Positions 1-64,000 of a DNA stretch of 64,000 nucleotides are shown in pieces (position 1 is the stretch's first letter; the number at the start of each line of letters is the position of its first letter). The DNA is from Cenarchaeum sp. (GTDB taxonomy: Archaea; Thermoproteota; Nitrososphaeria; Nitrososphaerales; Nitrosopumilaceae). Below the pieces are notes generated by a model. It saw nothing but the letters and a program-made list of their open reading frames with translations. It made no database searches and had not been told where the DNA came from. The stretch spans positions 1 to 64,000 of the forward strand of contig OY843768.1 in the NCBI GenBank assembly GCA_963693095.2, written 5' to 3'. The position numbers and the translations under genes were made by a program.

Positions 1-141
1 GCGGGCCAGTCGCTCACGCCCTCAATGTCCTGGCAGCCCACGGTGGCCGGCGACTACACTGCGACGGTATTCGTCTGGGAGTCCATCGACAACCCCACGG
101 CGCTCTCGCCGCAGGCCGAGCTGCCCTTCACGGTCGGCTAG
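1..141 (+). CDS. S-layer protein, C-terminal end of a further copy (partial)
   Basis: Identical to the last 46 codons of 1304..6382 (...ESIDNPTALSPQAELPFTVG*). Confidence 0.95.
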   Translation, partial: AGQSLTPSMSWQPTVAGDYTATVFVWESIDNPTALSPQAELPFTVG

Positions 142-168
142 GCCGGTGCGGGCTGGCTCGCTGGCGCC

Positions 169-1104
169 TTGGAAGCAGATTCTAGAAGGGGCGCCCTGCG
201 CGGTGCCGACGCTCTGATCTTTGACTGCGACGGCGTGCTCGTCGACGTGTCTGCCTCGTACGACGCGACGATCGCGCTGACCGTGGGGCGCCTGCTGGGC
301 AAGCTCGGCGCGCGAGCGCGCCTCGACGTCGACCGGCCGCTGATCGAGGGCTTCAAGGCCACCGGCGGGTTCAACGACGAGGTCGACCTGGCGTACGCGG
401 CGGTCCTGTGCGCGGTGGCCGCCGGACTCTCGGGGCGCGGCGCGCGCGGGCTGGCCGCCGGCATGTGCGCCTCGATGGGCCCCGGCGGCATCGCGGAGGC
501 CGAGCGCCTGCTCGCGGAGGTCGCCGACATCGCGCCGGCCGTCAGGGAGCTCGCCCACCCAGGCGCGGGGAGCATGGTGAGCGCCGACTTTGACAGGATC
601 TTTTACGGCCGGCGGCTCCGCCCGCGGCTGTTCGGCGCCGGCGAGCCGCACGGCGGGCACGGCATGGTCGAGTCTGACGCCCTGATCGTCGACGTGGCCA
701 CGGTGCGCCTGCTGCGCGGAGTCACCGGCCGCAGGCCGGCGGTGGTCACCGGCCGCGGGCGCGCCGCCTTTGAGCACACCTTCAGGGAGCCGCTCCGATC
801 GGGGTTTGACCTCGGCGCCTCGGCGTTCCTGGAGGACGAGCCGCGCAGCCTCGCAAAGCCTGCCCCCGAGGCGCTCGTCCGGGCGATCCGCGGCCTCGGC
901 TGCGAGCGCGCGGTCTACGTGGGCGACTCGATGGAGGACCTGCTGATGGCCAGGGCGGCTGCGCGCTCAGGCCGCCCCGTCGCGTTCTGCGGCGTCACGG
1001 GCACCGCGGCCGACCCCGCCGCGCGGCGCCTCATGTTCGAGCGCGCCGGCGCGGAGGCGACGGTGTGCTCGGCGGCGGACGTCGCGCCGCTGCTGCGCGC
1101 ATAG
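169..1104 (+). CDS. HAD-superfamily hydrolase/phosphatase
   Basis: Motifs IFDCDGVL, VVTGR, KP.P and YVGDSMEDL. TTG start; the 5' end may be clipped at the amplification junction. Confidence 0.9.
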   Translation: MEADSRRGALRGADALIFDCDGVLVDVSASYDATIALTVGRLLGKLGARARLDVDRPLIEGFKATGGFNDEVDLAYAAVLCAVAAGLSGRGARGLAAGMCASMGPGGIAEAERLLAEVADIAPAVRELAHPGAGSMVSADFDRIFYGRRLRPRLFGAGEPHGGHGMVESDALIVDVATVRLLRGVTGRRPAVVTGRGRAAFEHTFREPLRSGFDLGASAFLEDEPRSLAKPAPEALVRAIRGLGCERAVYVGDSMEDLLMARAAARSGRPVAFCGVTGTAADPAARRLMFERAGAEATVCSAADVAPLLRA

Positions 1105-1268
1105 GCGCAGACGCGCCGCCTGGCGGGAGTTTCTGCGACCCGGAGGCGATCACGCGCATGGCGTGTGGAAATCCTGCGGGTTTGGCGCGATTTTCCGCGC
1201 GTTTTTGCCCACACGCCCAAATGCGTGCGGCGCGGGGGCGGATATCGCGGTCAAATCGTCCATCAGGG

Positions 1269-1275
1269 TTATATA
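1269..1275 (+). promoter_or_regulatory. Archaeal TATA box of the S-layer gene
   Basis: TTATATA about 28 bp upstream of ATG 1304 in a GC-rich context. Confidence 0.7.
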
Positions 1276-1303
1276 GTCATCTTGGGCACCCCTGTCCTGT
1301 AGA

Positions 1304-4300
1304 ATGTCCGGAAAGGCAGGCAAGGCAACAAGCGTTTTCCTAATGGCGATCATGGTCGCCGGGGGGCTGACATTCGCCATCCCCGGCGTGCAGCCCGTGA
1401 TGGCCCAGTCGACTAACCCCAACCTGGCCGTCTCGGCCGAGAGCACGGCCTTTGGCAACTACTTCTCCGGCCCGCAGGTCGTCGAGATCGTCATAGTGGA
1501 TCCCGCCATAGACGAGACCAACGAGGCCAAGGGTGAGCCGGACGTAAAGCTGAACGGCAAGAAGGTCAGGATGATACAGGCGACGGACGGCAAGTGGTAC
1601 GCCTACGTCGCCAACAGGGCGCAGGCCGTGCTGGCCGACGGTACTGCCGACGCCAACCCCGGCCAGGGGCTGGACTTTGGCACCATATGCCTGGACACGG
1701 GCAACGCCGATCGCGTCCTGGAGACGGCGCTGGCGGCCAACGCTGGATACTTTTCTGACACGACGGGCGTCGCCTTCCCGTTCGCGCACACGCGCGCCGA
1801 GGTCGCCGGCGGCGCCGTGACCTCTGGGCCTGCGCTGGCCTCCGTGGACGACGGGTGCTCCGAGGCCGATGTCACCGCGGCGTTCACCGAGGTGCCCGAC
1901 ACGGTGCCAACGTCCACCGCCGGCACGCTCAACTACGCCGGCGTCTCGATGAACGTCGTGCGCGAGCCCAGGGCGGTGAACACGAACAGCAACGCCGAGT
2001 TTGGCCAGAGCGTCGTCATCGATGGCGCCACCGTGACGAACGAGGACCGCGCCGGCGTGTGGCCGTTCATACAGCTCTTCGACTTCAGCCAGGGCGGCAA
2101 CGTGGAGGTCCAGTACCGCCGCGGCGGCGGCACCCAGTCCGTCACGCTCAACTACGACACCGTCGAGGACTATGCGTCCCTCTCGCTCCTGGATCGCACG
2201 ACGTTCCCCGGCGGCGGCGCGCAGGTCCACTTTGACATAACCGACACGTGGCTCAACGTGGATCCTACCGACGAGGACTCTTGGACGTGGGACGTGGAGG
2301 GTTCCGGCGAGGGCAGGGTCGTCTACCAGGCCTTTGACGAGAACGGCGTGCGCCAGGACAACAACGTGGACATATCCGCCGAGCTCTCGGGGCTGATGTG
2401 CGACACCAACTGCCTGCTAGTGCTCGACCGCGGCACCAACGGCTACGACGTCCTCGAGTACGCCGACAACGACGACAGCGGCCTGCGCCTGTTCGGCTCG
2501 ACGGCCGACGACCAGCTGATCACGGTCACCGAGACGAGCTCCTCCAGCGGCGTCTTCACGTCGTACGACGAGGATGACGATTCGGTCCTGGTCACCGCGT
2601 CGGATGACGCCACGACGACGACTGTAGTCGAGCCTCCGAGGGACACCACGGCGACCATAGACTACAACGAGACGCCGCAGAGCATCTCCATAGGATACGC
2701 CTTTGCGACCATCGACATCCAGCCGTCCGGCGACGCGTGGCTCTCCGGCCAGGAGATACCAGTCGTCCTGACTGACGCCGACGCAAACCGCAACAGCCTG
2801 GCCGACGAGGACCTCGACGTGCTGGACGCCACCCACATCATACCGACGCTCGTGACGGGCAGCCCGGTCACCCTGGCCGACGCCTCCGCAGTCGCCGTGG
2901 CCGCTGGCGTCCTGAGCACGGCCAGCGGGACTCCGTTCTCCGTCACGTTTGACAGCGCCGCCGACCCGCTCACGGTGGGTTCGGATGCGACGGATCCGTC
3001 GCTTAGGGCAACGGTGGACTCTGGCTCGTCAGACCCGATGCAGACCATGATCATAGACTACGGCACGGCCGCGTCACACCACTCCGAGGCGACGGTCACG
3101 ACGCTCTTCAACTATGACTTTGGCAACCTCGAGTTCGCCGACGGCACTGCCGCCTCTGACCAGAACGTCGACCTCTACGCGCTGGTGGGCACGGGGGCCA
3201 CGATATTTGCAAACGCGAACCTTGGCGGCGTCACGCCGTACGAGATCGAGGCCGGCGCGGCTCTAAGGGGCACGGTGGTGCTGCCCGAGGCAGCGCGCGC
3301 GCAGCTGGCTGGCGACGGCACAGGCACGTCGCTTGGCCTCATGGCGCAATTTGGGGACAGCGTTGGAGAGCCAAACGATGCCGTCATACTCATCGCCGAC
3401 GTCATGTCCTTCGGCTTCACCGACGACGGCGTCGAGTCCGGCGAGCGCATAGCCAACCAGGTGGTGCGCCTCGAGCTCGAGGAGAGCGGGGACAACACGG
3501 GCGTCTTTGAGGGCACGCTCGAGTACGCCATGGTCAACCAGCTCAGCATCGCCGACTCCTCGACGTACTCGGGCCTGGCCCTCATCGACGACGAGGCCAC
3601 GCTCATCGCGATCGAGGACCTCACCGACGAGGACACGCTCACGGTCACCTACAACGACCTCGGCCGCGACGGCGTCGTGACGCCCGTCTCGGACGACGAG
3701 GCCGCGCTGTCGCACTCGGGCACCGTCTCCCTCGACGCGACGAGCTACAAGATAGCCGACACGGTGACGGTCACGGTCCGCGACGCCGACCTCAACACGA
3801 GCTCCGACACGACGGAGGTCTACACGATACCCGACGGCGAGGACTATGTCGGCAGGGCCGACCCCGCTGACGTGGCCGACGGCACCGGCACGTACGAGGT
3901 TCTGCGCAGCTTCGGCCCGCTCGGTGTCCTCGCAGATATCACGTTTGACGACTCGCGGTGGGCCGCCGGCACGGCCGCGTGCGACCCCCGCGGGGTTCAC
4001 GGCCTGGGAGAGACGGGCTTCACGCTCCGCGAGACCTCGGCGGCCTCGGGCGTCTTTGAGGGCGACTTCCAGATACCCACGGAGTGGTGCGCGCCGGATG
4101 CGTCGGCCGCCGAGTCGGTCACCGGCCTGGACATCGAGGTGAACTATGTGGACTACCGCGACGCGTCGGGCGAGATAATCGAGGTCGGCGACGGGGCAGG
4201 CCTGCGCGCCAACACGGGCTCCGTCTCCCTTGACCGCCCAGTCTACCCAGTGCCCTTTGGCAACGCCGACAACGGGTCGGTCTTCCTGACGTACGGGACG

Positions 4301-6382
4301 CCTGACAGGCTCTCGGCCCACAACGTGATCGTCCACGTGCGCGTCACGGACCCGGACTTTGACGTCTCGGCCTCCGGCTCGGACACGCTGGGCCAGATGG
4401 TCTCGCGCACGACCGGCGAGGGCGACGCGTACGGCCCGCTCAGGATATCCGTTCAGAGGGGATCCGACAACGTCGTCCTCGGCTACGCAGGCGGGCCGAC
4501 CGCCGCGGGCGCCACTGGCACCGCGGTCGGTGACAGGGCTGTCCGCCCGCTCGCCGAGGTCTTCTCGCCCACGGTTGCGGTGCCCACGCGCGACTTCGGC
4601 TCCTCCCCTGCCATAACCGTCAACGCGGCCAACGCCATAGAGCACGGCCCGCTCACCGAGACGGCGCCGTCCTCGGGCACGTTCGAGCTCGACCTCCCGA
4701 TATCGTGGGACCAGGGGCCCCCGTCGACTGACTGCCCCGGCAACTCGGCGACGTCCACGTGCATACTCCAGGGCGACATCCTCGTGGTAGAGTACACCGA
4801 CCCCGCCGACGCCTCGGGCAACCCGCAGACGGTGACGGACTCGGCGACCTTTGACATGCGCAACGCGGTTCTGCGCTCGGACAAGTCAGTCTACATCATC
4901 GGCTCCGACATGATACTCACGCTCATAGAGCCGGACCTCGACCTCGACAACGACACGGCCGAGACGTACACGCTCGACCTGATAGAGTGGGACGACGACG
5001 ACTCCGTCGTCACGCTGCGCAACGGCGCCTTTGACCCCGAGCCGACCTCGCTGCGCGAGACGGGCGACTCGACGGGCATCTTCCAGGTCGTGGTGGAGAT
5101 ACCCGCCGAGATCACGCAGGGCGCCCGCACCGACGACCTCGAGCGCGGCGAGGAGATAGAGCTGACCTACCAGGACTGGAGCCCCGCCGGCGCCGACTAT
5201 GTCGGGCAGACCGACGAGGAGATAGAGTGGTCGATATTCACGTCGGACTTTGGCGCGACGATAGAGCTCGACCAGGCCGTCTACACGTGGACCGACAAGG
5301 TCTTCATCACCGTCGTGGCGCCGGACCACAACTTTGACAGCAACCTCATCGACGAGATAGGCGACGACCGTGATGTGGATCCGCTCCAGGTCTCCACGCG
5401 CGAGGGCGGCAGTATCCCCGGCAGCTACAGGCTCACCGAGACGGGCACCGACACGGGCATATTCAGCGGCGAGGTCATACTCACGGGCTTCACGCACGAC
5501 GCCGACGGCGACGGCAGCACGGGCACCAACGGCAACGACCGGCTCACCCTCCCGGCGGCCGGCAGGGGCCCGACTGACGGGACCATAGCGGCCGACGACG
5601 ACGACGGCATCACCGTCTCGTACGAGTACAACGACGACGAGCACGTCATAGGCTCGGCCCTCATACGCTGGAACGTCGGCGACACGCAGTGGCTCGAGGC
5701 CAGCTACCCGGCGTCCGGCTCGGGCGTCGTCAGGGTCGTCGACCCCGACATGAACTGGAACCCCGAGGCGGTAGACAACTTTGAGGTCGACGTCTACTCG
5801 GACGCCGACGCCGGCGGCATAAACCTCACGGTCACCGAGACGCAGGAGGCCTCGGGCATCTTCGAGGGCACCGTCATCTTCACGCTGACCGACCAGTCAT
5901 CGGGCCACCGCCTCAGGGTCGCCGAGGGCGACACCGTGACTGCCCGCTATGACGACAACACCCTGCCCGACCCCTACACGCGCAACGACGAGCTAGAGGT
6001 GGAGGGCACCACGATAATCGGCACGCTCGTGCCCCCGCTGGAGAGGGCCGTCGTGAGCAACGTGAGGCTGACGGACAACTCGGGCAACCCGCTCGACACC
6101 GTCGCCATAGGCCAGCAGGTCCAGGTGACCGGCCAGGTCACGAGCGGCCAGGAGACCGAGCAGGCCTACGCCTACCTCGTGCAGGTCAACGACTCGAGCG
6201 ACGTCACGCTCTCGCTCACGTGGACCAGCGGCACGCTCAACGCGGGCCAGTCGCTCACGCCCTCAATGTCCTGGCAGCCCACGGTGGCCGGCGACTACAC
6301 TGCGACGGTATTCGTCTGGGAGTCCATCGACAACCCCACGGCGCTCTCGCCGCAGGCCGAGCTGCCCTTCACGGTCGGCTAG
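1304..6382 (+). CDS. Thaumarchaeal S-layer protein (Nitrosopumilus SLP type), 1692 aa
   Basis: Signal peptide, very acidic Ig-like repeats (ETGxxTGIF), N-terminal NLAVSAE..FGNYFSGPQVVEIVIVDP and C-terminal VFVWESIDNPTALSP, all typical of AOA S-layer proteins. Confidence 0.9.
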   Translation: MSGKAGKATSVFLMAIMVAGGLTFAIPGVQPVMAQSTNPNLAVSAESTAFGNYFSGPQVVEIVIVDPAIDETNEAKGEPDVKLNGKKVRMIQATDGKWYAYVANRAQAVLADGTADANPGQGLDFGTICLDTGNADRVLETALAANAGYFSDTTGVAFPFAHTRAEVAGGAVTSGPALASVDDGCSEADVTAAFTEVPDTVPTSTAGTLNYAGVSMNVVREPRAVNTNSNAEFGQSVVIDGATVTNEDRAGVWPFIQLFDFSQGGNVEVQYRRGGGTQSVTLNYDTVEDYASLSLLDRTTFPGGGAQVHFDITDTWLNVDPTDEDSWTWDVEGSGEGRVVYQAFDENGVRQDNNVDISAELSGLMCDTNCLLVLDRGTNGYDVLEYADNDDSGLRLFGSTADDQLITVTETSSSSGVFTSYDEDDDSVLVTASDDATTTTVVEPPRDTTATIDYNETPQSISIGYAFATIDIQPSGDAWLSGQEIPVVLTDADANRNSLADEDLDVLDATHIIPTLVTGSPVTLADASAVAVAAGVLSTASGTPFSVTFDSAADPLTVGSDATDPSLRATVDSGSSDPMQTMIIDYGTAASHHSEATVTTLFNYDFGNLEFADGTAASDQNVDLYALVGTGATIFANANLGGVTPYEIEAGAALRGTVVLPEAARAQLAGDGTGTSLGLMAQFGDSVGEPNDAVILIADVMSFGFTDDGVESGERIANQVVRLELEESGDNTGVFEGTLEYAMVNQLSIADSSTYSGLALIDDEATLIAIEDLTDEDTLTVTYNDLGRDGVVTPVSDDEAALSHSGTVSLDATSYKIADTVTVTVRDADLNTSSDTTEVYTIPDGEDYVGRADPADVADGTGTYEVLRSFGPLGVLADITFDDSRWAAGTAACDPRGVHGLGETGFTLRETSAASGVFEGDFQIPTEWCAPDASAAESVTGLDIEVNYVDYRDASGEIIEVGDGAGLRANTGSVSLDRPVYPVPFGNADNGSVFLTYGTPDRLSAHNVIVHVRVTDPDFDVSASGSDTLGQMVSRTTGEGDAYGPLRISVQRGSDNVVLGYAGGPTAAGATGTAVGDRAVRPLAEVFSPTVAVPTRDFGSSPAITVNAANAIEHGPLTETAPSSGTFELDLPISWDQGPPSTDCPGNSATSTCILQGDILVVEYTDPADASGNPQTVTDSATFDMRNAVLRSDKSVYIIGSDMILTLIEPDLDLDNDTAETYTLDLIEWDDDDSVVTLRNGAFDPEPTSLRETGDSTGIFQVVVEIPAEITQGARTDDLERGEEIELTYQDWSPAGADYVGQTDEEIEWSIFTSDFGATIELDQAVYTWTDKVFITVVAPDHNFDSNLIDEIGDDRDVDPLQVSTREGGSIPGSYRLTETGTDTGIFSGEVILTGFTHDADGDGSTGTNGNDRLTLPAAGRGPTDGTIAADDDDGITVSYEYNDDEHVIGSALIRWNVGDTQWLEASYPASGSGVVRVVDPDMNWNPEAVDNFEVDVYSDADAGGINLTVTETQEASGIFEGTVIFTLTDQSSGHRLRVAEGDTVTARYDDNTLPDPYTRNDELEVEGTTIIGTLVPPLERAVVSNVRLTDNSGNPLDTVAIGQQVQVTGQVTSGQETEQAYAYLVQVNDSSDVTLSLTWTSGTLNAGQSLTPSMSWQPTVAGDYTATVFVWESIDNPTALSPQAELPFTVG

Positions 6383-6409
6383 GCCGGTGCGGGCTGGCTC
6401 GCTGGCGCC

Positions 6410-7345
6410 TTGGAAGCAGATTCTAGAAGGGGCGCCCTGCGCGGTGCCGACGCTCTGATCTTTGACTGCGACGGCGTGCTCGTCGACGTGTCTGCCTCGT
6501 ACGACGCGACGATCGCGCTGACCGTGGGGCGCCTGCTGGGCAAGCTCGGCGCGCGAGCGCGCCTCGACGTCGACCGGCCGCTGATCGAGGGCTTCAAGGC
6601 CACCGGCGGGTTCAACGACGAGGTCGACCTGGCGTACGCGGCGGTCCTGTGCGCGGTGGCCGCCGGACTCTCGGGGCGCGGCGCGCGCGGGCTGGCCGCC
6701 GGCATGTGCGCCTCGATGGGCCCCGGCGGCATCGCGGAGGCCGAGCGCCTGCTCGCGGAGGTCGCCGACATCGCGCCGGCCGTCAGGGAGCTCGCCCACC
6801 CAGGCGCGGGGAGCATGGTGAGCGCCGACTTTGACAGGATCTTTTACGGCCGGCGGCTCCGCCCGCGGCTGTTCGGCGCCGGCGAGCCGCACGGCGGGCA
6901 CGGCATGGTCGAGTCTGACGCCCTGATCGTCGACGTGGCCACGGTGCGCCTGCTGCGCGGAGTCACCGGCCGCAGGCCGGCGGTGGTCACCGGCCGCGGG
7001 CGCGCCGCCTTTGAGCACACCTTCAGGGAGCCGCTCCGATCGGGGTTTGACCTCGGCGCCTCGGCGTTCCTGGAGGACGAGCCGCGCAGCCTCGCAAAGC
7101 CTGCCCCCGAGGCGCTCGTCCGGGCGATCCGCGGCCTCGGCTGCGAGCGCGCGGTCTACGTGGGCGACTCGATGGAGGACCTGCTGATGGCCAGGGCGGC
7201 TGCGCGCTCAGGCCGCCCCGTCGCGTTCTGCGGCGTCACGGGCACCGCGGCCGACCCCGCCGCGCGGCGCCTCATGTTCGAGCGCGCCGGCGCGGAGGCG
7301 ACGGTGTGCTCGGCGGCGGACGTCGCGCCGCTGCTGCGCGCATAG
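6410..7345 (+). CDS. HAD-superfamily hydrolase, copy 2
   Basis: Identical to 169..1104. Confidence 0.9.
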   Translation: MEADSRRGALRGADALIFDCDGVLVDVSASYDATIALTVGRLLGKLGARARLDVDRPLIEGFKATGGFNDEVDLAYAAVLCAVAAGLSGRGARGLAAGMCASMGPGGIAEAERLLAEVADIAPAVRELAHPGAGSMVSADFDRIFYGRRLRPRLFGAGEPHGGHGMVESDALIVDVATVRLLRGVTGRRPAVVTGRGRAAFEHTFREPLRSGFDLGASAFLEDEPRSLAKPAPEALVRAIRGLGCERAVYVGDSMEDLLMARAAARSGRPVAFCGVTGTAADPAARRLMFERAGAEATVCSAADVAPLLRA

Positions 7346-7509
7346 GCGCAGACGCGCCGCCTGGCGGGAGTTTCTGCGACCCGGAGGCGATCACGCGCAT
7401 GGCGTGTGGAAATCCTGCGGGTTTGGCGCGATTTTCCGCGCGTTTTTGCCCACACGCCCAAATGCGTGCGGCGCGGGGGCGGATATCGCGGTCAAATCGT
7501 CCATCAGGG

Positions 7510-7516
7510 TTATATA
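7510..7516 (+). promoter_or_regulatory. TATA box of the second full S-layer copy
   Basis: Identical to 1269..1275. Confidence 0.7.
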
Positions 7517-7544
7517 GTCATCTTGGGCACCCCTGTCCTGTAGA

Positions 7545-10500
7545 ATGTCCGGAAAGGCAGGCAAGGCAACAAGCGTTTTCCTAATGGCGATCATGGTCGC
7601 CGGGGGGCTGACATTCGCCATCCCCGGCGTGCAGCCCGTGATGGCCCAGTCGACTAACCCCAACCTGGCCGTCTCGGCCGAGAGCACGGCCTTTGGCAAC
7701 TACTTCTCCGGCCCGCAGGTCGTCGAGATCGTCATAGTGGATCCCGCCATAGACGAGACCAACGAGGCCAAGGGTGAGCCGGACGTAAAGCTGAACGGCA
7801 AGAAGGTCAGGATGATACAGGCGACGGACGGCAAGTGGTACGCCTACGTCGCCAACAGGGCGCAGGCCGTGCTGGCCGACGGTACTGCCGACGCCAACCC
7901 CGGCCAGGGGCTGGACTTTGGCACCATATGCCTGGACACGGGCAACGCCGATCGCGTCCTGGAGACGGCGCTGGCGGCCAACGCTGGATACTTTTCTGAC
8001 ACGACGGGCGTCGCCTTCCCGTTCGCGCACACGCGCGCCGAGGTCGCCGGCGGCGCCGTGACCTCTGGGCCTGCGCTGGCCTCCGTGGACGACGGGTGCT
8101 CCGAGGCCGATGTCACCGCGGCGTTCACCGAGGTGCCCGACACGGTGCCAACGTCCACCGCCGGCACGCTCAACTACGCCGGCGTCTCGATGAACGTCGT
8201 GCGCGAGCCCAGGGCGGTGAACACGAACAGCAACGCCGAGTTTGGCCAGAGCGTCGTCATCGATGGCGCCACCGTGACGAACGAGGACCGCGCCGGCGTG
8301 TGGCCGTTCATACAGCTCTTCGACTTCAGCCAGGGCGGCAACGTGGAGGTCCAGTACCGCCGCGGCGGCGGCACCCAGTCCGTCACGCTCAACTACGACA
8401 CCGTCGAGGACTATGCGTCCCTCTCGCTCCTGGATCGCACGACGTTCCCCGGCGGCGGCGCGCAGGTCCACTTTGACATAACCGACACGTGGCTCAACGT
8501 GGATCCTACCGACGAGGACTCTTGGACGTGGGACGTGGAGGGTTCCGGCGAGGGCAGGGTCGTCTACCAGGCCTTTGACGAGAACGGCGTGCGCCAGGAC
8601 AACAACGTGGACATATCCGCCGAGCTCTCGGGGCTGATGTGCGACACCAACTGCCTGCTAGTGCTCGACCGCGGCACCAACGGCTACGACGTCCTCGAGT
8701 ACGCCGACAACGACGACAGCGGCCTGCGCCTGTTCGGCTCGACGGCCGACGACCAGCTGATCACGGTCACCGAGACGAGCTCCTCCAGCGGCGTCTTCAC
8801 GTCGTACGACGAGGATGACGATTCGGTCCTGGTCACCGCGTCGGATGACGCCACGACGACGACTGTAGTCGAGCCTCCGAGGGACACCACGGCGACCATA
8901 GACTACAACGAGACGCCGCAGAGCATCTCCATAGGATACGCCTTTGCGACCATCGACATCCAGCCGTCCGGCGACGCGTGGCTCTCCGGCCAGGAGATAC
9001 CAGTCGTCCTGACTGACGCCGACGCAAACCGCAACAGCCTGGCCGACGAGGACCTCGACGTGCTGGACGCCACCCACATCATACCGACGCTCGTGACGGG
9101 CAGCCCGGTCACCCTGGCCGACGCCTCCGCAGTCGCCGTGGCCGCTGGCGTCCTGAGCACGGCCAGCGGGACTCCGTTCTCCGTCACGTTTGACAGCGCC
9201 GCCGACCCGCTCACGGTGGGTTCGGATGCGACGGATCCGTCGCTTAGGGCAACGGTGGACTCTGGCTCGTCAGACCCGATGCAGACCATGATCATAGACT
9301 ACGGCACGGCCGCGTCACACCACTCCGAGGCGACGGTCACGACGCTCTTCAACTATGACTTTGGCAACCTCGAGTTCGCCGACGGCACTGCCGCCTCTGA
9401 CCAGAACGTCGACCTCTACGCGCTGGTGGGCACGGGGGCCACGATATTTGCAAACGCGAACCTTGGCGGCGTCACGCCGTACGAGATCGAGGCCGGCGCG
9501 GCTCTAAGGGGCACGGTGGTGCTGCCCGAGGCAGCGCGCGCGCAGCTGGCTGGCGACGGCACAGGCACGTCGCTTGGCCTCATGGCGCAATTTGGGGACA
9601 GCGTTGGAGAGCCAAACGATGCCGTCATACTCATCGCCGACGTCATGTCCTTCGGCTTCACCGACGACGGCGTCGAGTCCGGCGAGCGCATAGCCAACCA
9701 GGTGGTGCGCCTCGAGCTCGAGGAGAGCGGGGACAACACGGGCGTCTTTGAGGGCACGCTCGAGTACGCCATGGTCAACCAGCTCAGCATCGCCGACTCC
9801 TCGACGTACTCGGGCCTGGCCCTCATCGACGACGAGGCCACGCTCATCGCGATCGAGGACCTCACCGACGAGGACACGCTCACGGTCACCTACAACGACC
9901 TCGGCCGCGACGGCGTCGTGACGCCCGTCTCGGACGACGAGGCCGCGCTGTCGCACTCGGGCACCGTCTCCCTCGACGCGACGAGCTACAAGATAGCCGA
10001 CACGGTGACGGTCACGGTCCGCGACGCCGACCTCAACACGAGCTCCGACACGACGGAGGTCTACACGATACCCGACGGCGAGGACTATGTCGGCAGGGCC
10101 GACCCCGCTGACGTGGCCGACGGCACCGGCACGTACGAGGTTCTGCGCAGCTTCGGCCCGCTCGGTGTCCTCGCAGATATCACGTTTGACGACTCGCGGT
10201 GGGCCGCCGGCACGGCCGCGTGCGACCCCCGCGGGGTTCACGGCCTGGGAGAGACGGGCTTCACGCTCCGCGAGACCTCGGCGGCCTCGGGCGTCTTTGA
10301 GGGCGACTTCCAGATACCCACGGAGTGGTGCGCGCCGGATGCGTCGGCCGCCGAGTCGGTCACCGGCCTGGACATCGAGGTGAACTATGTGGACTACCGC
10401 GACGCGTCGGGCGAGATAATCGAGGTCGGCGACGGGGCAGGCCTGCGCGCCAACACGGGCTCCGTCTCCCTTGACCGCCCAGTCTACCCAGTGCCCTTTG

Positions 10501-12623
10501 GCAACGCCGACAACGGGTCGGTCTTCCTGACGTACGGGACGCCTGACAGGCTCTCGGCCCACAACGTGATCGTCCACGTGCGCGTCACGGACCCGGACTT
10601 TGACGTCTCGGCCTCCGGCTCGGACACGCTGGGCCAGATGGTCTCGCGCACGACCGGCGAGGGCGACGCGTACGGCCCGCTCAGGATATCCGTTCAGAGG
10701 GGATCCGACAACGTCGTCCTCGGCTACGCAGGCGGGCCGACCGCCGCGGGCGCCACTGGCACCGCGGTCGGTGACAGGGCTGTCCGCCCGCTCGCCGAGG
10801 TCTTCTCGCCCACGGTTGCGGTGCCCACGCGCGACTTCGGCTCCTCCCCTGCCATAACCGTCAACGCGGCCAACGCCATAGAGCACGGCCCGCTCACCGA
10901 GACGGCGCCGTCCTCGGGCACGTTCGAGCTCGACCTCCCGATATCGTGGGACCAGGGGCCCCCGTCGACTGACTGCCCCGGCAACTCGGCGACGTCCACG
11001 TGCATACTCCAGGGCGACATCCTCGTGGTAGAGTACACCGACCCCGCCGACGCCTCGGGCAACCCGCAGACGGTGACGGACTCGGCGACCTTTGACATGC
11101 GCAACGCGGTTCTGCGCTCGGACAAGTCAGTCTACATCATCGGCTCCGACATGATACTCACGCTCATAGAGCCGGACCTCGACCTCGACAACGACACGGC
11201 CGAGACGTACACGCTCGACCTGATAGAGTGGGACGACGACGACTCCGTCGTCACGCTGCGCAACGGCGCCTTTGACCCCGAGCCGACCTCGCTGCGCGAG
11301 ACGGGCGACTCGACGGGCATCTTCCAGGTCGTGGTGGAGATACCCGCCGAGATCACGCAGGGCGCCCGCACCGACGACCTCGAGCGCGGCGAGGAGATAG
11401 AGCTGACCTACCAGGACTGGAGCCCCGCCGGCGCCGACTATGTCGGGCAGACCGACGAGGAGATAGAGTGGTCGATATTCACGTCGGACTTTGGCGCGAC
11501 GATAGAGCTCGACCAGGCCGTCTACACGTGGACCGACAAGGTCTTCATCACCGTCGTGGCGCCGGACCACAACTTTGACAGCAACCTCATCGACGAGATA
11601 GGCGACGACCGTGATGTGGATCCGCTCCAGGTCTCCACGCGCGAGGGCGGCAGTATCCCCGGCAGCTACAGGCTCACCGAGACGGGCACCGACACGGGCA
11701 TATTCAGCGGCGAGGTCATACTCACGGGCTTCACGCACGACGCCGACGGCGACGGCAGCACGGGCACCAACGGCAACGACCGGCTCACCCTCCCGGCGGC
11801 CGGCAGGGGCCCGACTGACGGGACCATAGCGGCCGACGACGACGACGGCATCACCGTCTCGTACGAGTACAACGACGACGAGCACGTCATAGGCTCGGCC
11901 CTCATACGCTGGAACGTCGGCGACACGCAGTGGCTCGAGGCCAGCTACCCGGCGTCCGGCTCGGGCGTCGTCAGGGTCGTCGACCCCGACATGAACTGGA
12001 ACCCCGAGGCGGTAGACAACTTTGAGGTCGACGTCTACTCGGACGCCGACGCCGGCGGCATAAACCTCACGGTCACCGAGACGCAGGAGGCCTCGGGCAT
12101 CTTCGAGGGCACCGTCATCTTCACGCTGACCGACCAGTCATCGGGCCACCGCCTCAGGGTCGCCGAGGGCGACACCGTGACTGCCCGCTATGACGACAAC
12201 ACCCTGCCCGACCCCTACACGCGCAACGACGAGCTAGAGGTGGAGGGCACCACGATAATCGGCACGCTCGTGCCCCCGCTGGAGAGGGCCGTCGTGAGCA
12301 ACGTGAGGCTGACGGACAACTCGGGCAACCCGCTCGACACCGTCGCCATAGGCCAGCAGGTCCAGGTGACCGGCCAGGTCACGAGCGGCCAGGAGACCGA
12401 GCAGGCCTACGCCTACCTCGTGCAGGTCAACGACTCGAGCGACGTCACGCTCTCGCTCACGTGGACCAGCGGCACGCTCAACGCGGGCCAGTCGCTCACG
12501 CCCTCAATGTCCTGGCAGCCCACGGTGGCCGGCGACTACACTGCGACGGTATTCGTCTGGGAGTCCATCGACAACCCCACGGCGCTCTCGCCGCAGGCCG
12601 AGCTGCCCTTCACGGTCGGCTAG
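7545..12623 (+). CDS. S-layer protein, second full copy
   Basis: Identical to 1304..6382. Confidence 0.9.
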   Translation: MSGKAGKATSVFLMAIMVAGGLTFAIPGVQPVMAQSTNPNLAVSAESTAFGNYFSGPQVVEIVIVDPAIDETNEAKGEPDVKLNGKKVRMIQATDGKWYAYVANRAQAVLADGTADANPGQGLDFGTICLDTGNADRVLETALAANAGYFSDTTGVAFPFAHTRAEVAGGAVTSGPALASVDDGCSEADVTAAFTEVPDTVPTSTAGTLNYAGVSMNVVREPRAVNTNSNAEFGQSVVIDGATVTNEDRAGVWPFIQLFDFSQGGNVEVQYRRGGGTQSVTLNYDTVEDYASLSLLDRTTFPGGGAQVHFDITDTWLNVDPTDEDSWTWDVEGSGEGRVVYQAFDENGVRQDNNVDISAELSGLMCDTNCLLVLDRGTNGYDVLEYADNDDSGLRLFGSTADDQLITVTETSSSSGVFTSYDEDDDSVLVTASDDATTTTVVEPPRDTTATIDYNETPQSISIGYAFATIDIQPSGDAWLSGQEIPVVLTDADANRNSLADEDLDVLDATHIIPTLVTGSPVTLADASAVAVAAGVLSTASGTPFSVTFDSAADPLTVGSDATDPSLRATVDSGSSDPMQTMIIDYGTAASHHSEATVTTLFNYDFGNLEFADGTAASDQNVDLYALVGTGATIFANANLGGVTPYEIEAGAALRGTVVLPEAARAQLAGDGTGTSLGLMAQFGDSVGEPNDAVILIADVMSFGFTDDGVESGERIANQVVRLELEESGDNTGVFEGTLEYAMVNQLSIADSSTYSGLALIDDEATLIAIEDLTDEDTLTVTYNDLGRDGVVTPVSDDEAALSHSGTVSLDATSYKIADTVTVTVRDADLNTSSDTTEVYTIPDGEDYVGRADPADVADGTGTYEVLRSFGPLGVLADITFDDSRWAAGTAACDPRGVHGLGETGFTLRETSAASGVFEGDFQIPTEWCAPDASAAESVTGLDIEVNYVDYRDASGEIIEVGDGAGLRANTGSVSLDRPVYPVPFGNADNGSVFLTYGTPDRLSAHNVIVHVRVTDPDFDVSASGSDTLGQMVSRTTGEGDAYGPLRISVQRGSDNVVLGYAGGPTAAGATGTAVGDRAVRPLAEVFSPTVAVPTRDFGSSPAITVNAANAIEHGPLTETAPSSGTFELDLPISWDQGPPSTDCPGNSATSTCILQGDILVVEYTDPADASGNPQTVTDSATFDMRNAVLRSDKSVYIIGSDMILTLIEPDLDLDNDTAETYTLDLIEWDDDDSVVTLRNGAFDPEPTSLRETGDSTGIFQVVVEIPAEITQGARTDDLERGEEIELTYQDWSPAGADYVGQTDEEIEWSIFTSDFGATIELDQAVYTWTDKVFITVVAPDHNFDSNLIDEIGDDRDVDPLQVSTREGGSIPGSYRLTETGTDTGIFSGEVILTGFTHDADGDGSTGTNGNDRLTLPAAGRGPTDGTIAADDDDGITVSYEYNDDEHVIGSALIRWNVGDTQWLEASYPASGSGVVRVVDPDMNWNPEAVDNFEVDVYSDADAGGINLTVTETQEASGIFEGTVIFTLTDQSSGHRLRVAEGDTVTARYDDNTLPDPYTRNDELEVEGTTIIGTLVPPLERAVVSNVRLTDNSGNPLDTVAIGQQVQVTGQVTSGQETEQAYAYLVQVNDSSDVTLSLTWTSGTLNAGQSLTPSMSWQPTVAGDYTATVFVWESIDNPTALSPQAELPFTVG

Positions 12624-12627
12624 GCAG

Positions 12628-13584
12628 ATGCGACCACTGATCGCGTTAATCGCGATCCTCGCAATATCAACAACACTGGCACTAGCACAACTCGAGTTCA
12701 CAGCCAACACTGATGACAAGGTGTACGTCGCCGGCCAGCCCCTCCTGGTATACGGCAACGCAAATCCGGGTGAAGGAGTCATTGTCAGGCTATTCGCACC
12801 AGACGGAACAATAGCCAGATTCGACCAGGCAGACCCAAGCGAGAACGGCTCGTTCAGCCACGTGCTATTAACATGGCCAACACCAACGAGCGACATGCCG
12901 TACGGCACATACACTGTCGAGGCTATAGCCTCAGGTGACAGCACCCTAATCGACGTCACGTTTGCAGCTGACACCATGATAACAGAGTCACCAGCCACAA
13001 GACAGATCAGCACGTCAGTCCTCGCACCAGAGTCTGCCTCCATACACGCAACAATGCGAGTCTTTGTCCAGACGACTAGTGACGGACTCCTAGTCGCCGG
13101 AGACCCGACAACAATACTGCGCGCATCGCACGTTCACCTCCCTGACGGCAGCGCAGTCGCACTCGCCGCACAGTTCAGAACGCTCCACCAGGGACTATAC
13201 TATGTCGACTATGAGCCAGCAAGCCTGGGCACGCACGTCTTTCACACAGTCGTCTTCCACCAGGGGACAGCCTCGCACGGCTCGGCAGTCACCAACGTTC
13301 TTGGCAGCGACATTGGGCGCATCTCTGAGCAGATAGTCGAGCTCGACCGCGTTCTAGCGCAAACGTCTGACGAGCTCGACCGCCTGCGCGGAGAGATCGG
13401 CGGCTTTGGATCCACGCTGGGAGCAGCAAGCGCAAGGATCGACGAGAGCGTCGGCTCTATGCGCTCCTCGGTCACTAGCATCGAGGGCGCCTCGCTGCAG
13501 CTAAACTCGCTCTTTTTTCCCATAGTGGGACTAGTCGCCTTTATCGTGGCCCTGCAGCTAGTCATACTGTCTAGGTGGAGGTAG
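12628..13584 (+). CDS. Secreted protein with beta-rich domains, coiled coil and C-terminal TM helix (candidate S-layer anchor)
   Basis: Signal peptide MRPLIALIAILAISTTLALA, heptad-like segment ISEQIVELDRVLAQTSDELDRL, C-terminal hydrophobic helix. Starts 4 bp after the S-layer stop. Confidence 0.8.
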   Translation: MRPLIALIAILAISTTLALAQLEFTANTDDKVYVAGQPLLVYGNANPGEGVIVRLFAPDGTIARFDQADPSENGSFSHVLLTWPTPTSDMPYGTYTVEAIASGDSTLIDVTFAADTMITESPATRQISTSVLAPESASIHATMRVFVQTTSDGLLVAGDPTTILRASHVHLPDGSAVALAAQFRTLHQGLYYVDYEPASLGTHVFHTVVFHQGTASHGSAVTNVLGSDIGRISEQIVELDRVLAQTSDELDRLRGEIGGFGSTLGAASARIDESVGSMRSSVTSIEGASLQLNSLFFPIVGLVAFIVALQLVILSRWR

Positions 13585-13849
13585 GGAAAGGCGTTTCTGC
13601 CAAGGGCGCATCTCTCAGCAGGGGGCGGCGATATTTGGCAAGATCTGCGGGAGGGCTCACTCTGGGTTCTGGGGGGTACCCCCCGGCGAGTCGCGTACCC
13701 TCGCCGGAGATCCTCCCACAAATAAAGTCCAAAACGGGCCTGTATTGGCCATTTCGGGCACTATATGCCGCCCTTGGGGGTTCCTATGGGGTCTATTCGG
13801 GGTTTACGCAATGTCAGTTTCGGGGAATATGGGAGAAATTATGGCGCCG

Positions 13850-13890
13850 GCTAGGTGTGGTTTTTTACACAAAAAGGCGACACCTTAAAG
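13850..13890 (+). promoter_or_regulatory. Family-A promoter module: GCTAGG(C/T)GTG box plus TATA (representative copy)
   Basis: Box 65 bp before ATG 13915 and CTTAAAG 25 bp before it. The same layout recurs at most family-A genes. Confidence 0.65.
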
Positions 13891-13914
13891 GTGGGACATT
13901 TGGGGATCTGCGTG

Positions 13915-14418
13915 ATGACTGCGCAAGTCGTCCGCCACAACCCCATGCTAGCTGACAACGAAAAGACGGTAGCGTATCTAAAGGGGATGGTAGGCGAGGA
14001 CAAGGACAAGATCAACGAGATCGAGGAATGGGGAGCCAGGCGCCTGGTGCGAATTACCGCCTTGCGCAAGTTCGTCGCCTTTCTCGCAAAAAACGGCATA
14101 CTCGAGGAGAAAGGCAAGCGGATGGAGGGGATCGTCGCCGAGTTTACCATAGAGCAGTGCTTTGCGATAGCCACAAAGTATGGCCTTGACGCTGTGGAGT
14201 ACAAGTTCTATGACAGCCAGTCCGGCGTGCTCACCGGCAACATGCATGTTGACCTCCAGGCCGTCCTGTCGGTGCCAATAGAGCCTCCAACGGATATCTT
14301 CAAGAGCGACAAGGAGGCGACGATGTTCCTGGATGCCATCAGGGGCAAGGATGTCCTTGAGCTTGGCAAGATGGCAAAGTCCATAGTGCTCACGGAAAAA
14401 GAGCGCATATACGCCTAG
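13915..14418 (+). CDS. Family A paralog A1 (YwgA/SocA-like)
   Basis: Shared signature MLADNEKTV..L...EIEEWG...QC.AIA.K.GL...Y.F.DS.SG.L...FL..IRGKD..ELG. Start chosen from the TATA position. Confidence 0.85.
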   Translation: MTAQVVRHNPMLADNEKTVAYLKGMVGEDKDKINEIEEWGARRLVRITALRKFVAFLAKNGILEEKGKRMEGIVAEFTIEQCFAIATKYGLDAVEYKFYDSQSGVLTGNMHVDLQAVLSVPIEPPTDIFKSDKEATMFLDAIRGKDVLELGKMAKSIVLTEKERIYA

Positions 14419-14518
14419 TGCGGACACATAGTTTCTAGAACGCACTAGTTCACATTTGCACCATGATGCCAGCAGCACACCACAAGTTTTTTTAGGCCGT
14501 GGTTGTGGGGGGTGAGCC

Positions 14519-15133
14519 TTGGACATGGCACGTCTTCCACGCGCGTCAGGGGATGGCACGATTAGCGCAACTGCGATCATGATCGCAGTGACTCTCGCGA
14601 CACTCGCCGTCACGGTTCCGGCCAGGCTAGTGCATGACATGGGAACGCTAGGTGATCTCTTTTCCATACTTGCGCTGCCAATAATGCTGGCAGTGTTTTA
14701 TACGGCCCAGCGGCTGCACTTGAAGGCACGAGAGTCTAGGATATCCTTATTGAAAGAGAAGGACAAGAGTAGCAGGAAACACATGGAGGACACCGTTTCC
14801 CCCTGCCTGTCAACCGTGATGGTCATCATAAAGTCCAAAGAGCCGAGCCTCGCCGTTGGCAATACCCTCATGATGCGCCAGATCGTTGATGACATTGGGC
14901 TGGCTAGGGCTCAACACGGACACGTGCTTGACAGGACAGGGCAGTTCCTAGCAGAGCGTGCTAGAACGTCGGCGCTGAAGGTATTTGAGGATGGCAGTGT
15001 ATGCTCACACACCGCACTGCCCGATCTGCACGATGATCTTTTAGAACTCAAAGGCAGTATGTGGGGAGTTGATGACAAGGAGTTGGTGAACCGAAGGGAG
15101 CATGAAGCAGGATTCGAGAGTCCTGCCATCTAG
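14519..15133 (+). CDS. Family B paralog B1 (two-TM membrane protein)
   Basis: Two N-terminal hydrophobic helices; C-terminal motifs DIGL.RAQHG and DD..LV.RR shared with other B copies. Confidence 0.8.
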   Translation: MDMARLPRASGDGTISATAIMIAVTLATLAVTVPARLVHDMGTLGDLFSILALPIMLAVFYTAQRLHLKARESRISLLKEKDKSSRKHMEDTVSPCLSTVMVIIKSKEPSLAVGNTLMMRQIVDDIGLARAQHGHVLDRTGQFLAERARTSALKVFEDGSVCSHTALPDLHDDLLELKGSMWGVDDKELVNRREHEAGFESPAI

Positions 15134-15284
15134 TGTATGCGGGAACACTGGTTCTAGCCGGCATGTCCGGCAAGCGCAGGCCAAAACCCGTCTGCAAGAG
15201 ACGGCAGTGTGGGAAGTGAGTGTCGGCTACGCCCCATGACTGCACTACATCGCTAGGCATGAATCGGGTCATAAAACCAGTAGT

Positions 15285-15615
15285 TGGTCATGTGCCCAAA
15301 ACCGCCCAAAACGGCCCCGGAACCGCCTGAAACGCAAGCAGATCAATCGGGGGGCGGCCCGGACGGCCCGCTTGATTCGAAAAAAGGGGCGCCGGGGGCG
15401 CGACGGGCTCGCCAACCCGAGGATACATGGCGCCATCTATGGGGCGTTCTGCGCACTGTGCTGCGTGCCCGTGTCCGCGCGGCACAACGCGCCGTGCGGC
15501 GCCGTGGAGGGGGCCGACCCTGGTGGAGTTCATGGCCTGGATCGGGGGTGGCGGCTCGCGCGTGCGCCCACGGAGGCAGCCCCAATGGCTGACCGTGAGG
15601 GTCGGCACATGATCA
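15285..15615. mobile_element. Possible MITE or IS remnant inserted in the A2 promoter
   Basis: Imperfect inverted ends (TGGTCATGTGCCCA / TCGGCACATGATCA). Separates the GCTAGGCATGA box at 15252 from the A2 TATA region. Confidence 0.35.
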
Positions 15616-15669
15616 TGTGCTGCGCACAGGTCAATAATTACAAGGTGGGATTTTTTACAGGGGTGTGAC

Positions 15670-16176
15670 ATGGCGGCACAAGTTCTTCGAGCTGACCCAA
15701 TGCTAGCCGACAATGAAAAGACGGTGGCGTTTCTCATAGAAAGGGCAGGAGACGACAGGGTAAAGATCGCCGAGATCGAGGAGTGGGGCAAGAGGCGACA
15801 GGCTCGCATTGAGACGCTCTGCGGCTTCGTTGGGCTTCTCGCAAACAACGGTGTCTTTGGGCCGTGCCGACAAGAGGATGAACAGGGTATAGAGGACTTT
15901 GCCACAACGCAGTGCCTCGAGATTGCCACAAAGAATGGCCTCAAAAAAATAGATTACGCGTTCGCCGACACCCAGTCCGGCCCCCTCTGTGCCGACCTGG
16001 ATCTTGACCTCAGGGCCGTTGAGGCAGTGGATGTAGAGTCCCCCACGGGTCTCTTTGAGAGTGCCGAGCTAGAGGCAAAGTTCCTAGATATAATCAGGGG
16101 CAAGGACATCTATGAGCTCGGCAGAATGGCCAGGCTACTCGTCATCGACGAGCGGTTTCGCATGATACCGCTGTGA
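15670..16176 (+). CDS. Family A paralog A2
   Basis: Family A signature. Confidence 0.88.
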   Translation: MAAQVLRADPMLADNEKTVAFLIERAGDDRVKIAEIEEWGKRRQARIETLCGFVGLLANNGVFGPCRQEDEQGIEDFATTQCLEIATKNGLKKIDYAFADTQSGPLCADLDLDLRAVEAVDVESPTGLFESAELEAKFLDIIRGKDIYELGRMARLLVIDERFRMIPL

Positions 16177-16285
16177 CGCTTGATAGATCGCAGCAAAGCT
16201 AGATGATCGCAACACAGGCCCGCCATTACGGGGCATTTTGGGATCGCGAGTAACTTTTTTTAGGAGAGGCAACGTCGTGGCCTTT

Positions 16286-16583
16286 ATGGTCTCAAGACTT
16301 GGATCGCAAAATCCTGGGAATGGCACAATGGGCATGGCAGTCGCTGTAATCGCAGTTTTGGCAGTGCCAATCGCAGTTGCGATGGCTACAGGATATGTGA
16401 ACAATCCGGTTGCTCTAAGCCATGTCTTTGGCATATTGTCGTTTCCGTTTGCGCTGTTTATCTTTTTTCTTGCCCAGGCGTATTTCCACAAGAACAGTGC
16501 GCACACGAGAGTCCGTCCTGCGAATGTAAGATCGTAAGAACAGGGCACAGGTGAAATCTACATTCAACATGAGCCTGGCGCTC
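16286..16583 (+). pseudogene. Family B paralog B2, frameshifted and 3'-truncated
   Basis: Close to B3. Indel near 16521 gives an early TAA; the gene is broken at a GCGCTC junction. Confidence 0.75.
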
Positions 16584-16790
16584 CTCGGTCACTGGCATCG
16601 AGGGCGCCTCGCCGCACCTATGCTCGATCTTTTTTCCTAGTGGGCCTCGTCGCCTTTATCGTGGCCCTGCAGCTGGTGATACTGTCTAGGTGGAGGTAGG
16701 GGAAGGGGTGTTTTGCCAAGGGCGCATCTCACCAAGGGGCGGCGATATTCAGCAAGATCTGCGGGAGGCTCACTCAGGGTTCTGGGGCGG
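16578..16790 (+). repeat. Degenerate duplicate of the 3' end of 12628..13584 plus downstream DNA
   Basis: Matches about 13461-13675. Confidence 0.85.
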
Positions 16791-16805
16791 CCAGTTTCGG
16801 GTTCT

Positions 16806-16823
16806 GGGGGGGGGGGGGGGGGG
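16806..16823. repeat. Poly-G tract (G18)
   Basis: Counted directly. Confidence 0.9.
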
Positions 16824-16941
16824 AAATTCACAAAATCCGCATTTTTGGGGTATGGGGGCATTACGGCACCCCAGTAGGCGTGAAATGGGTCCAGAGCACG
16901 GGTCAATAATTATAAAGTGGGATTCGCATAGGAGGGGTGAC

Positions 16942-17457
16942 ATGGCGGCACAAGTTCTTCGAGCAAACCCAATGCTAGCCGACAATGAAAAGACGGTGGC
17001 GTATCTGATGGAGATGGCCGGAGATGACAAGGAAAAGATCGCCGAGGTCGAGGAGTGGGGCAAGAGGCGCCAGGGGCACATTGAGACGCTCCGCCGCTTT
17101 GTGGGACTCCTCGAGCAGAACGGCATCTTTGAGCAGCCTAAAGGAAGGCTAAACAGGGTCATGGAGGACTTTGCCACAGCGCAGTGCCTTGCGATTGCCA
17201 CGAAAAATGGCCTCAAAGAAATAGACTACATGTTCACTGACAGCCGGTTCGGCCCACTCTGTGCCGACCTGGACCTTGACCTCAGGGCAGTCGAGGCAGC
17301 CAGCGTAGAGTCCCCAACTGGCCTCTTTGAGAGCGCCGAGCTCGAGGCAAAATTCCTAGAGACAGTCAGGGGCAAGGACATCTATGAGCTGGGCAGAATG
17401 GCCAGGCTGCTCGTCATCGACGAAAGGTATCGCCTGATACCACTAGGCGACGAATAG
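16942..17457 (+). CDS. Family A paralog A3
   Basis: Family A signature; TTATAAA upstream. Confidence 0.88.
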   Translation: MAAQVLRANPMLADNEKTVAYLMEMAGDDKEKIAEVEEWGKRRQGHIETLRRFVGLLEQNGIFEQPKGRLNRVMEDFATAQCLAIATKNGLKEIDYMFTDSRFGPLCADLDLDLRAVEAASVESPTGLFESAELEAKFLETVRGKDIYELGRMARLLVIDERYRLIPLGDE

Positions 17458-17555
17458 ATCGCAGCCAAGCTCAATGATCGCAGAATGGGCCGCCATTGCG
17501 CGGTACTTTGGGCTCACGAGTAACTTTTTTTAGGAGAGGCAACGTCGTGGCCTTC

Positions 17556-18170
17556 ATGGCCTCAAGATATGGATCGCAAGACCAACGGAATGGCACCATG
17601 GACATGCCGACTGTTGTGCTCGCAGCCTCTGCCGCGTCAGTGGCGTTTGCGATAGTTACAGGATACGTGACCGATCCAGTTTCCCTGAGCCATGTCTTTG
17701 GCATGCTGTCGTTTCCGCTTGCCCTGCTTCTCTTTTTTCTTGCCCGGCGCATTTCCACGAAAACTGTGCGCGTCAGGGAGTCCGTCCTGCGAGAGGAGGA
17801 TCGCAAAAACAGGGCACAGGTGATATCCACAGTCAACGTGTGCCTGGCGCTCGTGCAGTGAACCTTGATCCAAAACAAGAAGCATTATGCCTCCGGCATG
17901 CCCGTCATGCGCCACATAGCCGAGACCATTGGCCTTGTGGGGGCACAGCATGATCACCTGCTAAGCAAGACAGGCGCACACCTCGCAGATAGCATCACGA
18001 ATACGGCATTGGGGACTATCAGAAAGGACAGTTTATGCACTATGCCGACGCTCTCCAGCATGCTCGACGGCCTTTACTCACTAGGGGGTGAGATACTGGC
18101 ACTCGACGATCCCTCACTCGTGGCGCGCAGAAGGTTCATGGCACGAACCTGGGGCCCGGAACTCGAATAG
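17556..18170 (+). pseudogene. Family B paralog B3 with one in-frame TGA (17859-17861)
   Basis: ORFs 17496..17861 and 17865..18170 are in the same frame and together give a full B protein. Confidence 0.8.
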
Positions 18171-18439
18171 GCCAACTGTTATTTTGGCCGGGTGGGGGGC
18201 ATCTGGCCAATTCGCCTCTCATGGCATGACACTGGCCTAGGGGCAGGCGGGCAGACGACGACATGGCAGGACAGTCTGCCCGTGGGCGACTGCCCCCTCT
18301 AGAATCACGCGTGTCGCTAGGGGTAGCCTGCCAATCGGCCTGCTTGCGCTTCAGGCAGGCCAGTGCGGAGGCGTTTTTGGCCGCTTTGGGCAGGCATGGC
18401 CAACTGTCGGTGATCGAACTGACACCGCATATGCGGCGA

Positions 18440-18595
18440 GCGCAAGGATCGACGAGAGCGTCGGCTCTATGCGCTCCTCGGTCACTAGCATCGAGGGCGC
18501 CTCGCTGCAGCTAAACTCGCTCTTTTTTCCTAGTGGGACTAGTCGCCTTTATCGTGGCGCTGCAGCTAGTCATACTGTCTAGGTGGAGGTAGGGG
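18440..18595 (+). repeat. Near-perfect duplicate of the 3' end of 12628..13584
   Basis: Matches about 13430-13586. Confidence 0.9.
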
Positions 18596-18813
18596 AGGGG
18601 GCTATCCTTTGGCAAAAAGGGCGCATGGCCACACACCCCCCATTCGAGTCTGACATGCGCACAGGACGGCTTCTGGGGGACAGATCCTCGCCCTGTAGAG
18701 CCGCCCGGGACGCCAAAACCCGCACGTTTGGGGGCATTATGCACATGCCTTAGGCGCTATATTAGCCCCCTAAGTGCACACACTTAAAGAAGGGTTTGGT
18801 GTAGGGTTGCGTG

Positions 18814-19320
18814 ATGGACAGGTACCCCCCCAGGCCCATCCCCATGCTCGCTGACAATGACAAGACCGTAGAGTTCCTCATAAAGATGGCCGGAAAAGAC
18901 CCAGAAAAGCTCAAAGAGATCAAGGATTGGGGCGAAAAACGCCAGGTTCGAATCGAAAGGCTCTGCGGCTTTGCCGGATTCCTGCAGAAACACGACATCC
19001 TCGATATTGACAGCAAGGAGATGAGCAGGATCGCATTCGAGTGTGCCTTTCATCACTGTGTCGCCATCGCTAGCAAGCACGGCTTTGACATGGAATACAC
19101 GTTCAACGACAGCGAGTCCGGCCCACTGGCCGCGGCCCTAACCACTGACATTCATGCGGTAAGGCCCAACAGGTCAATAGAGGGGCTCTTTGCGAATGTG
19201 GGACAAGAGGCGGGCTTTTTGGAGGCCGTTGCAGGCAAGAATCCTGACGAGCTTGCCGAGCTGGCCAGGGAGCTAGTTATAGAAGAGGCGCATCGCATGA
19301 TCATCCTGCCACAGAGATAG
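18814..19320 (+). CDS. Family A paralog A4
   Basis: Family A signature, IILPQR-ending subtype. Confidence 0.88.
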   Translation: MDRYPPRPIPMLADNDKTVEFLIKMAGKDPEKLKEIKDWGEKRQVRIERLCGFAGFLQKHDILDIDSKEMSRIAFECAFHHCVAIASKHGFDMEYTFNDSESGPLAAALTTDIHAVRPNRSIEGLFANVGQEAGFLEAVAGKNPDELAELARELVIEEAHRMIILPQR

Positions 19321-19425
19321 ATCGCTGATCACGTTCTGGATCGCAACACCGGCAGCATTGCAAAGTATAACGCCGTGTTATCAAACCGTCGCAAGTTTTT
19401 TTAGGCAGGGTCATGTGGCTCTGCC

Positions 19426-20028
19426 GTGGCCTTGAAACGTCGACCACCGCTTTGGGACAGGCCGTCAGACCAGGCTGTGATCATAATCACGGCCATCATC
19501 ACTCTTCTCGTAGCTGCGGTACTGCGTGGATATGTGTATGACACGTTCACACTTAGCCACGCTTTTGGCATCTTCTCAATGCCCCTCGCCGTGTTTATCT
19601 TTCTAATTGCGCAATACCTCCACTCGCGCATGCGAAACCTCAGGGCATATATGCTTCGAGACGCAGACGAGAGGAATATGGCGCATATGGCATCCATTGT
19701 CAACCTGTGCAGGGCGCAATTGCTAGGCGCGCTGCGCTCTAGTGGCGGCTCTCCTGGACCCTTCAACACTGTCACAATGCGCAGTCTTGCCGCAGACATT
19801 GGGATGGTCAGAGCACAGTACGGCTATCTTCTTAGCAAAGATGGCCAACAGTTTGCTGACCTGGCGCGAGACTCTGCACTGGCCACACTCCAGACGGGCA
19901 GCTCGTGCCACCCTGCGGCATTCTCTGACGTGATCGACTTTTTGCACCGCCTTAGACGCGAGATGCTGGATCTAGACGACCCCAAACTCGTGGCACGCCG
20001 AAGGGACGCGTCTGGAACGGCAGACTAG
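19426..20028 (+). CDS. Family B paralog B4
   Basis: Two TM helices; DIGMVRAQYG and LDDPKLVARR. Confidence 0.82.
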   Translation: MALKRRPPLWDRPSDQAVIIITAIITLLVAAVLRGYVYDTFTLSHAFGIFSMPLAVFIFLIAQYLHSRMRNLRAYMLRDADERNMAHMASIVNLCRAQLLGALRSSGGSPGPFNTVTMRSLAADIGMVRAQYGYLLSKDGQQFADLARDSALATLQTGSSCHPAAFSDVIDFLHRLRREMLDLDDPKLVARRRDASGTAD

Positions 20029-20162
20029 CATGATCTGCAGGTTCCGCGCCCTGACGCGCTCCTCGATGGTCATGATCCTGCCGCTGAGCTCCGCCACCAC
20101 GCCGCTGCCTAAGCCATGTGCGGCACTGCGACATCGCTAGGCGAGAGTAGGCACTCCAAGTG

Positions 20163-20478
20163 TGTTTTATACGGAAAGGAGCGCTACCCATTTGAGTCCT
20201 CCTCCATCTACCCGGGATTCTCCACCAGGATCCGCCTGTCGGCCTTCCGCCTCCTGAAGGCCAGCAGGGGCGTCTCGCCGGCCTCCATGTCGAGGGCGAA
20301 GTGGAGCATCTCCTCGTTGTAGTGCCCGATGAACTCGGCGACCACTCCAAAGTGGTCGATCTCCGTCTCGAGCGTCCGGAAGAACCTCTCCACCTTTCCG
20401 TTGGTCGGCCTTCCGGGGGCTCCAGGATCTGCACCCGGCAAGCCATCTTGCCCCCGCTCCTCCTTTTCGTACAAGGCA
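20163..20478 (-). mobile_element. Internally deleted IS481-family element
   Basis: Ends TGTTTTATACGGAAAG...CTTTTCGTACAAGGCA like the element at 36454. Retains the transposase C-terminus TNGKVERFFRTLETEI. Confidence 0.85.
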
Positions 20479-20491
20479 GGCTGGCGGGGGG

Positions 20492-20800
20492 ATGAACAAG
20501 GTAATAGAGGACTTTGCCACAACGCAATGCTTTGCGATTGGCACAAGGTATGGACTCGACGACATGGGGTACATATTCAGCGACAGCCAGTCCGGCCCCC
20601 TCTCGGCAGATTTGGGCCTTGACCTCCAGGCCGTCAAGGAAGTCCAGATCGAGTCCCCCACGGGGCTCTTTGCGAGTCCGGGAGACGAGGCGAGGTTCCT
20701 AGAGGCAGTCAGGGGCAAGGACATCTACGAGCTCGGCAAAATGGCCAGGCTCCTAGTCATCGACGAAAGATGTCGCATAACGCCACTGAATTCTGAATAG
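20492..20800 (+). pseudogene. Family A paralog A5, 5'-truncated
   Basis: Near-identical to the 3' part of A9. The N-terminal part is missing next to the IS481 derivative, and an orphan promoter box remains at 20136. Confidence 0.85.
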
Positions 20801-21105
20801 ATCGCAGCCAAGTCAGATGATCGCAGCACAGACTGCCATTACGGGGCATTTTGGGATCGCGAGCCTTGTACGAAATGTAGTGGACTGGGCATTGTGTGCC
20901 TGCCGGGCACAGATCAGGGAGGGCTCGCTCGGGGTTTTCCGGGGCGGGCCAGTCTCGGGTTCTGGGGGGTACTCTCTGTGTGTGTTTTTTTGGGCTAGAT
21001 TGGAGTCTAGTCGTGGTGTTTGAGGGGGGGTACCCCCACGTGTGTGTGTGTTTTTTGTGCCTAGTCGTGTGTGGTGTTTGAGGGGGGATCTGGTTAAGAG
21101 GTTAG

Positions 21106-21253
21106 GGGGTCTGAGCTGGCCGTTTTGACCACCCCCCACACTCCTGCTCCCGGCAGGCCCCGTCCCCGGGGGATCCTCCAAAAAGAGGAGGGGCTCTGAG
21201 CTGGCCGTTTTGACCACCCACACTCCTGCTCCCGGCAGGCCCCGTCCCCGGGG
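21106..21253. repeat. Two-copy ~65-bp direct repeat following a TG-rich low-complexity tract
   Basis: CTGAGCTGGCCGTTTTGACCACCCC...CCCGTCCCCGGGG occurs twice. Confidence 0.8.
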
Positions 21254-21370
21254 AAAGATTCACAAAATCCGCATTATTGGGGCATGGGGGCATTGCGGCA
21301 ACTCGCTAGGCGTGGATTGGGTCTGAAAATAGGTCAAACTATAAAACAGGATTTGGTATAGGGGGGTGTG

Positions 21371-21877
21371 ATGAAAAAGCAACCCACCCGGCCCATCCCA
21401 ATGCTCGCTGACAATGAAAAGAGCATGGAGTTCCTCATAAAAAAGGTAGGCGACGACAAGGAAGAGATCGCCAAGATAAAAGAGTGGGGCAAAAAGCGAC
21501 AGGCTCGCATTGAAAAGCTCTGCGGCTTTGCCGGATTTCTCGAAAAGAACGGCATCCTCTACGTCAATGACGAGTCCATGAGCAGGATAGCCTTCGAGTT
21601 TGCCTTTCAGCACTGCATCGCCATAGCTAGCAAGCACGGATTTGACATGGGATACAGGTTCAGAGACAGCGAGTCCGGCCCGCTGGCCGCGGCCCTGACC
21701 ACTGACATTCATGCGGTAAAGCCTGACAGGTCGATAGATGGCCTCTTTGGCAGCATAGGGGACGAGGCGGACTTTTTGGAGGCCGTTGCAGGCAAGAGCC
21801 GTGGCGAGCTCGGCGTGCTAGCCAGGGAGCTAGTCATAGAGGAGGCACACCGCATGATCCTCCTGCCGCAGAGATAG
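21371..21877 (+). CDS. Family A paralog A6
   Basis: Family A signature. Confidence 0.88.
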   Translation: MKKQPTRPIPMLADNEKSMEFLIKKVGDDKEEIAKIKEWGKKRQARIEKLCGFAGFLEKNGILYVNDESMSRIAFEFAFQHCIAIASKHGFDMGYRFRDSESGPLAAALTTDIHAVKPDRSIDGLFGSIGDEADFLEAVAGKSRGELGVLARELVIEEAHRMILLPQR

Positions 21878-22283
21878 ATCGCAATCCAGATCGCAACACA
21901 ATGGCAGGCATTGTAGAGTATAGCGTCGTGTTGTCAAACCGCTGCCTTGTACGAAAAGTAGACCGGGCATGGGTGCCTGCAGGGCACAGATCCGGGAGAC
22001 TCGTTCAGGGTTCAGAGGTGGTCAGTTTCGGGTCTGGGGGGCACCACGGCGAGTCGCGCGCGTCTCACCAGGGATCCGCCCCCAATAAGGGCCAAAACGG
22101 GCCTGCATTGGCCATTCCGGGCGCTCCATATGCCCAACCCTTGGGGTGTGCCTATGGCGTCTATTTGGGGTTTTGCGGAATGTCAGTGTCAGGGAATGTG
22201 GACGAAATTACGGCGCCGGCTAGGCGTGAGCAGGGTCCAGATTATGTCAAAGTATAAAACAGGATTTTGCATAGAGCTGCGTG

Positions 22284-22790
22284 ATGACTGCGCAAGTACC
22301 CCGTCCTGACCCAATGCTCGCTGACAACGCCAAGACGATAGAGTTCCTCTTGGAAAAGGCAGGAGACGACCGGGAAGAGATCGCCAAGATCGAGGAGTGG
22401 GGCGCAAAGCGTGCAAAGAGGGTCGAAAGGCTCTGCGGTTTTGCCGGATTCCTCGAAAAAAATGGCATCCTCTATGGCACGGACTGGGACATGAGCAGGA
22501 TAGCCTTCGAGTTTGCCTTTCAGCACTGCGTCGCAATAGCCTCCCTGCATGGCTTTGACATGGAATACGAGTTCAACGACAGCCAGTCCGGCCCCCTGGC
22601 ATCAGACCTGACCCTTGACATTCATGCGGTAAGGCCCGCACAGTCAATAGGGGGGATCTTTGACAGCGTGGCCAACGAGGCGGACTTTTTGGCGGCCGTT
22701 GCAGGCAAGAATCCTGACGAGCTCGCCGAGTTGGCAAGGCGGCTAGTCATACCCGAGGCGCATCGCATGATCATCCTGCCCCAGAGATAG
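22284..22790 (+). CDS. Family A paralog A7
   Basis: Family A signature. Confidence 0.88.
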   Translation: MTAQVPRPDPMLADNAKTIEFLLEKAGDDREEIAKIEEWGAKRAKRVERLCGFAGFLEKNGILYGTDWDMSRIAFEFAFQHCVAIASLHGFDMEYEFNDSQSGPLASDLTLDIHAVRPAQSIGGIFDSVANEADFLAAVAGKNPDELAELARRLVIPEAHRMIILPQR

Positions 22791-23642
22791 ATCGCAATCC
22801 AGATCGCAACACAATGGCAGGCATTGTAGAGTATAGCGTCGTGTTGTCAAACCGCTGCCCTGTACGAAAAGTAGACAGGGCATTGTGTGCCTGCAGGGCA
22901 CAGATCAGGGAGGGCTCGCTCGGGGTTTTCCGGGGCGGGCCAGTCTCGGGTTCTGGGTGGTGCCCCCCGGCGAGTCGCGCGCGCTCGCCGGGGATCCGCC
23001 CCCAATAAAGGCCAAAACGGGCCTGTATTGGCCATTTCGGGCCCTATATGCCCCGCCCTTGGTGGCCGCCTATGGCGTCTATTTGGGGTTTTACGGAATC
23101 TCAGTTTCGGGGAATGTGGACGAAATTACGGCGCCGGCTAGGCGTGAGCAGGGCCCAGATTATGTCAAAGTATAAAGAAGGATTCCGTATAGGGGGGTGC
23201 GTTGGCCATGAAATCTAATCGCCCAATCCCAATGCTCGCTGACAATGAAAAGACCATAGAGTTCCTCGTAAAGAGGGTCGGCGATGACCCAGAAAAGCTA
23301 ACGGAGATCAGGGAATGGGGCCAAAAACGCCAGGTTCGAATCGAAAGGCTCTGCGGCTTTGCCGGATTCCTGCAGAAAAACGACATTCTCGATATCGACG
23401 GCAAGGAGATGAGCAGGATCGCATTCGAGTTTGCCTTTCACCAATGTGTCGCCATAGCTAGCAAGCACGGCTTTGACATGGAATACACGTTCAACGACAG
23501 CGAGTTCGGCCCACTGGCAGCAGCCCTGACCACTGACATTCATGCAGTGAGGCCCAACAGGTCAATAGAGGGGATATTTGGGAGCGTGGATAACGAGGCG
23601 GGCTTTTTGGAGGCCGTTGCGGGCAAGAGTCCTGACGAGCTA

Positions 23643-24742
23643 TACTGACGAGCAAAAGTTCGTGCCATGATCAAACTTTCCCGACCCGCATGCTATATGG
23701 ATCGCCCCTCCCCACGCCCCGCATGGAAGGCCAAGAGCTGGAAGCGTTCCGCAGGGCACTCCGCGACGAGAGGGACGGCGACGTCAGGTACAGGTTTGCC
23801 GCGGTCAACATGCACGAGAACCGGGGGATGACGCGCGAGGAGATCGCACTTGCGCTCGTGCAGTGCCCCAGGTGGGTCGGCAAGTGGGTCGCGCGCTACC
23901 GGAGTGGCGGTGTCGAGGCCCTGCGGGACCGCCCCCGCCCCGGCAGGCCGCCGCTGGTCGCGCGGCAGAAGCTTGGCCGCCTGATTGGCCGAATGCCCGG
24001 GCGCGTCACGCCCGCAGAGGTCATGCTGGAGATCGAGCGGGCCGCCGGCGTGAGGTTCCACATGTCGCACGTCAGGAAAATAATGCGCAGGGCCGGCCTC
24101 TCCGCCAAGCGGACGCGCCTGGTGCACGTGAACAGGGCCGACGGGCCGACTGTCGCCGGCTGGCGGCGCCGGGTGCGGCGCGAGATAAGGCGCCTCAGGC
24201 GCGCGGGATTCACCATCGTAGTGCAGGACGAGACCATCGCCGTGCACGGCGCAGCCGACGGATCAAAGTACTGGTCGCGCGTGGGCGTCCCCGTCGTCGC
24301 CCCGTACACCGGGGGACACAGGAGGGTCGTGGTGTACGGCGCGATCTCCACTGACGGGAAGCAGATCTTCCGGGTGCACGACAGGTTCGATGCGGAGACG
24401 TTTGTCGCGTTCCTGCGCGACATGCACAGGAAGTTCGGCAGGGTCGCCGTGATCGTCGACAGGGCGCCGCAGCACAGGGCCGCGGCGGTGAAGGACTATC
24501 TTCGCGCCCACAGGGCGGTGAGGCTGATCGAGCTGCCCACCGGCTCGCCGTACCTCAACGCGATCGAGGAGGTGTGGCGGCAGGCAAAGCGGGCGCTGCT
24601 GGTCTCCGAGCACTACCCCACCATGGGGGAGATGCGGACGGCGGTGTCACGGCACTTCAGGCACACGAGGTACCGGCTCGACGTGATGGCATACCTGGGC
24701 CGGACGTCGCTGGAATGCGGCACGGACTTTTGATCGGCAGTA
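23643..24742 (+). mobile_element. IS630-family insertion sequence
   Basis: TIRs TACTGACGAGCAAAAGTTCGTGCC / GGCACGGACTTTTGATCGGCAGTA; TA duplicated at 23641-42 and 24743-44. Confidence 0.93.
23690..24733 (+). CDS. IS630-family transposase
   Basis: HTH region with RPGRP; DDE motifs VQDET, IVDRAPQH and SPYLNAIEEVW. Confidence 0.93.
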   Translation: MLYGSPLPTPRMEGQELEAFRRALRDERDGDVRYRFAAVNMHENRGMTREEIALALVQCPRWVGKWVARYRSGGVEALRDRPRPGRPPLVARQKLGRLIGRMPGRVTPAEVMLEIERAAGVRFHMSHVRKIMRRAGLSAKRTRLVHVNRADGPTVAGWRRRVRREIRRLRRAGFTIVVQDETIAVHGAADGSKYWSRVGVPVVAPYTGGHRRVVVYGAISTDGKQIFRVHDRFDAETFVAFLRDMHRKFGRVAVIVDRAPQHRAAAVKDYLRAHRAVRLIELPTGSPYLNAIEEVWRQAKRALLVSEHYPTMGEMRTAVSRHFRHTRYRLDVMAYLGRTSLECGTDF

Positions 24743-24907
24743 TAGGTGAGCTGGCCAGGGAGCTAGTTATAGAAGAGGCCCATCGCATGATCATCCTGCC
24801 ACAGCGATAGATCGCAATCCAGATCGCAACACAATAGCAGCATAAAGTATAACGCCGTGTTGTCAAACCGTCGCAAGTTTTTTTAGTCGGGGCAATATCG
24901 CCCCGCC

Positions 24908-25513
24908 ATGGCTCCTCGACGCAAGGGACGTGATCTTTTGGACAGGCCGTTCGCCCTCACGGTGATCACAATCCTGTGCATCGGCACTGCGCTCGGAGCA
25001 GCGGCGCTACTCGGATATGTGCATGACTCGACAACACTTAGCCACGCATTTGGACTAATCTCAATGCCACTCGCCGTGTTTATCTTTCTAATTGCGCAAT
25101 ACCTCAACTCGCGCATGCGAGACCTCAGGGCATACATGCTTTGAGACGCAGACGAGAGGAACATGGCGCATATGTCGTCCATTGTCAACCTGTGCAGGGC
25201 GCAATTGCTAGGCGCGCTGCACCCTGGTGAGGGCTCTCCCGGATCACTCAACACCGGCACGATGCGCAGTCTTGCCGCAGACATTGGGATGGTCAGGGCG
25301 CAGTACGGCTATCTTCTTAGCAGAGGTGGCAAACAGTTTGCAACCATGGCGCGAGACTCTGCGCTGGCCACACTCCGGACGGGCAGCTCGTGCGACTCTG
25401 TGGCACTATCTGACATGATCGACTTTCTGTCCGGTCTTGAGGGTGAGATGCTGGATCTGGACGGCCCCGAACTCGTGGCGCGCCGAAAGGACGCGTCTGG
25501 AACCGCAGACTAG
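24908..25513 (+). pseudogene. Family B paralog B5 with an in-frame TGA (25142-25144)
   Basis: Close paralog of B4, which has CGA at this codon. Confidence 0.85.
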
Positions 25514-25661
25514 CCCACTCGTGGCAGGAACCTGTTGTGGGAGCCAATCCCCGGTGCCAAAACCACAAGGCGCGTTTGGGGGCATTATGGCGCCGCCATG
25601 CGTGAATCAGGCCATAAAATAGGGTCATATTTTAAATCAGGGTTGAGCACTGTGCTCTCTG

Positions 25662-26177
25662 ATGACTGCGCAAGTTCTTCGACCTGACCCAATGCTCGCC
25701 GACAATGAAAAGACCGTAGAGTTCCTCATAGAGAGGGCAGGAGATGACAGGAAAAAGATCGCCGAGATCGAGGAGTGGGGCAAGAGGCGACAGGCTCGCA
25801 TTGAAATGCTATGCCGCCTTGTTGGGCTTCTCGCAAAGAACGGTGTCTTTGGGCGTGCCGACAAGAGGATGAACAAGGTAATAGAGGACTTTGCCACAAC
25901 GCAATGCTTTGCGATTGGCACAAGGTATGGACTCGACGGCATGGGGTACATATTCAGCGACAGCCAGTCCGGCCCCCTCTCGGCAGACTTGAGCCTTGAC
26001 CTCCAGGCCGTCAAGGACGTCCAGACCGAGTCCCCTACGGGGCTCTTTGCGAGTCCGGGAGACGAGGCGAGGTTCCTAGAGGCAGTCAGGGGCAAGGACA
26101 TCTATGAACTCGGCCGCATGGCCAGACTCATCGTCATCGACGAGAGATGTCGCATAACGCCACTGAATCCTGCATAG
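25662..26177 (+). CDS. Family A paralog A9
   Basis: Family A signature. Confidence 0.88.
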   Translation: MTAQVLRPDPMLADNEKTVEFLIERAGDDRKKIAEIEEWGKRRQARIEMLCRLVGLLAKNGVFGRADKRMNKVIEDFATTQCFAIGTRYGLDGMGYIFSDSQSGPLSADLSLDLQAVKDVQTESPTGLFASPGDEARFLEAVRGKDIYELGRMARLIVIDERCRITPLNPA

Positions 26178-26587
26178 ATCGCGGCCCAGTCAGATGATCG
26201 CAGCACAGACTGCCATTAGGCGGCACTTTGGGATCGCGTGCCTTGTACGAAAAGTAGTGGACTGGGCAGGAATGCTTGCCGGGCACAGATCCGGGAGACT
26301 CGTTCAGGGTTTCAGGGGCGGGCCAGTCTCGGGTTCTGGGGGGTGCCCCCCCCTGCGAGTCGCGCGCCCTCGCCGGGGATCCGCCCACAATAAAGGCCAA
26401 AACGGGCCTGTATTGGCCATTCCAGGCTCCATATGCCCAACCCTTGGGGGTGTGCCTATGGCGTCTATTTGGGGCTCTGCGGAATGTCAGTTTCGGGGAA
26501 TAAAGGGGAAATTACGGCGCCGGCTAGGCGTGATCTGACACTCTAAATGGCGCACATTTAAAGAAGGGACTGTTGGCGAGCTGCGTG

Positions 26588-27085
26588 ATGAGCGCGACAA
26601 CTGTCCCCCACAACCCCATGCTAGCTGACAACGAAAAGACGGTGGAGTTTGCAAAGGGGTTTGCCGGCGGGGACGAAAAACAGATCGCCGAGATAGAAGA
26701 GTGGGGCAAGAGGCGCCAGAGGCGCATCGACAGGCTCTGCCTCTTTGTCGGCTTCCTCGAGCAGAACAAGTTACTAAGGAAGGACGGCAAAGAGTTGGAG
26801 GGGATTATGCGCGAATTTGCCGCCACGCAGTGCTTTGCGATCGCCACAGTCCATAATCTAGACGGCATGGAGTACAAGTTCAACGACAGCCAGTCCGGCC
26901 CCATCTGTGCTGCCCTGCATCTTGACTTTGAGGCCGTCAAGGCGAAAAAGCCGCCCACAAGCCCCTTTGCGAATCCCGAGGACGAAAGGAGGTTCCTAGA
27001 GACAGTCAGGGGCAAGAACCCCCATGAGCTCGGCAGAATGGCTCGATCCCTAGTGATCAAAAAAAGATACCGCAAATACGACTAG
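26588..27085 (+). CDS. Family A paralog A10
   Basis: Family A signature. Confidence 0.88.
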   Translation: MSATTVPHNPMLADNEKTVEFAKGFAGGDEKQIAEIEEWGKRRQRRIDRLCLFVGFLEQNKLLRKDGKELEGIMREFAATQCFAIATVHNLDGMEYKFNDSQSGPICAALHLDFEAVKAKKPPTSPFANPEDERRFLETVRGKNPHELGRMARSLVIKKRYRKYD

Positions 27086-27188
27086 TGTGCGGGCGCGCCC
27101 GGCAGTTTGCGTGCCCTGCGCGACTATTGACGTCACGCTGCCAGCAGCACGCCAAACTTTTTTTAGCCGGCGCTAGTGTGCGCGCGCC

Positions 27189-27803
27189 ATGGACACGACG
27201 CGTCATCCACGCGAGGCCAGGGATGGCACAATTGGCGCAACTGCGATCATGATCGCCATCGTTCTCGCAACACTCGCCGTTGCGGCTCCTGCGAGGCTTG
27301 TGCGTGACATGGGAACGTTGGGCGATCTATTTTCCATACTTGCGCTGCCAATAATGCTGGCGGTGTTTTACATCGCCCAAAGGCTGTACTCTGGGGCACG
27401 GCGAGACAGGAAGCTCGTCCTGCTAGAAGGGGACCAGAGGGGCAGGAAACACGTAATGGACACCATTGACCTGTGCAGGGCACTCACACGCGCCGTCATG
27501 CAATCCGGCAAGTCAGACCGTGCCATTGCCAACATGTCCATGCTGCGCCATATCGCCGCCGACTTTGGAATGGTCATGGAACGACACGGACGCATATTCA
27601 GCGATGATGGCAAGATTTATGCCGAGCATATTAGAGAATCTGCACTAGACGCGCTTACGGAGGGCAACGCGTGCTCATATGTCACTCTGTCTCAGATTGA
27701 TGACAAGCTTGAAGTCCTCAAGGATATGATCCTGGACATTGACGACCCAGGGCTGGAGGATCGACGGTCTAGGGCGGCAAGCATCACGGATCCTGTCATC
27801 TAG
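27189..27803 (+). CDS. Family B paralog B6
   Basis: TM region nearly identical to B1; the cytoplasmic part has diverged. Confidence 0.82.
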   Translation: MDTTRHPREARDGTIGATAIMIAIVLATLAVAAPARLVRDMGTLGDLFSILALPIMLAVFYIAQRLYSGARRDRKLVLLEGDQRGRKHVMDTIDLCRALTRAVMQSGKSDRAIANMSMLRHIAADFGMVMERHGRIFSDDGKIYAEHIRESALDALTEGNACSYVTLSQIDDKLEVLKDMILDIDDPGLEDRRSRAASITDPVI

Positions 27804-27997
27804 CGTTTAGGGCATCCGTATCCTAACCGCCACATTCGAGAAAAACGGACTAGAGGCTGTCTGTGCGCGAGATGCCAGTACGGGTCATGGCCGCCGGCCG
27901 TGCTGTCATTGACGCCATGCGTGGCATTACGACACTAGGCGTGAATCGAGCCCCCAAAACGACCCACATTTTAAATCAGGGTTTGGTATATTGCTGC

Positions 27998-28663
27998 ATG
28001 ATGTCCGCGAAAGTTCTTCGCCCAAACCCGATGCTCGCCGACAATGCCAAGACGATAGAGTTCCTCATAGAAAGGGCAGGAGGCGACAGGGAAAAGATCG
28101 CCGAGATAAAAGAGTGGGGCGCAAAGCGTGAAAAGAGGATCGAAAGGCTGTGCCGCTTTGCCGGCCTCCTCGAGAAAAATGGCATTCTTTATGGCACGGA
28201 CAGGGACATGAGCAGGATAGAATTCGAGTTTGCGTTTCAGCACTGTGTCGCAATAGCTAGCAAGCACGGCCTTGACCTGGGATACACGTTCAACGACAGC
28301 GAGTCCGGCCCCCTGGCATCCGACCTGACCATTGACCTTTATGCAGCAAGGCCTAACCGGTCAGCAGAGACGCTCTTTGAAAACCCACAGGACGAGGCAG
28401 ACTTTTTGCAAGCCGTTGCAGGACGGAGTCCCGACGTGCTCGCCGAAGTGGCCAGGCTGCTAGTCATCCCCGAGACCCATCGCATGATCATCCTGCCACA
28501 GAGCAGATCAAAGATCACGAATCCGGCTAGAAATCTGTGGCGTTATTGCGGACCCGGAAAATGCGGCAAAGTTTCTAGCTCCAGTCAGTGGCAAGGCGTC
28601 TTTGCGCTTGGCAGGATGGCCAAGGCCATAGTGTTCACAAACGAACGGCGCACATACGCCTAG
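27998..28663 (+). CDS. Family A paralog A11; stop lost, reads into the remnant of another A copy
   Basis: Sister copies end CAGAGATAG, whereas this one has CAGAGCAG. The tail VFALGRMAKAIVFTNERRTYA resembles the A13 C-terminus. Confidence 0.8.
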   Translation: MMSAKVLRPNPMLADNAKTIEFLIERAGGDREKIAEIKEWGAKREKRIERLCRFAGLLEKNGILYGTDRDMSRIEFEFAFQHCVAIASKHGLDLGYTFNDSESGPLASDLTIDLYAARPNRSAETLFENPQDEADFLQAVAGRSPDVLAEVARLLVIPETHRMIILPQSRSKITNPARNLWRYCGPGKCGKVSSSSQWQGVFALGRMAKAIVFTNERRTYA

Positions 28664-28812
28664 TTCGGAAATGCCTGCCGTTTATGGGACGCGCTAGTTC
28701 CCGCCAGCAAACGCTATCGCCTGTGCCCCGCATGGCATTACTATATCGCTAGGCGAGAGTCAGCACTCCAACTAGGCCACACTTAAAGGGGGTATTGGGG
28801 CATGATTGCGTG

Positions 28813-29328
28813 ATGAGCGCGCAAGTTGCGTACCCTGATCCCATGCTAGCCGACAATGAAAAGACGGTAGCGTTCCTAAAGGAGTTTGTCGGCGAGGACG
28901 AAGCAAAGATCAAAGAGATCGAGGAGTGGGGCGCAAAACGCCAGGAGCGCATCGACAGGCTCTGCGGCTTTGCCAGCCTCCTTGAGCGCAACGACATACT
29001 AAAGGAGGGCAGCAAAAAGGACGGCAAAAAGCTGACGGGGATCATGCGAGAGGCTGTCATAGAGCAGTGCCTCGCGATAGCCACAAAGAGCGGGCTAGTC
29101 GAGATGGAATATAGGTTCAACGATAGCCAGTCCGGTCCACTCTGCGCAAGGCTGAACCTTGACGTTCAGGCCGTCAAGACGGTGCCCGTCAAGTCCCCCA
29201 CAGGCCTCTTTGAGAGTCCGGAGGATGAGGCAAGGTTCCTAAAGGCAGTCAGGGGCAAAGATGTCTATGAGCTCGGCAGGATTGCTCGCCCCCTGGTCAT
29301 CGAGCAAAGATACCGCATATACGGCTAG
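28813..29328 (+). CDS. Family A paralog A12
   Basis: Family A signature. Confidence 0.88.
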   Translation: MSAQVAYPDPMLADNEKTVAFLKEFVGEDEAKIKEIEEWGAKRQERIDRLCGFASLLERNDILKEGSKKDGKKLTGIMREAVIEQCLAIATKSGLVEMEYRFNDSQSGPLCARLNLDVQAVKTVPVKSPTGLFESPEDEARFLKAVRGKDVYELGRIARPLVIEQRYRIYG

Positions 29329-29394
29329 TGCGGGAGCATCGGGCAGTTTCCGGGAACGCCCTAGATCACATTTGCGCCACGTTCTGGCAAGCTT

Positions 29395-29622
29395 ATGGCG
29401 CAATATGGGCACGTATTCGGAGATGAAGGGGGGCTTTTTGCCGAACGCGTTAGGGAATTGGTGCTAGGTGCACTTGAGGAGGGCCGTCACTGCTCGAATG
29501 CCATCCTCTCTAACATTGATAGTAAACTTTTGGCCCTCAAGAGCGTGCTCCTGAATATTGACGACCTGTCTCTGGTGAACCGAAGGACGAGCGACGCCGG
29601 ATTCGGGAATCCTGTCCTCTAG
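29395..29622 (+). pseudogene. Family B paralog B7, C-terminal fragment
   Basis: AQYGHVF...IDDLSLVNRR; the TM part is absent. Confidence 0.75.
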
Positions 29623-29822
29623 TGTCCGGGGTGCACGGATCCCAGTCAACACACTTGGAAAAACGAACCAAAACCCGTCTGTGCACGAGATGGCAGTGCG
29701 GGACATGACTGCCAACCGTGCTGTCATTGACGCCATGCGTGGCATTACGATACTGCTAGGCGTGAATCGAGTCCCCAAAACACGCCAAATTTTAAATCAG
29801 GTGTGCCGATTCTGGCCATCTG

Positions 29823-30320
29823 ATGGTCAAGCTGCCTCCTCCAATCCCCATGCTCGCTGACCACAAAAAGACGATGGCGTATCTGATGGAGATGGCCGGA
29901 GAGAACGCAGAAGAGATCGCCGAGGTGGAGGAGTGGGGCAGGCAACACCAGAGGCGAACAAAGGCGCTGCGCCGCTTCGTCGCCTTCCTAGAGCAGAACG
30001 ACATACTGGTGGATGACGGCAAGATGAGGGGCATTATTGCCGAGTTTGCAGTAGAGCAGTGCTTTGCGATCGCCACAAAGTACGGCCTCGATGATATGGG
30101 ATACAAATTCCATAACAACCGGTCCGGCGCACTCACCGGTGACATGCCTGTTGCCCTCCAGGCAATCGGGCCGCTGCCAACAGAGCGCCAGACTGGCCTC
30201 TTTGCGAGCCCTGAGGATGAGGCAGAGTTTCTAGACACAGTTAGGTACAAGGACGTCTTTGAGCTTGGCAGGATGGCCAACGCCATAGTGCTCACAAACA
30301 AACGGCGCATATACGCCTAG
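29823..30320 (+). CDS. Family A paralog A13
   Basis: Family A signature. Confidence 0.88.
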   Translation: MVKLPPPIPMLADHKKTMAYLMEMAGENAEEIAEVEEWGRQHQRRTKALRRFVAFLEQNDILVDDGKMRGIIAEFAVEQCFAIATKYGLDDMGYKFHNNRSGALTGDMPVALQAIGPLPTERQTGLFASPEDEAEFLDTVRYKDVFELGRMANAIVLTNKRRIYA

Positions 30321-30469
30321 TTTGGCAATGCCTGCCGTTTACAGGGCGCGCTAGATCACACCAGCAAACACCATCGCCTGCGCCCCGCATGGAATTGCTA
30401 TATCGCTAGGCGAGAGTCGGCACTCCAAGTGGGTCACACTTAAAGGAGGTATTGGGGCATGACTGCGTG

Positions 30470-30973
30470 ATGAGCGCGCAAGATACCTATCCTGATCCCC
30501 TACTGTCTGACAACAAGGTGACAGTGGCGTACCTAAAGGAGATGGCCGGAGATGACAGGGACGCGATCGCCGAGATCGAGGAGTGGGGCGCAACGCGCCA
30601 GAAGCGCATTGCGATCCTGCGCAAGTTCATCGCCTTTCTCGAAAAAAACGGCATACTCGAGGAGAACGGCCAGCGGATGGAGGAGATCATCGCCGAGTTC
30701 ACCATAGAGCAGTGCTTTGCGATAGCCACAAAGTATGGCCTGGATGACATGGGGTACGAGTTCAGAGACAGCCTGTCTGGCACACTCACCGGCAATATGC
30801 ATATTGACTTTCGGGCCGTCATGCATATGCCTGTAGAGCCCCCGACGGATATCTTTGAGAGCCCCGAGCAGGCCGCAGGGTTCCTCGATGCCATCAGGGG
30901 CAAGGACGTCTTTGAGCTTGGCAAGATGGCAAAGTCCATAGTGCTCACCGACGACCAGCGCGTATTCCCCTAA
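30470..30973 (+). CDS. Family A paralog A14
   Basis: Family A signature; closest to A1 by eye. Confidence 0.88.
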   Translation: MSAQDTYPDPLLSDNKVTVAYLKEMAGDDRDAIAEIEEWGATRQKRIAILRKFIAFLEKNGILEENGQRMEEIIAEFTIEQCFAIATKYGLDDMGYEFRDSLSGTLTGNMHIDFRAVMHMPVEPPTDIFESPEQAAGFLDAIRGKDVFELGKMAKSIVLTDDQRVFP

Positions 30974-31037
30974 GTGCGGGCGCATCTGCCGTTTCTGAGA
31001 CGCGCTGGATCGCATCGGCGCCACGTTGGGGGCAGCC

Positions 31038-31144
31038 TATGAGGTCAGCACCTAGACTGCGCGCATGACCTTCTCGGTCACGCCCTCCCCGTGGCTCCCA
31101 CGTCAGTAAGCACGTAAGGAGGATCGACATGCGCCTGGCAGCCC
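31038..31144 (-). mobile_element. IS66 end remnant
   Basis: TATGAGGTCAGCACCTAGAC... matches the terminus and transposase 3' end of the element at 45805. Confidence 0.8.
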
Positions 31145-31453
31145 CTCGGGATACTCTGTAAAGGCCTGCTGCAGGCTCGCTCAGGGTTTAGAGGCGGCCA
31201 GTTTCAGGTCTGGGGGCACCCCCGCGAGTCGCGCGCACTCGCCGGGGATCCGCCCCCAATAAAGGCCAAAACGGGCCTGCATTGGCCATTCCGGGCTCTA
31301 TATGTCGCCCCTGGGGGTCGCCTATGGGGTCTATTTGGAGCCCTGCGGAATGCCAGTTTCAGGGAATATGGGGGAGATTATGGCGTCTGCTAGGCGTGAG
31401 CAGGGCCCAGATTATGTCAATGTTTAAAGCAGGATTTTGCATAGAGCTGCGTG

Positions 31454-31951
31454 ATGAGCGCACAAGCTGCCTACCCTGACCCCATGCTAGCCGACAATGA
31501 AAAGACGGTGGCGTTCCTAAAGGAGATGATAGGCGAAGACAAGGACAAGATCAAAGAGATCGAAGACTGGGGCGAAAAGCGCCAGATGCGCATCGACAGG
31601 CTCTGCCACTTTGTCGGCCTCCTCGAGCAGAACAACATACTAAAGGAGGACGGCAAAGAGTTAACAGGAATTGTGCGAGAACTTGCCATCACGCAGTGCT
31701 TTGCGATCGCCACAGCCCATAATATGGACAACATGGGGTATAGGTTCCACGATAGCAAATCCGGCCCACTCTGTGCCGTCCTGCATCTTGACCTTGCAGC
31801 CGTCAAGGCAAAAAAGTCGCCCACAAGCCCCTTTGCGAATCCCGATGACGAAAAGAGGTTCATAAAGGCAATCAGGGGCCTGTCAACCCGAATGCTTGCC
31901 CAAAAGGCTCGACCCTTGGTGATCAAGGAAAGAAACCGCATATACGGCTAG
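31454..31951 (+). CDS. Family A paralog A15
   Basis: Family A signature; closest to A10 by eye. Confidence 0.88.
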   Translation: MSAQAAYPDPMLADNEKTVAFLKEMIGEDKDKIKEIEDWGEKRQMRIDRLCHFVGLLEQNNILKEDGKELTGIVRELAITQCFAIATAHNMDNMGYRFHDSKSGPLCAVLHLDLAAVKAKKSPTSPFANPDDEKRFIKAIRGLSTRMLAQKARPLVIKERNRIYG

Positions 31952-32067
31952 TGCGGGCGTGCACGACAGCCTGCTCCTCCCTGCTTGGCACTGCGATATC
32001 GCTAGGCGTGAACCGAGCCACAAAGCACCTTAAATTTTAAATCAGGGACGGCAGGTTTGCCCACGCA

Positions 32068-32568
32068 GTGAACGAACTACCCACAAGCTCAATGCTCACC
32101 GACAATGCCAAGACGGTGGCCTATCTAATGAAAATAGCCGGCGAGAACAGGGAGCAGGTCGCCGAGGTCGAGGAGTGGGGCAAGAGGCGCCAGGGGCGCA
32201 TCGAAACGCTGCGCCGCTTTGTGAGCCTACTCGAAAAGAATAGTGTCTTTGAGCGGCCTGACGGTAGGCTGAACAGGGTCATGGAGGACTTTGCCATAAC
32301 GCAGTGCTTTGCGATAGCCACAAAGCATGGCCTCGATGACATGGAGTACGAGTTTTCTGACACCCAGTCCGGCCCGCTCTGCGCCGACCTGGACCTTGAC
32401 CTCAGGGCCGTTGAGGCGGCCCCCACAGAGCCCCACGCGGGCCTCTTTGAGAGTGCCGAGGGCGAGGCAAAATTCCTAGAGACGATCAGGGGCAAGGACA
32501 TCTATGAGCTCGGCAAAATGGCCAGGCTGCTCGTCATCCATGAAGAGTATCGCATGATACCACTGTGA
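32068..32568 (+). CDS. Family A paralog A16
   Basis: Family A signature; GTG start. Confidence 0.86.
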   Translation: MNELPTSSMLTDNAKTVAYLMKIAGENREQVAEVEEWGKRRQGRIETLRRFVSLLEKNSVFERPDGRLNRVMEDFAITQCFAIATKHGLDDMEYEFSDTQSGPLCADLDLDLRAVEAAPTEPHAGLFESAEGEAKFLETIRGKDIYELGKMARLLVIHEEYRMIPL

Positions 32569-32648
32569 TGCGGGGCAGGGGACGGCGACAGTGGGCCGCA
32601 GGTGTGCGCGCCAAGCTATATAGCGCAATGCGCAAAACCGCGTGCGCG

Positions 32649-33146
32649 TTGGCGAGGGTCACATATCCGGACAGGACACTTGCGGACAATGATGCCACAA
32701 TGGAGCTCCTCAGGAAGCACTCTGGGGGCACCGTCGACGAGCTGGAGGAGATTGCCCTGTGGGGCGCAGCACGCAAGGCGAGGATCGACACACTGTGCCG
32801 CCTTGCCGGCCTCGTCGACGGCGTGGGCGTCTTTGGGCGCGGCGAGGGGAGGATGAGCAGGATCGCGATGACCTTTACAATCCACCCCTGTGTCGCAATA
32901 GCTAGCAAGCACGGCCTTGACATGGGATACACGTTCAACGACAACGAGTACGGCCCGTTCTCACCAGACCTCAGCGTCGACCTTCACGCCGTAGAGCCCG
33001 TGCGCGTGGACACTCCCACTGGCATATTTCCTAGCGACGGGGCAGAGTCGGCGTTTCTTGAGGACATTGGGGAAAAGAGTGCCAAGGAGCTCGGCGAGTT
33101 TGCGCGCTTGCTCGTTATAGACGAGCGGCATCGCATATTGTTATAG
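32649..33146 (+). CDS. Family A paralog A17 (YGPF subtype)
   Basis: LADNDATMELL...GLDMGYTFNDNEYGPFSPDL; TTG start after CTATATA. Confidence 0.85.
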   Translation: MARVTYPDRTLADNDATMELLRKHSGGTVDELEEIALWGAARKARIDTLCRLAGLVDGVGVFGRGEGRMSRIAMTFTIHPCVAIASKHGLDMGYTFNDNEYGPFSPDLSVDLHAVEPVRVDTPTGIFPSDGAESAFLEDIGEKSAKELGEFARLLVIDERHRILL

Positions 33147-33299
33147 TGCTAAACGACCTCCTTTCCCCATGCGCGTATTGCATATCCACAATATATACAC
33201 AGGTAGCTCACCCTTGTTGTTCGCAGATGGAGATGGATGTGAAACGAGATTGTTGAGCCTGATACTCGCATGATCGTGTTCCGGGGTTTTTGTACAGGG

Positions 33300-33650
33300 T
33301 AGCTCCTACTACCCACACGCTCGTTTCTCCACACACTGTTTTTCCTGTCCACCCATGTGCTTCTTGAAAGCCAGCAAAGGCATCTCCCGGCAGTCCGTGT
33401 CCAGCAAGAAATGGAGCCATCTCTCGTAGTGCCTGACGAACTTGTTGGCCACGCCAAAGTGTTTAATTTTACGCTCGGACGTCTGGAACACCTCAATCTC
33501 ACCACACGTCTGATGGATGACACGCGACATGGCGTACGATATCTCGCACCTGAGCTCTCGCCCAAGAGGGGCTACAGAGTTTAGCTCTTGCGGCAGATAC
33601 CGCGTTTATCTCGCTTGAACTGTGTCCGGTGATCAGAGAGTATGTACCCC
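33300..33650 (-). pseudogene. Decayed IS481 transposase remnant
   Basis: MSRVIHQTCGEIEVFQT...LHFLLD...PLLAFKK aligns with the C-terminus of 36478..37527. Confidence 0.7.
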
Positions 33651-33816
33651 ACACAAGACACACTCCCGCTTGCTATTCATTCAACAAAACAACCGCCAAT
33701 TCGAATAACGTATTTAAGAGGATGTACTGCGTAGCCTTCTGATGGCCGTGGAATGGTACGTTAAGCGTGCCTGCGTGCGCAGTTCGCACACATGCATTGG
33801 CAAAGATAAAATATCT

Positions 33817-34976
33817 ATGACAACTAGGGGCGTCTCGGCGTCTCGGCGTCTCGGCGTCTCGGCGTCTCGGCGTCTCGGCGTCTCGGCGTCTCGGCGTCTC
33901 GGCGTCTCGGCGTCTCGGCGTCTCGGCGTCATACTAGAGTAAAATCACGTCAATCATGCACGCTAAGGTCACATTATTCAAAAACAGATCATACCAAAAA
34001 TTTAAATAAACGTAAAGCACGTAGCACCTCAAACGAGAAATCTCGTTCTCCTAAAAAAGCTGCTAGGTTTAAGTTCGTTGATCTGTTTTGTGGAATTGGC
34101 GGATTTCATATTGCAGCAAAAGAATTTGGAGGTGAATGTGTTATGGCTTGTGACATAGATGAAAAAGTTAGAATGGCGTATGAGGCAAATTATGGAATAA
34201 TGCCGCTGGGTGATATATCTCATATTAAAAATTCAGATGTGCCAAATCATGATTTTTTGTTTGCTGGTTTTCCTTGTCAGCCATTTAGTATACTTGGTAT
34301 GCAAAAAGGATTTAAAGATGAACGTGGTATATTATTTTTTGAGATTCTTAAATTTTTAAAGACACAAAAACCACGATTTGCTCTTTTAGAAAATGTCAAA
34401 CAACTGGCTACTCATAATGACGGAAAAACAATAAAAGAAATAACATCTGCGTTGGAAAAAATAGGATACATTCCTATTGTGGCTATTCTTAATGCTCTTG
34501 ATTACGGACTTCCACAAAAAAGAGAACGAACATTAATTGCATGTTTTAAAAATAAACGAGATGCGCAAAAAGCACAATTTCCCCCACACCCATCAACTCG
34601 TAAATATTCATTAAATAATATACTTGAAACTAAAGTGGATTCAAAACACTATGCTAGTGATTATATTGTCAAAAAAAGAAAATCTACTCATCAATCAAAA
34701 TATTATCCAAGTATTTGGCACGAAAACAAAGGTGGCAACATCGGAAGCCATCCTTACGCTTGTGCTCTTAGAGCTGGCGCATCTTACAATTATTTACTGG
34801 TAAATGGTGAACGGAGACTCACACCACGTGAAATGCTGCGATTACAGGGATATCCTGATAGTTTCAAAATCGTGTGTAACGATTCAGCGACACGACGGCA
34901 AGCTGGGAATTCTGTGCCTGTTCCGATGATTGAGGCTGCGATTGGAGGTATGTTAAATGAAGAAACCACGCCTTAG
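33817..34976 (+). CDS. dcm: C5-cytosine DNA methyltransferase (type II), frameshifted within a simple sequence repeat (putatively phase-variable, OFF state)
   Basis: Motif I FVDLFCGIGGF (about 34074-34106) lies upstream of the track start at 34143. Also has GFPCQPFS, ENVK, PQKRER and QAGNSV. The TRD WHENKGGN...ALRAGASYNYLLVNG recalls M.HaeII/M.NgoBI. Confidence 0.88.
33829..33930 (+). repeat. Simple sequence repeat (GGCGTCTC) x12.75
   Basis: 102 bp perfect 8-mer tract starting 12 bp after ATG 33817. Confidence 0.97.
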
Positions 34977-35763
34977 GAACAGTTCAAAAAAATTTCATGA
35001 TCCTGATTTGCTCCACGATACGCGAGGAGAAATAATGCGACCTCCACGATTAAAAAGTAAACCGGACGCTGATCACACATGGCCATATGATTGTGATGAC
35101 ATTCCTGATGAATTAATTTATGAGTTTTCAGAAAAACTTCTTCATATGTATTATATTGGAAAAAATGATATTACAGGCTCTGAATGGGACACAATATTTG
35201 CCAAATCTATTGGTGGCAAACAAATGAAAAGTCCAGTGGGTCATGCAGATGTAATTAAAGATAATTGCGCATGGTCAGTAAAAACAGTGAAATGTCTTAA
35301 ACCACATACTGCAGATAGTATTCGAATTATTTCGGGAAGGAATTCGCCTCAATTTTCATATGGTAATATCGATTCCACAGATAATCAGGCTATGGGCAAC
35401 ATGGTTCTTGGAATATGGAATGCACGTGTCAAAGAAGCAAAACAAAAATACCCAAATGGGTTACATACATCAATTATGGTTCGTAATATGGACAAAATGC
35501 AATTTACATATTTTGAGCTTGAATCATTAGAATATCTGTCACATAAATATATCTGGAAACAAAACAACCGTAACAATTTAGAAGGATATGACCAGGATGG
35601 CAATCATATATTTACATGGCAGCCACATGGCGGTCAATTTACTATTATCTATAAAATTCCAAAATCCGCTAAAAAATTTTCTATGAAAAAAATTAAACAG
35701 ATTAGACTTGAGGATTTAATTAAAGACAAGATTGAATTATCTTGGATCAAAATGGAAAAATAG
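34957..35763 (+). CDS. Putative type II restriction endonuclease
   Basis: Overlaps the MTase end, shares its low GC, and has a PD-(D/E)XK-like segment ADV...WSVKT. Confidence 0.75.
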   Translation: MKKPRLRNSSKKFHDPDLLHDTRGEIMRPPRLKSKPDADHTWPYDCDDIPDELIYEFSEKLLHMYYIGKNDITGSEWDTIFAKSIGGKQMKSPVGHADVIKDNCAWSVKTVKCLKPHTADSIRIISGRNSPQFSYGNIDSTDNQAMGNMVLGIWNARVKEAKQKYPNGLHTSIMVRNMDKMQFTYFELESLEYLSHKYIWKQNNRNNLEGYDQDGNHIFTWQPHGGQFTIIYKIPKSAKKFSMKKIKQIRLEDLIKDKIELSWIKMEK

Positions 35764-35995
35764 ATCATATTGCATTTTTACTATTGATAACATAAATAAT
35801 GAATCACTATTTTAGAAACCAATCTAAATTGGTTATTTTATTCTAAAACACAGGGCATATTATAAACGATTAATTTGATCTTTAGATAATGTATCCTAGA
35901 AATGCCGTATGTGATAAATCGTTTGATGCTTTAGAAATGCTCCTTGTCCATTCTCCTTATTTACTTTATATTATACATACATACGGTGCGTCTCT

Positions 35996-36406
35996 GTGAG
36001 CAAACCTGCCTCGAGATCACACATGTGTCCCCACGGCTCGCTCGCTGCCACATGGGCTGCACGCGTTGATGACTGGATTGATGACGGCTCGAGGATAGTC
36101 AGGCTCTCAATGAAGCATCGGCGCAACTATAGGGCGACTGTCTGCACAAGGTGCCCACACGAGCAGCAGGTTCGGCGCAAGTGCTCGGCCCTGACGCCCG
36201 GATGCGACAAGAAATCGTGCGCGCACATGGATCGCGCATTCTATTCAAAGCACCGTAACCTCATCATGGCGCACATTGACTCACATCCGCTCTCGCAGCG
36301 CCTCCGCATGAACGCCGCGCTTGATGACAGTCCTGTTGATGCCACACACAACTCGCCGCAGGCAGCCCCTGGTAAGTCAGAGGGCGCAGAGTCTGCCTCC
36401 CACTGA
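35996..36406 (+). CDS. Cys-rich hypothetical protein, paralog of 48560..48958
   Basis: CTRCPHEQQVRRKCSALTPGCDKKSCAH is nearly identical in both copies. Confidence 0.7.
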   Translation: MSKPASRSHMCPHGSLAATWAARVDDWIDDGSRIVRLSMKHRRNYRATVCTRCPHEQQVRRKCSALTPGCDKKSCAHMDRAFYSKHRNLIMAHIDSHPLSQRLRMNAALDDSPVDATHNSPQAAPGKSEGAESASH

Positions 36407-36453
36407 TGGGAGGGCGAGGGGTCTGGCCCTGTGCAAGTAAACTATCATTTGGC

Positions 36454-37545
36454 TGTTTTATACGAAAAGTAGTGGAGTCAATCATTCGAGTCCACCTCCA
36501 TCCACCTCGGGTTCTCCGCCCTGACCCTCCCGTCGGCCCTGCGCCTCCTGAAGGCCAGCAGGGGCGTCTCGCCACCCTTGATGTCCAGGGCGAAGTGGAG
36601 GCGCCTCTCGTTGTAGTATGCGATGAACTCGGGGACCCCGCCAAAGTGGCCGATTTCGGCCTCGAGCGTCTGGAAGAACCTCTCGACCTTGCCGTTGGTC
36701 TGGGGGTGGCGGACGCGCGCCATGAGGTGCGCCATGTCGCGGTCCAGCAGCTCCTGCTCGAAGAGCGTCGGCGTCCAGCTGCGGCTCGGCGTGCCGCGCC
36801 TGGTCGCCGTGAACTGCGTGCCGTGATCCGAGAGCACCTGCGCCGGCGCGCCAAATGTCTTGATTGCCTTTCGCAGCACCATCACCGTGTTGGCCGACGT
36901 GGCCGCGGCGAACACGCCAAAGCCCGTGACGCACCGCGACGCGTCGTCGAGGAACACGACGAGGTGCGCGCCCCTCAGCGGCCCGTATTTCATTATGTGC
37001 CAGTCCACGTGCCACATCGCGTTGGAGTGCGCGCGCTCGAACCGCACCCACTTGCGCCTGCGGGACTTTGCCCGCGACCTCGTTACGAGCCCCTCCGCCA
37101 GCATGATGCGGTACACCGACCAGTACGTTATTTTTGAGTTGTTGCCGCGCAGCCCCTCGGCCACGCGCACGACGCCGGCCGGCCGGTCGGAGTGCTCGGC
37201 GAGAACCTCGGCCACCTCGCCGTCGGTGACGTCCCTGCGCGGCCTCCCCATCGGCCGCGGCTCCGGCGGCGCGCCGGTCCGCCGGCAGTGCGCGCGCAGC
37301 TCGTATGCCCATGATTGGGAAATCCCGAGATCCCCGGCAACCTCCCTGGCGCTCCGGGTCTCCAGCGTCCTGGCCACGTACCGGAGAGCCCGGCCGTCCA
37401 GCCTCCTGACCGGCATGGCGCGCCGGCGGCGGAGTCCCTCAAACGTGTGTTTCGGCAGCCTGCCGGACCCGGCGGCCCTCCGTGGGCTCCCGGATCTGCG
37501 CCAGGCAGGCATTCCTGCCCACTCCACTACTTTTCGTACAAGGCA
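36454..37545 (-). mobile_element. IS481-family insertion sequence with a 15-bp direct repeat
   Basis: 25-bp TIRs TGTTTTATACGAAAAGTAGTGGAGT / TGCCTTGTACGAAAAGTAGTGGAGT; AAACTATCATTTGGC on both sides. Confidence 0.92.
36478..37527 (-). CDS. IS481-family (rve/DDE) transposase; true start probably near 37416
   Basis: WHVDW, FLDDASR, LSDHGTQF and HPQTNGKVERFF. Confidence 0.92.
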   Translation of the reverse strand: MEWAGMPAWRRSGSPRRAAGSGRLPKHTFEGLRRRRAMPVRRLDGRALRYVARTLETRSAREVAGDLGISQSWAYELRAHCRRTGAPPEPRPMGRPRRDVTDGEVAEVLAEHSDRPAGVVRVAEGLRGNNSKITYWSVYRIMLAEGLVTRSRAKSRRRKWVRFERAHSNAMWHVDWHIMKYGPLRGAHLVVFLDDASRCVTGFGVFAAATSANTVMVLRKAIKTFGAPAQVLSDHGTQFTATRRGTPSRSWTPTLFEQELLDRDMAHLMARVRHPQTNGKVERFFQTLEAEIGHFGGVPEFIAYYNERRLHFALDIKGGETPLLAFRRRRADGRVRAENPRWMEVDSND

Positions 37546-37659
37546 AAACTATCATTTGGCAAATATGCATAAATACGATGGGCGTATTGTGATGATTATT
37601 CACCATTTCGCTATCATATGATAACAAACCTAATATTTACTATCATTAAATGAGCCCCC

Positions 37660-38880
37660 ATGCCTCGTGAGGACGACGGAGCAGGGCGCCCTGTCGGCGG
37701 CGTATATGAGAGGATTGAGGGCGGACATACGTTCGTCCCCGATCCAATGCCGCCCAGGCTTGTGCATACCGGCGATATAGATGACGAGACGATCAACGAC
37801 AAGATTCAGCTGGCCATGATGGAGATCGGCCGACTCGACATGGCCGGCAGTCTCATCGGCGGCGCATTTGTGCGCACCGTGCCGTACCTGGCCCGCGAGG
37901 CCGTGGCGAGCTCGATGATCGAGGGCACAAGCACGACGATCAACGACCTGTTTAGGCACAGGGTTCTCAAGGACATCAGCGACGAGGAGGCCAAGCGAAT
38001 AAAGCTAAAGGAGGTTGACAATAACGCGCGTGCACTAGTGGAAACCCTTGGCGCAGTGGGCAAGACAGAGCCAATAAGCCTAGACCTCATCAAACGCGCG
38101 CATAGGATGCTCTTTGATGGAGTGGAGACATACCCTGACAAGTTTATGCCTGGCGAGTTTAGGACAGTCCAAAACCACATAGGCGGCAAGAGTGTGACTG
38201 ATGCGACATATGTGCCGCCCCCACCTGACATGGTGGAACCACTTATGCAAAACCTTGTTGCATATATCGAGAGTGCCAAGGGACCTGCATCATCACTAGT
38301 ACGCTGCGCAGTCGCACATTATCAGTTCGAGGCCATACACCCGTTTCCCGATGGCAATGGAAGGGTCGGACGACTCCTTATTCTTCTGATGATGCGCAGG
38401 TATGGGCTGCTCAACACGCCGGTCTTGAACATAAGCAGATACCTGCTTCGAAAACGCTCAACATACTATGCCATGCTACGAGCGCCACGTGAACATGGTG
38501 GATGGGCACAATGGATTGCATTCTTTGTTGATGCGTGCAAGGAACAGGCTCAAACAGGGCTGTCTGGAATGCGACAACTAGACGATCTGTATCATGAATA
38601 TCGTGAACGCCTAGATCGTATAACTAGAAGCTCCAATGCAGTGGCAGTCGTTGACACCCTTGTCGAAAACCCGTATGTCACCATACCCGTTATACAACGC
38701 ATTACCAAACTCACACATGCCGGTGCGGCCGACCTGGTTCGTAGGCTAGTAAAGGCCAACATACTCACAAGCGTGTCGACCCACTCTAGGATTCGCCTAT
38801 ATGCCGCCTTTGAGATCCTTGACATCCTCAAATCCAGAGATGCTGAGGATGAGCCTGATGCCACACGGCCTGCGGCATAG
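37660..38880 (+). CDS. fic: Fic-domain protein (class II, C-terminal HTH)
   Basis: Active-site motif HPFPDGNGRVGR; N-terminal inhibitory motif SSMIEG. Confidence 0.92.
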   Translation: MPREDDGAGRPVGGVYERIEGGHTFVPDPMPPRLVHTGDIDDETINDKIQLAMMEIGRLDMAGSLIGGAFVRTVPYLAREAVASSMIEGTSTTINDLFRHRVLKDISDEEAKRIKLKEVDNNARALVETLGAVGKTEPISLDLIKRAHRMLFDGVETYPDKFMPGEFRTVQNHIGGKSVTDATYVPPPPDMVEPLMQNLVAYIESAKGPASSLVRCAVAHYQFEAIHPFPDGNGRVGRLLILLMMRRYGLLNTPVLNISRYLLRKRSTYYAMLRAPREHGGWAQWIAFFVDACKEQAQTGLSGMRQLDDLYHEYRERLDRITRSSNAVAVVDTLVENPYVTIPVIQRITKLTHAGAADLVRRLVKANILTSVSTHSRIRLYAAFEILDILKSRDAEDEPDATRPAA

Positions 38881-39071
38881 CGCGCCGGCTCCCCACACAC
38901 GCCTAATCGTAGGCACATTGTACAGGACCTGCCCTGACGCGCAGGGTCGGCAACTGCCCTGCTGTCTCGCATTGACGGCGCAGGACACGTGCCGGCCGAC
39001 TAGCGCCGCATTATGCGCCCTCGGCTGCGATCACGCATGTCAAGATTAAAGATCAACATTGTTGGAAAACT

Positions 39072-39791
39072 TTGCGGGATCATGACAAAAGCAAGTGCGG
39101 CCCCTGCAAAGGCGTGAAGAGATGCGCAACTGCGATCATGATCGCAGCGACAAGATCGCAAACGGGTGCCACGACTGAGACGCCTGTCACACGGGATGCG
39201 GATCCGTGGGATCAGCTGGCCGGCACGCACCACCACCACAAGTCCCCCCGCACGTCTGCTGGCACTGATTTGGAGCGCGACATGCCGGTGAGCGCCACTG
39301 GTGATGGCACGCCGCGCAATGCTGACTCGCCGCACTCCGCAGATGCGAGATGCCATGTGTTCGGTGCGATTATCGGAATCATATTTGGTTACAGCAAAAT
39401 TGACCATTGTGTAGATATTTGTCTCTTGTCTGCTAATCCGACCGCTTATACGATAAAGACCAAAAATGATCGTGATGCATATTTGAGAAGCATGGGAGGA
39501 TTTGAGAAAAAGCATCGTACTGTCAAAAGACATGTTGGTTCCGTTTATACTGTTAAACTTCATAAACGCATCTGTAAGATCAGAGAAATCAGAAACGACC
39601 TTGCCCATTCTACGAGTGGTGTTGACGAAACCAAAACGATCGCTCACTCTACAAAACATAAGACTTATGGTGTCACGTGCCTAGAGTGTGTGCGTGACGA
39701 GACAGAACTCTGCGCAATAGAGTTTGAAAGCGCCGTGAAGCGCTATCTGAACTATGGCGGCGTTTATGGCAGTGGGGTGAGGGGGATCTAG
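39072..39791 (+). CDS. Hypothetical protein with a HEPN-like RNxxAH motif
   Basis: IREIRNDLAHS; TATA-like ATTAAAG upstream. Start uncertain. Confidence 0.6.
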   Translation: MRDHDKSKCGPCKGVKRCATAIMIAATRSQTGATTETPVTRDADPWDQLAGTHHHHKSPRTSAGTDLERDMPVSATGDGTPRNADSPHSADARCHVFGAIIGIIFGYSKIDHCVDICLLSANPTAYTIKTKNDRDAYLRSMGGFEKKHRTVKRHVGSVYTVKLHKRICKIREIRNDLAHSTSGVDETKTIAHSTKHKTYGVTCLECVRDETELCAIEFESAVKRYLNYGGVYGSGVRGI

Positions 39792-41788
39792 TGGCCATGT
39801 CTGACGCCCGAACCATGGGCAACTGCCCTGATCAGGTTAATATCAGGCGTCAACTGCTGGCGTGCGGTGACATGGCGGCACTAGAGAGCCCAGAGGGAGT
39901 GCCCAGGGTTGACGCCTGGGTCAAGGAGCTCGAGTGGTGCAGGAGGGGGCACTTTGATGATTTTGAGGATTCTGACCGGGACAGGATTGTGGGTGATCTG
40001 GAGCATATTGCGCGTGTCACACACAGGGGATCACCTGACAGTCTTGGAGATGCCAGCATCGCACTTGGTGGCATGCTTGGACACTTTGAGAGTGACATGG
40101 CGTGTGCGGACATTTTGGATCGTGCGCTAGACAGGATATACGTCACTCCCGATCACCATGGCGCGCTCGAAAAGCTCTTTGCGGGAATGGATATCGAGGG
40201 CAAAAAGAGCGACGAGCCCGCATACATTGCGCTTGACATGGTTCGCGTGACTCTGCGGTACCTGCGCCTGCGCGAAGGCACGCTGCGCCACGCGTGGACT
40301 GCGATACTTGGGGTGTGCTATGACGTGCTTGTTCGTGTGGCGCGTCGTAACGGGCTCGACAGACTGGCCGGGATGATGGACGATACGGTGTCGCGAGAGG
40401 CGTTCTGTGGGAAACAGGCAACTATCGCCGACATGGCAAGGCTGCGAATCGCAGTGTATGACAGGCGCAACATTCCGACAGACGGCGAGATGCGTGGGGT
40501 TCTCGCACGATATCCCAAACTCAAGGGCTTTCTTGGAAAAGACGCCGTGGTGCGCCCAAAGGGGGCAATCACGCAACTCATCCTTCACCTGTCACTGGAG
40601 CACCTTTTATATACAGAGGACTATGAGTCAATCTATACCGTGGTGTATGAGAGCAACATCCGCCTGTCCCACTGGATTGACAGGATTTACCGCCAGCATG
40701 GCCTGATTTATGAGGGTCTATCACTTGGGACTCCGGCAGGCTCTGCTCTGCAAAAGCGATCCCTTGAATGGCTGCACCTGCAGGTCTCGGTGCGCTATCT
40801 CGTCCTGGAGCTCTGGAACTTTGCGACGCTCTACGAAAGAGTGAGCCGTGTTACACGGGGTCTTGATCTGGACGACCCTGACAAGCTCTGGCAGATACTC
40901 GACTCGCCAAAGGGTCTAGGGCCCGTGATCAGGACCATGCACAAGCGTTTTGGCGCGTATCCTGACTGGACATTTAGCGAGGCTGCCGACAGGATCAACT
41001 ATATCGGCCTAGACAGTCTTGTGTACTGTGCGCGGGCCACACTGATGTTCCAGGATGCAATATTTAGGATGATCCCGCCCAGATACCACAAGGTTGGATC
41101 ACTGAGGCACAACCCCGTTCCAGCATCTCTTGAGCTGGGGACATCTGCAGACAGCGAGGCGCTGCAAAAACAGTATGGTGATGCAAGCCTGTCAGTTGAC
41201 ACGGGAAAAAACCTGAAAAACTATGACGTCCTCTATGCGTCATACTCATCCCTGTTGCTGCTGTACGCAAATTTTGCCGAGCTTGCCAGCAGGGATGATC
41301 ATGGCGATCTTGGCGCATACCTGCGGTTCACCAAGGAGGTCTATGGAATAAAGTACATGATCCTCGAGATATGCAACTTTATCTGCACGTTCAGGAAAAT
41401 GGGGATTGACCTGCCGTTCACGCCAGGATTTCTTGCGCACGAAAAGCAGTACCTCCACATCAGAAACAACTATTCGGCGCACACGCGAACCGACAAGATA
41501 GGGGATCTGGGCCAACTCCTCGAAGACAATCGTGACCTCTTGTCCAACATGGCCCATGACATTCAAGAGATCGACGCCCTGGCAGGGCGCCTGGAGCGAG
41601 AATTTCCGGACCCAAAGATCAGGGAGATCAGGCCGATGAACAATGCAGAGATGGACCATCTTGAGCGAGACCTCGAATCGCTGCGCAGTGAGTCGCATGC
41701 GTCTTGCGGCAACATATTTGCCAACATGGCAAGTGTGGGAGAAGAGCGCGAGGCGCGCGCAAGGTCGCGGAGGGCTCTGAGGCCGTGA
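39791..41788 (+). CDS. Large helical hypothetical protein with a C-terminal HEPN-like motif
   Basis: 665-aa ORF coupled to the previous stop; HIRNNYSAH. Confidence 0.7.
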   Translation: MAMSDARTMGNCPDQVNIRRQLLACGDMAALESPEGVPRVDAWVKELEWCRRGHFDDFEDSDRDRIVGDLEHIARVTHRGSPDSLGDASIALGGMLGHFESDMACADILDRALDRIYVTPDHHGALEKLFAGMDIEGKKSDEPAYIALDMVRVTLRYLRLREGTLRHAWTAILGVCYDVLVRVARRNGLDRLAGMMDDTVSREAFCGKQATIADMARLRIAVYDRRNIPTDGEMRGVLARYPKLKGFLGKDAVVRPKGAITQLILHLSLEHLLYTEDYESIYTVVYESNIRLSHWIDRIYRQHGLIYEGLSLGTPAGSALQKRSLEWLHLQVSVRYLVLELWNFATLYERVSRVTRGLDLDDPDKLWQILDSPKGLGPVIRTMHKRFGAYPDWTFSEAADRINYIGLDSLVYCARATLMFQDAIFRMIPPRYHKVGSLRHNPVPASLELGTSADSEALQKQYGDASLSVDTGKNLKNYDVLYASYSSLLLLYANFAELASRDDHGDLGAYLRFTKEVYGIKYMILEICNFICTFRKMGIDLPFTPGFLAHEKQYLHIRNNYSAHTRTDKIGDLGQLLEDNRDLLSNMAHDIQEIDALAGRLEREFPDPKIREIRPMNNAEMDHLERDLESLRSESHASCGNIFANMASVGEEREARARSRRALRP

Positions 41789-41834
41789 TGGCGCCGACTG
41801 TTGCGAGCCCGGAAATGTCGGGGGTCTTGCACGC

Positions 41835-42497
41835 ATGAGAAATGACGGCTCGGGCATAGTTGGCGGGGGTCCTGACTATTTCCGCCTCGCCGAGGATGCG
41901 ATAACGGAGATAGGCATGTCCCTGTGCCCGCAGTCATGGAAGGACGGCCTCCTCAATGGCAACTATGGCGACACGCTCTCTAAAATGCGCCTCTATGCAA
42001 AGTTTCTCAGTGTTGGCAAGACACTCTTGCCGCTGCAGTGTTCAAAGAGCCCTGGGGTCACCGCCTTTGACTTTCGGGCAGAGGCCAAAGGCAATGGGTG
42101 CTGGGTTGCCGTCTGCATGCTAGAGAACGAGATGCGCCTCCTCATGGACAATGAGCGCAGCATGATGCGCCACGATCCGGGCGACTATGGCCAACGGTCC
42201 GCCAAGATTACGTCTGAAAGGATAGTCGAGATGGCCCGTGCGCGCCTGGCCTCAGTCACGGTGCGAGACGAGCAGGCCATTCTGGCCATCACCGACCCCC
42301 TGGCCATGGTCGGCGACTATGGCGGGCTGGATGATGCGATGGAGGCGATCGCAGACGAGATTGGCTGGCTGTCTGCCGTCGTTCTCGTCCATGCCGACTC
42401 GTGTGACATACGTGACGTGCGGGGCACGGCAAACCCGCTGTCGGCGATAATCCGCGAGAGGATCATGGATGCCTGCGAGGCGCCTGCAGGGCGCTGA
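41835..42497 (+). CDS. Hypothetical protein
   Basis: 220-aa ORF co-oriented with the two preceding genes. Confidence 0.65.
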   Translation: MRNDGSGIVGGGPDYFRLAEDAITEIGMSLCPQSWKDGLLNGNYGDTLSKMRLYAKFLSVGKTLLPLQCSKSPGVTAFDFRAEAKGNGCWVAVCMLENEMRLLMDNERSMMRHDPGDYGQRSAKITSERIVEMARARLASVTVRDEQAILAITDPLAMVGDYGGLDDAMEAIADEIGWLSAVVLVHADSCDIRDVRGTANPLSAIIRERIMDACEAPAGR

Positions 42498-42620
42498 TGG
42501 CGTGATGTATATGCGACTTGGGCATATCGCGCTCTTGCCTTTGCCACTCGCCGTTCTGGCTAGAGTGAGAGGCTGTTCAAAACTTCGACCCTGAAACAGT
42601 CCGCGCCGACTTGGTCGCCC

Positions 42621-43403
42621 TCACGCAACAGCCCTTGCTGACACGCGCCGTCCTGACCTGGGGGCCGCGGCAATGCGCATCTTTGGATACTCGCTATACG
42701 TTCTGTCTCCCACCTTTCGCCCGCCGGCCTTTGGATAGCGGCCGCCCCATTGCTTAAAGAACACCTTTACGCCCTGGCTCTTGCACTGCCTTATGAGGCC
42801 AACGACCCACTCCTTTTCAACCATTCTGTAATTGTGCCCGCTCTCGCCGCCAATTATTGCCCAGTCTATGCCCTCTAGGTTCACCCCGTCTATTGGGCTG
42901 AGGAGCGGCTCAAAGCTGACAAACTTTATCTCGCACTTTACCTCCCTGAGCCTGTCTATGCGGTTCGTCGTCGAGGCGTTCTCCACACTAGTCCCCATCC
43001 AGATGTGCTGCGGTATGTCACGTCTGTGGCGCCTTGCAAACTCGCCAGAGAACGCCCTCATCCGCGTCGGCCGCTTTGTGAGAACCTGATAGATGTGCCA
43101 GTCGGCCACTACCATCACGTCAAAGCACCTGCTGATAAACTCGCGCGTAGAGTCCTCGTGGAACATGTCTGACATTGAGTTGACAAATATCTTTTTGGGC
43201 TTTTTCCACGACAGCGGAAGGTCGACCTCGCCGGCATGCTCGATGAACTCAAAGCCGTTCTGGTACTTTGCGACTCCCATGGCCTTTAGGCGCGCCGAGA
43301 GTTTCTCGGCATAGCAGTTCTTGCACCCCGAGGAGACCTTGCTGCACCCTGTCGACGGGTTCCACGTCGCCTCGGTCCACTCTATGGCAGAGTTTGTGGC
43401 CAT
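42621..43403 (-). CDS. DUF5131 / phage Gp37-Gp68-family protein
   Basis: SAIEWTEATWNPSTGCSKVSSGCKNCYAE, FVNSMSDMFHE, IIGGESG and FFKQWGG. Confidence 0.92.
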   Translation of the reverse strand: MATNSAIEWTEATWNPSTGCSKVSSGCKNCYAEKLSARLKAMGVAKYQNGFEFIEHAGEVDLPLSWKKPKKIFVNSMSDMFHEDSTREFISRCFDVMVVADWHIYQVLTKRPTRMRAFSGEFARRHRRDIPQHIWMGTSVENASTTNRIDRLREVKCEIKFVSFEPLLSPIDGVNLEGIDWAIIGGESGHNYRMVEKEWVVGLIRQCKSQGVKVFFKQWGGRYPKAGGRKVGDRTYSEYPKMRIAAAPRSGRRVSARAVA

Positions 43404-43952
43404 GTGATGGCGTTTTTGCAGGCGAATGTATAAACATTATCGTGACATGGCTCTGTTTCATAACCAGATTCTAGGCGTGCCGTCTCTGGGCGCCTCCCCG
43501 CGGATCGCCACGCGTCCGAGCACAGCTACCTCAAATCATTAAACAGTGTATGTTCAATTGTCTAGTTCGTCAATTTGTTAGTATAGATCCATTGCAAACA
43601 GACAAGTTCGTACGTGCTGATTTGAAATATGGGGTGCGATTTTCATCCGAACAAGGTTCAGTCCAAACCCGCCTTTCTTGATCGGTGACGCCATATTGTT
43701 CCCCATGCCGTTCCTCGCAATTTTTGCCCTCTAATGTGGGATTGGTACCTGCAGACTTGTGCATTGCCTCGCTAGGCATGTGTGGAGCCATCACCCACGT
43801 CGCACGCACGGACTCCACGTTATTCCCAGTGGATCTCCATGTCGGGAAGGTGGACGTGTACACCGACCCCCATGATCCCGGCCGGCTTTTCGCAGTGCGC
43901 ACGCCTAGATGCCACGATAAAGTATATACGCCAACCTCGAAAAGGGCTCGCG

Positions 43953-44450
43953 ATGAGCAAGATCACCTATCCTGACAAGACGCTGTCCAACAATGAGGCC
44001 ACGATGGAGCTCCTCGTGCGCCACTCTGGTGGCACCAGGGAGGAGCTCGAGGAGATTGCCAGGTGGGGCAGGGAGCGCAAGGAGAGGATCGACATACTGC
44101 GCCGCCTCGCCGGCCTCTTGGACCAAAAGGGCGTCTTTAGGAGCGGCAAGGAAAAGATGGACAGCCTCGAGGCCGCCTTTACCATTCACCATTGCGTCGC
44201 CATAGCTAGCAAGCACGGCCTTGACATGAAGTACGAGTTCAATGACAACGAGTACGGCCCGTTCTCCTCAGACCTCAACATAGATCTCCATGCCGTTCAA
44301 CCCGTGCCCGTGAACATTCCCACCGGCCTATTTCCCAGCGACGCAGACGAGTCGGCGTTTCTTGAGGCCATTGAGGGAAAGGATGCCGATGAGATTGGCA
44401 AGTTTGCGCGCTTACTCGTGATAGAGGAGCGGTATCGCATACTGATCTAG
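43953..44450 (+). CDS. Family A paralog A18 (YGPF subtype)
   Basis: Family A signature; GTATATA upstream. Confidence 0.88.
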   Translation: MSKITYPDKTLSNNEATMELLVRHSGGTREELEEIARWGRERKERIDILRRLAGLLDQKGVFRSGKEKMDSLEAAFTIHHCVAIASKHGLDMKYEFNDNEYGPFSSDLNIDLHAVQPVPVNIPTGLFPSDADESAFLEAIEGKDADEIGKFARLLVIEERYRILI

Positions 44451-44593
44451 TGCGAGGCGGCCTGCCTGGCTCATGGCGCGCCCTGCATGCCGATAATATG
44501 GACGCGCGTGGTGGCTCGCCGCAATTGCTCATAACAGGGAGGGCGTAAGCGGGATTGTGGGGCCTAGTTCTCGCATGACGCCCACGCTTGTGC

Positions 44594-44736
44594 TGTATTG
44601 TACGAAAAGTAGGAGCGGAGGCCAGATGGCTTGCCGGGCGCAGATCCTGAAGCCCAGAGGCGGCCAGCGGGCCCGGCAGGCTGCCGGATCCGCGCCCGGC
44701 AGGCATTCCTGCCCAGTCTACTATTCGTACAATACA
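44594..44736. mobile_element. 143-bp MITE with IS481-type ends
   Basis: TGTATTGTACGAAAAGTAG...CTACTATTCGTACAATACA; the interior resembles the subterminal DNA of the 36454 and 20163 elements. Confidence 0.85.
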
Positions 44737-44789
44737 TATGTCTAGCTGCCACGATAAAGCATATACGCCCACCCTGAATAGGGCTCGCG

Positions 44790-45287
44790 ATGAGCAAGAT
44801 CACCTATCCTGACAAGACGCTGTCCAACAATGAGGCCACGATGGAGCTCCTTATACGCCACTCTGGTGGCACCAGGGAGGAGCTCGAGGAGATTGCCAGG
44901 TGGGGCAGGGAGCGCAAGGAGAGGATCGACATACTGCGCCGCCTCGCCGGCCTCTTGGACCAAAAGGGCGTCTTTAGGAGCGGCAAGGAAAAGATGGACA
45001 GCCTCGAGGCCGCCTTTACCATTCACCATTGCGTCGCCATAGCTAGCAAGCACGGCCTTGACATGAAGTACGAGTTCAATGACAACGAGTACGGCCCGTT
45101 CTCCCCGGATCTCCATCTCGATCTCCATGCCGTCACGCCAGTGCCCGTGAACATCCCCACCGGCCTATTTCCCAGCGACGCAGACGAGTCGGCGTTTCTT
45201 GAGGCCATTGAGGGAAAGGATGCCGATGAGATTGGCAAGTTTGCGCGCTTACTCGTGATAGAGGAGCGGTATCGCATACTGATCTAG
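44790..45287 (+). CDS. Family A paralog A19, near-identical to A18
   Basis: Direct comparison. Confidence 0.9.
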   Translation: MSKITYPDKTLSNNEATMELLIRHSGGTREELEEIARWGRERKERIDILRRLAGLLDQKGVFRSGKEKMDSLEAAFTIHHCVAIASKHGLDMKYEFNDNEYGPFSPDLHLDLHAVTPVPVNIPTGLFPSDADESAFLEAIEGKDADEIGKFARLLVIEERYRILI

Positions 45288-45334
45288 TGCCAGACGGCCT
45301 GTCCGGCCCCTGGCATGTCCTGTACGCCTGCAAC

Positions 45335-45670
45335 ATGGACGCGTATGGCAGCCCACTCTCTGATGAGAGGCGCATGACCATCATCCAGCATATTGCAGAG
45401 CACACTGGCGTAATCAGTGCGCGCCATGGACACATTCTAAGCGTTAACGGAAGGAGATTGATCATAATTGCGCGCGATTCGGCGCTGACCATGCTGAAAA
45501 TCAACAACATCGTGCCTGCTCGCATGGGTGCCATGACCAATGCCATCGATGCGCTGGTGCACGAGGTTTTGGAGCTGGACGATCCGCACCTGGTCGCCCG
45601 ACGGAGGTTTGCCGCCGAGACAGACGGCTCAACTGCGCCCTGGGACGTTTCATGGAGAACACGGCCATGA
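45335..45670 (+). pseudogene. Family B paralog B8, C-terminal part only
   Basis: HIAEHTGVISARHGHILS...LDDPHLVARRRF resembles the B3 C-terminus. Confidence 0.7.
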
Positions 45671-45804
45671 GCTCCCCTGCGATCCCCACACTCGACAGGT
45701 GTGTGCGGCCTATGGGGCAGAGTTGTCGCGCATGGGCACGGCGATCGTCTGGCTGAATGGGCGCGGCTCCCGCATTCTTGGACTTCTGCCATGGGGCAGC
45801 CTTG

Positions 45805-47320
45805 GTATGAGGTCAGCACCTAGACCGCACGCATGACCTCCTCGACCACGCTCTTCCCCATGGCCCTCCACGTCAGGAAGCACGTCAGGAGGATAGACAT
45901 GCGCCTGGCAGCCGGCGCGCCCCCCTTGAGCTGGCCGCTCACCTTGCGGCGCACGACCACGTCGCGCAGCTCCCTCTCGGCGGCGTTGTTCGTGGGCGCG
46001 ACGCCGGCGTGCTCGCAGAACGCGAACATCTGCGGCGCGGCGCGGCGGAGCCTGGCCACGGCGCGCGCCAGCTCCCAGCCCCCGCCGTCGTCGTGCCGGT
46101 CCAGCAGCGACGCCAGGGCGTCCTCCATCGCGCGCCGCAGCTCCGCGCACGGCGCGACGGCGGTGTCCCTGGCGGCGCGGTACAGCGAGAGGAGGTCGGC
46201 GTGCAGCCCGGGCAGCGCCCCGCCGTGCATCCTGGCGGCGTGCTCCACGGCGCGCAGCTCGTGCGCCCAGCACCGCTGGTGCATCCCGCCGGCGTCGAAC
46301 CTGTTGTACGCCGGGTGCCCGTCGGTTATCACCACGCCTTCGTACCCTGGGAGTATCACGTCGAGCACCTGCGCGCCCCTGCTCTTGCTGAACTCCAACC
46401 CGACACGGTTCCCGCCCGTCGCCAGCCACATCCAGTGGCCCTCGCCGGAGCTTGGGAACCCCGTCTCGTCCACGTGCACGTGCGACGCCCTCCTGATCTC
46501 CGCCCATATGCGCTCGGCCTCCGGCTCCAGCGCGTCGGCCACGTTGTCCCTTATGCGCAGCACGGTCGCCTTTGACATGGAGACCCCGTGCACTTCCAGC
46601 ATCTCGGCGGCGATCCGCTCGACGGGCGTCCGAGTGCGCACGGACGACGCCACGGTGCCGACGAGCCTCCTGCCGTAGGACCCGCGGGCCGGCAGGCCGG
46701 AGTCCGCCCGCCGCGTCGCGCCGCAGTCCGCGCACGTGGCCGACTCGACATAGTGCCGCGTCTCGACCGGCCGCGGGGGCGGGATCTCGATGATGTCGCG
46801 CACCGCCGTCGTGACCTCCATGCGGCCGCCGCACTCGCACGGCCCGCGGTCGACGCGGTGCCGCTCCGTCCCCGTCGGCGCGTGCCGGCGCGACGTGCCG
46901 CGGTGGCCGGGCCTGCCGCCGGGCGTCCCGTGCGGCGGGAGCTCGCCGCGCTCCCTCGCCCGCCGCAGCTCGCGCTTCCTCCTCTTGTGCTCCAGCGACG
47001 CCGACGACGGCGGCGTGTTGGCGTTCTGGTAGTACGACAGCGTGCGCCTCATCGCCTCTACCTCCGCCTCCAGCTCGGCGATCCTCTCGTCCCTCGACCT
47101 GACGGTGTCCTCCAGCCCGTGGACCTCCCCCTGCAGCTCCTTGACCTGCAGGCCCAGCGCCCTGGAGATCCCCTCGACGGCCCTGAGCCTGCCATTGAGC
47201 TGTGCCAGCGTGCTGTCCTGCTTCCCGCGACCCCTCACGCCCCGGCGCGCGCCCCAGCGGTAAATGGATCGGTAGGATCGCGCCTATTTGACCAAATGGG
47301 CAGGGGTGCTGACCTCATAC
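45805..47320 (-). mobile_element. IS66-family element, single-ORF type
   Basis: Perfect 16-bp TIR GTATGAGGTCAGCACC; 8-bp target duplication CAGCCTTG at 45797-45804 and 47321-47328. Confidence 0.93.
45820..47238 (-). CDS. tnpC: IS66-family transposase
   Basis: N-terminal coiled coil, NTPPSS, Zn finger, HVDETG, QRCWAH and PTNNAAERELR. Confidence 0.93.
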   Translation of the reverse strand: MRGRGKQDSTLAQLNGRLRAVEGISRALGLQVKELQGEVHGLEDTVRSRDERIAELEAEVEAMRRTLSYYQNANTPPSSASLEHKRRKRELRRARERGELPPHGTPGGRPGHRGTSRRHAPTGTERHRVDRGPCECGGRMEVTTAVRDIIEIPPPRPVETRHYVESATCADCGATRRADSGLPARGSYGRRLVGTVASSVRTRTPVERIAAEMLEVHGVSMSKATVLRIRDNVADALEPEAERIWAEIRRASHVHVDETGFPSSGEGHWMWLATGGNRVGLEFSKSRGAQVLDVILPGYEGVVITDGHPAYNRFDAGGMHQRCWAHELRAVEHAARMHGGALPGLHADLLSLYRAARDTAVAPCAELRRAMEDALASLLDRHDDGGGWELARAVARLRRAAPQMFAFCEHAGVAPTNNAAERELRDVVVRRKVSGQLKGGAPAARRMSILLTCFLTWRAMGKSVVEEVMRAV

Positions 47321-47374
47321 CAGCCTTGCGGCACACAACTTAAAACCCGTTTATCCCACGCGCGAGCCTGCGCA

Positions 47375-47836
47375 TTGGCGGCCCCGGACCACTCTAAAAA
47401 CATCATAGTCGCCCTAGCGGCCCTCCCCGAGTTCCTGCGCCGGCCCATGCTCACGCGGCGCCTCGCCGAGTTTTACTCCATGCCGCCTGATGAGCAGCGC
47501 GAGATCATTGACGGCGCGCTCGCCGCGGCGCCGACACTGCCCTTTGATGACCTCGCCAGGCTGTTGCGAACGTGGCTCATCGCCGTCTGCGCGCTACCCG
47601 AGGATCGCCGGCGCCACATGCTCGGCACGTATGCTGCGGCCATTTGCGCAAACCCCGAGCGCCTCGTCGCGCTCCACCTAGACGGCATGCTCGAGGTCCT
47701 CCTCTCACTCGATGATTCCCAGCGCGGGATCATTGCGCACTCGGCCGGCCACGCGATAACTGGCGGCGGCGAGGCGTGCCGCGCCGTGCTGATGTCGCTA
47801 ATCCCGCACAATGCGCGCCGGCATGTCGGGATATAG
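47375..47836 (+). CDS. Conserved thaumarchaeal hypothetical protein
   Basis: NII.ALA.LPEFLR.PML.RRL.EF motif recalled from Nitrosopumilaceae; TATA-like CTTAAAA at 47339. Confidence 0.7.
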   Translation: MAAPDHSKNIIVALAALPEFLRRPMLTRRLAEFYSMPPDEQREIIDGALAAAPTLPFDDLARLLRTWLIAVCALPEDRRRHMLGTYAAAICANPERLVALHLDGMLEVLLSLDDSQRGIIAHSAGHAITGGGEACRAVLMSLIPHNARRHVGI

Positions 47837-48045
47837 CGCACCGCTTTTTAGAATATATCGCACCTGCCTGCCTTTGCTGTTCTGCTAGCACACACGTCAG
47901 CGTATGGCGCGCCGCCTCCAGGGACACACCCTGTGGACTGAATCGCCTGCCTGCCCTGCTAGCGGCTCGCGCCGACGCACAATGCGGCCGCCACTTGGAA
48001 TTCCCTAGATCGAGTCGCCTGCATGCATCGCGCCGGCCATCCGGA

Positions 48046-48315
48046 CTAGGCGTCCGGATTGCGGTTCTCTTCGTCAGTGAGGTTTACCATGCCGCCCTCG
48101 GGGGCCAGGACGCCGACGAAGACCTTTTCGTTCTTGCGCACGAGCTTGCGGTGGTCAGGCATCGACATGTCTAGCCTCATCTCGTTCATTAGCATGACCC
48201 TGTACTCCTTCCACTCTGCCCAGCATTTGGCGCAGCATGGATACTTTGCGGCGGCCTCCTCGAGCACCGCAACGTCGGCGATCTCGGCCTTGCATTTCGT
48301 GCATGTCGTGCCCAT
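48046..48315 (-). CDS. Fe(II)-trafficking (YggX-like) protein
   Basis: CxxC and CxxCWAEWKEYRVMLMNEMRLDMS pattern. Confidence 0.75.
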   Translation of the reverse strand: MGTTCTKCKAEIADVAVLEEAAAKYPCCAKCWAEWKEYRVMLMNEMRLDMSMPDHRKLVRKNEKVFVGVLAPEGGMVNLTDEENRNPDA

Positions 48316-48559
48316 CTCTGGCATGCGCGCCCGTATGTGGCCCATTTATCTCTATGGCGCGCAGGCGGCGCTATGGGGACTCGTCGCCCCCTTTGTCAAT
48401 TGACCCCTGGCCGCTCTGCCCTGCGCGCTGCCTGCCCTGGCGTGGGAAGGCCTGTTGGGCCATCTTGACTCGCTCTATGCAAAAGGCAGCCAAATGATAG
48501 TTTTGCCTTATCGATCTTTGCCAAAACCCCGCTAGGTGAGTGGGCTCTATCGGGGGGTG

Positions 48560-48958
48560 TCATCTGTGATCTTTGTGGCCTGCCTTGGTCGTCTGCGGCG
48601 GGCCGCTCGTGGCGTCATCAGGACTGTCATCTAGCGCGGCGTTCATGCGGATGCGCTGCGAGAGCGGGTGCGAGTCAATGTGCCCCATGATGAGGTTGCG
48701 GTACTTTGAATAGAATGCGCGATCCATGTGCGCGCAGGATTTCTTGTCGCATCCGGGTGTCAGGGCAGAGCACCTGCGCCGAACCTGCTGCTCGTGCGAG
48801 CACTTTGTGCATATGGTCGCCCTATAGTTGCGCCGATGCTCCTCCGAGAGCCTGACGAACTTTTGGCCGTCATCAATCCAGTCATCAACGCGCATGGCCC
48901 ATGCGGTGGCGATAGGGCCGTGGGGCACGCGCGTGATCTCGAGACGGTGTTTGCCCAC
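48560..48958 (-). CDS. Cys-rich hypothetical protein, paralog of 35996..36406
   Basis: High similarity to 35996..36406. Confidence 0.7.
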   Translation of the reverse strand: MGKHRLEITRVPHGPIATAWAMRVDDWIDDGQKFVRLSEEHRRNYRATICTKCSHEQQVRRRCSALTPGCDKKSCAHMDRAFYSKYRNLIMGHIDSHPLSQRIRMNAALDDSPDDATSGPPQTTKAGHKDHR

Positions 48959-49057
48959 GTGAGCGTGGCCTTGATGGCTGATCTATAAAGAAACGGATAT
49001 CAAATAATCAACCACATGCACAGAAAAATTAGATCTAGGGCCGAGAGGCCATGGGTA

Positions 49058-50293
49058 TCAAGACTTGCGAATTTTGCCGATGGTGGCTCTGAGAGCGGGC
49101 TTTTGGGCACAATAGTCACTATAGAATGCCCCACTGTCAATACTGGCGCGCACATTATCTAGCTCATCCTGTATGGCATTAAAGGAGCGCACATGTGCTA
49201 TGTGGGAATCAAGTTGGCTTTCGTCATAGCACCACGTCTGAGGGTCGAACAGCTTTGCGCTTGATTTGCTGCGACCAAAAGGTTTTGATGTTGTGCCATT
49301 GTGGCCAAAACGTGGCGGCGAAGCTGGCCAACTAAAACAGTGTGTGTGAGCTCCGCATACCAGTGCAGGAACTATGTTGGAGCGCAGAGCGTATTGCTTG
49401 GGACCGACAGAGATCCTCTCGAATTTGCTCGTTATTCCAATCATATTGCACCACACATCATGATCACGCAGAATCGGTGACAAGATTTGCCATCTGTCAA
49501 AGTATTTCAAGCCATTCCACTGCAGGTTAAAGCGCCTGTAATTTCTGACAATGTGCAATAGCTTGTCTTTGAAATCTTCAGGATCGCCCCGCATAGTTAT
49601 AGTTGGAGATCGTATACTGTCAGTGGGAAAGTCGTCAAACTGCTCTAGCTCTTCCCGAAAAGAGTCCAGTCCTTGAAGTGGGTTTTTTTCCACCGTGGTG
49701 ATGATTGGAAGGCCGAGGCGCCCTTGAAATTCGTGAAATTCCCCAAGTGCCCCGTCAGTCAGATTGCCTGAATGCTGCAGGCTGATTGACGTGATTGACG
49801 GCTTGTGGATGTCCTGGACCAGCTTGATTCTTTTAGCAATGTTGTTTAGGGCGGATTTGTCAGTTAGAGATTGTGAATCGCGAAGGTTGTGGTGATAGTT
49901 GAACATATCTGTGCGGAGCCCAAGGCCGGCCTTGCGCGCATGATCATAGTCAGCATAGTTGGCGCATATGGCCGGAAGGTGATGTGTGACATCGTTGATC
50001 CTAGTCTCAAGATGACTACACGCCAGATTGTTTGCTGGATCGTGAGACTGGCTCACCTTGGTGATCTCTAGTGACATGGAGGAGCCGTATGGGTCTACCC
50101 TATTAAAGACTAGCCTGTTATGGGCAGCAGGCATGCACGCCTGCCAATCCTGCAGGGCCGGTATGGCCGTGGCAGACTCGCGCGCGCGCGCCATGACGTG
50201 CGATATCCAGACGTCGAGGAGCTCCGGCTCTGTGGATGCCGCGATCCGGCTCCTGCTCGTGGGTGCTGCGCCGGCTTGACGCGGCCTCGGCAA
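49058..50293 (-). CDS. Hypothetical protein (411 aa, lower GC)
   Basis: Long ORF with a globular alpha/beta-like composition; no motif confidently recognised. Confidence 0.65.
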   Translation of the reverse strand: MPRPRQAGAAPTSRSRIAASTEPELLDVWISHVMARARESATAIPALQDWQACMPAAHNRLVFNRVDPYGSSMSLEITKVSQSHDPANNLACSHLETRINDVTHHLPAICANYADYDHARKAGLGLRTDMFNYHHNLRDSQSLTDKSALNNIAKRIKLVQDIHKPSITSISLQHSGNLTDGALGEFHEFQGRLGLPIITTVEKNPLQGLDSFREELEQFDDFPTDSIRSPTITMRGDPEDFKDKLLHIVRNYRRFNLQWNGLKYFDRWQILSPILRDHDVWCNMIGITSKFERISVGPKQYALRSNIVPALVCGAHTHCFSWPASPPRFGHNGTTSKPFGRSKSSAKLFDPQTWCYDESQLDSHIAHVRSFNAIQDELDNVRASIDSGAFYSDYCAQKPALRATIGKIRKS

Positions 50294-50460
50294 ACACGCC
50301 AGGCCCTGTGGCCCACCCCCCGGCGCGTTATCGGGGAACTTGACGGACTGCGATCAGATCGGCAGCATGCCCCCATCTGCCCGATCGGGCAGAGGCGCCG
50401 GCCCCGTACTGCCGACCCCGCGCTCAATGCTTATAACTAATCCGTGGCTCGCGCCGCTCC

Positions 50461-53400
50461 GTGCAGGGGCAAGCCCACGCGTGCCGGAGTCGCGACCCAC
50501 CGTCGGGTTTACGCACTGTCTTTGCCCTCGCAGCCATTGCGTGCGTGGCCCTGGCCTACGGGATCCCTGATGATGCCCTCGCGCAGACGGCCCTCACGGC
50601 GACTGCCGAGTTTACCGCCGAGGACACGATCACGCTCACGTTCAGCTCCGCCCTTGATGCCTCCTCGATATCTGACACGTCGGCCTTTTCTGTCTCGCGC
50701 CTCTACTCGACAGGGCTTCTTGGCTCAGTATCGTACGAGTCCGTCGCGCTGCGCGATGACGATCCTGCCCTTGATGGCGATGTCATATCGCACACGGCCG
50801 GCCCGCCATCAACAGTCTCGATCCGCCTCCGGTCCGGCGTCAACCTCCCTGCCGCCAATGTCATCTACACGATAACGGTTCCCTCCTCGGTCCTCGCCGC
50901 TGACGGCACGGCGTATGACACGACGGTGACGAGGCCCACGGCAACGTATGACACGATTCCGCCCGTGATCGTCTCACCAAAGTTTCTCGGGCATATAATA
51001 GACATCCCGTTCACCGACGTCATCGACCGCGACTCGCTTCCGACAACCTTTCGCGTGACGATTCCCGATGGCGTCGATCCCCGCCTGCGGACTGATTCAG
51101 ACACGGCCCCTGATGTCGTGCCGCTCTCGGCGACGCCCGTGCGCCTCGTGTCATCCTCGCGCATCTGGATTGCGCTCTTTTCTGTGCCAGTTCCGGGCAC
51201 GGTGTACACCGTGACGATTCCAGGCACGATCAGCGATGATGGCGCGCCAGAGCGCAACCTTTTGCCAGCACAGGAGCTCACCGTGCACTCTGGCGGGAGC
51301 GTTCTTGACGTCACGCGTCCAGTCATCGTAGAGTCGCGCTTTGTCTCGCTTGGCACGATTCGCCTCGAGTTCAGCGAGCGCCTCGCGGATCCCGTGCGCT
51401 CCACATTCCAGGTCAACGGGCCGTCGACGCCGTCGGGAATCGGGCCGGCGATCCCGCTTAATGGACTTGTCGTGTATGACGCAAGCGCGCGCACGATAGA
51501 CCTGAACCTCCTTGGCACGCTCTCCGATGGCACGTACACAGTCACGCCGCTCCAAGTGCGCGATGCGTCCTCCCCGTCCAACGCGTACACGCGCGGGCCT
51601 GTCAGTGTCGTGCGCGACACGACGCAGTTTGGCGTCGACTCGGCCCGCACGGCCGGCCAGACGGTCACGGTAGTGACGCTTGGCGGCTTTGTGCAGGGCG
51701 GCACGACGTCTGCGTCACAGTGGTTCATCACCGACAGCGCCCCTGGTTCTGCTGCCGCGCGCGCCCTAGGCGTCGCCGCCGGCGGGACCGCCCTGGCGCC
51801 TGCCGGCGTCGTGCGCGACACGCACGCGACAGGCTCGACGGACGTCCCTGTCTCCGGCACGCGCACGCTCACGCTCCTCCACGCGCCGCTGCAGCGCACC
51901 GACGCGCGGCCCACCATAGAGTACAGGCAGGGAGATGACGCGACTCCGATTCGCGGGTACACGCTTCCAGTCTCATCGACTGTGAGCCCGCATGTCGTGG
52001 CGAGTGACGGCTCGCCGCCAAAGCTTCGCTCGGCTGCGTTCACGGCGCCAGACACGATAACGATCGAGTTTAGCGAGGCGATAAACCTCGGCACGCTGCC
52101 CAGGCCACAGTTGGTTCGCATCGCCGGTCCGACGATATTTGCGGCCACATTCGTCGATCTCTCCGCCGAGTCCCCGCCGGTCTACTCGACGCCCTCTGGC
52201 GTGCCGACATATGTCATCACGCTTGCCAGTCCGGCTGCCCTCGGCGTCGCGCACGCCGTCGCGCTTCCACGGGGACTGAGCGACGCGGCAATTCTGCCCA
52301 ACGCGTACTCGGGAGTGTCCGCAATTGTCTCCAGGCCCACACTCCCGCCGCTCGGGGTGGTTCCCACAATCTCCACTGGCGGCATAAACCTCGCCTTTGA
52401 TGCGGTTCTTGACAGCGGTGCGGTCTCCTCGGCGACCTTTGGCGTGCGACCGCTCCTCCGTGGCGTGGAGACGAACGCCATCGCAAGCGCCGACCTAACT
52501 GTCACGCACACGCCAAACACGAATGCGATCCTCCTCGGGTTTCCCCCCTCGCACCCGCTCGTCGACACTACGGTCTATCACGTGTCAGCCTCTGGCGTGC
52601 GCGACTCGCTTGGACGCACGTTCGCCGGCCCGATCAGCGTGACATACGACACGGCTCCGCCGACGTTCACTGCGAGAACGTTCTCCAACTCGACGACGAC
52701 GGTGGTGAACTTTGGCGAGGCGCTCGACTCCGCCATACCCGACCGAACACTCCTTGATCCGGCAAAGTGGTCAGTTGCCGGAAGCGACTCGGTCATCCGC
52801 GCGCGCGTCGACATCTCGGAGTCTACCGTCTATACGCCGCAGATATCGCTGACCCATGGGCCGACTGCTGACACCACGCCAGACGTCACGTACAGCCCCG
52901 CCCTTGGCGCCACGACGTCTGCAGACGTGCGTGACGCCTCGGGCCTGCCCCTGGCCGCGCAGACCGTCTCGGCTGCCGACGGCCTGTCGCCGTCGATAGT
53001 CTCGTCTCGCTTTACCGGTGCGGACACTGTCAGGATCGAGTTTAGCGAGCCAATGTCGTCCGTGGCGGCGACTGGCACGCCGGCCGGATTCACCGTGGCG
53101 CACACGGCCGGTCAGGCAGCCGCGACGCTCACCTATGCGAGCGCGCCGGCCGAGGGCGCCACGGTTGTGATCACGCCGACTGGCACGGACTCCTCGGTGG
53201 CTGCCAACACGTACACTGGCGGCGAGATCAGCGTGACGCGCGACCTTGCGGCCCCCACTGCGACTGCGCAGTTTCGCGGGGACTTGGCGATCGCAGTCAC
53301 CTTCAGCGAGGCACTCGACGCGGACACCGTGGCCGCTGACGAGTTTTCCATAACGCTCACGCGCGGCACGGACTCCTCGGCGGTTCCGGTCATCACGGCC

Positions 53401-56400
53401 TCCTATGACTCTGCCACGATGGCCGTGGTCCTTGGCACCGCCACGCTTGACACGACGCTTCCGCACACGGTGATGGTGGGCAGCGGAATCACCGACACGT
53501 CGGCCAACGCGTATGCGACAGCAGGCCCGCTCAGCGTCTCTGCGGACACGACGGCCCCCTCGTTTGCCGCGAGGACCACAACGTCGCAGACCATCGAGCT
53601 GACATTTGACGAGGACATCTCGGCAGTCTCGGGCACTAGCGCGACGGCCTCTGACTGGAGGGTCGACCTGACTCCGGGCGACCTGACTGACCCGGCCTCT
53701 GTCATCACGCCGATCTCCATCTCTGGCGCCCTGCCGGGCAGGACGCTCACGCTCACGCTGCCCTTTCCGACACTGCTTGCCACCTTTACGATTGCCCCCT
53801 CGGCAACGCCGTCAGTGACATATGTCGCAACGACGCCGGCGTACGCCGATGCTGCGGCGAATCCACTTGCCACGGGGTCAAGCGCGCGCGCCACTGACGG
53901 TATCGCGCCATCGGTGAACAGCGTGTCGATCTTTGGCCCCATCCCGCTCGTGCGAACGCCGGGCATGGGCATTGGGTTTAACTTTGCGCTCGACGAGGCC
54001 GCAGCCAGTCCCGCCTGGGAGGACCTGCTCATCTATACCGGAGCTGGCCAGCGAACGGCCCTGCCCGGCACCATTGACAGTAGCACAACCACTGAAGGCT
54101 CGACGATAACTGCGACCTATGTGGTAAAGGATGACGATCCGATGGGCCCGCTCCAGTTTCAGATGATAGTGCGCGACCTTGCCGGAAACGCACGCGTCAT
54201 CACGCACGAGGATGCCACCGGCGGCATCACCATCGCGCACAACACGGCGCCGACGTTCACGGCGGCAACTGTCTCGCCGACTGTCACGCTCGTCACGCTC
54301 TCGGCGCCACTGGCCATCGGCACGAACCTCTCGTCCAACCTGCGCGAGGCCAACTGGCGAGTCGAGGAGACGACGTCCACGTCGCCGACTGTCACGCTGG
54401 ATGACAACAGGGGCGTCACCTTTGCGCGAATCTTGTCCCTTGGCGACAGGCCAGTCGTCGAGCTGACTCACGAGGAGCTCGTCGGCGAGCTCACGCCACT
54501 CGTCACGTTTGCGAGGACGGGCAACGTGCTCCTGGTCAACCTGGCTGACGTCGCCCTCGCCGACGCCTCGGTTCGCTCGGTGGCCTCGCCGCCGCTGTCA
54601 TTCTCTGCGGCCACGACGAGTGCGACTACGACTGTCGTGACGTTCTCCAGGGAGATAGTCTCAGGTGTGACGTCGGCCTTTGAGTGGCGCGTGTCAGGCA
54701 GCCACCAGGGAGCGCAGGACGGGCGCGCCCTGGGCCTCGCCGTCGGCGGCACGCCGGCCATGCCTGCTGCCGTGGTCGCCGACTCTAACCCCAACGGGCG
54801 CACGCCCGTGGCCGTCTCGGGCAGCTCGCTCACGCTCCTCCACGGGGCACTTCCGGCCACAGACCTCGTCCTCAACGTGGCATATTCGCTCTTTCCCGGC
54901 AACCCCGGCCTGCGCGGCGCAGACGGCCCCCTTGGGGAGACCTCGCCGCCGCATGTCGCCTCGACAGACGCCTCGCCCCCCCTAGTGCGCACGTCCGAGT
55001 TTGTCTCGGCTCGCAAGATCGTACTCACGTTCAGCGAGCCGCTCGCCGAGCCCTCGCTGCCCTCGACGTACACGGTCCGCTCGGCCGGCGCGACTGTTGC
55101 GCTCTCGGACTCCGAGTCCCCTGCGTACGGCATGGTCGACGGCTCTCCGGCCATAACGATAACGCTTGCCGATTCTGCAGCAGACGCCTCGACGTACACG
55201 ATCGAGCTGCCCATGTCGATAACTGACGAGGCCTCCAACGCGCATGTCGCCGGTTCGGCATCGGCCACATACACTGCAGAGCTCGTGGCGAGCGCGGCGT
55301 TCACCGCCGAGGACACGATCACGCTCACGTTCAACCGCGCCCTTGATCCCGACACGATAGATGACACGTCGGCCTTTGTGATAACGCGCGTGAGCACCGG
55401 ACCAACACCGCAGGTGATTGCGCTAGCGACTGACGATCCCGCCACTGCCGACGATGTCGTCTCATACACTGCCGGCCCGCCGTCGACTGTGTCGCTAACT
55501 CTGAGCTCGTCCATAGGAATAGCCGGCATCGAGGTCATGTACAGGGTGGGCATACCCTCCACGGTCCTTGACATTGACGGTGCCAGTTACGGCGACTCTG
55601 TCCCCATGCCAGTTGCGCAGTATGACACGATAGCGCCGACTGTCGTGTCGAGCCATCACGAGGGCAACTCACTCGTCATAAAGTTCAGCGACACGATCGA
55701 CCCGCTCTCGGTCCCGTCGACGATATCAGTGACGATACCTGATGGCCTTGACCCCAATATAGCGACTGACACGGACACCAACGCCGATCTCGTCCCCCTC
55801 TCAGTGACTGACGCCGTGCGCATGACAGCGCCTGACACGATGCGCGTGACACACCTGCGCGCATTTGTCCCGTCTGTCACGTACACGTACGAGCTGCCCT
55901 CCTCGATAACTGATGACGGCGCGCCTGCGCGCAATGCGCTAGTCGCCACGACACGGACGCACACAGTTGCCGGCTCGGCCGGCACGGGCTCGCCTACGGT
56001 GACTAGCTCCTTTTTTGCCGCAACAGACCGGATTCGCCTCACCTTTTCAGATTCCCTTGCTGACCCCCTACGCGCCGCATATTCGGTAAACGGGCCGGCC
56101 GACGGGGACGGGACGGGTCCGGCCGTTGCGCTCGCGGCGACTAGTCCTGTCTCGTATGTGTCTGGCTCCCTTGACATTACGCTAGCCGGCTCGACGCATC
56201 CGGACGGCACGTACACCGTCACGCTCGAGCACGTGCGCGATGCGTCCCTGCCGTCTAGGCCATACACGGGCGGCTCTGTCAGCATTGAGCGCATCGGCGC
56301 AGCGCCGTCAGTCTCCTCGGCGCGCACGCTTGATGCGACGACCACAGTCGTCACGCTGAGCAACGCGATCACGGCCGGCTCGACGTCTGCGTCGCAGTGG

Positions 56401-59400
56401 CTCATCACCGACAGCGCCACCGGCTCTACTGCGGCGCGTGCCCTCGGCGTGGCCATCGGCGGAACTGTAACTAGCGCGGCTGCAGTCACTGCGGACACTG
56501 ACGCGATGGGCCTCACCGACGTGGATGCCGGAGTCTCTACCACGCTCACGCTGCTCCACGGGCCGCTCTCGCGAACCGACGCGACGCCGACGATACAGTA
56601 TGCGCAGGGCACTGATGCGACGCCGCTCTCGGGATGGTCAGGCACGCTTGTGTCGACTAGCTCCCCGCACGTCACGTCAGCTGACGGCATCGCTCCGACT
56701 GCGACGGCCTCGTTTGCCGGCCTGCAGGCCCTCACGCTCACGTTCAGCGAGGCCCTCACGACGCCGATTCCGGCGACGGGCTGGTCTGTGAGCGTTCCGG
56801 ACAACACGTTTGCGCCACCGGATGTGGGATCCCTGCCCGATGACATTGGCGTCTCGGCCTCCACTCCTCCGGCCTACTCCTCAGCAGGCGGCACGCACAC
56901 CATCACGCTAACGCTTGAGCGCAACGCGCAGTATGGAATCGAGCACACAGTCACGATACCGACGATCCTCGATGCGTCCTCGCCTGTGTCCAACGAGTCC
57001 GCCACGACTGAGGCGATGGTGACGTACATGCCTGACATGCCGACGAGCACGACTGTCGACTCGGCCGTGACGCACAGCAGCACGATCACAATCGTGACTC
57101 TGAGCGGCGAGATCGTCGGCGGCACGACTGCTGCAAACCAGTGGTTTATCACGGACAGCGCGCCCAACTCGCCGCGCACACCCGTCCTCGGCGTGGCCGC
57201 CGGTGGTTCGGAGGGCTCACCGGTCACGGTAATTGCGGATTTTGGCGATCGCTCTACGCCGATCCACATCGGCGGTGTCTCGACTATAACGCTCCTGCAC
57301 GAACGCAACGGGCTCACGTCGGCCACGCCGACCATAGAGTACGCGCCCGGCGGGGACACGACGCCCCTTCGCGGGCTTGCCGGCCCGCTCGCGCCGACTG
57401 CCTCGCCGCACATAACTGCAGCCGACAAGGCACCTCCGACACTTGACAGCGTGAGTATCAGCTCTCCAACAGGGGGCGGCATAATTTTTTCATTTGCCTT
57501 CAGCGAGAGCGTCGCTGATTCGCCTGCCAAATTTGCGTCGTCATACAGGATCACGACTCCCGGCGCGCTTCCAACTAGTCCTGTGACAGTATTGGGCCAT
57601 AGTGTCTCTGGGTTTTTCACATTTGAGACAACCATAGTGGGGCTCTTGTTCAACCCTTCCCTCGGGCGTACGTACACAGTCACGCCATCTCCTGACATAG
57701 TCGACCTTAACGGAAACGCGTACGCCGGCGAGGGGCATTCTGCGAGATACATTGATGATGCTGGATTTTTTGGCTCGGCAGTCTTTGTGTCCTCAACGGC
57801 GATCCTTCTAAGCTTCACCCATACTCTAGACGATCCTGCGGTGGATGACTTTACGGTGATCGACCCTGACGGAAACGAGTTTGACCCCGCGTCCATCAGT
57901 CACGTCTCGGAGACAAACACAGTTACACTGTCGCTCAACGCGGCAAACGCGGCTATCGAGGGCGAGACGTACACGATCGAGATAGCCTCCGACCTGCCCT
58001 CGATCCGGCGCTCCACGTATGCTGGCGGGGATCTCGAGGCCACGTATGGGGTCCTCACGCCGACGTTCACGGCTCGCACGGTCTCGGCAACGCAGACAAG
58101 GGTCACGATCAGCGAGCCGATCGACGCGGGCATACCTGACGCCGTCCTCCTTGATGCGGCAAAGTGGTCAGTTGAGGGAAGCGCCGGCGTGCGCACCGCG
58201 CTGGTCTCCTACTCGACGCCCGTGGCCGCAGACGGGACGCGCGCACTGGACAGGAGTCCGGTCATCAACCTCGTCCACGAGCCCACCACGATTCCTGCAC
58301 CGGAGATTGCCTATACCGCAGGCGCCGGCGGCACGCCTGCTGACGTTATCGACACCTCAGGCAATGCGCTCTCCGGCGAGGCCGTCACGGCAGCTGACGG
58401 CGTGGCGCCTAGCATAGTCGCGACGCGCTGGACCAACGAAGCGATGCTCATAGAGGAGATTGGCGATTTTGGCCAATCCTTTATCGGGCTCTATCCACCG
58501 TACAAGCGGAATACCGAATCGTTTATCGTAGAGTTCAGCGAGCCTCTAACCAGACTGAACGTCACTGTGCCCAATGTCACCACCACCAGGCAACCGTTCC
58601 CGCGTGACCATTCGACCTGGGCTGTGACCTATACGGGCATAACAGCAGCCGTCACCGGCACTGTCCTTGATCTGGAATGGCGAGCCCAGGACGACGCCAG
58701 TCCTTGGAATGCCAGCACTGGCCGACTTGCAGTCACGGTTCGTGACTTTGCCGGCCCGACGGCAACTGCCGAGTTTCGCGGCACACATGGCATTAATGTC
58801 GTGTTCAGCAAGCCGCTTGACGAGCGGACAGCCCTTGCCACCAACTTTGGCGTGACGCACAGCCCAGGCGGCGAAGTTGAGTCCATCGCAATAGAGTCGG
58901 CCGTCTATGATGCCGCATCACGGACCATGAGGCTGAACCTGGTCGGCCCGTCGAGCACTCCGGCCTCGACATCAGTCAGCATCTCTGATGGCCTCACTGA
59001 CATGTCGAAGAACTCGTACGTGGGGGGCAATGTGGGCGTCAGTGCCGACACCTCGAGTCCGACGTTCACGGCGCGCTACACGTCGCACACGACGATCGAG
59101 CTCACGTTTGATGAGGATATCTCGGTGCCCCCAACGCAGTTGGCTCTCGCCTCGCACTGGATAGTCGACACGACGCCCCTTGACACAACGGACACGGCAG
59201 CCAACGTCACGCCTACCTCAATCGGCGGCACGCTACCCGGCAACACGATCACTCTCACGCTAGATGACGATGACGCGCTGGCCACCTCGTCGAGCCCGCG
59301 CGTGTCATACGTTGCCATTCCTTCGACATATGTTGACACGTCAGGCAACGTGCTCCTAACGGGATCGGCTGCGATCGCCGCTGATGCGACACCGCCGGAG

Positions 59401-62400
59401 ATCACGTCAGTCAGCTCCTTTGTGCATATATCAGACAGCATGTCGCGCACCGTCGGCGGGGCCGGCGACACGCTGCGCCTCTCGATCACGGCCGGTGAGA
59501 ACATTAACATCACGACCAACGACGTTCTCTACTATACGGGACCGAACCAGTCGCCAACGCGCTCGGACACCATACAGAACCTTGGCACCATGTCGACGAT
59601 CGACCGCACGATCGGGCAGAGTGACCCCAATGGCCTGCTCCACTTTGCAGTCGCCGTGCGCGACAGTGCGGGAAACTTGGTGACCGTGACACACGAGGAC
59701 GCCGACGCGCGCGTCATAGTGGACACGGCACCGCCGACGTTTACGGCCAGGACGATCCTGCCGACAACGACGATAGTCACGATCAGCGAGGCACTCGGCG
59801 GAAACCCGAGCGTCCCGCTGGATCTGCGCATATCTGACTGGCTCGTCGAGGAGACGACTAGTGCTGTGAGCACGGAGACGACGACTGATGACGCTGCCCT
59901 GACGTCAGTGAGGCTCATCGAGGCCGGCTCTAGTCCGCGCATAGAGATCATACACGAGCCCCTCGTCGCGAACCTCTCACCACTCGTCTCGTTTCTCCTG
60001 TCCGGCTCGACGGTTCTCCGCGACGCGGCCCTCTCGTCACTCGAGCCTGCCACGGTCCGCTCAGTCGACGCGCTACCGGATCTCTTTGTTGCGCGCACGG
60101 AGAGCGCTACGATAACTGTGGTGACGATGACCAGGGAGATCATAGGCGGCTCGACGGAGGCCGGACAGTGGTTCGTGACTGACAGCGCCGCCGGCTCGAG
60201 TCGCGCGCGCACCATGGGCATCGCCGTTGGCGGCACGACTGGCTCACCGGCTGCAGTCATCGCAGATACCACGCAGGACGGGTCATCTGAGGTGCCCGTC
60301 CAGTCGACGACCTCCTTTACCCTCCTTCACGCGCCGCTCATGCAGACAGACTCGACGCCTACCATCGAGTACGTGCCCGGTGCTGATGCGACGCCGCTGC
60401 GCGACAGGCGCGGTCCGGTTCCTGCGACGAGCGCACCGCACATCACGGCTATCGACGGCGTCCCGCCGACATTTACCTTTGGCTTTGTCACATCAGAAAG
60501 CATTCTCATATACTTTTCAGAGCGCGTCCACACCGACAACCCCGCCGGTGCCGGCAGGGAAGGCTGGTTCAGTGACCTGACACCTAATACGCCGCTTGAC
60601 ACCACAGTGGATCTTGCCGCCACCGCTGGCAGTGGAGCGACGATACCCGCAGGTCAAACCTTTGGCAGGTACATGGTGCACTTTTCACGAACGGTGGTGG
60701 CTGATGACACCATCGTCGTAGAGTATGTCCCGCCTGCAATGGGTATAGTCGACTCGGCAGGCAACGCGTTGACCGGCTCGAATGCGCGAGCGTCACTTAC
60801 CGCAGTTGGCGTGGATGCGGTGAGCGCACGAACGGTTGACGCGCGAACCATAGTTGTCACAATGCCCGATGACTGGCCCACAGATGTCCCGTTGCCGGGT
60901 GTAACTTGGAGTGTGCAACGTCAGCCTAACGCCCCCTATATTTTTATGGTTCAGGCGGCGGGTCTCACTGTGGATAATCCACTCGTCGTGGGATCCAAGC
61001 CATTTGGCGAGTACACGATCACGCTGCCAGAAGACGAGCCCATTGTGCCGGATGTTACGGCGATCGTGATAGCAACTCGCCCAGGCGTGGCGATCGGTAA
61101 CCCTGTCATGCCTGATCATCGACTTCTACCTTTTATCTTCTTACCTACCTTCGATGGCGTCGCGCCGGTGCCGACATCGATATCGGCAACGACGACGCGC
61201 ATGCTAGAGGTGACGTTTGACACGCCAGTCACGTTTGATGGCACAGACACGTCCGAGTATGCGGACCACTGGACACTCACCGAGGGTACCGGAGATGACG
61301 CAACCGAGGTGCGCATCACGTCAGTCGCGACAAAGGCTGGCGTCAACAACATAATTGAGATTGCGCACGACGCGCTCTCCTCCACGGCTCCTGTCGCGAT
61401 GCTTTCATATGTGGCAGACGATGATCATGACGGGCGCCTGCGCGACAGGTATCCCACGGACTTCAACTTTGTCAACGACTTTGAGATGATGCTCCGTGAC
61501 GCCGTGGGCCCGTCATTCACCGCCGTAACGATGACTCCAACGACGACACTAGTCATGTTTACCGAACCCATCACGGGCACGACTGTGGCCTCGGACTGGA
61601 CAGTCGACGGCTCGGCGCCGACGGCCGTCTCCCAGGACTCCTCGACGCGCGTGACGCTCACGCACGCGCCAACGTCTGGCGGCGAGGCGACACCGGCCAT
61701 AACGTACAGCGCGCCGGTACCGCTGGGGATCTCTAGGGCCTACACGACCTCGCTGACCACCACGAACGTTGAGCTCGCCTCGCCAGTCAGCGAAATACCG
61801 GCGCCTACGAGATCTCTCTGGGTACTCGAAGAAGTTGGCGGAAGTGTGCTACCCGTTGCCATAACTCAGGAACTGTCTGATGACGGCCTGACGATCACGC
61901 TCACACACGCCGCGTACTCCTCGTCGGCCTCGACAGGATTGCTTGGATACTTTCCACGCGGCACGCCCATAGTCGGTGGGGGCGGCTCGCTTCCCGAAAC
62001 AACGGGAATTAGCGTGAGCGACGGTGCGCCGCCGACCATAGTGTCAACAAGCCCGACCTTAGTTAGCATTGCGGGACGTGCCTCTTATGTGATTGACGTC
62101 ACGTTTAGCGAGCCCGTACGCTCGACACTTCCCGGCAATTTCATTGACTATCGCAACTGGCTCATTGAGCGAACGCGCAACGATGGCACCAAGGATATAC
62201 TCTCACTTCAAGATCCAACCCCTGCGGCAAACCAGCTGTCCCTCACGTTTCAGATTCCCCAGCCTGACAATAACTTCGTCGGTGATGACACAGCCGAGGC
62301 GTTCTTTAGGCAGCGCGTTTCTGGCGGACTGGAAGATCTCGCCGGCAACCGGCTAGCGACAATGACCCACCCTTCCGAGCTCACAAGCGCACCGACGTTC

Positions 62401-64000: not shown

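What the first reader, a model, noticed from the sequence alone, without database searches (positions are those of the whole stretch)
13915..33146. Array of 19 diversified YwgA/SocA(Panacea)-like genes interleaved with a membrane-protein family: a candidate undescribed system
Seen: 17 co-oriented family-A copies here, 2 more at 43.9-45.3 kb, and one tail remnant. They fall into several subtypes, share a fixed scaffold, and most are intact. The core F.F.(Q)(H/C).AIA.KHGLD.GY.F.D.(Y/S)GP(F/L)S.DL..DL...FL..V.GK matches my recollection of the YwgA/SocA/DUF4065 pattern (LQK.VY....G.DLGY.F..Y.YGPYS.L). It is preceded by a distinctive MLADNEKTV...EIEEWG extension. Known: Panacea/DUF4065 domains are promiscuous antitoxins, and SocA is a proteolytic adaptor. 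Inference: a 'library' of antitoxin, adaptor or sensor variants kept by gene-accordion expansion next to the S-layer locus. I know of no described archaeal array of this kind.
Basis: partly seen in the sequence, partly recalled or inferred. Interest (0 to 1): 0.88.

Follow-up and report, generated by a model that had tools for sequence, protein, structure and literature searches.

The report
Archaeal array of antitoxin-like gene cassettes
A sponge-associated archaeon carries a 20-kb run of diverged copies of a small antitoxin-like gene, originally paired with a membrane-protein gene that has mostly decayed, which looks like a new, genus-restricted branch of a known toxin-antitoxin theme rather than a wholly new kind of system.

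Summary
The window has 19 co-oriented family-A loci: 15 intact, one split by an IS and one 5'-truncated at 13.9-33.1 kb, plus 2 at 43.9-45.3 kb. They are interleaved with a two-TM family B (3 intact, 2 with one TGA stop, 3 fragments). The unit is an A->B cassette. A and B distances co-vary (Mantel r 0.78). A distant paralogous pair A'->B' occurs elsewhere in the genome. A complex model places A on B's cytosolic helical bundle (ipSAE 0.79, best control 0.13). A fails the Pfam SocA_Panacea model. Remote evidence links it to that superfamily, and more closely to the toxin-binding C-terminal domain of DarG: A' profile vs Panacea hhalign 88%, DarG profile hits down to 5e-7, and the best structural match is the DarG chain of 7yk3 (Z 7.0). 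The copies are old (median dS 1.27) and constrained (dN/dS 0.34). Each has its own TATA box, and subtypes are shared with a sister Cenarchaeum species. Best reading: a genus-restricted toxin-antitoxin-like cassette family whose toxin genes decay and leave orphan neutralisers. B toxicity, expression and any 'library' function are untested.

The parts
13915..14418 (+). family A copy (intact), first of the array; followed by intact B
14519..15133 (+). family B copy, intact, 204 aa, two N-terminal hydrophobic segments plus a cytosolic helical domain
15670..16176 (+). family A copy (intact); modelled
16238..16537 (+). family B N-terminal fragment
16942..17457 (+). family A copy (intact)
17496..18170 (+). 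family B copy broken by one in-frame TGA
18811..19320 (+). family A copy (intact)
19426..20028 (+). family B copy, intact, 200 aa
20492..20800 (+). family A copy, 5'-truncated (profile positions 66-166); 93% identical in DNA to the 3' half of the 25662 copy
21368..21877 (+). family A copy (intact, no B behind it)
22281..22790 (+). family A copy (intact, no B); close ortholog in G036 (dS 0.051)
23202..23648 (+). family A copy interrupted after ~residue 150 by an IS; its last ~20 codons lie at about 24745-24810
23690..24733 (+). IS630-type transposase gene (DDE_3 plus HTH domains), flanked by TA; contigs of two runs join 23640 to 24743, so an allele without the insertion exists
24908..25513 (+). 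family B copy broken by one in-frame TGA (the intact paralog has R there)
25662..26177 (+). family A copy (intact, no B)
26588..27085 (+). family A copy (intact); chain 1 of the complex model
27189..27803 (+). family B copy, intact, 204 aa; chain 2 of the complex model and of the B fold model
28001..28663 (+). family A copy whose stop is lost; it reads through into the tail remnant of another copy
28813..29328 (+). family A copy (intact)
29395..29622 (+). family B C-terminal fragment
29823..30320 (+). family A copy (intact, no B)
30470..30973 (+). family A copy (intact, no B)
31454..31951 (+). family A copy (intact, no B)
32068..32568 (+). family A copy (intact, no B)
32652..33146 (+). family A copy (intact; true start uncertain, the open frame begins at 32565)
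43953..44450 (+). family A copy (intact), young duplicate of the next (dS 0.093)
44790..45287 (+). family A copy (intact)
45287..45670 (+). family B C-terminal fragment abutting the A stop
22940..23150 (+). example of a ~210-nt non-coding element, 79-88% identical, found 8 times in the genome and always just upstream of an A copy (also at 13664-13859, 22023-22232, 26323-26533, 31198-31402)
13512..13591 (+). 3' end of the 318-aa gene left of the array; 88-91% copies recur inside the array at 16627-16706 and 18520-18599, a trace of segmental duplication

Best explanation
The array is a pile-up of a two-gene, toxin-antitoxin-like cassette restricted to the genus Cenarchaeum. Gene A encodes a soluble ~165-aa protein. 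Its core is a very distant relative of the Panacea/SocA antitoxin domain and of the toxin-binding C-terminal domain of DarG, and it carries a family-specific N-terminal helical hairpin. Gene B encodes a ~200-aa protein with an N-terminal two-helix membrane anchor and a cytosolic helical bundle. Proposed mechanism (inferred): A binds B's cytosolic bundle and keeps B harmless. If A is lost or outpaced, B damages the membrane and stops growth, whether for addiction or for abortive infection. Cassettes were duplicated as units at one variable island next to surface-protein genes. Over time most B genes were deleted or knocked out while A genes stayed intact, leaving mostly 'orphan' neutralisers. 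Shown: the families, their pairing and co-divergence, B decay with A retention, purifying selection on A, a promoter-like box per gene, and genus restriction. Predicted only: A-B binding. Inferred: B toxicity, neutralisation by A, and any benefit from orphan A copies.
For: Pairing: 8 of the 19 window A loci have B or a B remnant directly downstream. Intact A->B pairs also lie at 1.109 Mb and 1.384 Mb, and the syntenic array of sister genome G036 has 3.

Co-divergence: across 10 pairs, A and B distances correlate (Mantel r 0.78; 0 of 5000 permutations reach it).

A deeper homologous pair exists. Four of 5 distant paralogs A' in the genome are followed by a ~175-189-aa ORF with N-terminal hydrophobic stretches (B'). 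Two overlap A' by 4 nt, and one is separated from A' by an IS. A vs A' gives hhalign 98.9%, and B vs B' gives 92%. G242 has both cassette types.

Binding model: ipSAE 0.79 (median of 3 runs) against a best control of 0.13. Runs share at least 87% of contacts, and partner pLDDT is at least 67. In the tool's calibration this mark was reached by 58 of 80 solved complexes and 2 of 110 mismatched pairs; my own alignments were used, so those counts hold only roughly. The interface is A 8-39, 73-77, 99-115 with B 107-172.

Antitoxin-like fold:
- The A' profile vs 16 archaeal PF13274 proteins gives hhalign 88.6%, score 45.1. The shuffled null has a maximum of 13.9 (n=60), and the reversed profile scores 14.0.
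- Six of 9 A' proteins hit NCBIfam antitoxin_DarG within positions 175-291 of 338 (best 9.8e-6).
- PADLOC DarG is hit at 4.6e-7 by P0043 and at 0.026 by the window copy 44790.
- The A model (pLDDT 77.5) has as its best of 48,161 chains the 7yk3_D chain of the DarTG complex (Z 7.0, rmsd 4.2, 118 residues, model 46-168; the next hit has Z 5.3 over 40 residues).
- The Panacea profile's own best PDB hit is the DarG chain of the same entry (E 0.049).
- Passages of PMC8832971 say Panacea antitoxins pair with many unrelated toxins, including membrane-spanning ones. Passages of PMC11825919 say DarG2 has a second, DarT2-interacting domain that helps neutralise the toxin.

Which partner is costly: B is the one that decays (3 intact of 8 in the window), while 17 of 19 A loci keep open frames.

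Constraint on A: median dN/dS is 0.34 at median dS 1.27 over 253 pairs of 23 copies.

Expression signals: a TATA-like box sits ~26-30 nt before the start of 16 of 18 aligned A copies, and a TTTTTTTA box sits before every B start examined (5 of 5).

Setting: IS elements, a C5 methylase, Fic and DUF5131 genes lie alongside.
Against: No A, A', B or B' protein passes any curated family threshold.

The close A profile against Panacea is not significant (hhalign 0.8%, E 0.069). The link rests on the intermediate A' group and on 45 aligned columns. The DarG hits are 14-28 bits against a 250-bit full-length cut-off. Foldseek found nothing in the PDB or BFVD. By the tool's own note, Z 7.0 is within the range of chance arrangements. 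The A' profile did not retrieve 7yk3.

B has only a generic helical-bundle match, and nothing shows it is toxic.

In the array A and B are ~100 nt apart, each with its own promoter-like box. That is unlike a classical bicistronic TA operon.

Predicted interface residues are not more variable than the rest in A (entropy 1.57 vs 1.45, p 0.6). In B they are only weakly so (p 0.008 overall, 0.06 within the cytosolic part).

In 7 loci from 5 genomes of other genera, A'-like genes had no detectable B/B' neighbour (0 of 7).

For the closest ortholog pairs dN/dS is 0.43-0.74 on 14-20 substitutions, so recent neutrality of single orphan copies cannot be excluded.
Confidence: 0.55

Rival explanations
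1. The orphan A copies are a maintained, diversified repertoire. It would be an 'anti-addiction' or immunity library that neutralises B-type toxins brought in by mobile elements, viruses or co-resident strains. Alternatively it would be a set of sensors or decoys for viral triggers, in the manner of strings of orphan immunity genes in bacteria.
For: - Fifteen intact copies fall into several old subtypes, and most lack a B.
- A is under purifying selection overall (dN/dS 0.34).
- Each copy keeps its own promoter-like box.
- A ~210-nt upstream element is kept at 79-88% identity in front of copies whose proteins are only ~45-50% identical.
- Subtypes are conserved between two species.
- The island holds defence and mobile genes.
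- An analogy is seen in a search listing and abstract only: strings of non-identical esaG and tsaI immunity genes in firmicutes (10.1101/2022.01.07.475358).
Against: No expression data could be obtained. No incoming B-type toxin on a virus or plasmid was found: B has only 6 relatives in 5.8 billion proteins, all from the same lineage. Interface positions of A are not enriched for variation. The closest orthologs have dN/dS up to 0.74.
Confidence: 0.2
2. The array is mostly a graveyard. A selfish or formerly useful cassette was duplicated by unequal recombination, B was purged because it is harmful, and the A copies are on their way to decay with no present function.
For: - B is decaying: 5 of 8 copies are broken or fragmentary.
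- One A is truncated, one is split by an IS and one has lost its stop.
- There are tail remnants and repeated boundary segments.
- One same-genus genome (G223, 91% complete) has no copy at all.
- Recent ortholog dN/dS reaches 0.74.
Against: With median dS 1.27, 165-codon frames would not stay open by chance in 15 of 17 array copies. dN/dS is well below 1 in deep comparisons. Promoter-like boxes and the upstream element are conserved.
Confidence: 0.15
3. A and B are not a toxin and a neutraliser. They would be a membrane-anchored receptor or scaffold (B) with a cytosolic adaptor or regulator (A), used in signalling or in the symbiosis with the sponge host, and multiplied for dosage or specificity.
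For: - B's cytosolic part resembles four-helix bundles such as CheA P1 and chemoreceptor sensor domains (Z 10.6-11.7).
- A and B have separate promoter-like boxes.
- The family is confined to a host-associated genus.
- The array lies beside large surface-protein genes.
Against: The bundle matches are generic; designed proteins score as high. An adaptor without its membrane partner makes little sense, yet most A copies lack B. The only sequence and structure links of A point to antitoxin domains.
Confidence: 0.1

Closest known systems
C-terminal, DarT-binding domain of the antitoxin DarG (DarTG2; PDB 7yk3; NCBIfam NF048014, PADLOC PDLC02990)
   Same: It is the best structural match of the A model (Z 7.0, 118 residues). 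The A' relatives hit the C-terminal part of both DarG profiles, with best values of 9.8e-6 and 4.6e-7. The window copy 44790 hits the same part weakly (0.19 and 0.026). According to passages of PMC11825919, this is the domain that binds and helps neutralise the toxin.
   Different: A has no macrodomain; it is 165 aa and has no Macro hit. No DarT gene was found, although that search's controls were silent. The partner is a membrane protein rather than an ADP-ribosyltransferase. A has an extra N-terminal helical hairpin. All scores are far below the family cut-offs.
Panacea / SocA domain antitoxins (Pfam PF13274, DUF4065; PanA-PanT systems)
   Same: Both are small soluble proteins encoded next to a putative toxin gene. 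The LQK..Y.A...Y.F...GP.S core motif is shared via the A' group (hhalign 88%). Panacea partners are known to include membrane-spanning toxins, and one phytoplasma genome is reported to hold 25 copies (passages of PMC8832971).
   Different: The PF13274 model does not detect any copy, and the direct A-vs-Panacea profile comparison is not significant. True PF13274 proteins exist in 3 of 26 sampled genomes of the same family (f1), but not in this genome. The tandem array with mostly orphan copies was not found described for archaea in my searches.
Strings of orphan immunity genes beside polymorphic toxin loci (for example esaG/tsaI in firmicutes)
   Same: Both are tandem, non-identical paralogs of a neutraliser gene that outnumber the toxin genes and are shaped by recombination between copies (abstract seen in the listing).
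   Different: There is no secretion system or toxin-delivery gene here. B is an integral membrane protein of the same cell. There is no sequence relationship.

Membership tests
SocA_Panacea (Pfam PF13274 / DUF4065) | Match to the family HMM at or above its gathering score (25.7 bits) | tested here: not met
   There is no hit at E<=1 for 4 A copies, 4 distant paralogs or 10 A' relatives. The whole genome, six frames, has 0 matches at E<=1. As a positive control, 12 of 201 genomes of the phylum match, and one of those proteins hits NCBIfam SocA_antitoxin at 2.2e-20.
SocA_Panacea (Pfam PF13274 / DUF4065) | Profile-profile similarity of the core domain | tested here: inconclusive
   A' vs 16 archaeal Panacea proteins gives hhalign 88.6%, score 45.1 over 45 columns, against a shuffled maximum of 13.9 (n=60). 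Close A vs Panacea gives 0.8%, and merged A+A' gives 48.5%.
SocA_Panacea (Pfam PF13274 / DUF4065) | Encoded in a conserved two-gene locus with a toxin candidate | tested here: met
   A->B and A'->B' pairs occur in this genome and in two same-genus genomes. B toxicity itself is not tested.
DarG antitoxin (NCBIfam NF048014, PADLOC PDLC02990) | N-terminal macrodomain (ADP-ribosyl glycohydrolase) | tested here: not met
   A is 165-170 aa and no macro domain was found by Pfam. DarG-profile alignments cover only profile positions ~154-291.
DarG antitoxin (NCBIfam NF048014, PADLOC PDLC02990) | C-terminal toxin-binding domain | tested here: inconclusive
   Six of 9 A' proteins hit at E 9.8e-6 to 0.025. 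In PADLOC, P0043 hits at 4.6e-7, window copy 44790 at 0.026 and copy 26588 not at all. VIA gives Z 7.0 to 7yk3_D. All are below curated cut-offs.
DarG antitoxin (NCBIfam NF048014, PADLOC PDLC02990) | Adjacent DarT toxin gene (PF14487) | tested here: inconclusive
   There is no match in the genome, but the same search rang in none of 14 control genomes. The gene next to A is B, which has no DarT hit.
Type II toxin-antitoxin module (generic) | Antitoxin protein binds the toxin protein directly | tested here: inconclusive
   This is a prediction only: ipSAE 0.79 against a best control of 0.13, at least 87% shared contacts, and partner pLDDT of at least 67.
Type II toxin-antitoxin module (generic) | Toxin arrests growth and the antitoxin rescues | not testable with these tools
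   It needs expression assays.
YwgA-like proteins | Match to a YwgA family model | not tested
No model named YwgA gave a hit in Pfam or NCBIfam at E<=1.

The most novel reading that the evidence does not exclude
The orphan A genes form a selected, heritable repertoire of cross-reactive neutralisers in a host-restricted archaeon. This would be an archaeal 'immunity island' that protects the cell against B-type membrane toxins arriving on viruses, mobile elements or from sister strains. The conserved 210-nt leader would act as a common control or recombination module that lets cassettes be shuffled.
Probability: 0.2. Interest if true: 0.75.

Novelty: new variant of a known kind. Interest (0 to 1): 0.55.

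Why it matters
Toxin-antitoxin and defence modules of ammonia-oxidising archaea are almost unexplored. This family is invisible to Pfam, NCBIfam, PADLOC and PHROGs.

If the reading holds, it adds three things. It adds a branch to the Panacea/DarG-C-terminal-domain group of toxin binders. It adds a new membrane-protein partner family. And it gives an unusually clear natural record of how such cassettes multiply at one site, lose the toxin and keep the neutraliser.

It also offers a compact test bed: about 10 natural A-B pairs plus many orphans, suitable for studying specificity and cross-neutralisation. The practical reach is limited because the family is confined to one uncultivated, sponge-associated genus.

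Tried and rejected
- Foldseek of the A model against the PDB and BFVD gave nothing at E<=0.001.
- The A profile against PDB sequences gave only a chance hit. The A' profile against the PDB gave only a 27-residue ComR stretch. P0043 and P0061 alone against the PDB gave nothing significant; 7yk3_B scored E 0.47 for P0043.
- PHROGs gave no hit for 9 proteins.
- The ESM Atlas was closed or did not hold the sequence.
- The large proteins hit by the A profile in the 1.84-billion-protein library, with 3 to 29 matched stretches each, are repeat proteins. The 5 scanned are cadherin-like/Big_9 repeat proteins that match a short D/G-rich stretch. I rejected them as relatives.
- The B model matched only generic helical bundles.
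- No RNA holder was listed for the stretch, so expression is untested. The runs laid were contigs only, and many 'joints' reflect paralog cross-matches.
- Rfam and tRNA scans of the window found nothing.
- The 210-nt upstream element shows no covariation support for an RNA structure: covariation term +1.84, and 3 of 60 pairs with double changes.
With a single protein it returned only the sister genome.
- A B/B' neighbour was sought beside A'-like genes of other genera and was not detected in 0 of 7 loci.
- I considered the idea that interface residues carry the diversity. It was not supported for A.
- I considered recoding because both broken B genes carry TGA. At least one is a plain R-to-stop change relative to the intact paralog, and two cases prove nothing.
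- Supplementary datasets of PMC8832971 (lists of Panacea homologs and partner clusters) could not be seen. They might already contain relatives.

Full report
**1. What is there**

The window is the first 64 kb of a 1.98-Mb contig, in a genome of 2.0 Mb and 60.4% G+C. The same-genus reference genome G036 is a record titled 'MAG: Cenarchaeum sp.'. So this is a member of that sponge-associated genus of ammonia-oxidising archaea.

Between 13.9 and 33.1 kb every gene of note is on the + strand. G+C is 55-60% there, against 66-70% in the first 12 kb to the left.

A profile of the repeated ~165-aa protein (family A, alignment A1) finds 25 copies in the genome at E <= 6.6e-46:
- 17 loci lie in the stated span. 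Fifteen are full open frames. One is cut by an IS630-type transposase gene. One is 5'-truncated.
- 2 lie at 43.9-45.3 kb.
- 6 lie elsewhere, at 0.254, 1.109 and 1.384 Mb, plus three at 1.658-1.665 Mb.

The second family (B, ~200 aa) has two hydrophobic segments, at about 12-39 and 41-66, with basic residues on both sides. The rest is helical. In the window 3 copies are intact, 2 carry one in-frame TGA, and 3 are fragments.

**2. The unit is an A->B cassette**

Wherever B or a remnant exists, it follows an A copy. This holds for 8 of the 19 window loci. It also holds for the two dispersed pairs at 1.109 and 1.384 Mb and for three pairs in the syntenic array of G036.

Across 10 pairs, A-A and B-B distances correlate (Mantel r 0.78; 0 of 5000 permutations as high). 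So cassettes were copied as units, and B diverges faster.

The genome also holds five much more distant A relatives (A', E 3e-13 to 9e-6). Four of the five are followed by a 175-189-aa ORF with N-terminal hydrophobic stretches (B'). Two overlap A' by 4 nt, and one is separated from A' by an IS. Profile comparison gives A vs A' 98.9% and B vs B' 92%. Another Cenarchaeum genome (G242) has an island mixing A-B and A'-B' cassettes. The pairing is therefore older than family A itself.

Outside the genus I found A'-like genes, but no detectable B/B' beside them in 7 loci.

**3. What A resembles**

No curated model recognises A, A', B or B' (Pfam, NCBIfam, PADLOC, PHROGs). PF13274 (SocA_Panacea) finds nothing in the whole genome at E <= 1, although it finds 12 of 201 genomes of the phylum. 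So A is not a Panacea member by that family's own test.

Remote signals converge, however:
- (a) The A' profile aligns with 16 archaeal Panacea proteins over the core motif with hhalign probability 88.6% and score 45.1. Sixty column-shuffled controls reached at most 13.9, and the reversed profile reached 14.0. The close A profile alone is not significant.
- (b) Six of 9 A' proteins hit the C-terminal part of NCBIfam's DarG model (best 9.8e-6). PADLOC's DarG model is hit at 4.6e-7 by P0043 and at 0.026 by the window copy 44790 (also E 0.19).
- (c) The AlphaFold model of A (pLDDT 77.5) has, among 48,161 chains, the DarTG complex chain 7yk3_D as its best match (Z 7.0, rmsd 4.2, 118 residues covering model 46-168). 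All lower rows cover only the N-terminal hairpin.
- (d) The Panacea profile's own best PDB hit is the DarG chain of 7yk3 (E 0.049). That chain's sequence occurs in two chains of the entry. I infer, but did not verify, that D is the second.

Each signal is weak on its own. Foldseek found nothing, and Z 7 is within the tool's stated noise range. Together they make it likely, in my estimate about 65%, that A's core belongs to the same broad group of toxin-binding antitoxin domains.

According to passages I read, DarG2's second domain interacts with DarT2 and contributes to neutralisation (PMC11825919). Panacea antitoxins pair with dozens of unrelated toxins, including membrane-spanning ones (PMC8832971).

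**4. Does A bind B?**

One complex job was run with the cognate pair 26588/27189 and my own alignments. It gave ipSAE 0.79 (runs 0.80, 0.79, 0.72) against a best control of 0.13. At least 87% of contacts are shared between runs, and partner pLDDT is at least 67. In the tool's calibration this mark was reached by 58 of 80 solved complexes and 2 of 110 mismatched pairs; those counts hold only roughly here.

The contacts involve A's N-terminal hairpin (8-39) and the conserved core loop (99-115). On B they involve the cytosolic helices 107-172. This supports binding but does not show it.

Interface positions are not more variable than others in A (p 0.6). In B they are only marginally so.

**5. 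History and constraint**

Among 23 full copies, median dS is 1.27 and median dN/dS is 0.34 (253 pairs, 23 of them saturated). Only the 43953/44790 pair is young (dS 0.093).

In a tree with 9 copies from G036, the clearest cross-species pairs are 22281, 26588, the 1.109-Mb copy and the 1.659-Mb copy, which is identical in both genomes. Their dS is 0-0.064. Further subtype-level pairs have dS 0.33-0.54. So the subtypes predate the species split, and this genome added copies: 17 loci against 7 full copies plus a tail fragment in the syntenic array.

An 80-nt piece of the gene left of the array recurs twice inside it at 88-91% identity. That is a footprint of segmental duplication.

The family is confined to the genus. 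Three of 4 other genus members have it, and one (91% complete) has none. In the other 146 sampled genomes of the family, only 5 have weak A'-type hits. Only 7 clusters at E <= 1e-30 exist among 1.84 billion representatives.

**6. Expression signals**

Sixteen of 18 aligned A copies have a TTTAAA/TATAAA-type box ~26-30 nt before the start codon. That fits leaderless archaeal transcripts (inference). Each B start examined (5 of 5) has a TTTTTTTA box at a similar distance, within the ~100-nt A-B spacer. So in the array A and B probably have separate promoters, unlike the overlapping A'-B' pairs.

No RNA data set was available.

Contigs from 4 runs of 3 studies hold the array. Two of them join 23640 to 24743 across the IS, so an uninterrupted allele of that copy exists.

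**7. Interpretation**

The partner that is lost is B, and the partner that is kept is A. If A were the harmful one, orphan A genes could not persist.

Several observations point the same way: the antitoxin-domain affinities of A, the predicted A-B contact, the membrane anchor of B, and the IS/methylase/Fic/DUF5131 surroundings. With these, the most economical reading is a toxin-antitoxin-like (or abortive-infection-like) cassette. A would neutralise a membrane-acting B by direct binding. The cassette multiplied at one hot spot and is now largely reduced to orphan neutralisers.

It remains open whether those orphans are selected, as anti-addiction or immunity or sensing genes, or are slowly dying. 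Deep dN/dS and the conserved promoters favour function. The near-neutral ratios in the closest orthologs (0.43-0.74, few substitutions) do not exclude recent relaxation.

**8. Novelty**

This is a new, very divergent and taxonomically narrow variant of a known kind. It has a new partner family, a new N-terminal extension and an unusual tandem layout.

Many-copy genomes are already reported for Panacea: 25 homologs in one phytoplasma (passage of PMC8832971). My literature searches found no description of this family or of a comparable archaeal array. They cover only the held open-access library, and supplements were closed.

Noticed in passing
window 169-12623: There is a perfect-looking tandem duplication of a three-gene block: a HAD-type hydrolase of 311 aa, a 92-aa ORF and a 1692-aa protein with an N-terminal hydrophobic segment. 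The start sequences are identical at 169/6410, 1065/7306 and 1304/7545. G036 has three copies of the 1692-aa gene. The large protein has no Pfam hit, so 'S-layer' is an untested label.
   Followed up: partly
window 13664-13859, 22023-22232, 22940-23150, 26323-26533, 31198-31402; also C1 1657923, 1659173, 1665242: A ~210-nt non-coding element is kept at 79-88% identity. It is found only directly upstream of 8 A copies of different subtypes, and it is more conserved than the coding sequences behind it. RNAalifold gives no covariation support. It might be a regulatory leader or a recombination substrate.
   Followed up: partly
window 34143-35763: A 34% G+C islet in a ~60% G+C genome carries a C-5 cytosine DNA methylase and an adjacent 268-aa ORF without a Pfam hit. 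It looks like a recently acquired restriction-modification pair.
   Followed up: partly
window 37660-43403 and G036 C1 26.8-32.6 kb: A block of Fic/DOC protein, 239-aa, 665-aa and 220-aa ORFs without Pfam hits, and a DUF5131 gene on the minus strand. In G036 ORFs with near-identical starts lie right after its array for the Fic, 239-aa, 665-aa and DUF5131 genes; the 220-aa ORF was too short to appear in that listing. It may be another conflict system.
   Followed up: no
window 17862-17864 and 25142-25144: Both nearly intact but broken B genes are interrupted by a single in-frame TGA and by nothing else. At least one is an R-to-stop change relative to the intact paralog.
   Followed up: partly
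L039 (G242 contig C72) 4928-15402, minus strand: A third ~200-aa family (starts such as MPGDIRVSLTLDG..., MGRDVYVSATLAG...) sits directly upstream of three A'-type genes in another Cenarchaeum genome. This suggests three-gene versions of the cassette.
   Followed up: no
window 50461-64000: An open frame of more than 4500 aa runs off the window end. It has Big_5 and CopC-like domains and is a giant surface protein.
   Followed up: partly
G000 C1 510498-515187: The A'-B' pair at 0.513 Mb is flanked by a 549-aa and a 477-aa ORF that by eye look like ATPase-type proteins. They were not scanned. This may be a defence-type neighbourhood.
   Followed up: no

Follow-up and report, generated by a model that had tools for sequence, protein, structure and literature searches.

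Slipped-strand phase variation is seen as a bet-hedging device of bacteria, found mostly in host-adapted pathogens. Among methylases of the cytosine C5 class, the m5C CpG methyltransferases of Mycoplasma agalactiae, M. pulmonis and M. crocodyli are phase-variable (PMC9465063). Their catalytic domain lies just 3′ of a slippery poly(G) or poly(GA) tract, and changes of frame truncate or restore the product, as proposed for the locus reported here. The Mycoplasma enzymes are bacterial and mostly solitary, carry mono- or dinucleotide tracts, and vary demonstrably by fragment-length analysis (PMC9465063). Our locus, in contrast, is archaeal and has an 8-base unit; its tract stands in for the native N-terminus, the methylase is followed by a nuclease gene that seems intact, and its switching is predicted from the sequence. 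The dcm8/dam3 gene of Metamycoplasma hominis is alike in that the number of TA repeats (6–12) sets whether a full-length or truncated Type II methylase is made, whereas that gene is bacterial, has a dinucleotide unit and encodes a fused two-methylase protein (PMC10305163). The Type III mod phasevarions of Haemophilus and Neisseria share a repeat of non-triplet unit early in the methylase coding sequence, a low-complexity N-terminus and one ON frame in three (PMC11868660). What defines a phasevarion is its regulon, and the present locus is a candidate. In vitro, the replicative polymerases of archaea undergo slippage at repeats (PMC4134008), and a 2025 review names archaea as a future extension of the distribution of phase variation (PMC11868660).

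The locus lies within a 64,000-nucleotide stretch of DNA (the window), and its frames, genes and sequence elements are on the forward strand. The archaeal origin claimed in the preliminary description is borne out by rRNA: the archaeal SSU model is matched across its full 1478 positions with 1457.6 bits, and an archaeal LSU match adjoins it. An Rfam search of the window itself gave no match. The same description noted that repeat switching through a Type II m5C enzyme was not known to be described. For bacteria this does not hold, given the Mycoplasma enzymes (PMC9465063), while for archaea it stands within the literature searched, which yielded no archaeal example.

We consider it rather probable that the locus is a slipped-strand on/off contingency switch that controls the methylase in a putative Type II restriction-modification cassette, a reading favoured mainly because of its genome context. 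If true, the strategy crosses domains despite their differing replication and repair machinery, and this archaeon, with its set of repeat-tagged defence and surface genes, would be a concrete system in which to ask if switchable methylation serves archaea in regulation or in shifting their resistance to viruses. It would also raise the question of how a cell survives its own nuclease when a Type II methylase goes OFF.

The octamer tract and the reading frames

The proposed switch, (GGCGTCTC)12.75 at 33829–33930, is a perfect non-triplet simple sequence repeat (period 8, 12.8 copies, 100% matches, score 204 in Tandem Repeats Finder). The two-unit 16-mer of GGCGTCTC occurs 11 times, always within the tract, against a mean of 0.01 in 100 dinucleotide-preserving shuffles, none of which reaches 11. 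The tract is also the sole site with at least three units in the 2,003,945-base genome. It thus has the form expected of a contingency locus, a long, perfect, non-triplet repeat in or just before a coding region. Its G+C content (62.5%) is host-like, and it stands at the exact left edge of a low-G+C island. As a single strand, the tract has a more stable predicted fold than any of 200 shuffles (z −3.46). A wider scan for at least three GGCGTCTC units returned 94 stretches in genome contigs and 118 in metagenome contigs; these lie mostly in high-G+C bacteria, with tracts of up to 16 units, and by blastn and tblastn none of these loci resembles the methylase, its nuclease neighbour or the sequence flanking the tract.

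All elements of the tract and of the frames around it were found where the preliminary description had placed them. As it had described, ATG 33817 leads through the tract to a stop at 33940–33942, and the same frame also contains the better placed ATG 33742. This OFF-state reading frame (33742–33942) encodes 66 residues, with no family in Pfam or NCBIfam. The C5 cytosine DNA methyltransferase frame (33828–34976, 382 codons) is likewise open throughout, as claimed. It is shut just 5′ of the tract by TAG 33825–33827, and in the assembled 12.75-unit allele it has no ATG, GTG or TTG between that stop and motif I, its first canonical start being ATG 34143, past motif I. Between tract and motif I lie 46 A+T-rich codons, open in the methylase frame only; the two other frames are stopped 5–12 nt past the repeat, one by TAG 33935–33937 and the other by TAA 33940–33942.

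When the unit number was varied in silico from 8 to 17, alleles of 8, 11, 14 and 17 full units gave ORFs of 375–424 aa that include motifs I and IV, and these four of the ten lengths, recurring with period 3, are the ON lengths. The remaining six gave ORFs of merely 33–75 aa. Gain or loss of units thus toggles between a full-length and a truncated product, and a start before motif I, which a translatable gene would have, is absent from the assembled allele and present at 8, 11, 14 and 17 units. The assembled state is OFF and one unit away from ON; our frame script reproduced the earlier statement that losing one unit or gaining two joins the start to the enzyme (11 and 14 units). This geometry supports the switch reading, because the tract is perfect and unique, starts lie only upstream of it and two frames are shut within 12 nt.

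In the mechanism that we propose, a phage-type cassette would have been acquired horizontally with a methylase that has no start of its own, and host-like DNA would supply the promoter, the start codon (ATG 33742 or 33817) and the repeat. When the tract is replicated, slipped-strand mispairing would then add or remove 8-base units. One frame in three would lead into the methylase, and translation in the other two would stop shortly past the tract. The 11-unit product would be a methylase of 383–408 aa, its N-terminus bearing a repeat-encoded GVSASRRL tail. We infer that the repeat is variable in length, that translation begins at ATG 33742 and that the switch serves defence or regulation.

A candidate archaeal promoter, read from the sequence, occupies 33702–33719 and combines an A-rich BRE-like stretch with TATTTAAG at 33711–33718, centred about 27 nt 5′ of ATG 33742. 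Across 890 ATG-started ORFs of the genome, A+T content peaks at −33 to −24 (0.47–0.55 versus about 0.40) and the Shine-Dalgarno peak is not strong. The upstream A+T peak would fit leaderless transcripts.

In a rival reading the methylase is made whatever the tract length, with the repeat tuning only the expression level. Such expression could come from a +1 shift or one-base change out of the 17-codon ORF in the third frame (33956–34009), from a non-canonical start, or from a transcript that begins within or after the tract. The rival start of that ORF, ATG 33956, lies 40 codons before motif I, which is compatible with the N-terminal tails of homologues (3 to about 85 residues), and two A5 runs stand between it and the stop, one base of an A5 run being what would have to be lost. 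In addition, ATAAAATA at 33807–33814 could put a transcription start inside the tract, and constant expression would explain why an intact nuclease is tolerated. We nevertheless regard this explanation as improbable. ATG 33956 has no Shine-Dalgarno sequence, no known slippery motif is present and A5 is short for a slippery run. Four public runs differ from the window by at most one letter over 33994–36000, and three of them match from 33901. The route is moreover closed at a second methylase locus of the genome, described below, where the repeat abuts motif I.

These four runs, the only public ones found with the locus and none of them recorded as RNA, come from one study and are kept as contigs, which end inside the tract. 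The depth of the 38-nt repeat unitig relative to the island contig is 9.1, 9.2, 9.1 and 8.9, where 9.0 is predicted for a 102-nt tract, 10.0 for a tract with an additional unit and 8.0 for one that lacks a unit; the argument is soft because ratios normalised to the left flank scatter (6.9, 8.7, 2.7 and 8.3). The G+C bias softens it as well. The unit count in the assembly is probably not a slip. Tandem repeats are often mis-sized in assemblies, as stated for Mycoplasma (PMC9465063), and a count wrong by one or two units, with the methylase ON in the sequenced culture, would resolve the paradox of the intact nuclease and still leave the tract a potential switch. Given the depth ratios, soft as they are, we think such a miscount very improbable. 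Run X3 has no cover at 33931–33993, and its depth is 474 in the left flank versus 140 in the island.

The methylase and its nuclease-like neighbour

The methylase is assigned by profile matches to PF00145 (2.2e-80, 271 bits where the curated cut-off is 22, spanning the whole domain at profile positions 1–319 of 324), TIGR00675 (264 bits, cut-off 100.65) and the PADLOC Type II MTase model (7.6e-99). Its translation shows FCGIGGF, GFPCQPFS, ENV, QKRER and GNSVPV, which we take to be motifs I (FxGxG), IV (PCQ), VI (ENV), VIII (QxRxR) and X (GNSV); the catalytic motifs are intact. M.HhaI, a GCGC methylase alike in fold and in the order of its motifs, scores best among relatives of solved structure (3.6e-62, 213.7 bits). 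Two other methylases of the genome score 208.7 and 226 bits against M.HhaI. Because all three score alike, the match reflects the common core, and similarity to M.HhaI was rejected as a guide to the specificity of the enzyme, which may or may not be GCGC. GCGC itself is not avoided in the genome (34,076 sites, observed/expected 1.23), a count that is uninformative here since the enzyme's own target may differ. A back-up methylase of equal specificity was also considered; the closest paralogues are 35–36% identical.

Downstream lies a restriction-endonuclease-like gene (34957–35763), whose ORF begins at ATG 34957 and whose homologues align from ATG 35035. The protein has 1162 relatives, mostly of about 243 aa; the 34 homologues aligned begin at residue 27, the position of ATG 35035, and all 36 invariant columns of the 35-sequence alignment are kept in the window copy. 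It has no sequence family in Pfam, NCBIfam or PADLOC, no PDB sequence match and no match among plasmids, and one unannotated record among phages. An AlphaFold2 model (mean pLDDT 87.5) found no Foldseek match in the pdb set at E ≤ 0.001. With VIA-align, each of the 12 highest-ranked matches is a restriction endonuclease or an Hjc resolvase, with Z 9.0 for the first (3ndh_B); HinP1I scores Z 6.9. The predicted structure thus has a PD-(D/E)XK restriction-enzyme-like fold.

The overlap of methylase and endonuclease genes reported earlier exists if the start is ATG 34957 and disappears if it is ATG 35035, where the homologues begin. Translational coupling through that overlap, suggested as a means of silencing the nuclease in the OFF state, is unnecessary, because both candidate starts carry ribosome-binding sites of their own (GGAGG 34944–34948 before ATG 34957, GAGGAG 35024–35029 before ATG 35035). 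Coupling via RNA structure was rejected, the fold of 34900–35070 being less stable than 190 of 200 shuffles (z +1.38). A 7-bp helix, UGGAGGU/ACCUCCA, spans the second nuclease start without statistical support.

The intact nuclease-like gene weighs against the switch reading. A consensus OFF state beside such a gene with its own ribosome-binding sites should be harmful unless explained. From work on Thermococcus operons, polarity would be expected past the early stop of the OFF frame. In Type III systems the OFF state is safe because restriction needs Mod, whereas a Type II nuclease acts alone.

The low-G+C island and its relatives

The methylase body and the nuclease gene make up an island at 33931–35985, defined by the composition profile, with G+C of about 27–45% along the profile and about 32% overall in a genome of 60.4%. 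The island has no match in 60 related genomes, where searches with the DNA of the locus returned matches limited to IS and the right-flank gene, and the locus itself was found in no other genome or contig searched. At the right edge, GCGTCTC (35988–35994) repeats seven of the eight letters of the repeat unit and stands immediately 5′ of GTG 35996; it may have arisen by target duplication. The gene starting there has a paralogue at 48593–48958 and a homologue in G004, a genome of the same genus, and the homology starts at the start codon.

Cassettes of this kind are frequent on phage contigs, and of 24 relatives of the nuclease on viral contigs, 23 adjoin the same methylase. In all 20 co-oriented cases the methylase has an in-frame start 1–101 codons before the match, and repeats whose unit is 2 bases or longer are absent from all 23 relatives with the methylase. 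The phage-contig cassettes thus contain the same methylase and nuclease-like pair, whereas theirs has a normal start near motif I and lacks the repeat. Nor did the 29 C5-methylase loci from other genomes of the family (one from G116) show a long repeat upstream, so the repeat-methylase design is not conserved beyond this genome.

Much of this would also be expected of a recent phage-type insertion in which the methylase start was lost at the junction and the repeat is a by-product of a duplicated target, leaving the cassette silent or decaying. The sharp drop in G+C, the repeat exactly at one edge with its 7/8 copy at the other, the ordinary starts of the relatives and the OFF consensus all fit such an event, as do an rve transposase gene and many IS copies near the locus. 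Because the island is unameliorated, its intact motifs may reflect recency rather than selection, which counts against a switch. We still think it unlikely that the cassette is defunct. The methylase frame has stayed open across the 46 A+T-rich codons while the other two close at once, and the methylase catalytic motifs and the invariant nuclease residues are all kept. The layout of start, repeat and motif I also recurs in a second, unrelated C5 methylase (35% identity), which would be hard to obtain twice by accident.

Repeat-tagged genes elsewhere in the genome

This second C5 methylase (C1:1746317–1747405, PF00145 6e-92) has a (TGCC)34.75 tract separated from motif I by one codon. Its frame is closed by TGA just 5′ of the tract, a TTG start lies in another frame, and no start codon precedes motif I in its own. 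Losing one unit or gaining two would bring the start into frame, and this gene too is one unit from ON. Among the eight C5 methylase matches in the genome, only these two have no start before motif I, as judged by pattern matching in five and by eye in the other three. The shared design supports the switch reading.

Further support comes from repeats at other genes. A pair of Type III mod genes, which score 7e-138 and 1e-114 in PADLOC and are each followed by ResIII, have C11/G11 tracts that break or precede the frame; such mod-res pairs with poly-G/C are a further likeness to the Type III phasevarions. A GmrSD gene has C11 just 5′ of its ATG. Two ORFs with ResIII domains (1556 and 1560 aa), putative giant helicase-nuclease genes, have 7- and 8-base repeats 110–122 nt upstream. 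At or near the 5′ ends of seven ORFs, each of about 1000 aa, lie poly-G/C tracts of 10–21; three of these ORFs have Pfam matches over or near the cut-off, to Big_5 (two) and DUF4344, and the group as a whole consists of candidate surface-protein genes. ON/OFF calls at the poly-G/C loci are unreliable because homopolymer lengths are error-prone in assemblies.

Repeat number differs between the two genomes of the genus at two of the three orthologous loci compared. A (CTCCGAG) tract between conserved flanks counts 8.9 copies in this genome against 17.7 in G004, and a poly-G tract is G21 here and G17 in G004; the third locus is C11 in both, which counts against the switch. Variation of tracts within the genus, together with an ordinary cassette form that has a start and no multi-base repeat, supports a slipped-strand switch. 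The claim of switching made in the preliminary description thus holds for the architecture and gains strong though indirect support from the second C5 methylase, the mod tracts and the congeneric copy-number differences, and the epigenetic regulon implied by 'phasevarion' is hypothetical.

These genes may together form a multi-locus 'phasome' like those of Haemophilus, Neisseria or Campylobacter, with at least six defence genes and about seven surface-protein genes under slippage. The two foreign m5C cassettes would have been rebuilt, their own starts swapped for a host start plus repeat, and would be the first methylases with phase variation in archaea, perhaps even the first phasevarions of that domain. 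We offer this wider reading tentatively, as one that falls a little short of an even chance. In the defence set we count both Type II m5C methylases and both Type III mod genes, together with GmrSD and the two giant helicase-nucleases. Long poly-G tracts occur in 40 of 151 genomes of the family and are concentrated in four or five genera, which suggests that the repeat habit belongs to the lineage.

The octamer tract and the methylase frame

The octamer tract at 33829-33930, (GGCGTCTC)12.75, is composed of units that are 100% identical, and a scan of both contigs found it to be unique of its kind genome-wide; the two-unit word of GGCGTCTC is present 11 times, where 100 shuffles give an expectation of 0.01. 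ATG 33742 and ATG 33817 share a frame that runs through the tract to TAA 33940, the second frame is shut by TAG 33935, and the methylase frame, closed by TAG 33825 immediately 5′ of the tract, is then open from 33828 to 34976. When the tract was rebuilt by script with 8 to 17 units, full-length ORFs (375-424 aa) appeared at 8, 11, 14 and 17 units, and the remaining six unit numbers gave ORFs of only 33-75 aa. The frame layout and unit arithmetic of the preliminary description, in which losing one unit or gaining two joins the start to the enzyme, are thus correct. The feature itself is genuine, and it has the geometry of a contingency switch. Tracts of GGCGTCTC are also found in Paracoccus, Clavibacter and Sorangium genomes (16, 11 and 11 units at the fetched loci L100, L077 and L089, respectively), unrelated to the locus in the window.

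The frame 33828-34976 encodes a complete C5 cytosine methyltransferase (PF00145, 2.2e-80, profile positions 1-319 of 324), with all catalytic motifs visible in its translation. It matches M.HhaI at 3.6e-62, a similarity that does not point to a particular specificity, since three of the methylases in this genome have comparable scores against M.HhaI. GCGC, for example, occurs at 34,076 places in the genome, each a target if the adjoining nuclease-like enzyme were to recognise this four-base sequence.

Upstream of the tract, TATTTAAG lies at 33711-33718, its centre 27 nt 5′ of ATG 33742, and 890 ATG starts across the genome exhibit an A+T peak at -33 to -24 with no marked Shine-Dalgarno signal. 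This spacing, together with the genome-wide pattern, makes a leaderless transcript from ATG 33742 plausible. No ATG, GTG or TTG precedes motif I in the methylase frame itself, and expression of the methylase independently of the tract is considered unlikely.

A two-gene cassette in a low-G+C island

The methylase body and the following gene (34957-35763) occupy an island of ~27-45% G+C that extends from the last base of the tract to near 35985. The host genome comprises two contigs of 1,976,240 and 27,705 bases at 60.4% G+C, the window being the first 64 kb of contig 1, and contains archaeal SSU and LSU rRNA genes (SSU model 1457.6 bits, all 1478 positions). In base composition, the tract and the sequence on its left resemble the host, and both the island and its left flank were absent from 60 related genomes searched.

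ORF 34957-35763 had no match in Pfam, NCBIfam, PADLOC or PDB sequences. It has 1162 relatives at E ≤ 0.001 (of 1288 candidates), mostly of ~243 aa, and the 34 that were aligned all begin at its residue 27 (ATG 35035); 36 columns of the alignment are invariant, D98, S107 and K109 among them. Ribosome-binding sites precede both candidate starts (GGAGG at 34944-48 and GAGGAG at 35024-29), and RNA folding of the methylase/nuclease junction did not support structural coupling. For the AlphaFold2 model (mean pLDDT 87.5), Foldseek against the PDB returned nothing at E ≤ 0.001, and the top 12 matches of an exhaustive VIA-align search were all restriction endonucleases or Hjc resolvases. The best, 3ndh_B (Z 9.0, rmsd 5.0, 168 aligned), is alone in exceeding a Z of 8, below which a score can reflect only a common arrangement; the others include HinP1I (Z 6.9), NaeI, MspI, NhoI, EcoRV, SfiI, BglI, NlaIV and SwaI.

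Relatives of this partner gene occur at 24 loci on viral contigs, and 23 of them are adjoined by a methylase relative (47-62% identical); the 24th begins only 78 nt before the partner match. Because the pair adjoins so consistently, methylase and partner form a conserved two-gene cassette, which is most simply read as a predicted Type II restriction-modification system. Of these 23 methylases, 20 are co-oriented with the partner and immediately precede it, and three are divergent. In every one of the 20 co-oriented cassettes, an in-frame start for the methylase lies 1-101 codons before the match, and a repeat with a unit of at least two bases was found in none of the 23 (one carries T9). The start-less, repeat-bearing copy in the window is the derived form.

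At the right-hand end of the island, the sequence GCGTCTC, which matches seven of the eight letters of the GGCGTCTC unit, abuts the GTG of a 136-aa gene. A paralogue of this gene lies in the window, and G004, a complete genome from the same genus, encodes a homologue; the homology starts at its start codon. Expansion of a duplicated target may have given rise to the octamer repeat. As an alternative to a switch, a cassette that was inserted recently, lacks a start and is silent is a possible reading, though not a probable one.

Three repeated elements lie in the window (23637-24750, 45805-47347 and 36454-37541): one has ten further genome copies (97.6-99.5% identical), another has three (97.4-99.5%), and one encodes an rve-type integrase core and has copies at 82-83% identity. 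A Fic/DOC protein (37660-38880; PF02661 1e-21, with Fic_N) is encoded just past the IS that adjoins the island. Bases 1-6384 recur with 100% identity at 6242-12625 (period 6241); the stretch 1-12625 is a perfect tandem duplication or else reflects a contig start that was not trimmed.

Unit number and the OFF state

Four public runs contain the locus, all from one study and available as contigs only, which end within the tract. The depth of a 38-nt repeat unitig relative to the island contig was 9.1, 9.2, 9.1 and 8.9, where a 102-nt tract predicts 9.0, which argues against both a unit miscount and a large ON fraction, although the estimate is soft because the ratios to the left flank scatter (6.9, 8.7, 2.7 and 8.3). 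A miscount in the assembly is judged very unlikely. In one of the four runs (X3, region 33300-33994), the left-flank contig has 3.4x the depth of the island contig, and the latter ends at 33994, not 33901.

The main difficulty for a switch is that the assembled methylase is predicted to be OFF, its frame not joined to the start codon, while the nuclease-like gene looks intact. The conflict could be resolved by transcriptional polarity downstream of the early stop, protection by another methylase, a silent island or a wrong count.

Repeat-tagged genes across the genome

A whole-genome survey for perfect repeats identified 15 poly-G/C tracts of 10-21 bases, (TGCC)34.75, (CGCCGCAA)17, (CCAGAGCG)7.9, a (TCGGAGC)8.9 on contig 2 and two triplet-compatible arrays. 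The positions of the long perfect repeats are not random. A second C5 methylase (C1:1746317-1747405, minus strand; L243 318-1406; PF00145 6e-92), 35% identical to the first and followed by a 208-aa ORF, carries (TGCC)34.75 one codon 5′ of motif I. It has no start codon in frame before motif I, a TGA shuts its frame just 5′ of the repeat, and there is a TTG start in a different frame; loss of one unit or gain of two would connect start and enzyme, just as at the octamer locus. A third C5 methylase has G12 ~220 nt upstream. A long repeat thus lies within 450 nt upstream of 3 of 8 C5 methylase matches in this genome, and of none of 29 loci from other family genomes, one of them from the unpublished genome G116 (three have A8 or T8).

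Two Type III mod-res pairs (C1:143054-148321 and C1:281041-285134) carry C11/G11 in or at the start of mod (PADLOC 7e-138 and 1e-114), each with a ResIII gene following, and a GmrSD gene has C11 directly upstream of its ATG. Two paralogous predicted helicase-nuclease genes, ORFs of 1556 and 1560 aa that contain ResIII domains (C1:707261-712112 and C2:2040-6885), have 8- and 7-base repeats 110-122 nt 5′. Seven ORFs of ~1000 aa bear poly-G/C tracts at or near their 5′ ends, with two Big_5 matches (one below cut-off) and one DUF4344 metallopeptidase among them.

Tract lengths were compared at three orthologous loci between this genome and G004. The heptamer before the helicase-nuclease gene has 8.9 copies here versus 17.7 in G004 (locus L290) between conserved flanks, one poly-G is G21 versus G17, and the first mod gene has C11 in both. 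In a genome of another genus, the two copies of the helicase-nuclease gene are preceded at the equivalent site by 10-base repeats of five and three units. Runs of at least twelve G occur in 40 of 151 family genomes (G116 counted), concentrated in genera g1, g2, g14 and g18. In vitro, the archaeal polymerases PolB and PolD undergo slippage on repeats (PMC4134008).

Given this context of repeat-tagged genes, a switch on the methylase is the best reading of the octamer tract, and a moderately probable one. The tract sits on a predicted Type II m5C methylase that has had its natural start replaced, and it belongs with the repeat-tagged defence and surface genes found across the genome.

Repeat-switched Type III mod and Type I methylase systems are well known in bacteria, according to a review (PMC11868660). 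The suggestion that repeat-switched m5C enzymes were undescribed does not hold for bacteria: Mycoplasma CpG methylases have poly(G)/poly(GA) just 5′ of the catalytic domain, with variation shown by fragment analysis (PMC9465063), and M. hominis dcm8/dam3 carries 6-12 TA repeats (PMC10305163). A full-text literature search found no repeat-switched methylase in archaea. Two surveys of restriction-modification in archaea cite phase-variable systems as bacterial work only (PMC10609329, PMC11033074), a statistical study of short homopolymers took in 18 archaeal genomes (PMC2831843), and the same review, from 2025, names archaeal surveys as future work (PMC11868660). On the switch reading, the novelty lies in finding a mechanism known from bacteria in an archaeon, and in its unusual octamer unit.

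Two further repeats lie within open frames. (CGCCGCAA)17 (C1:1790912-1791047) is inside a 117-aa ORF whose adjoining sequence is 69% identical to the window's IS-like element. G18 at 16806-16823 lies 116 nt into a 255-codon frame with no Pfam match, which belongs to a paralogous small-ORF family whose copies are spread over ~13-33 kb in the window and recur at four further sites in the genome.
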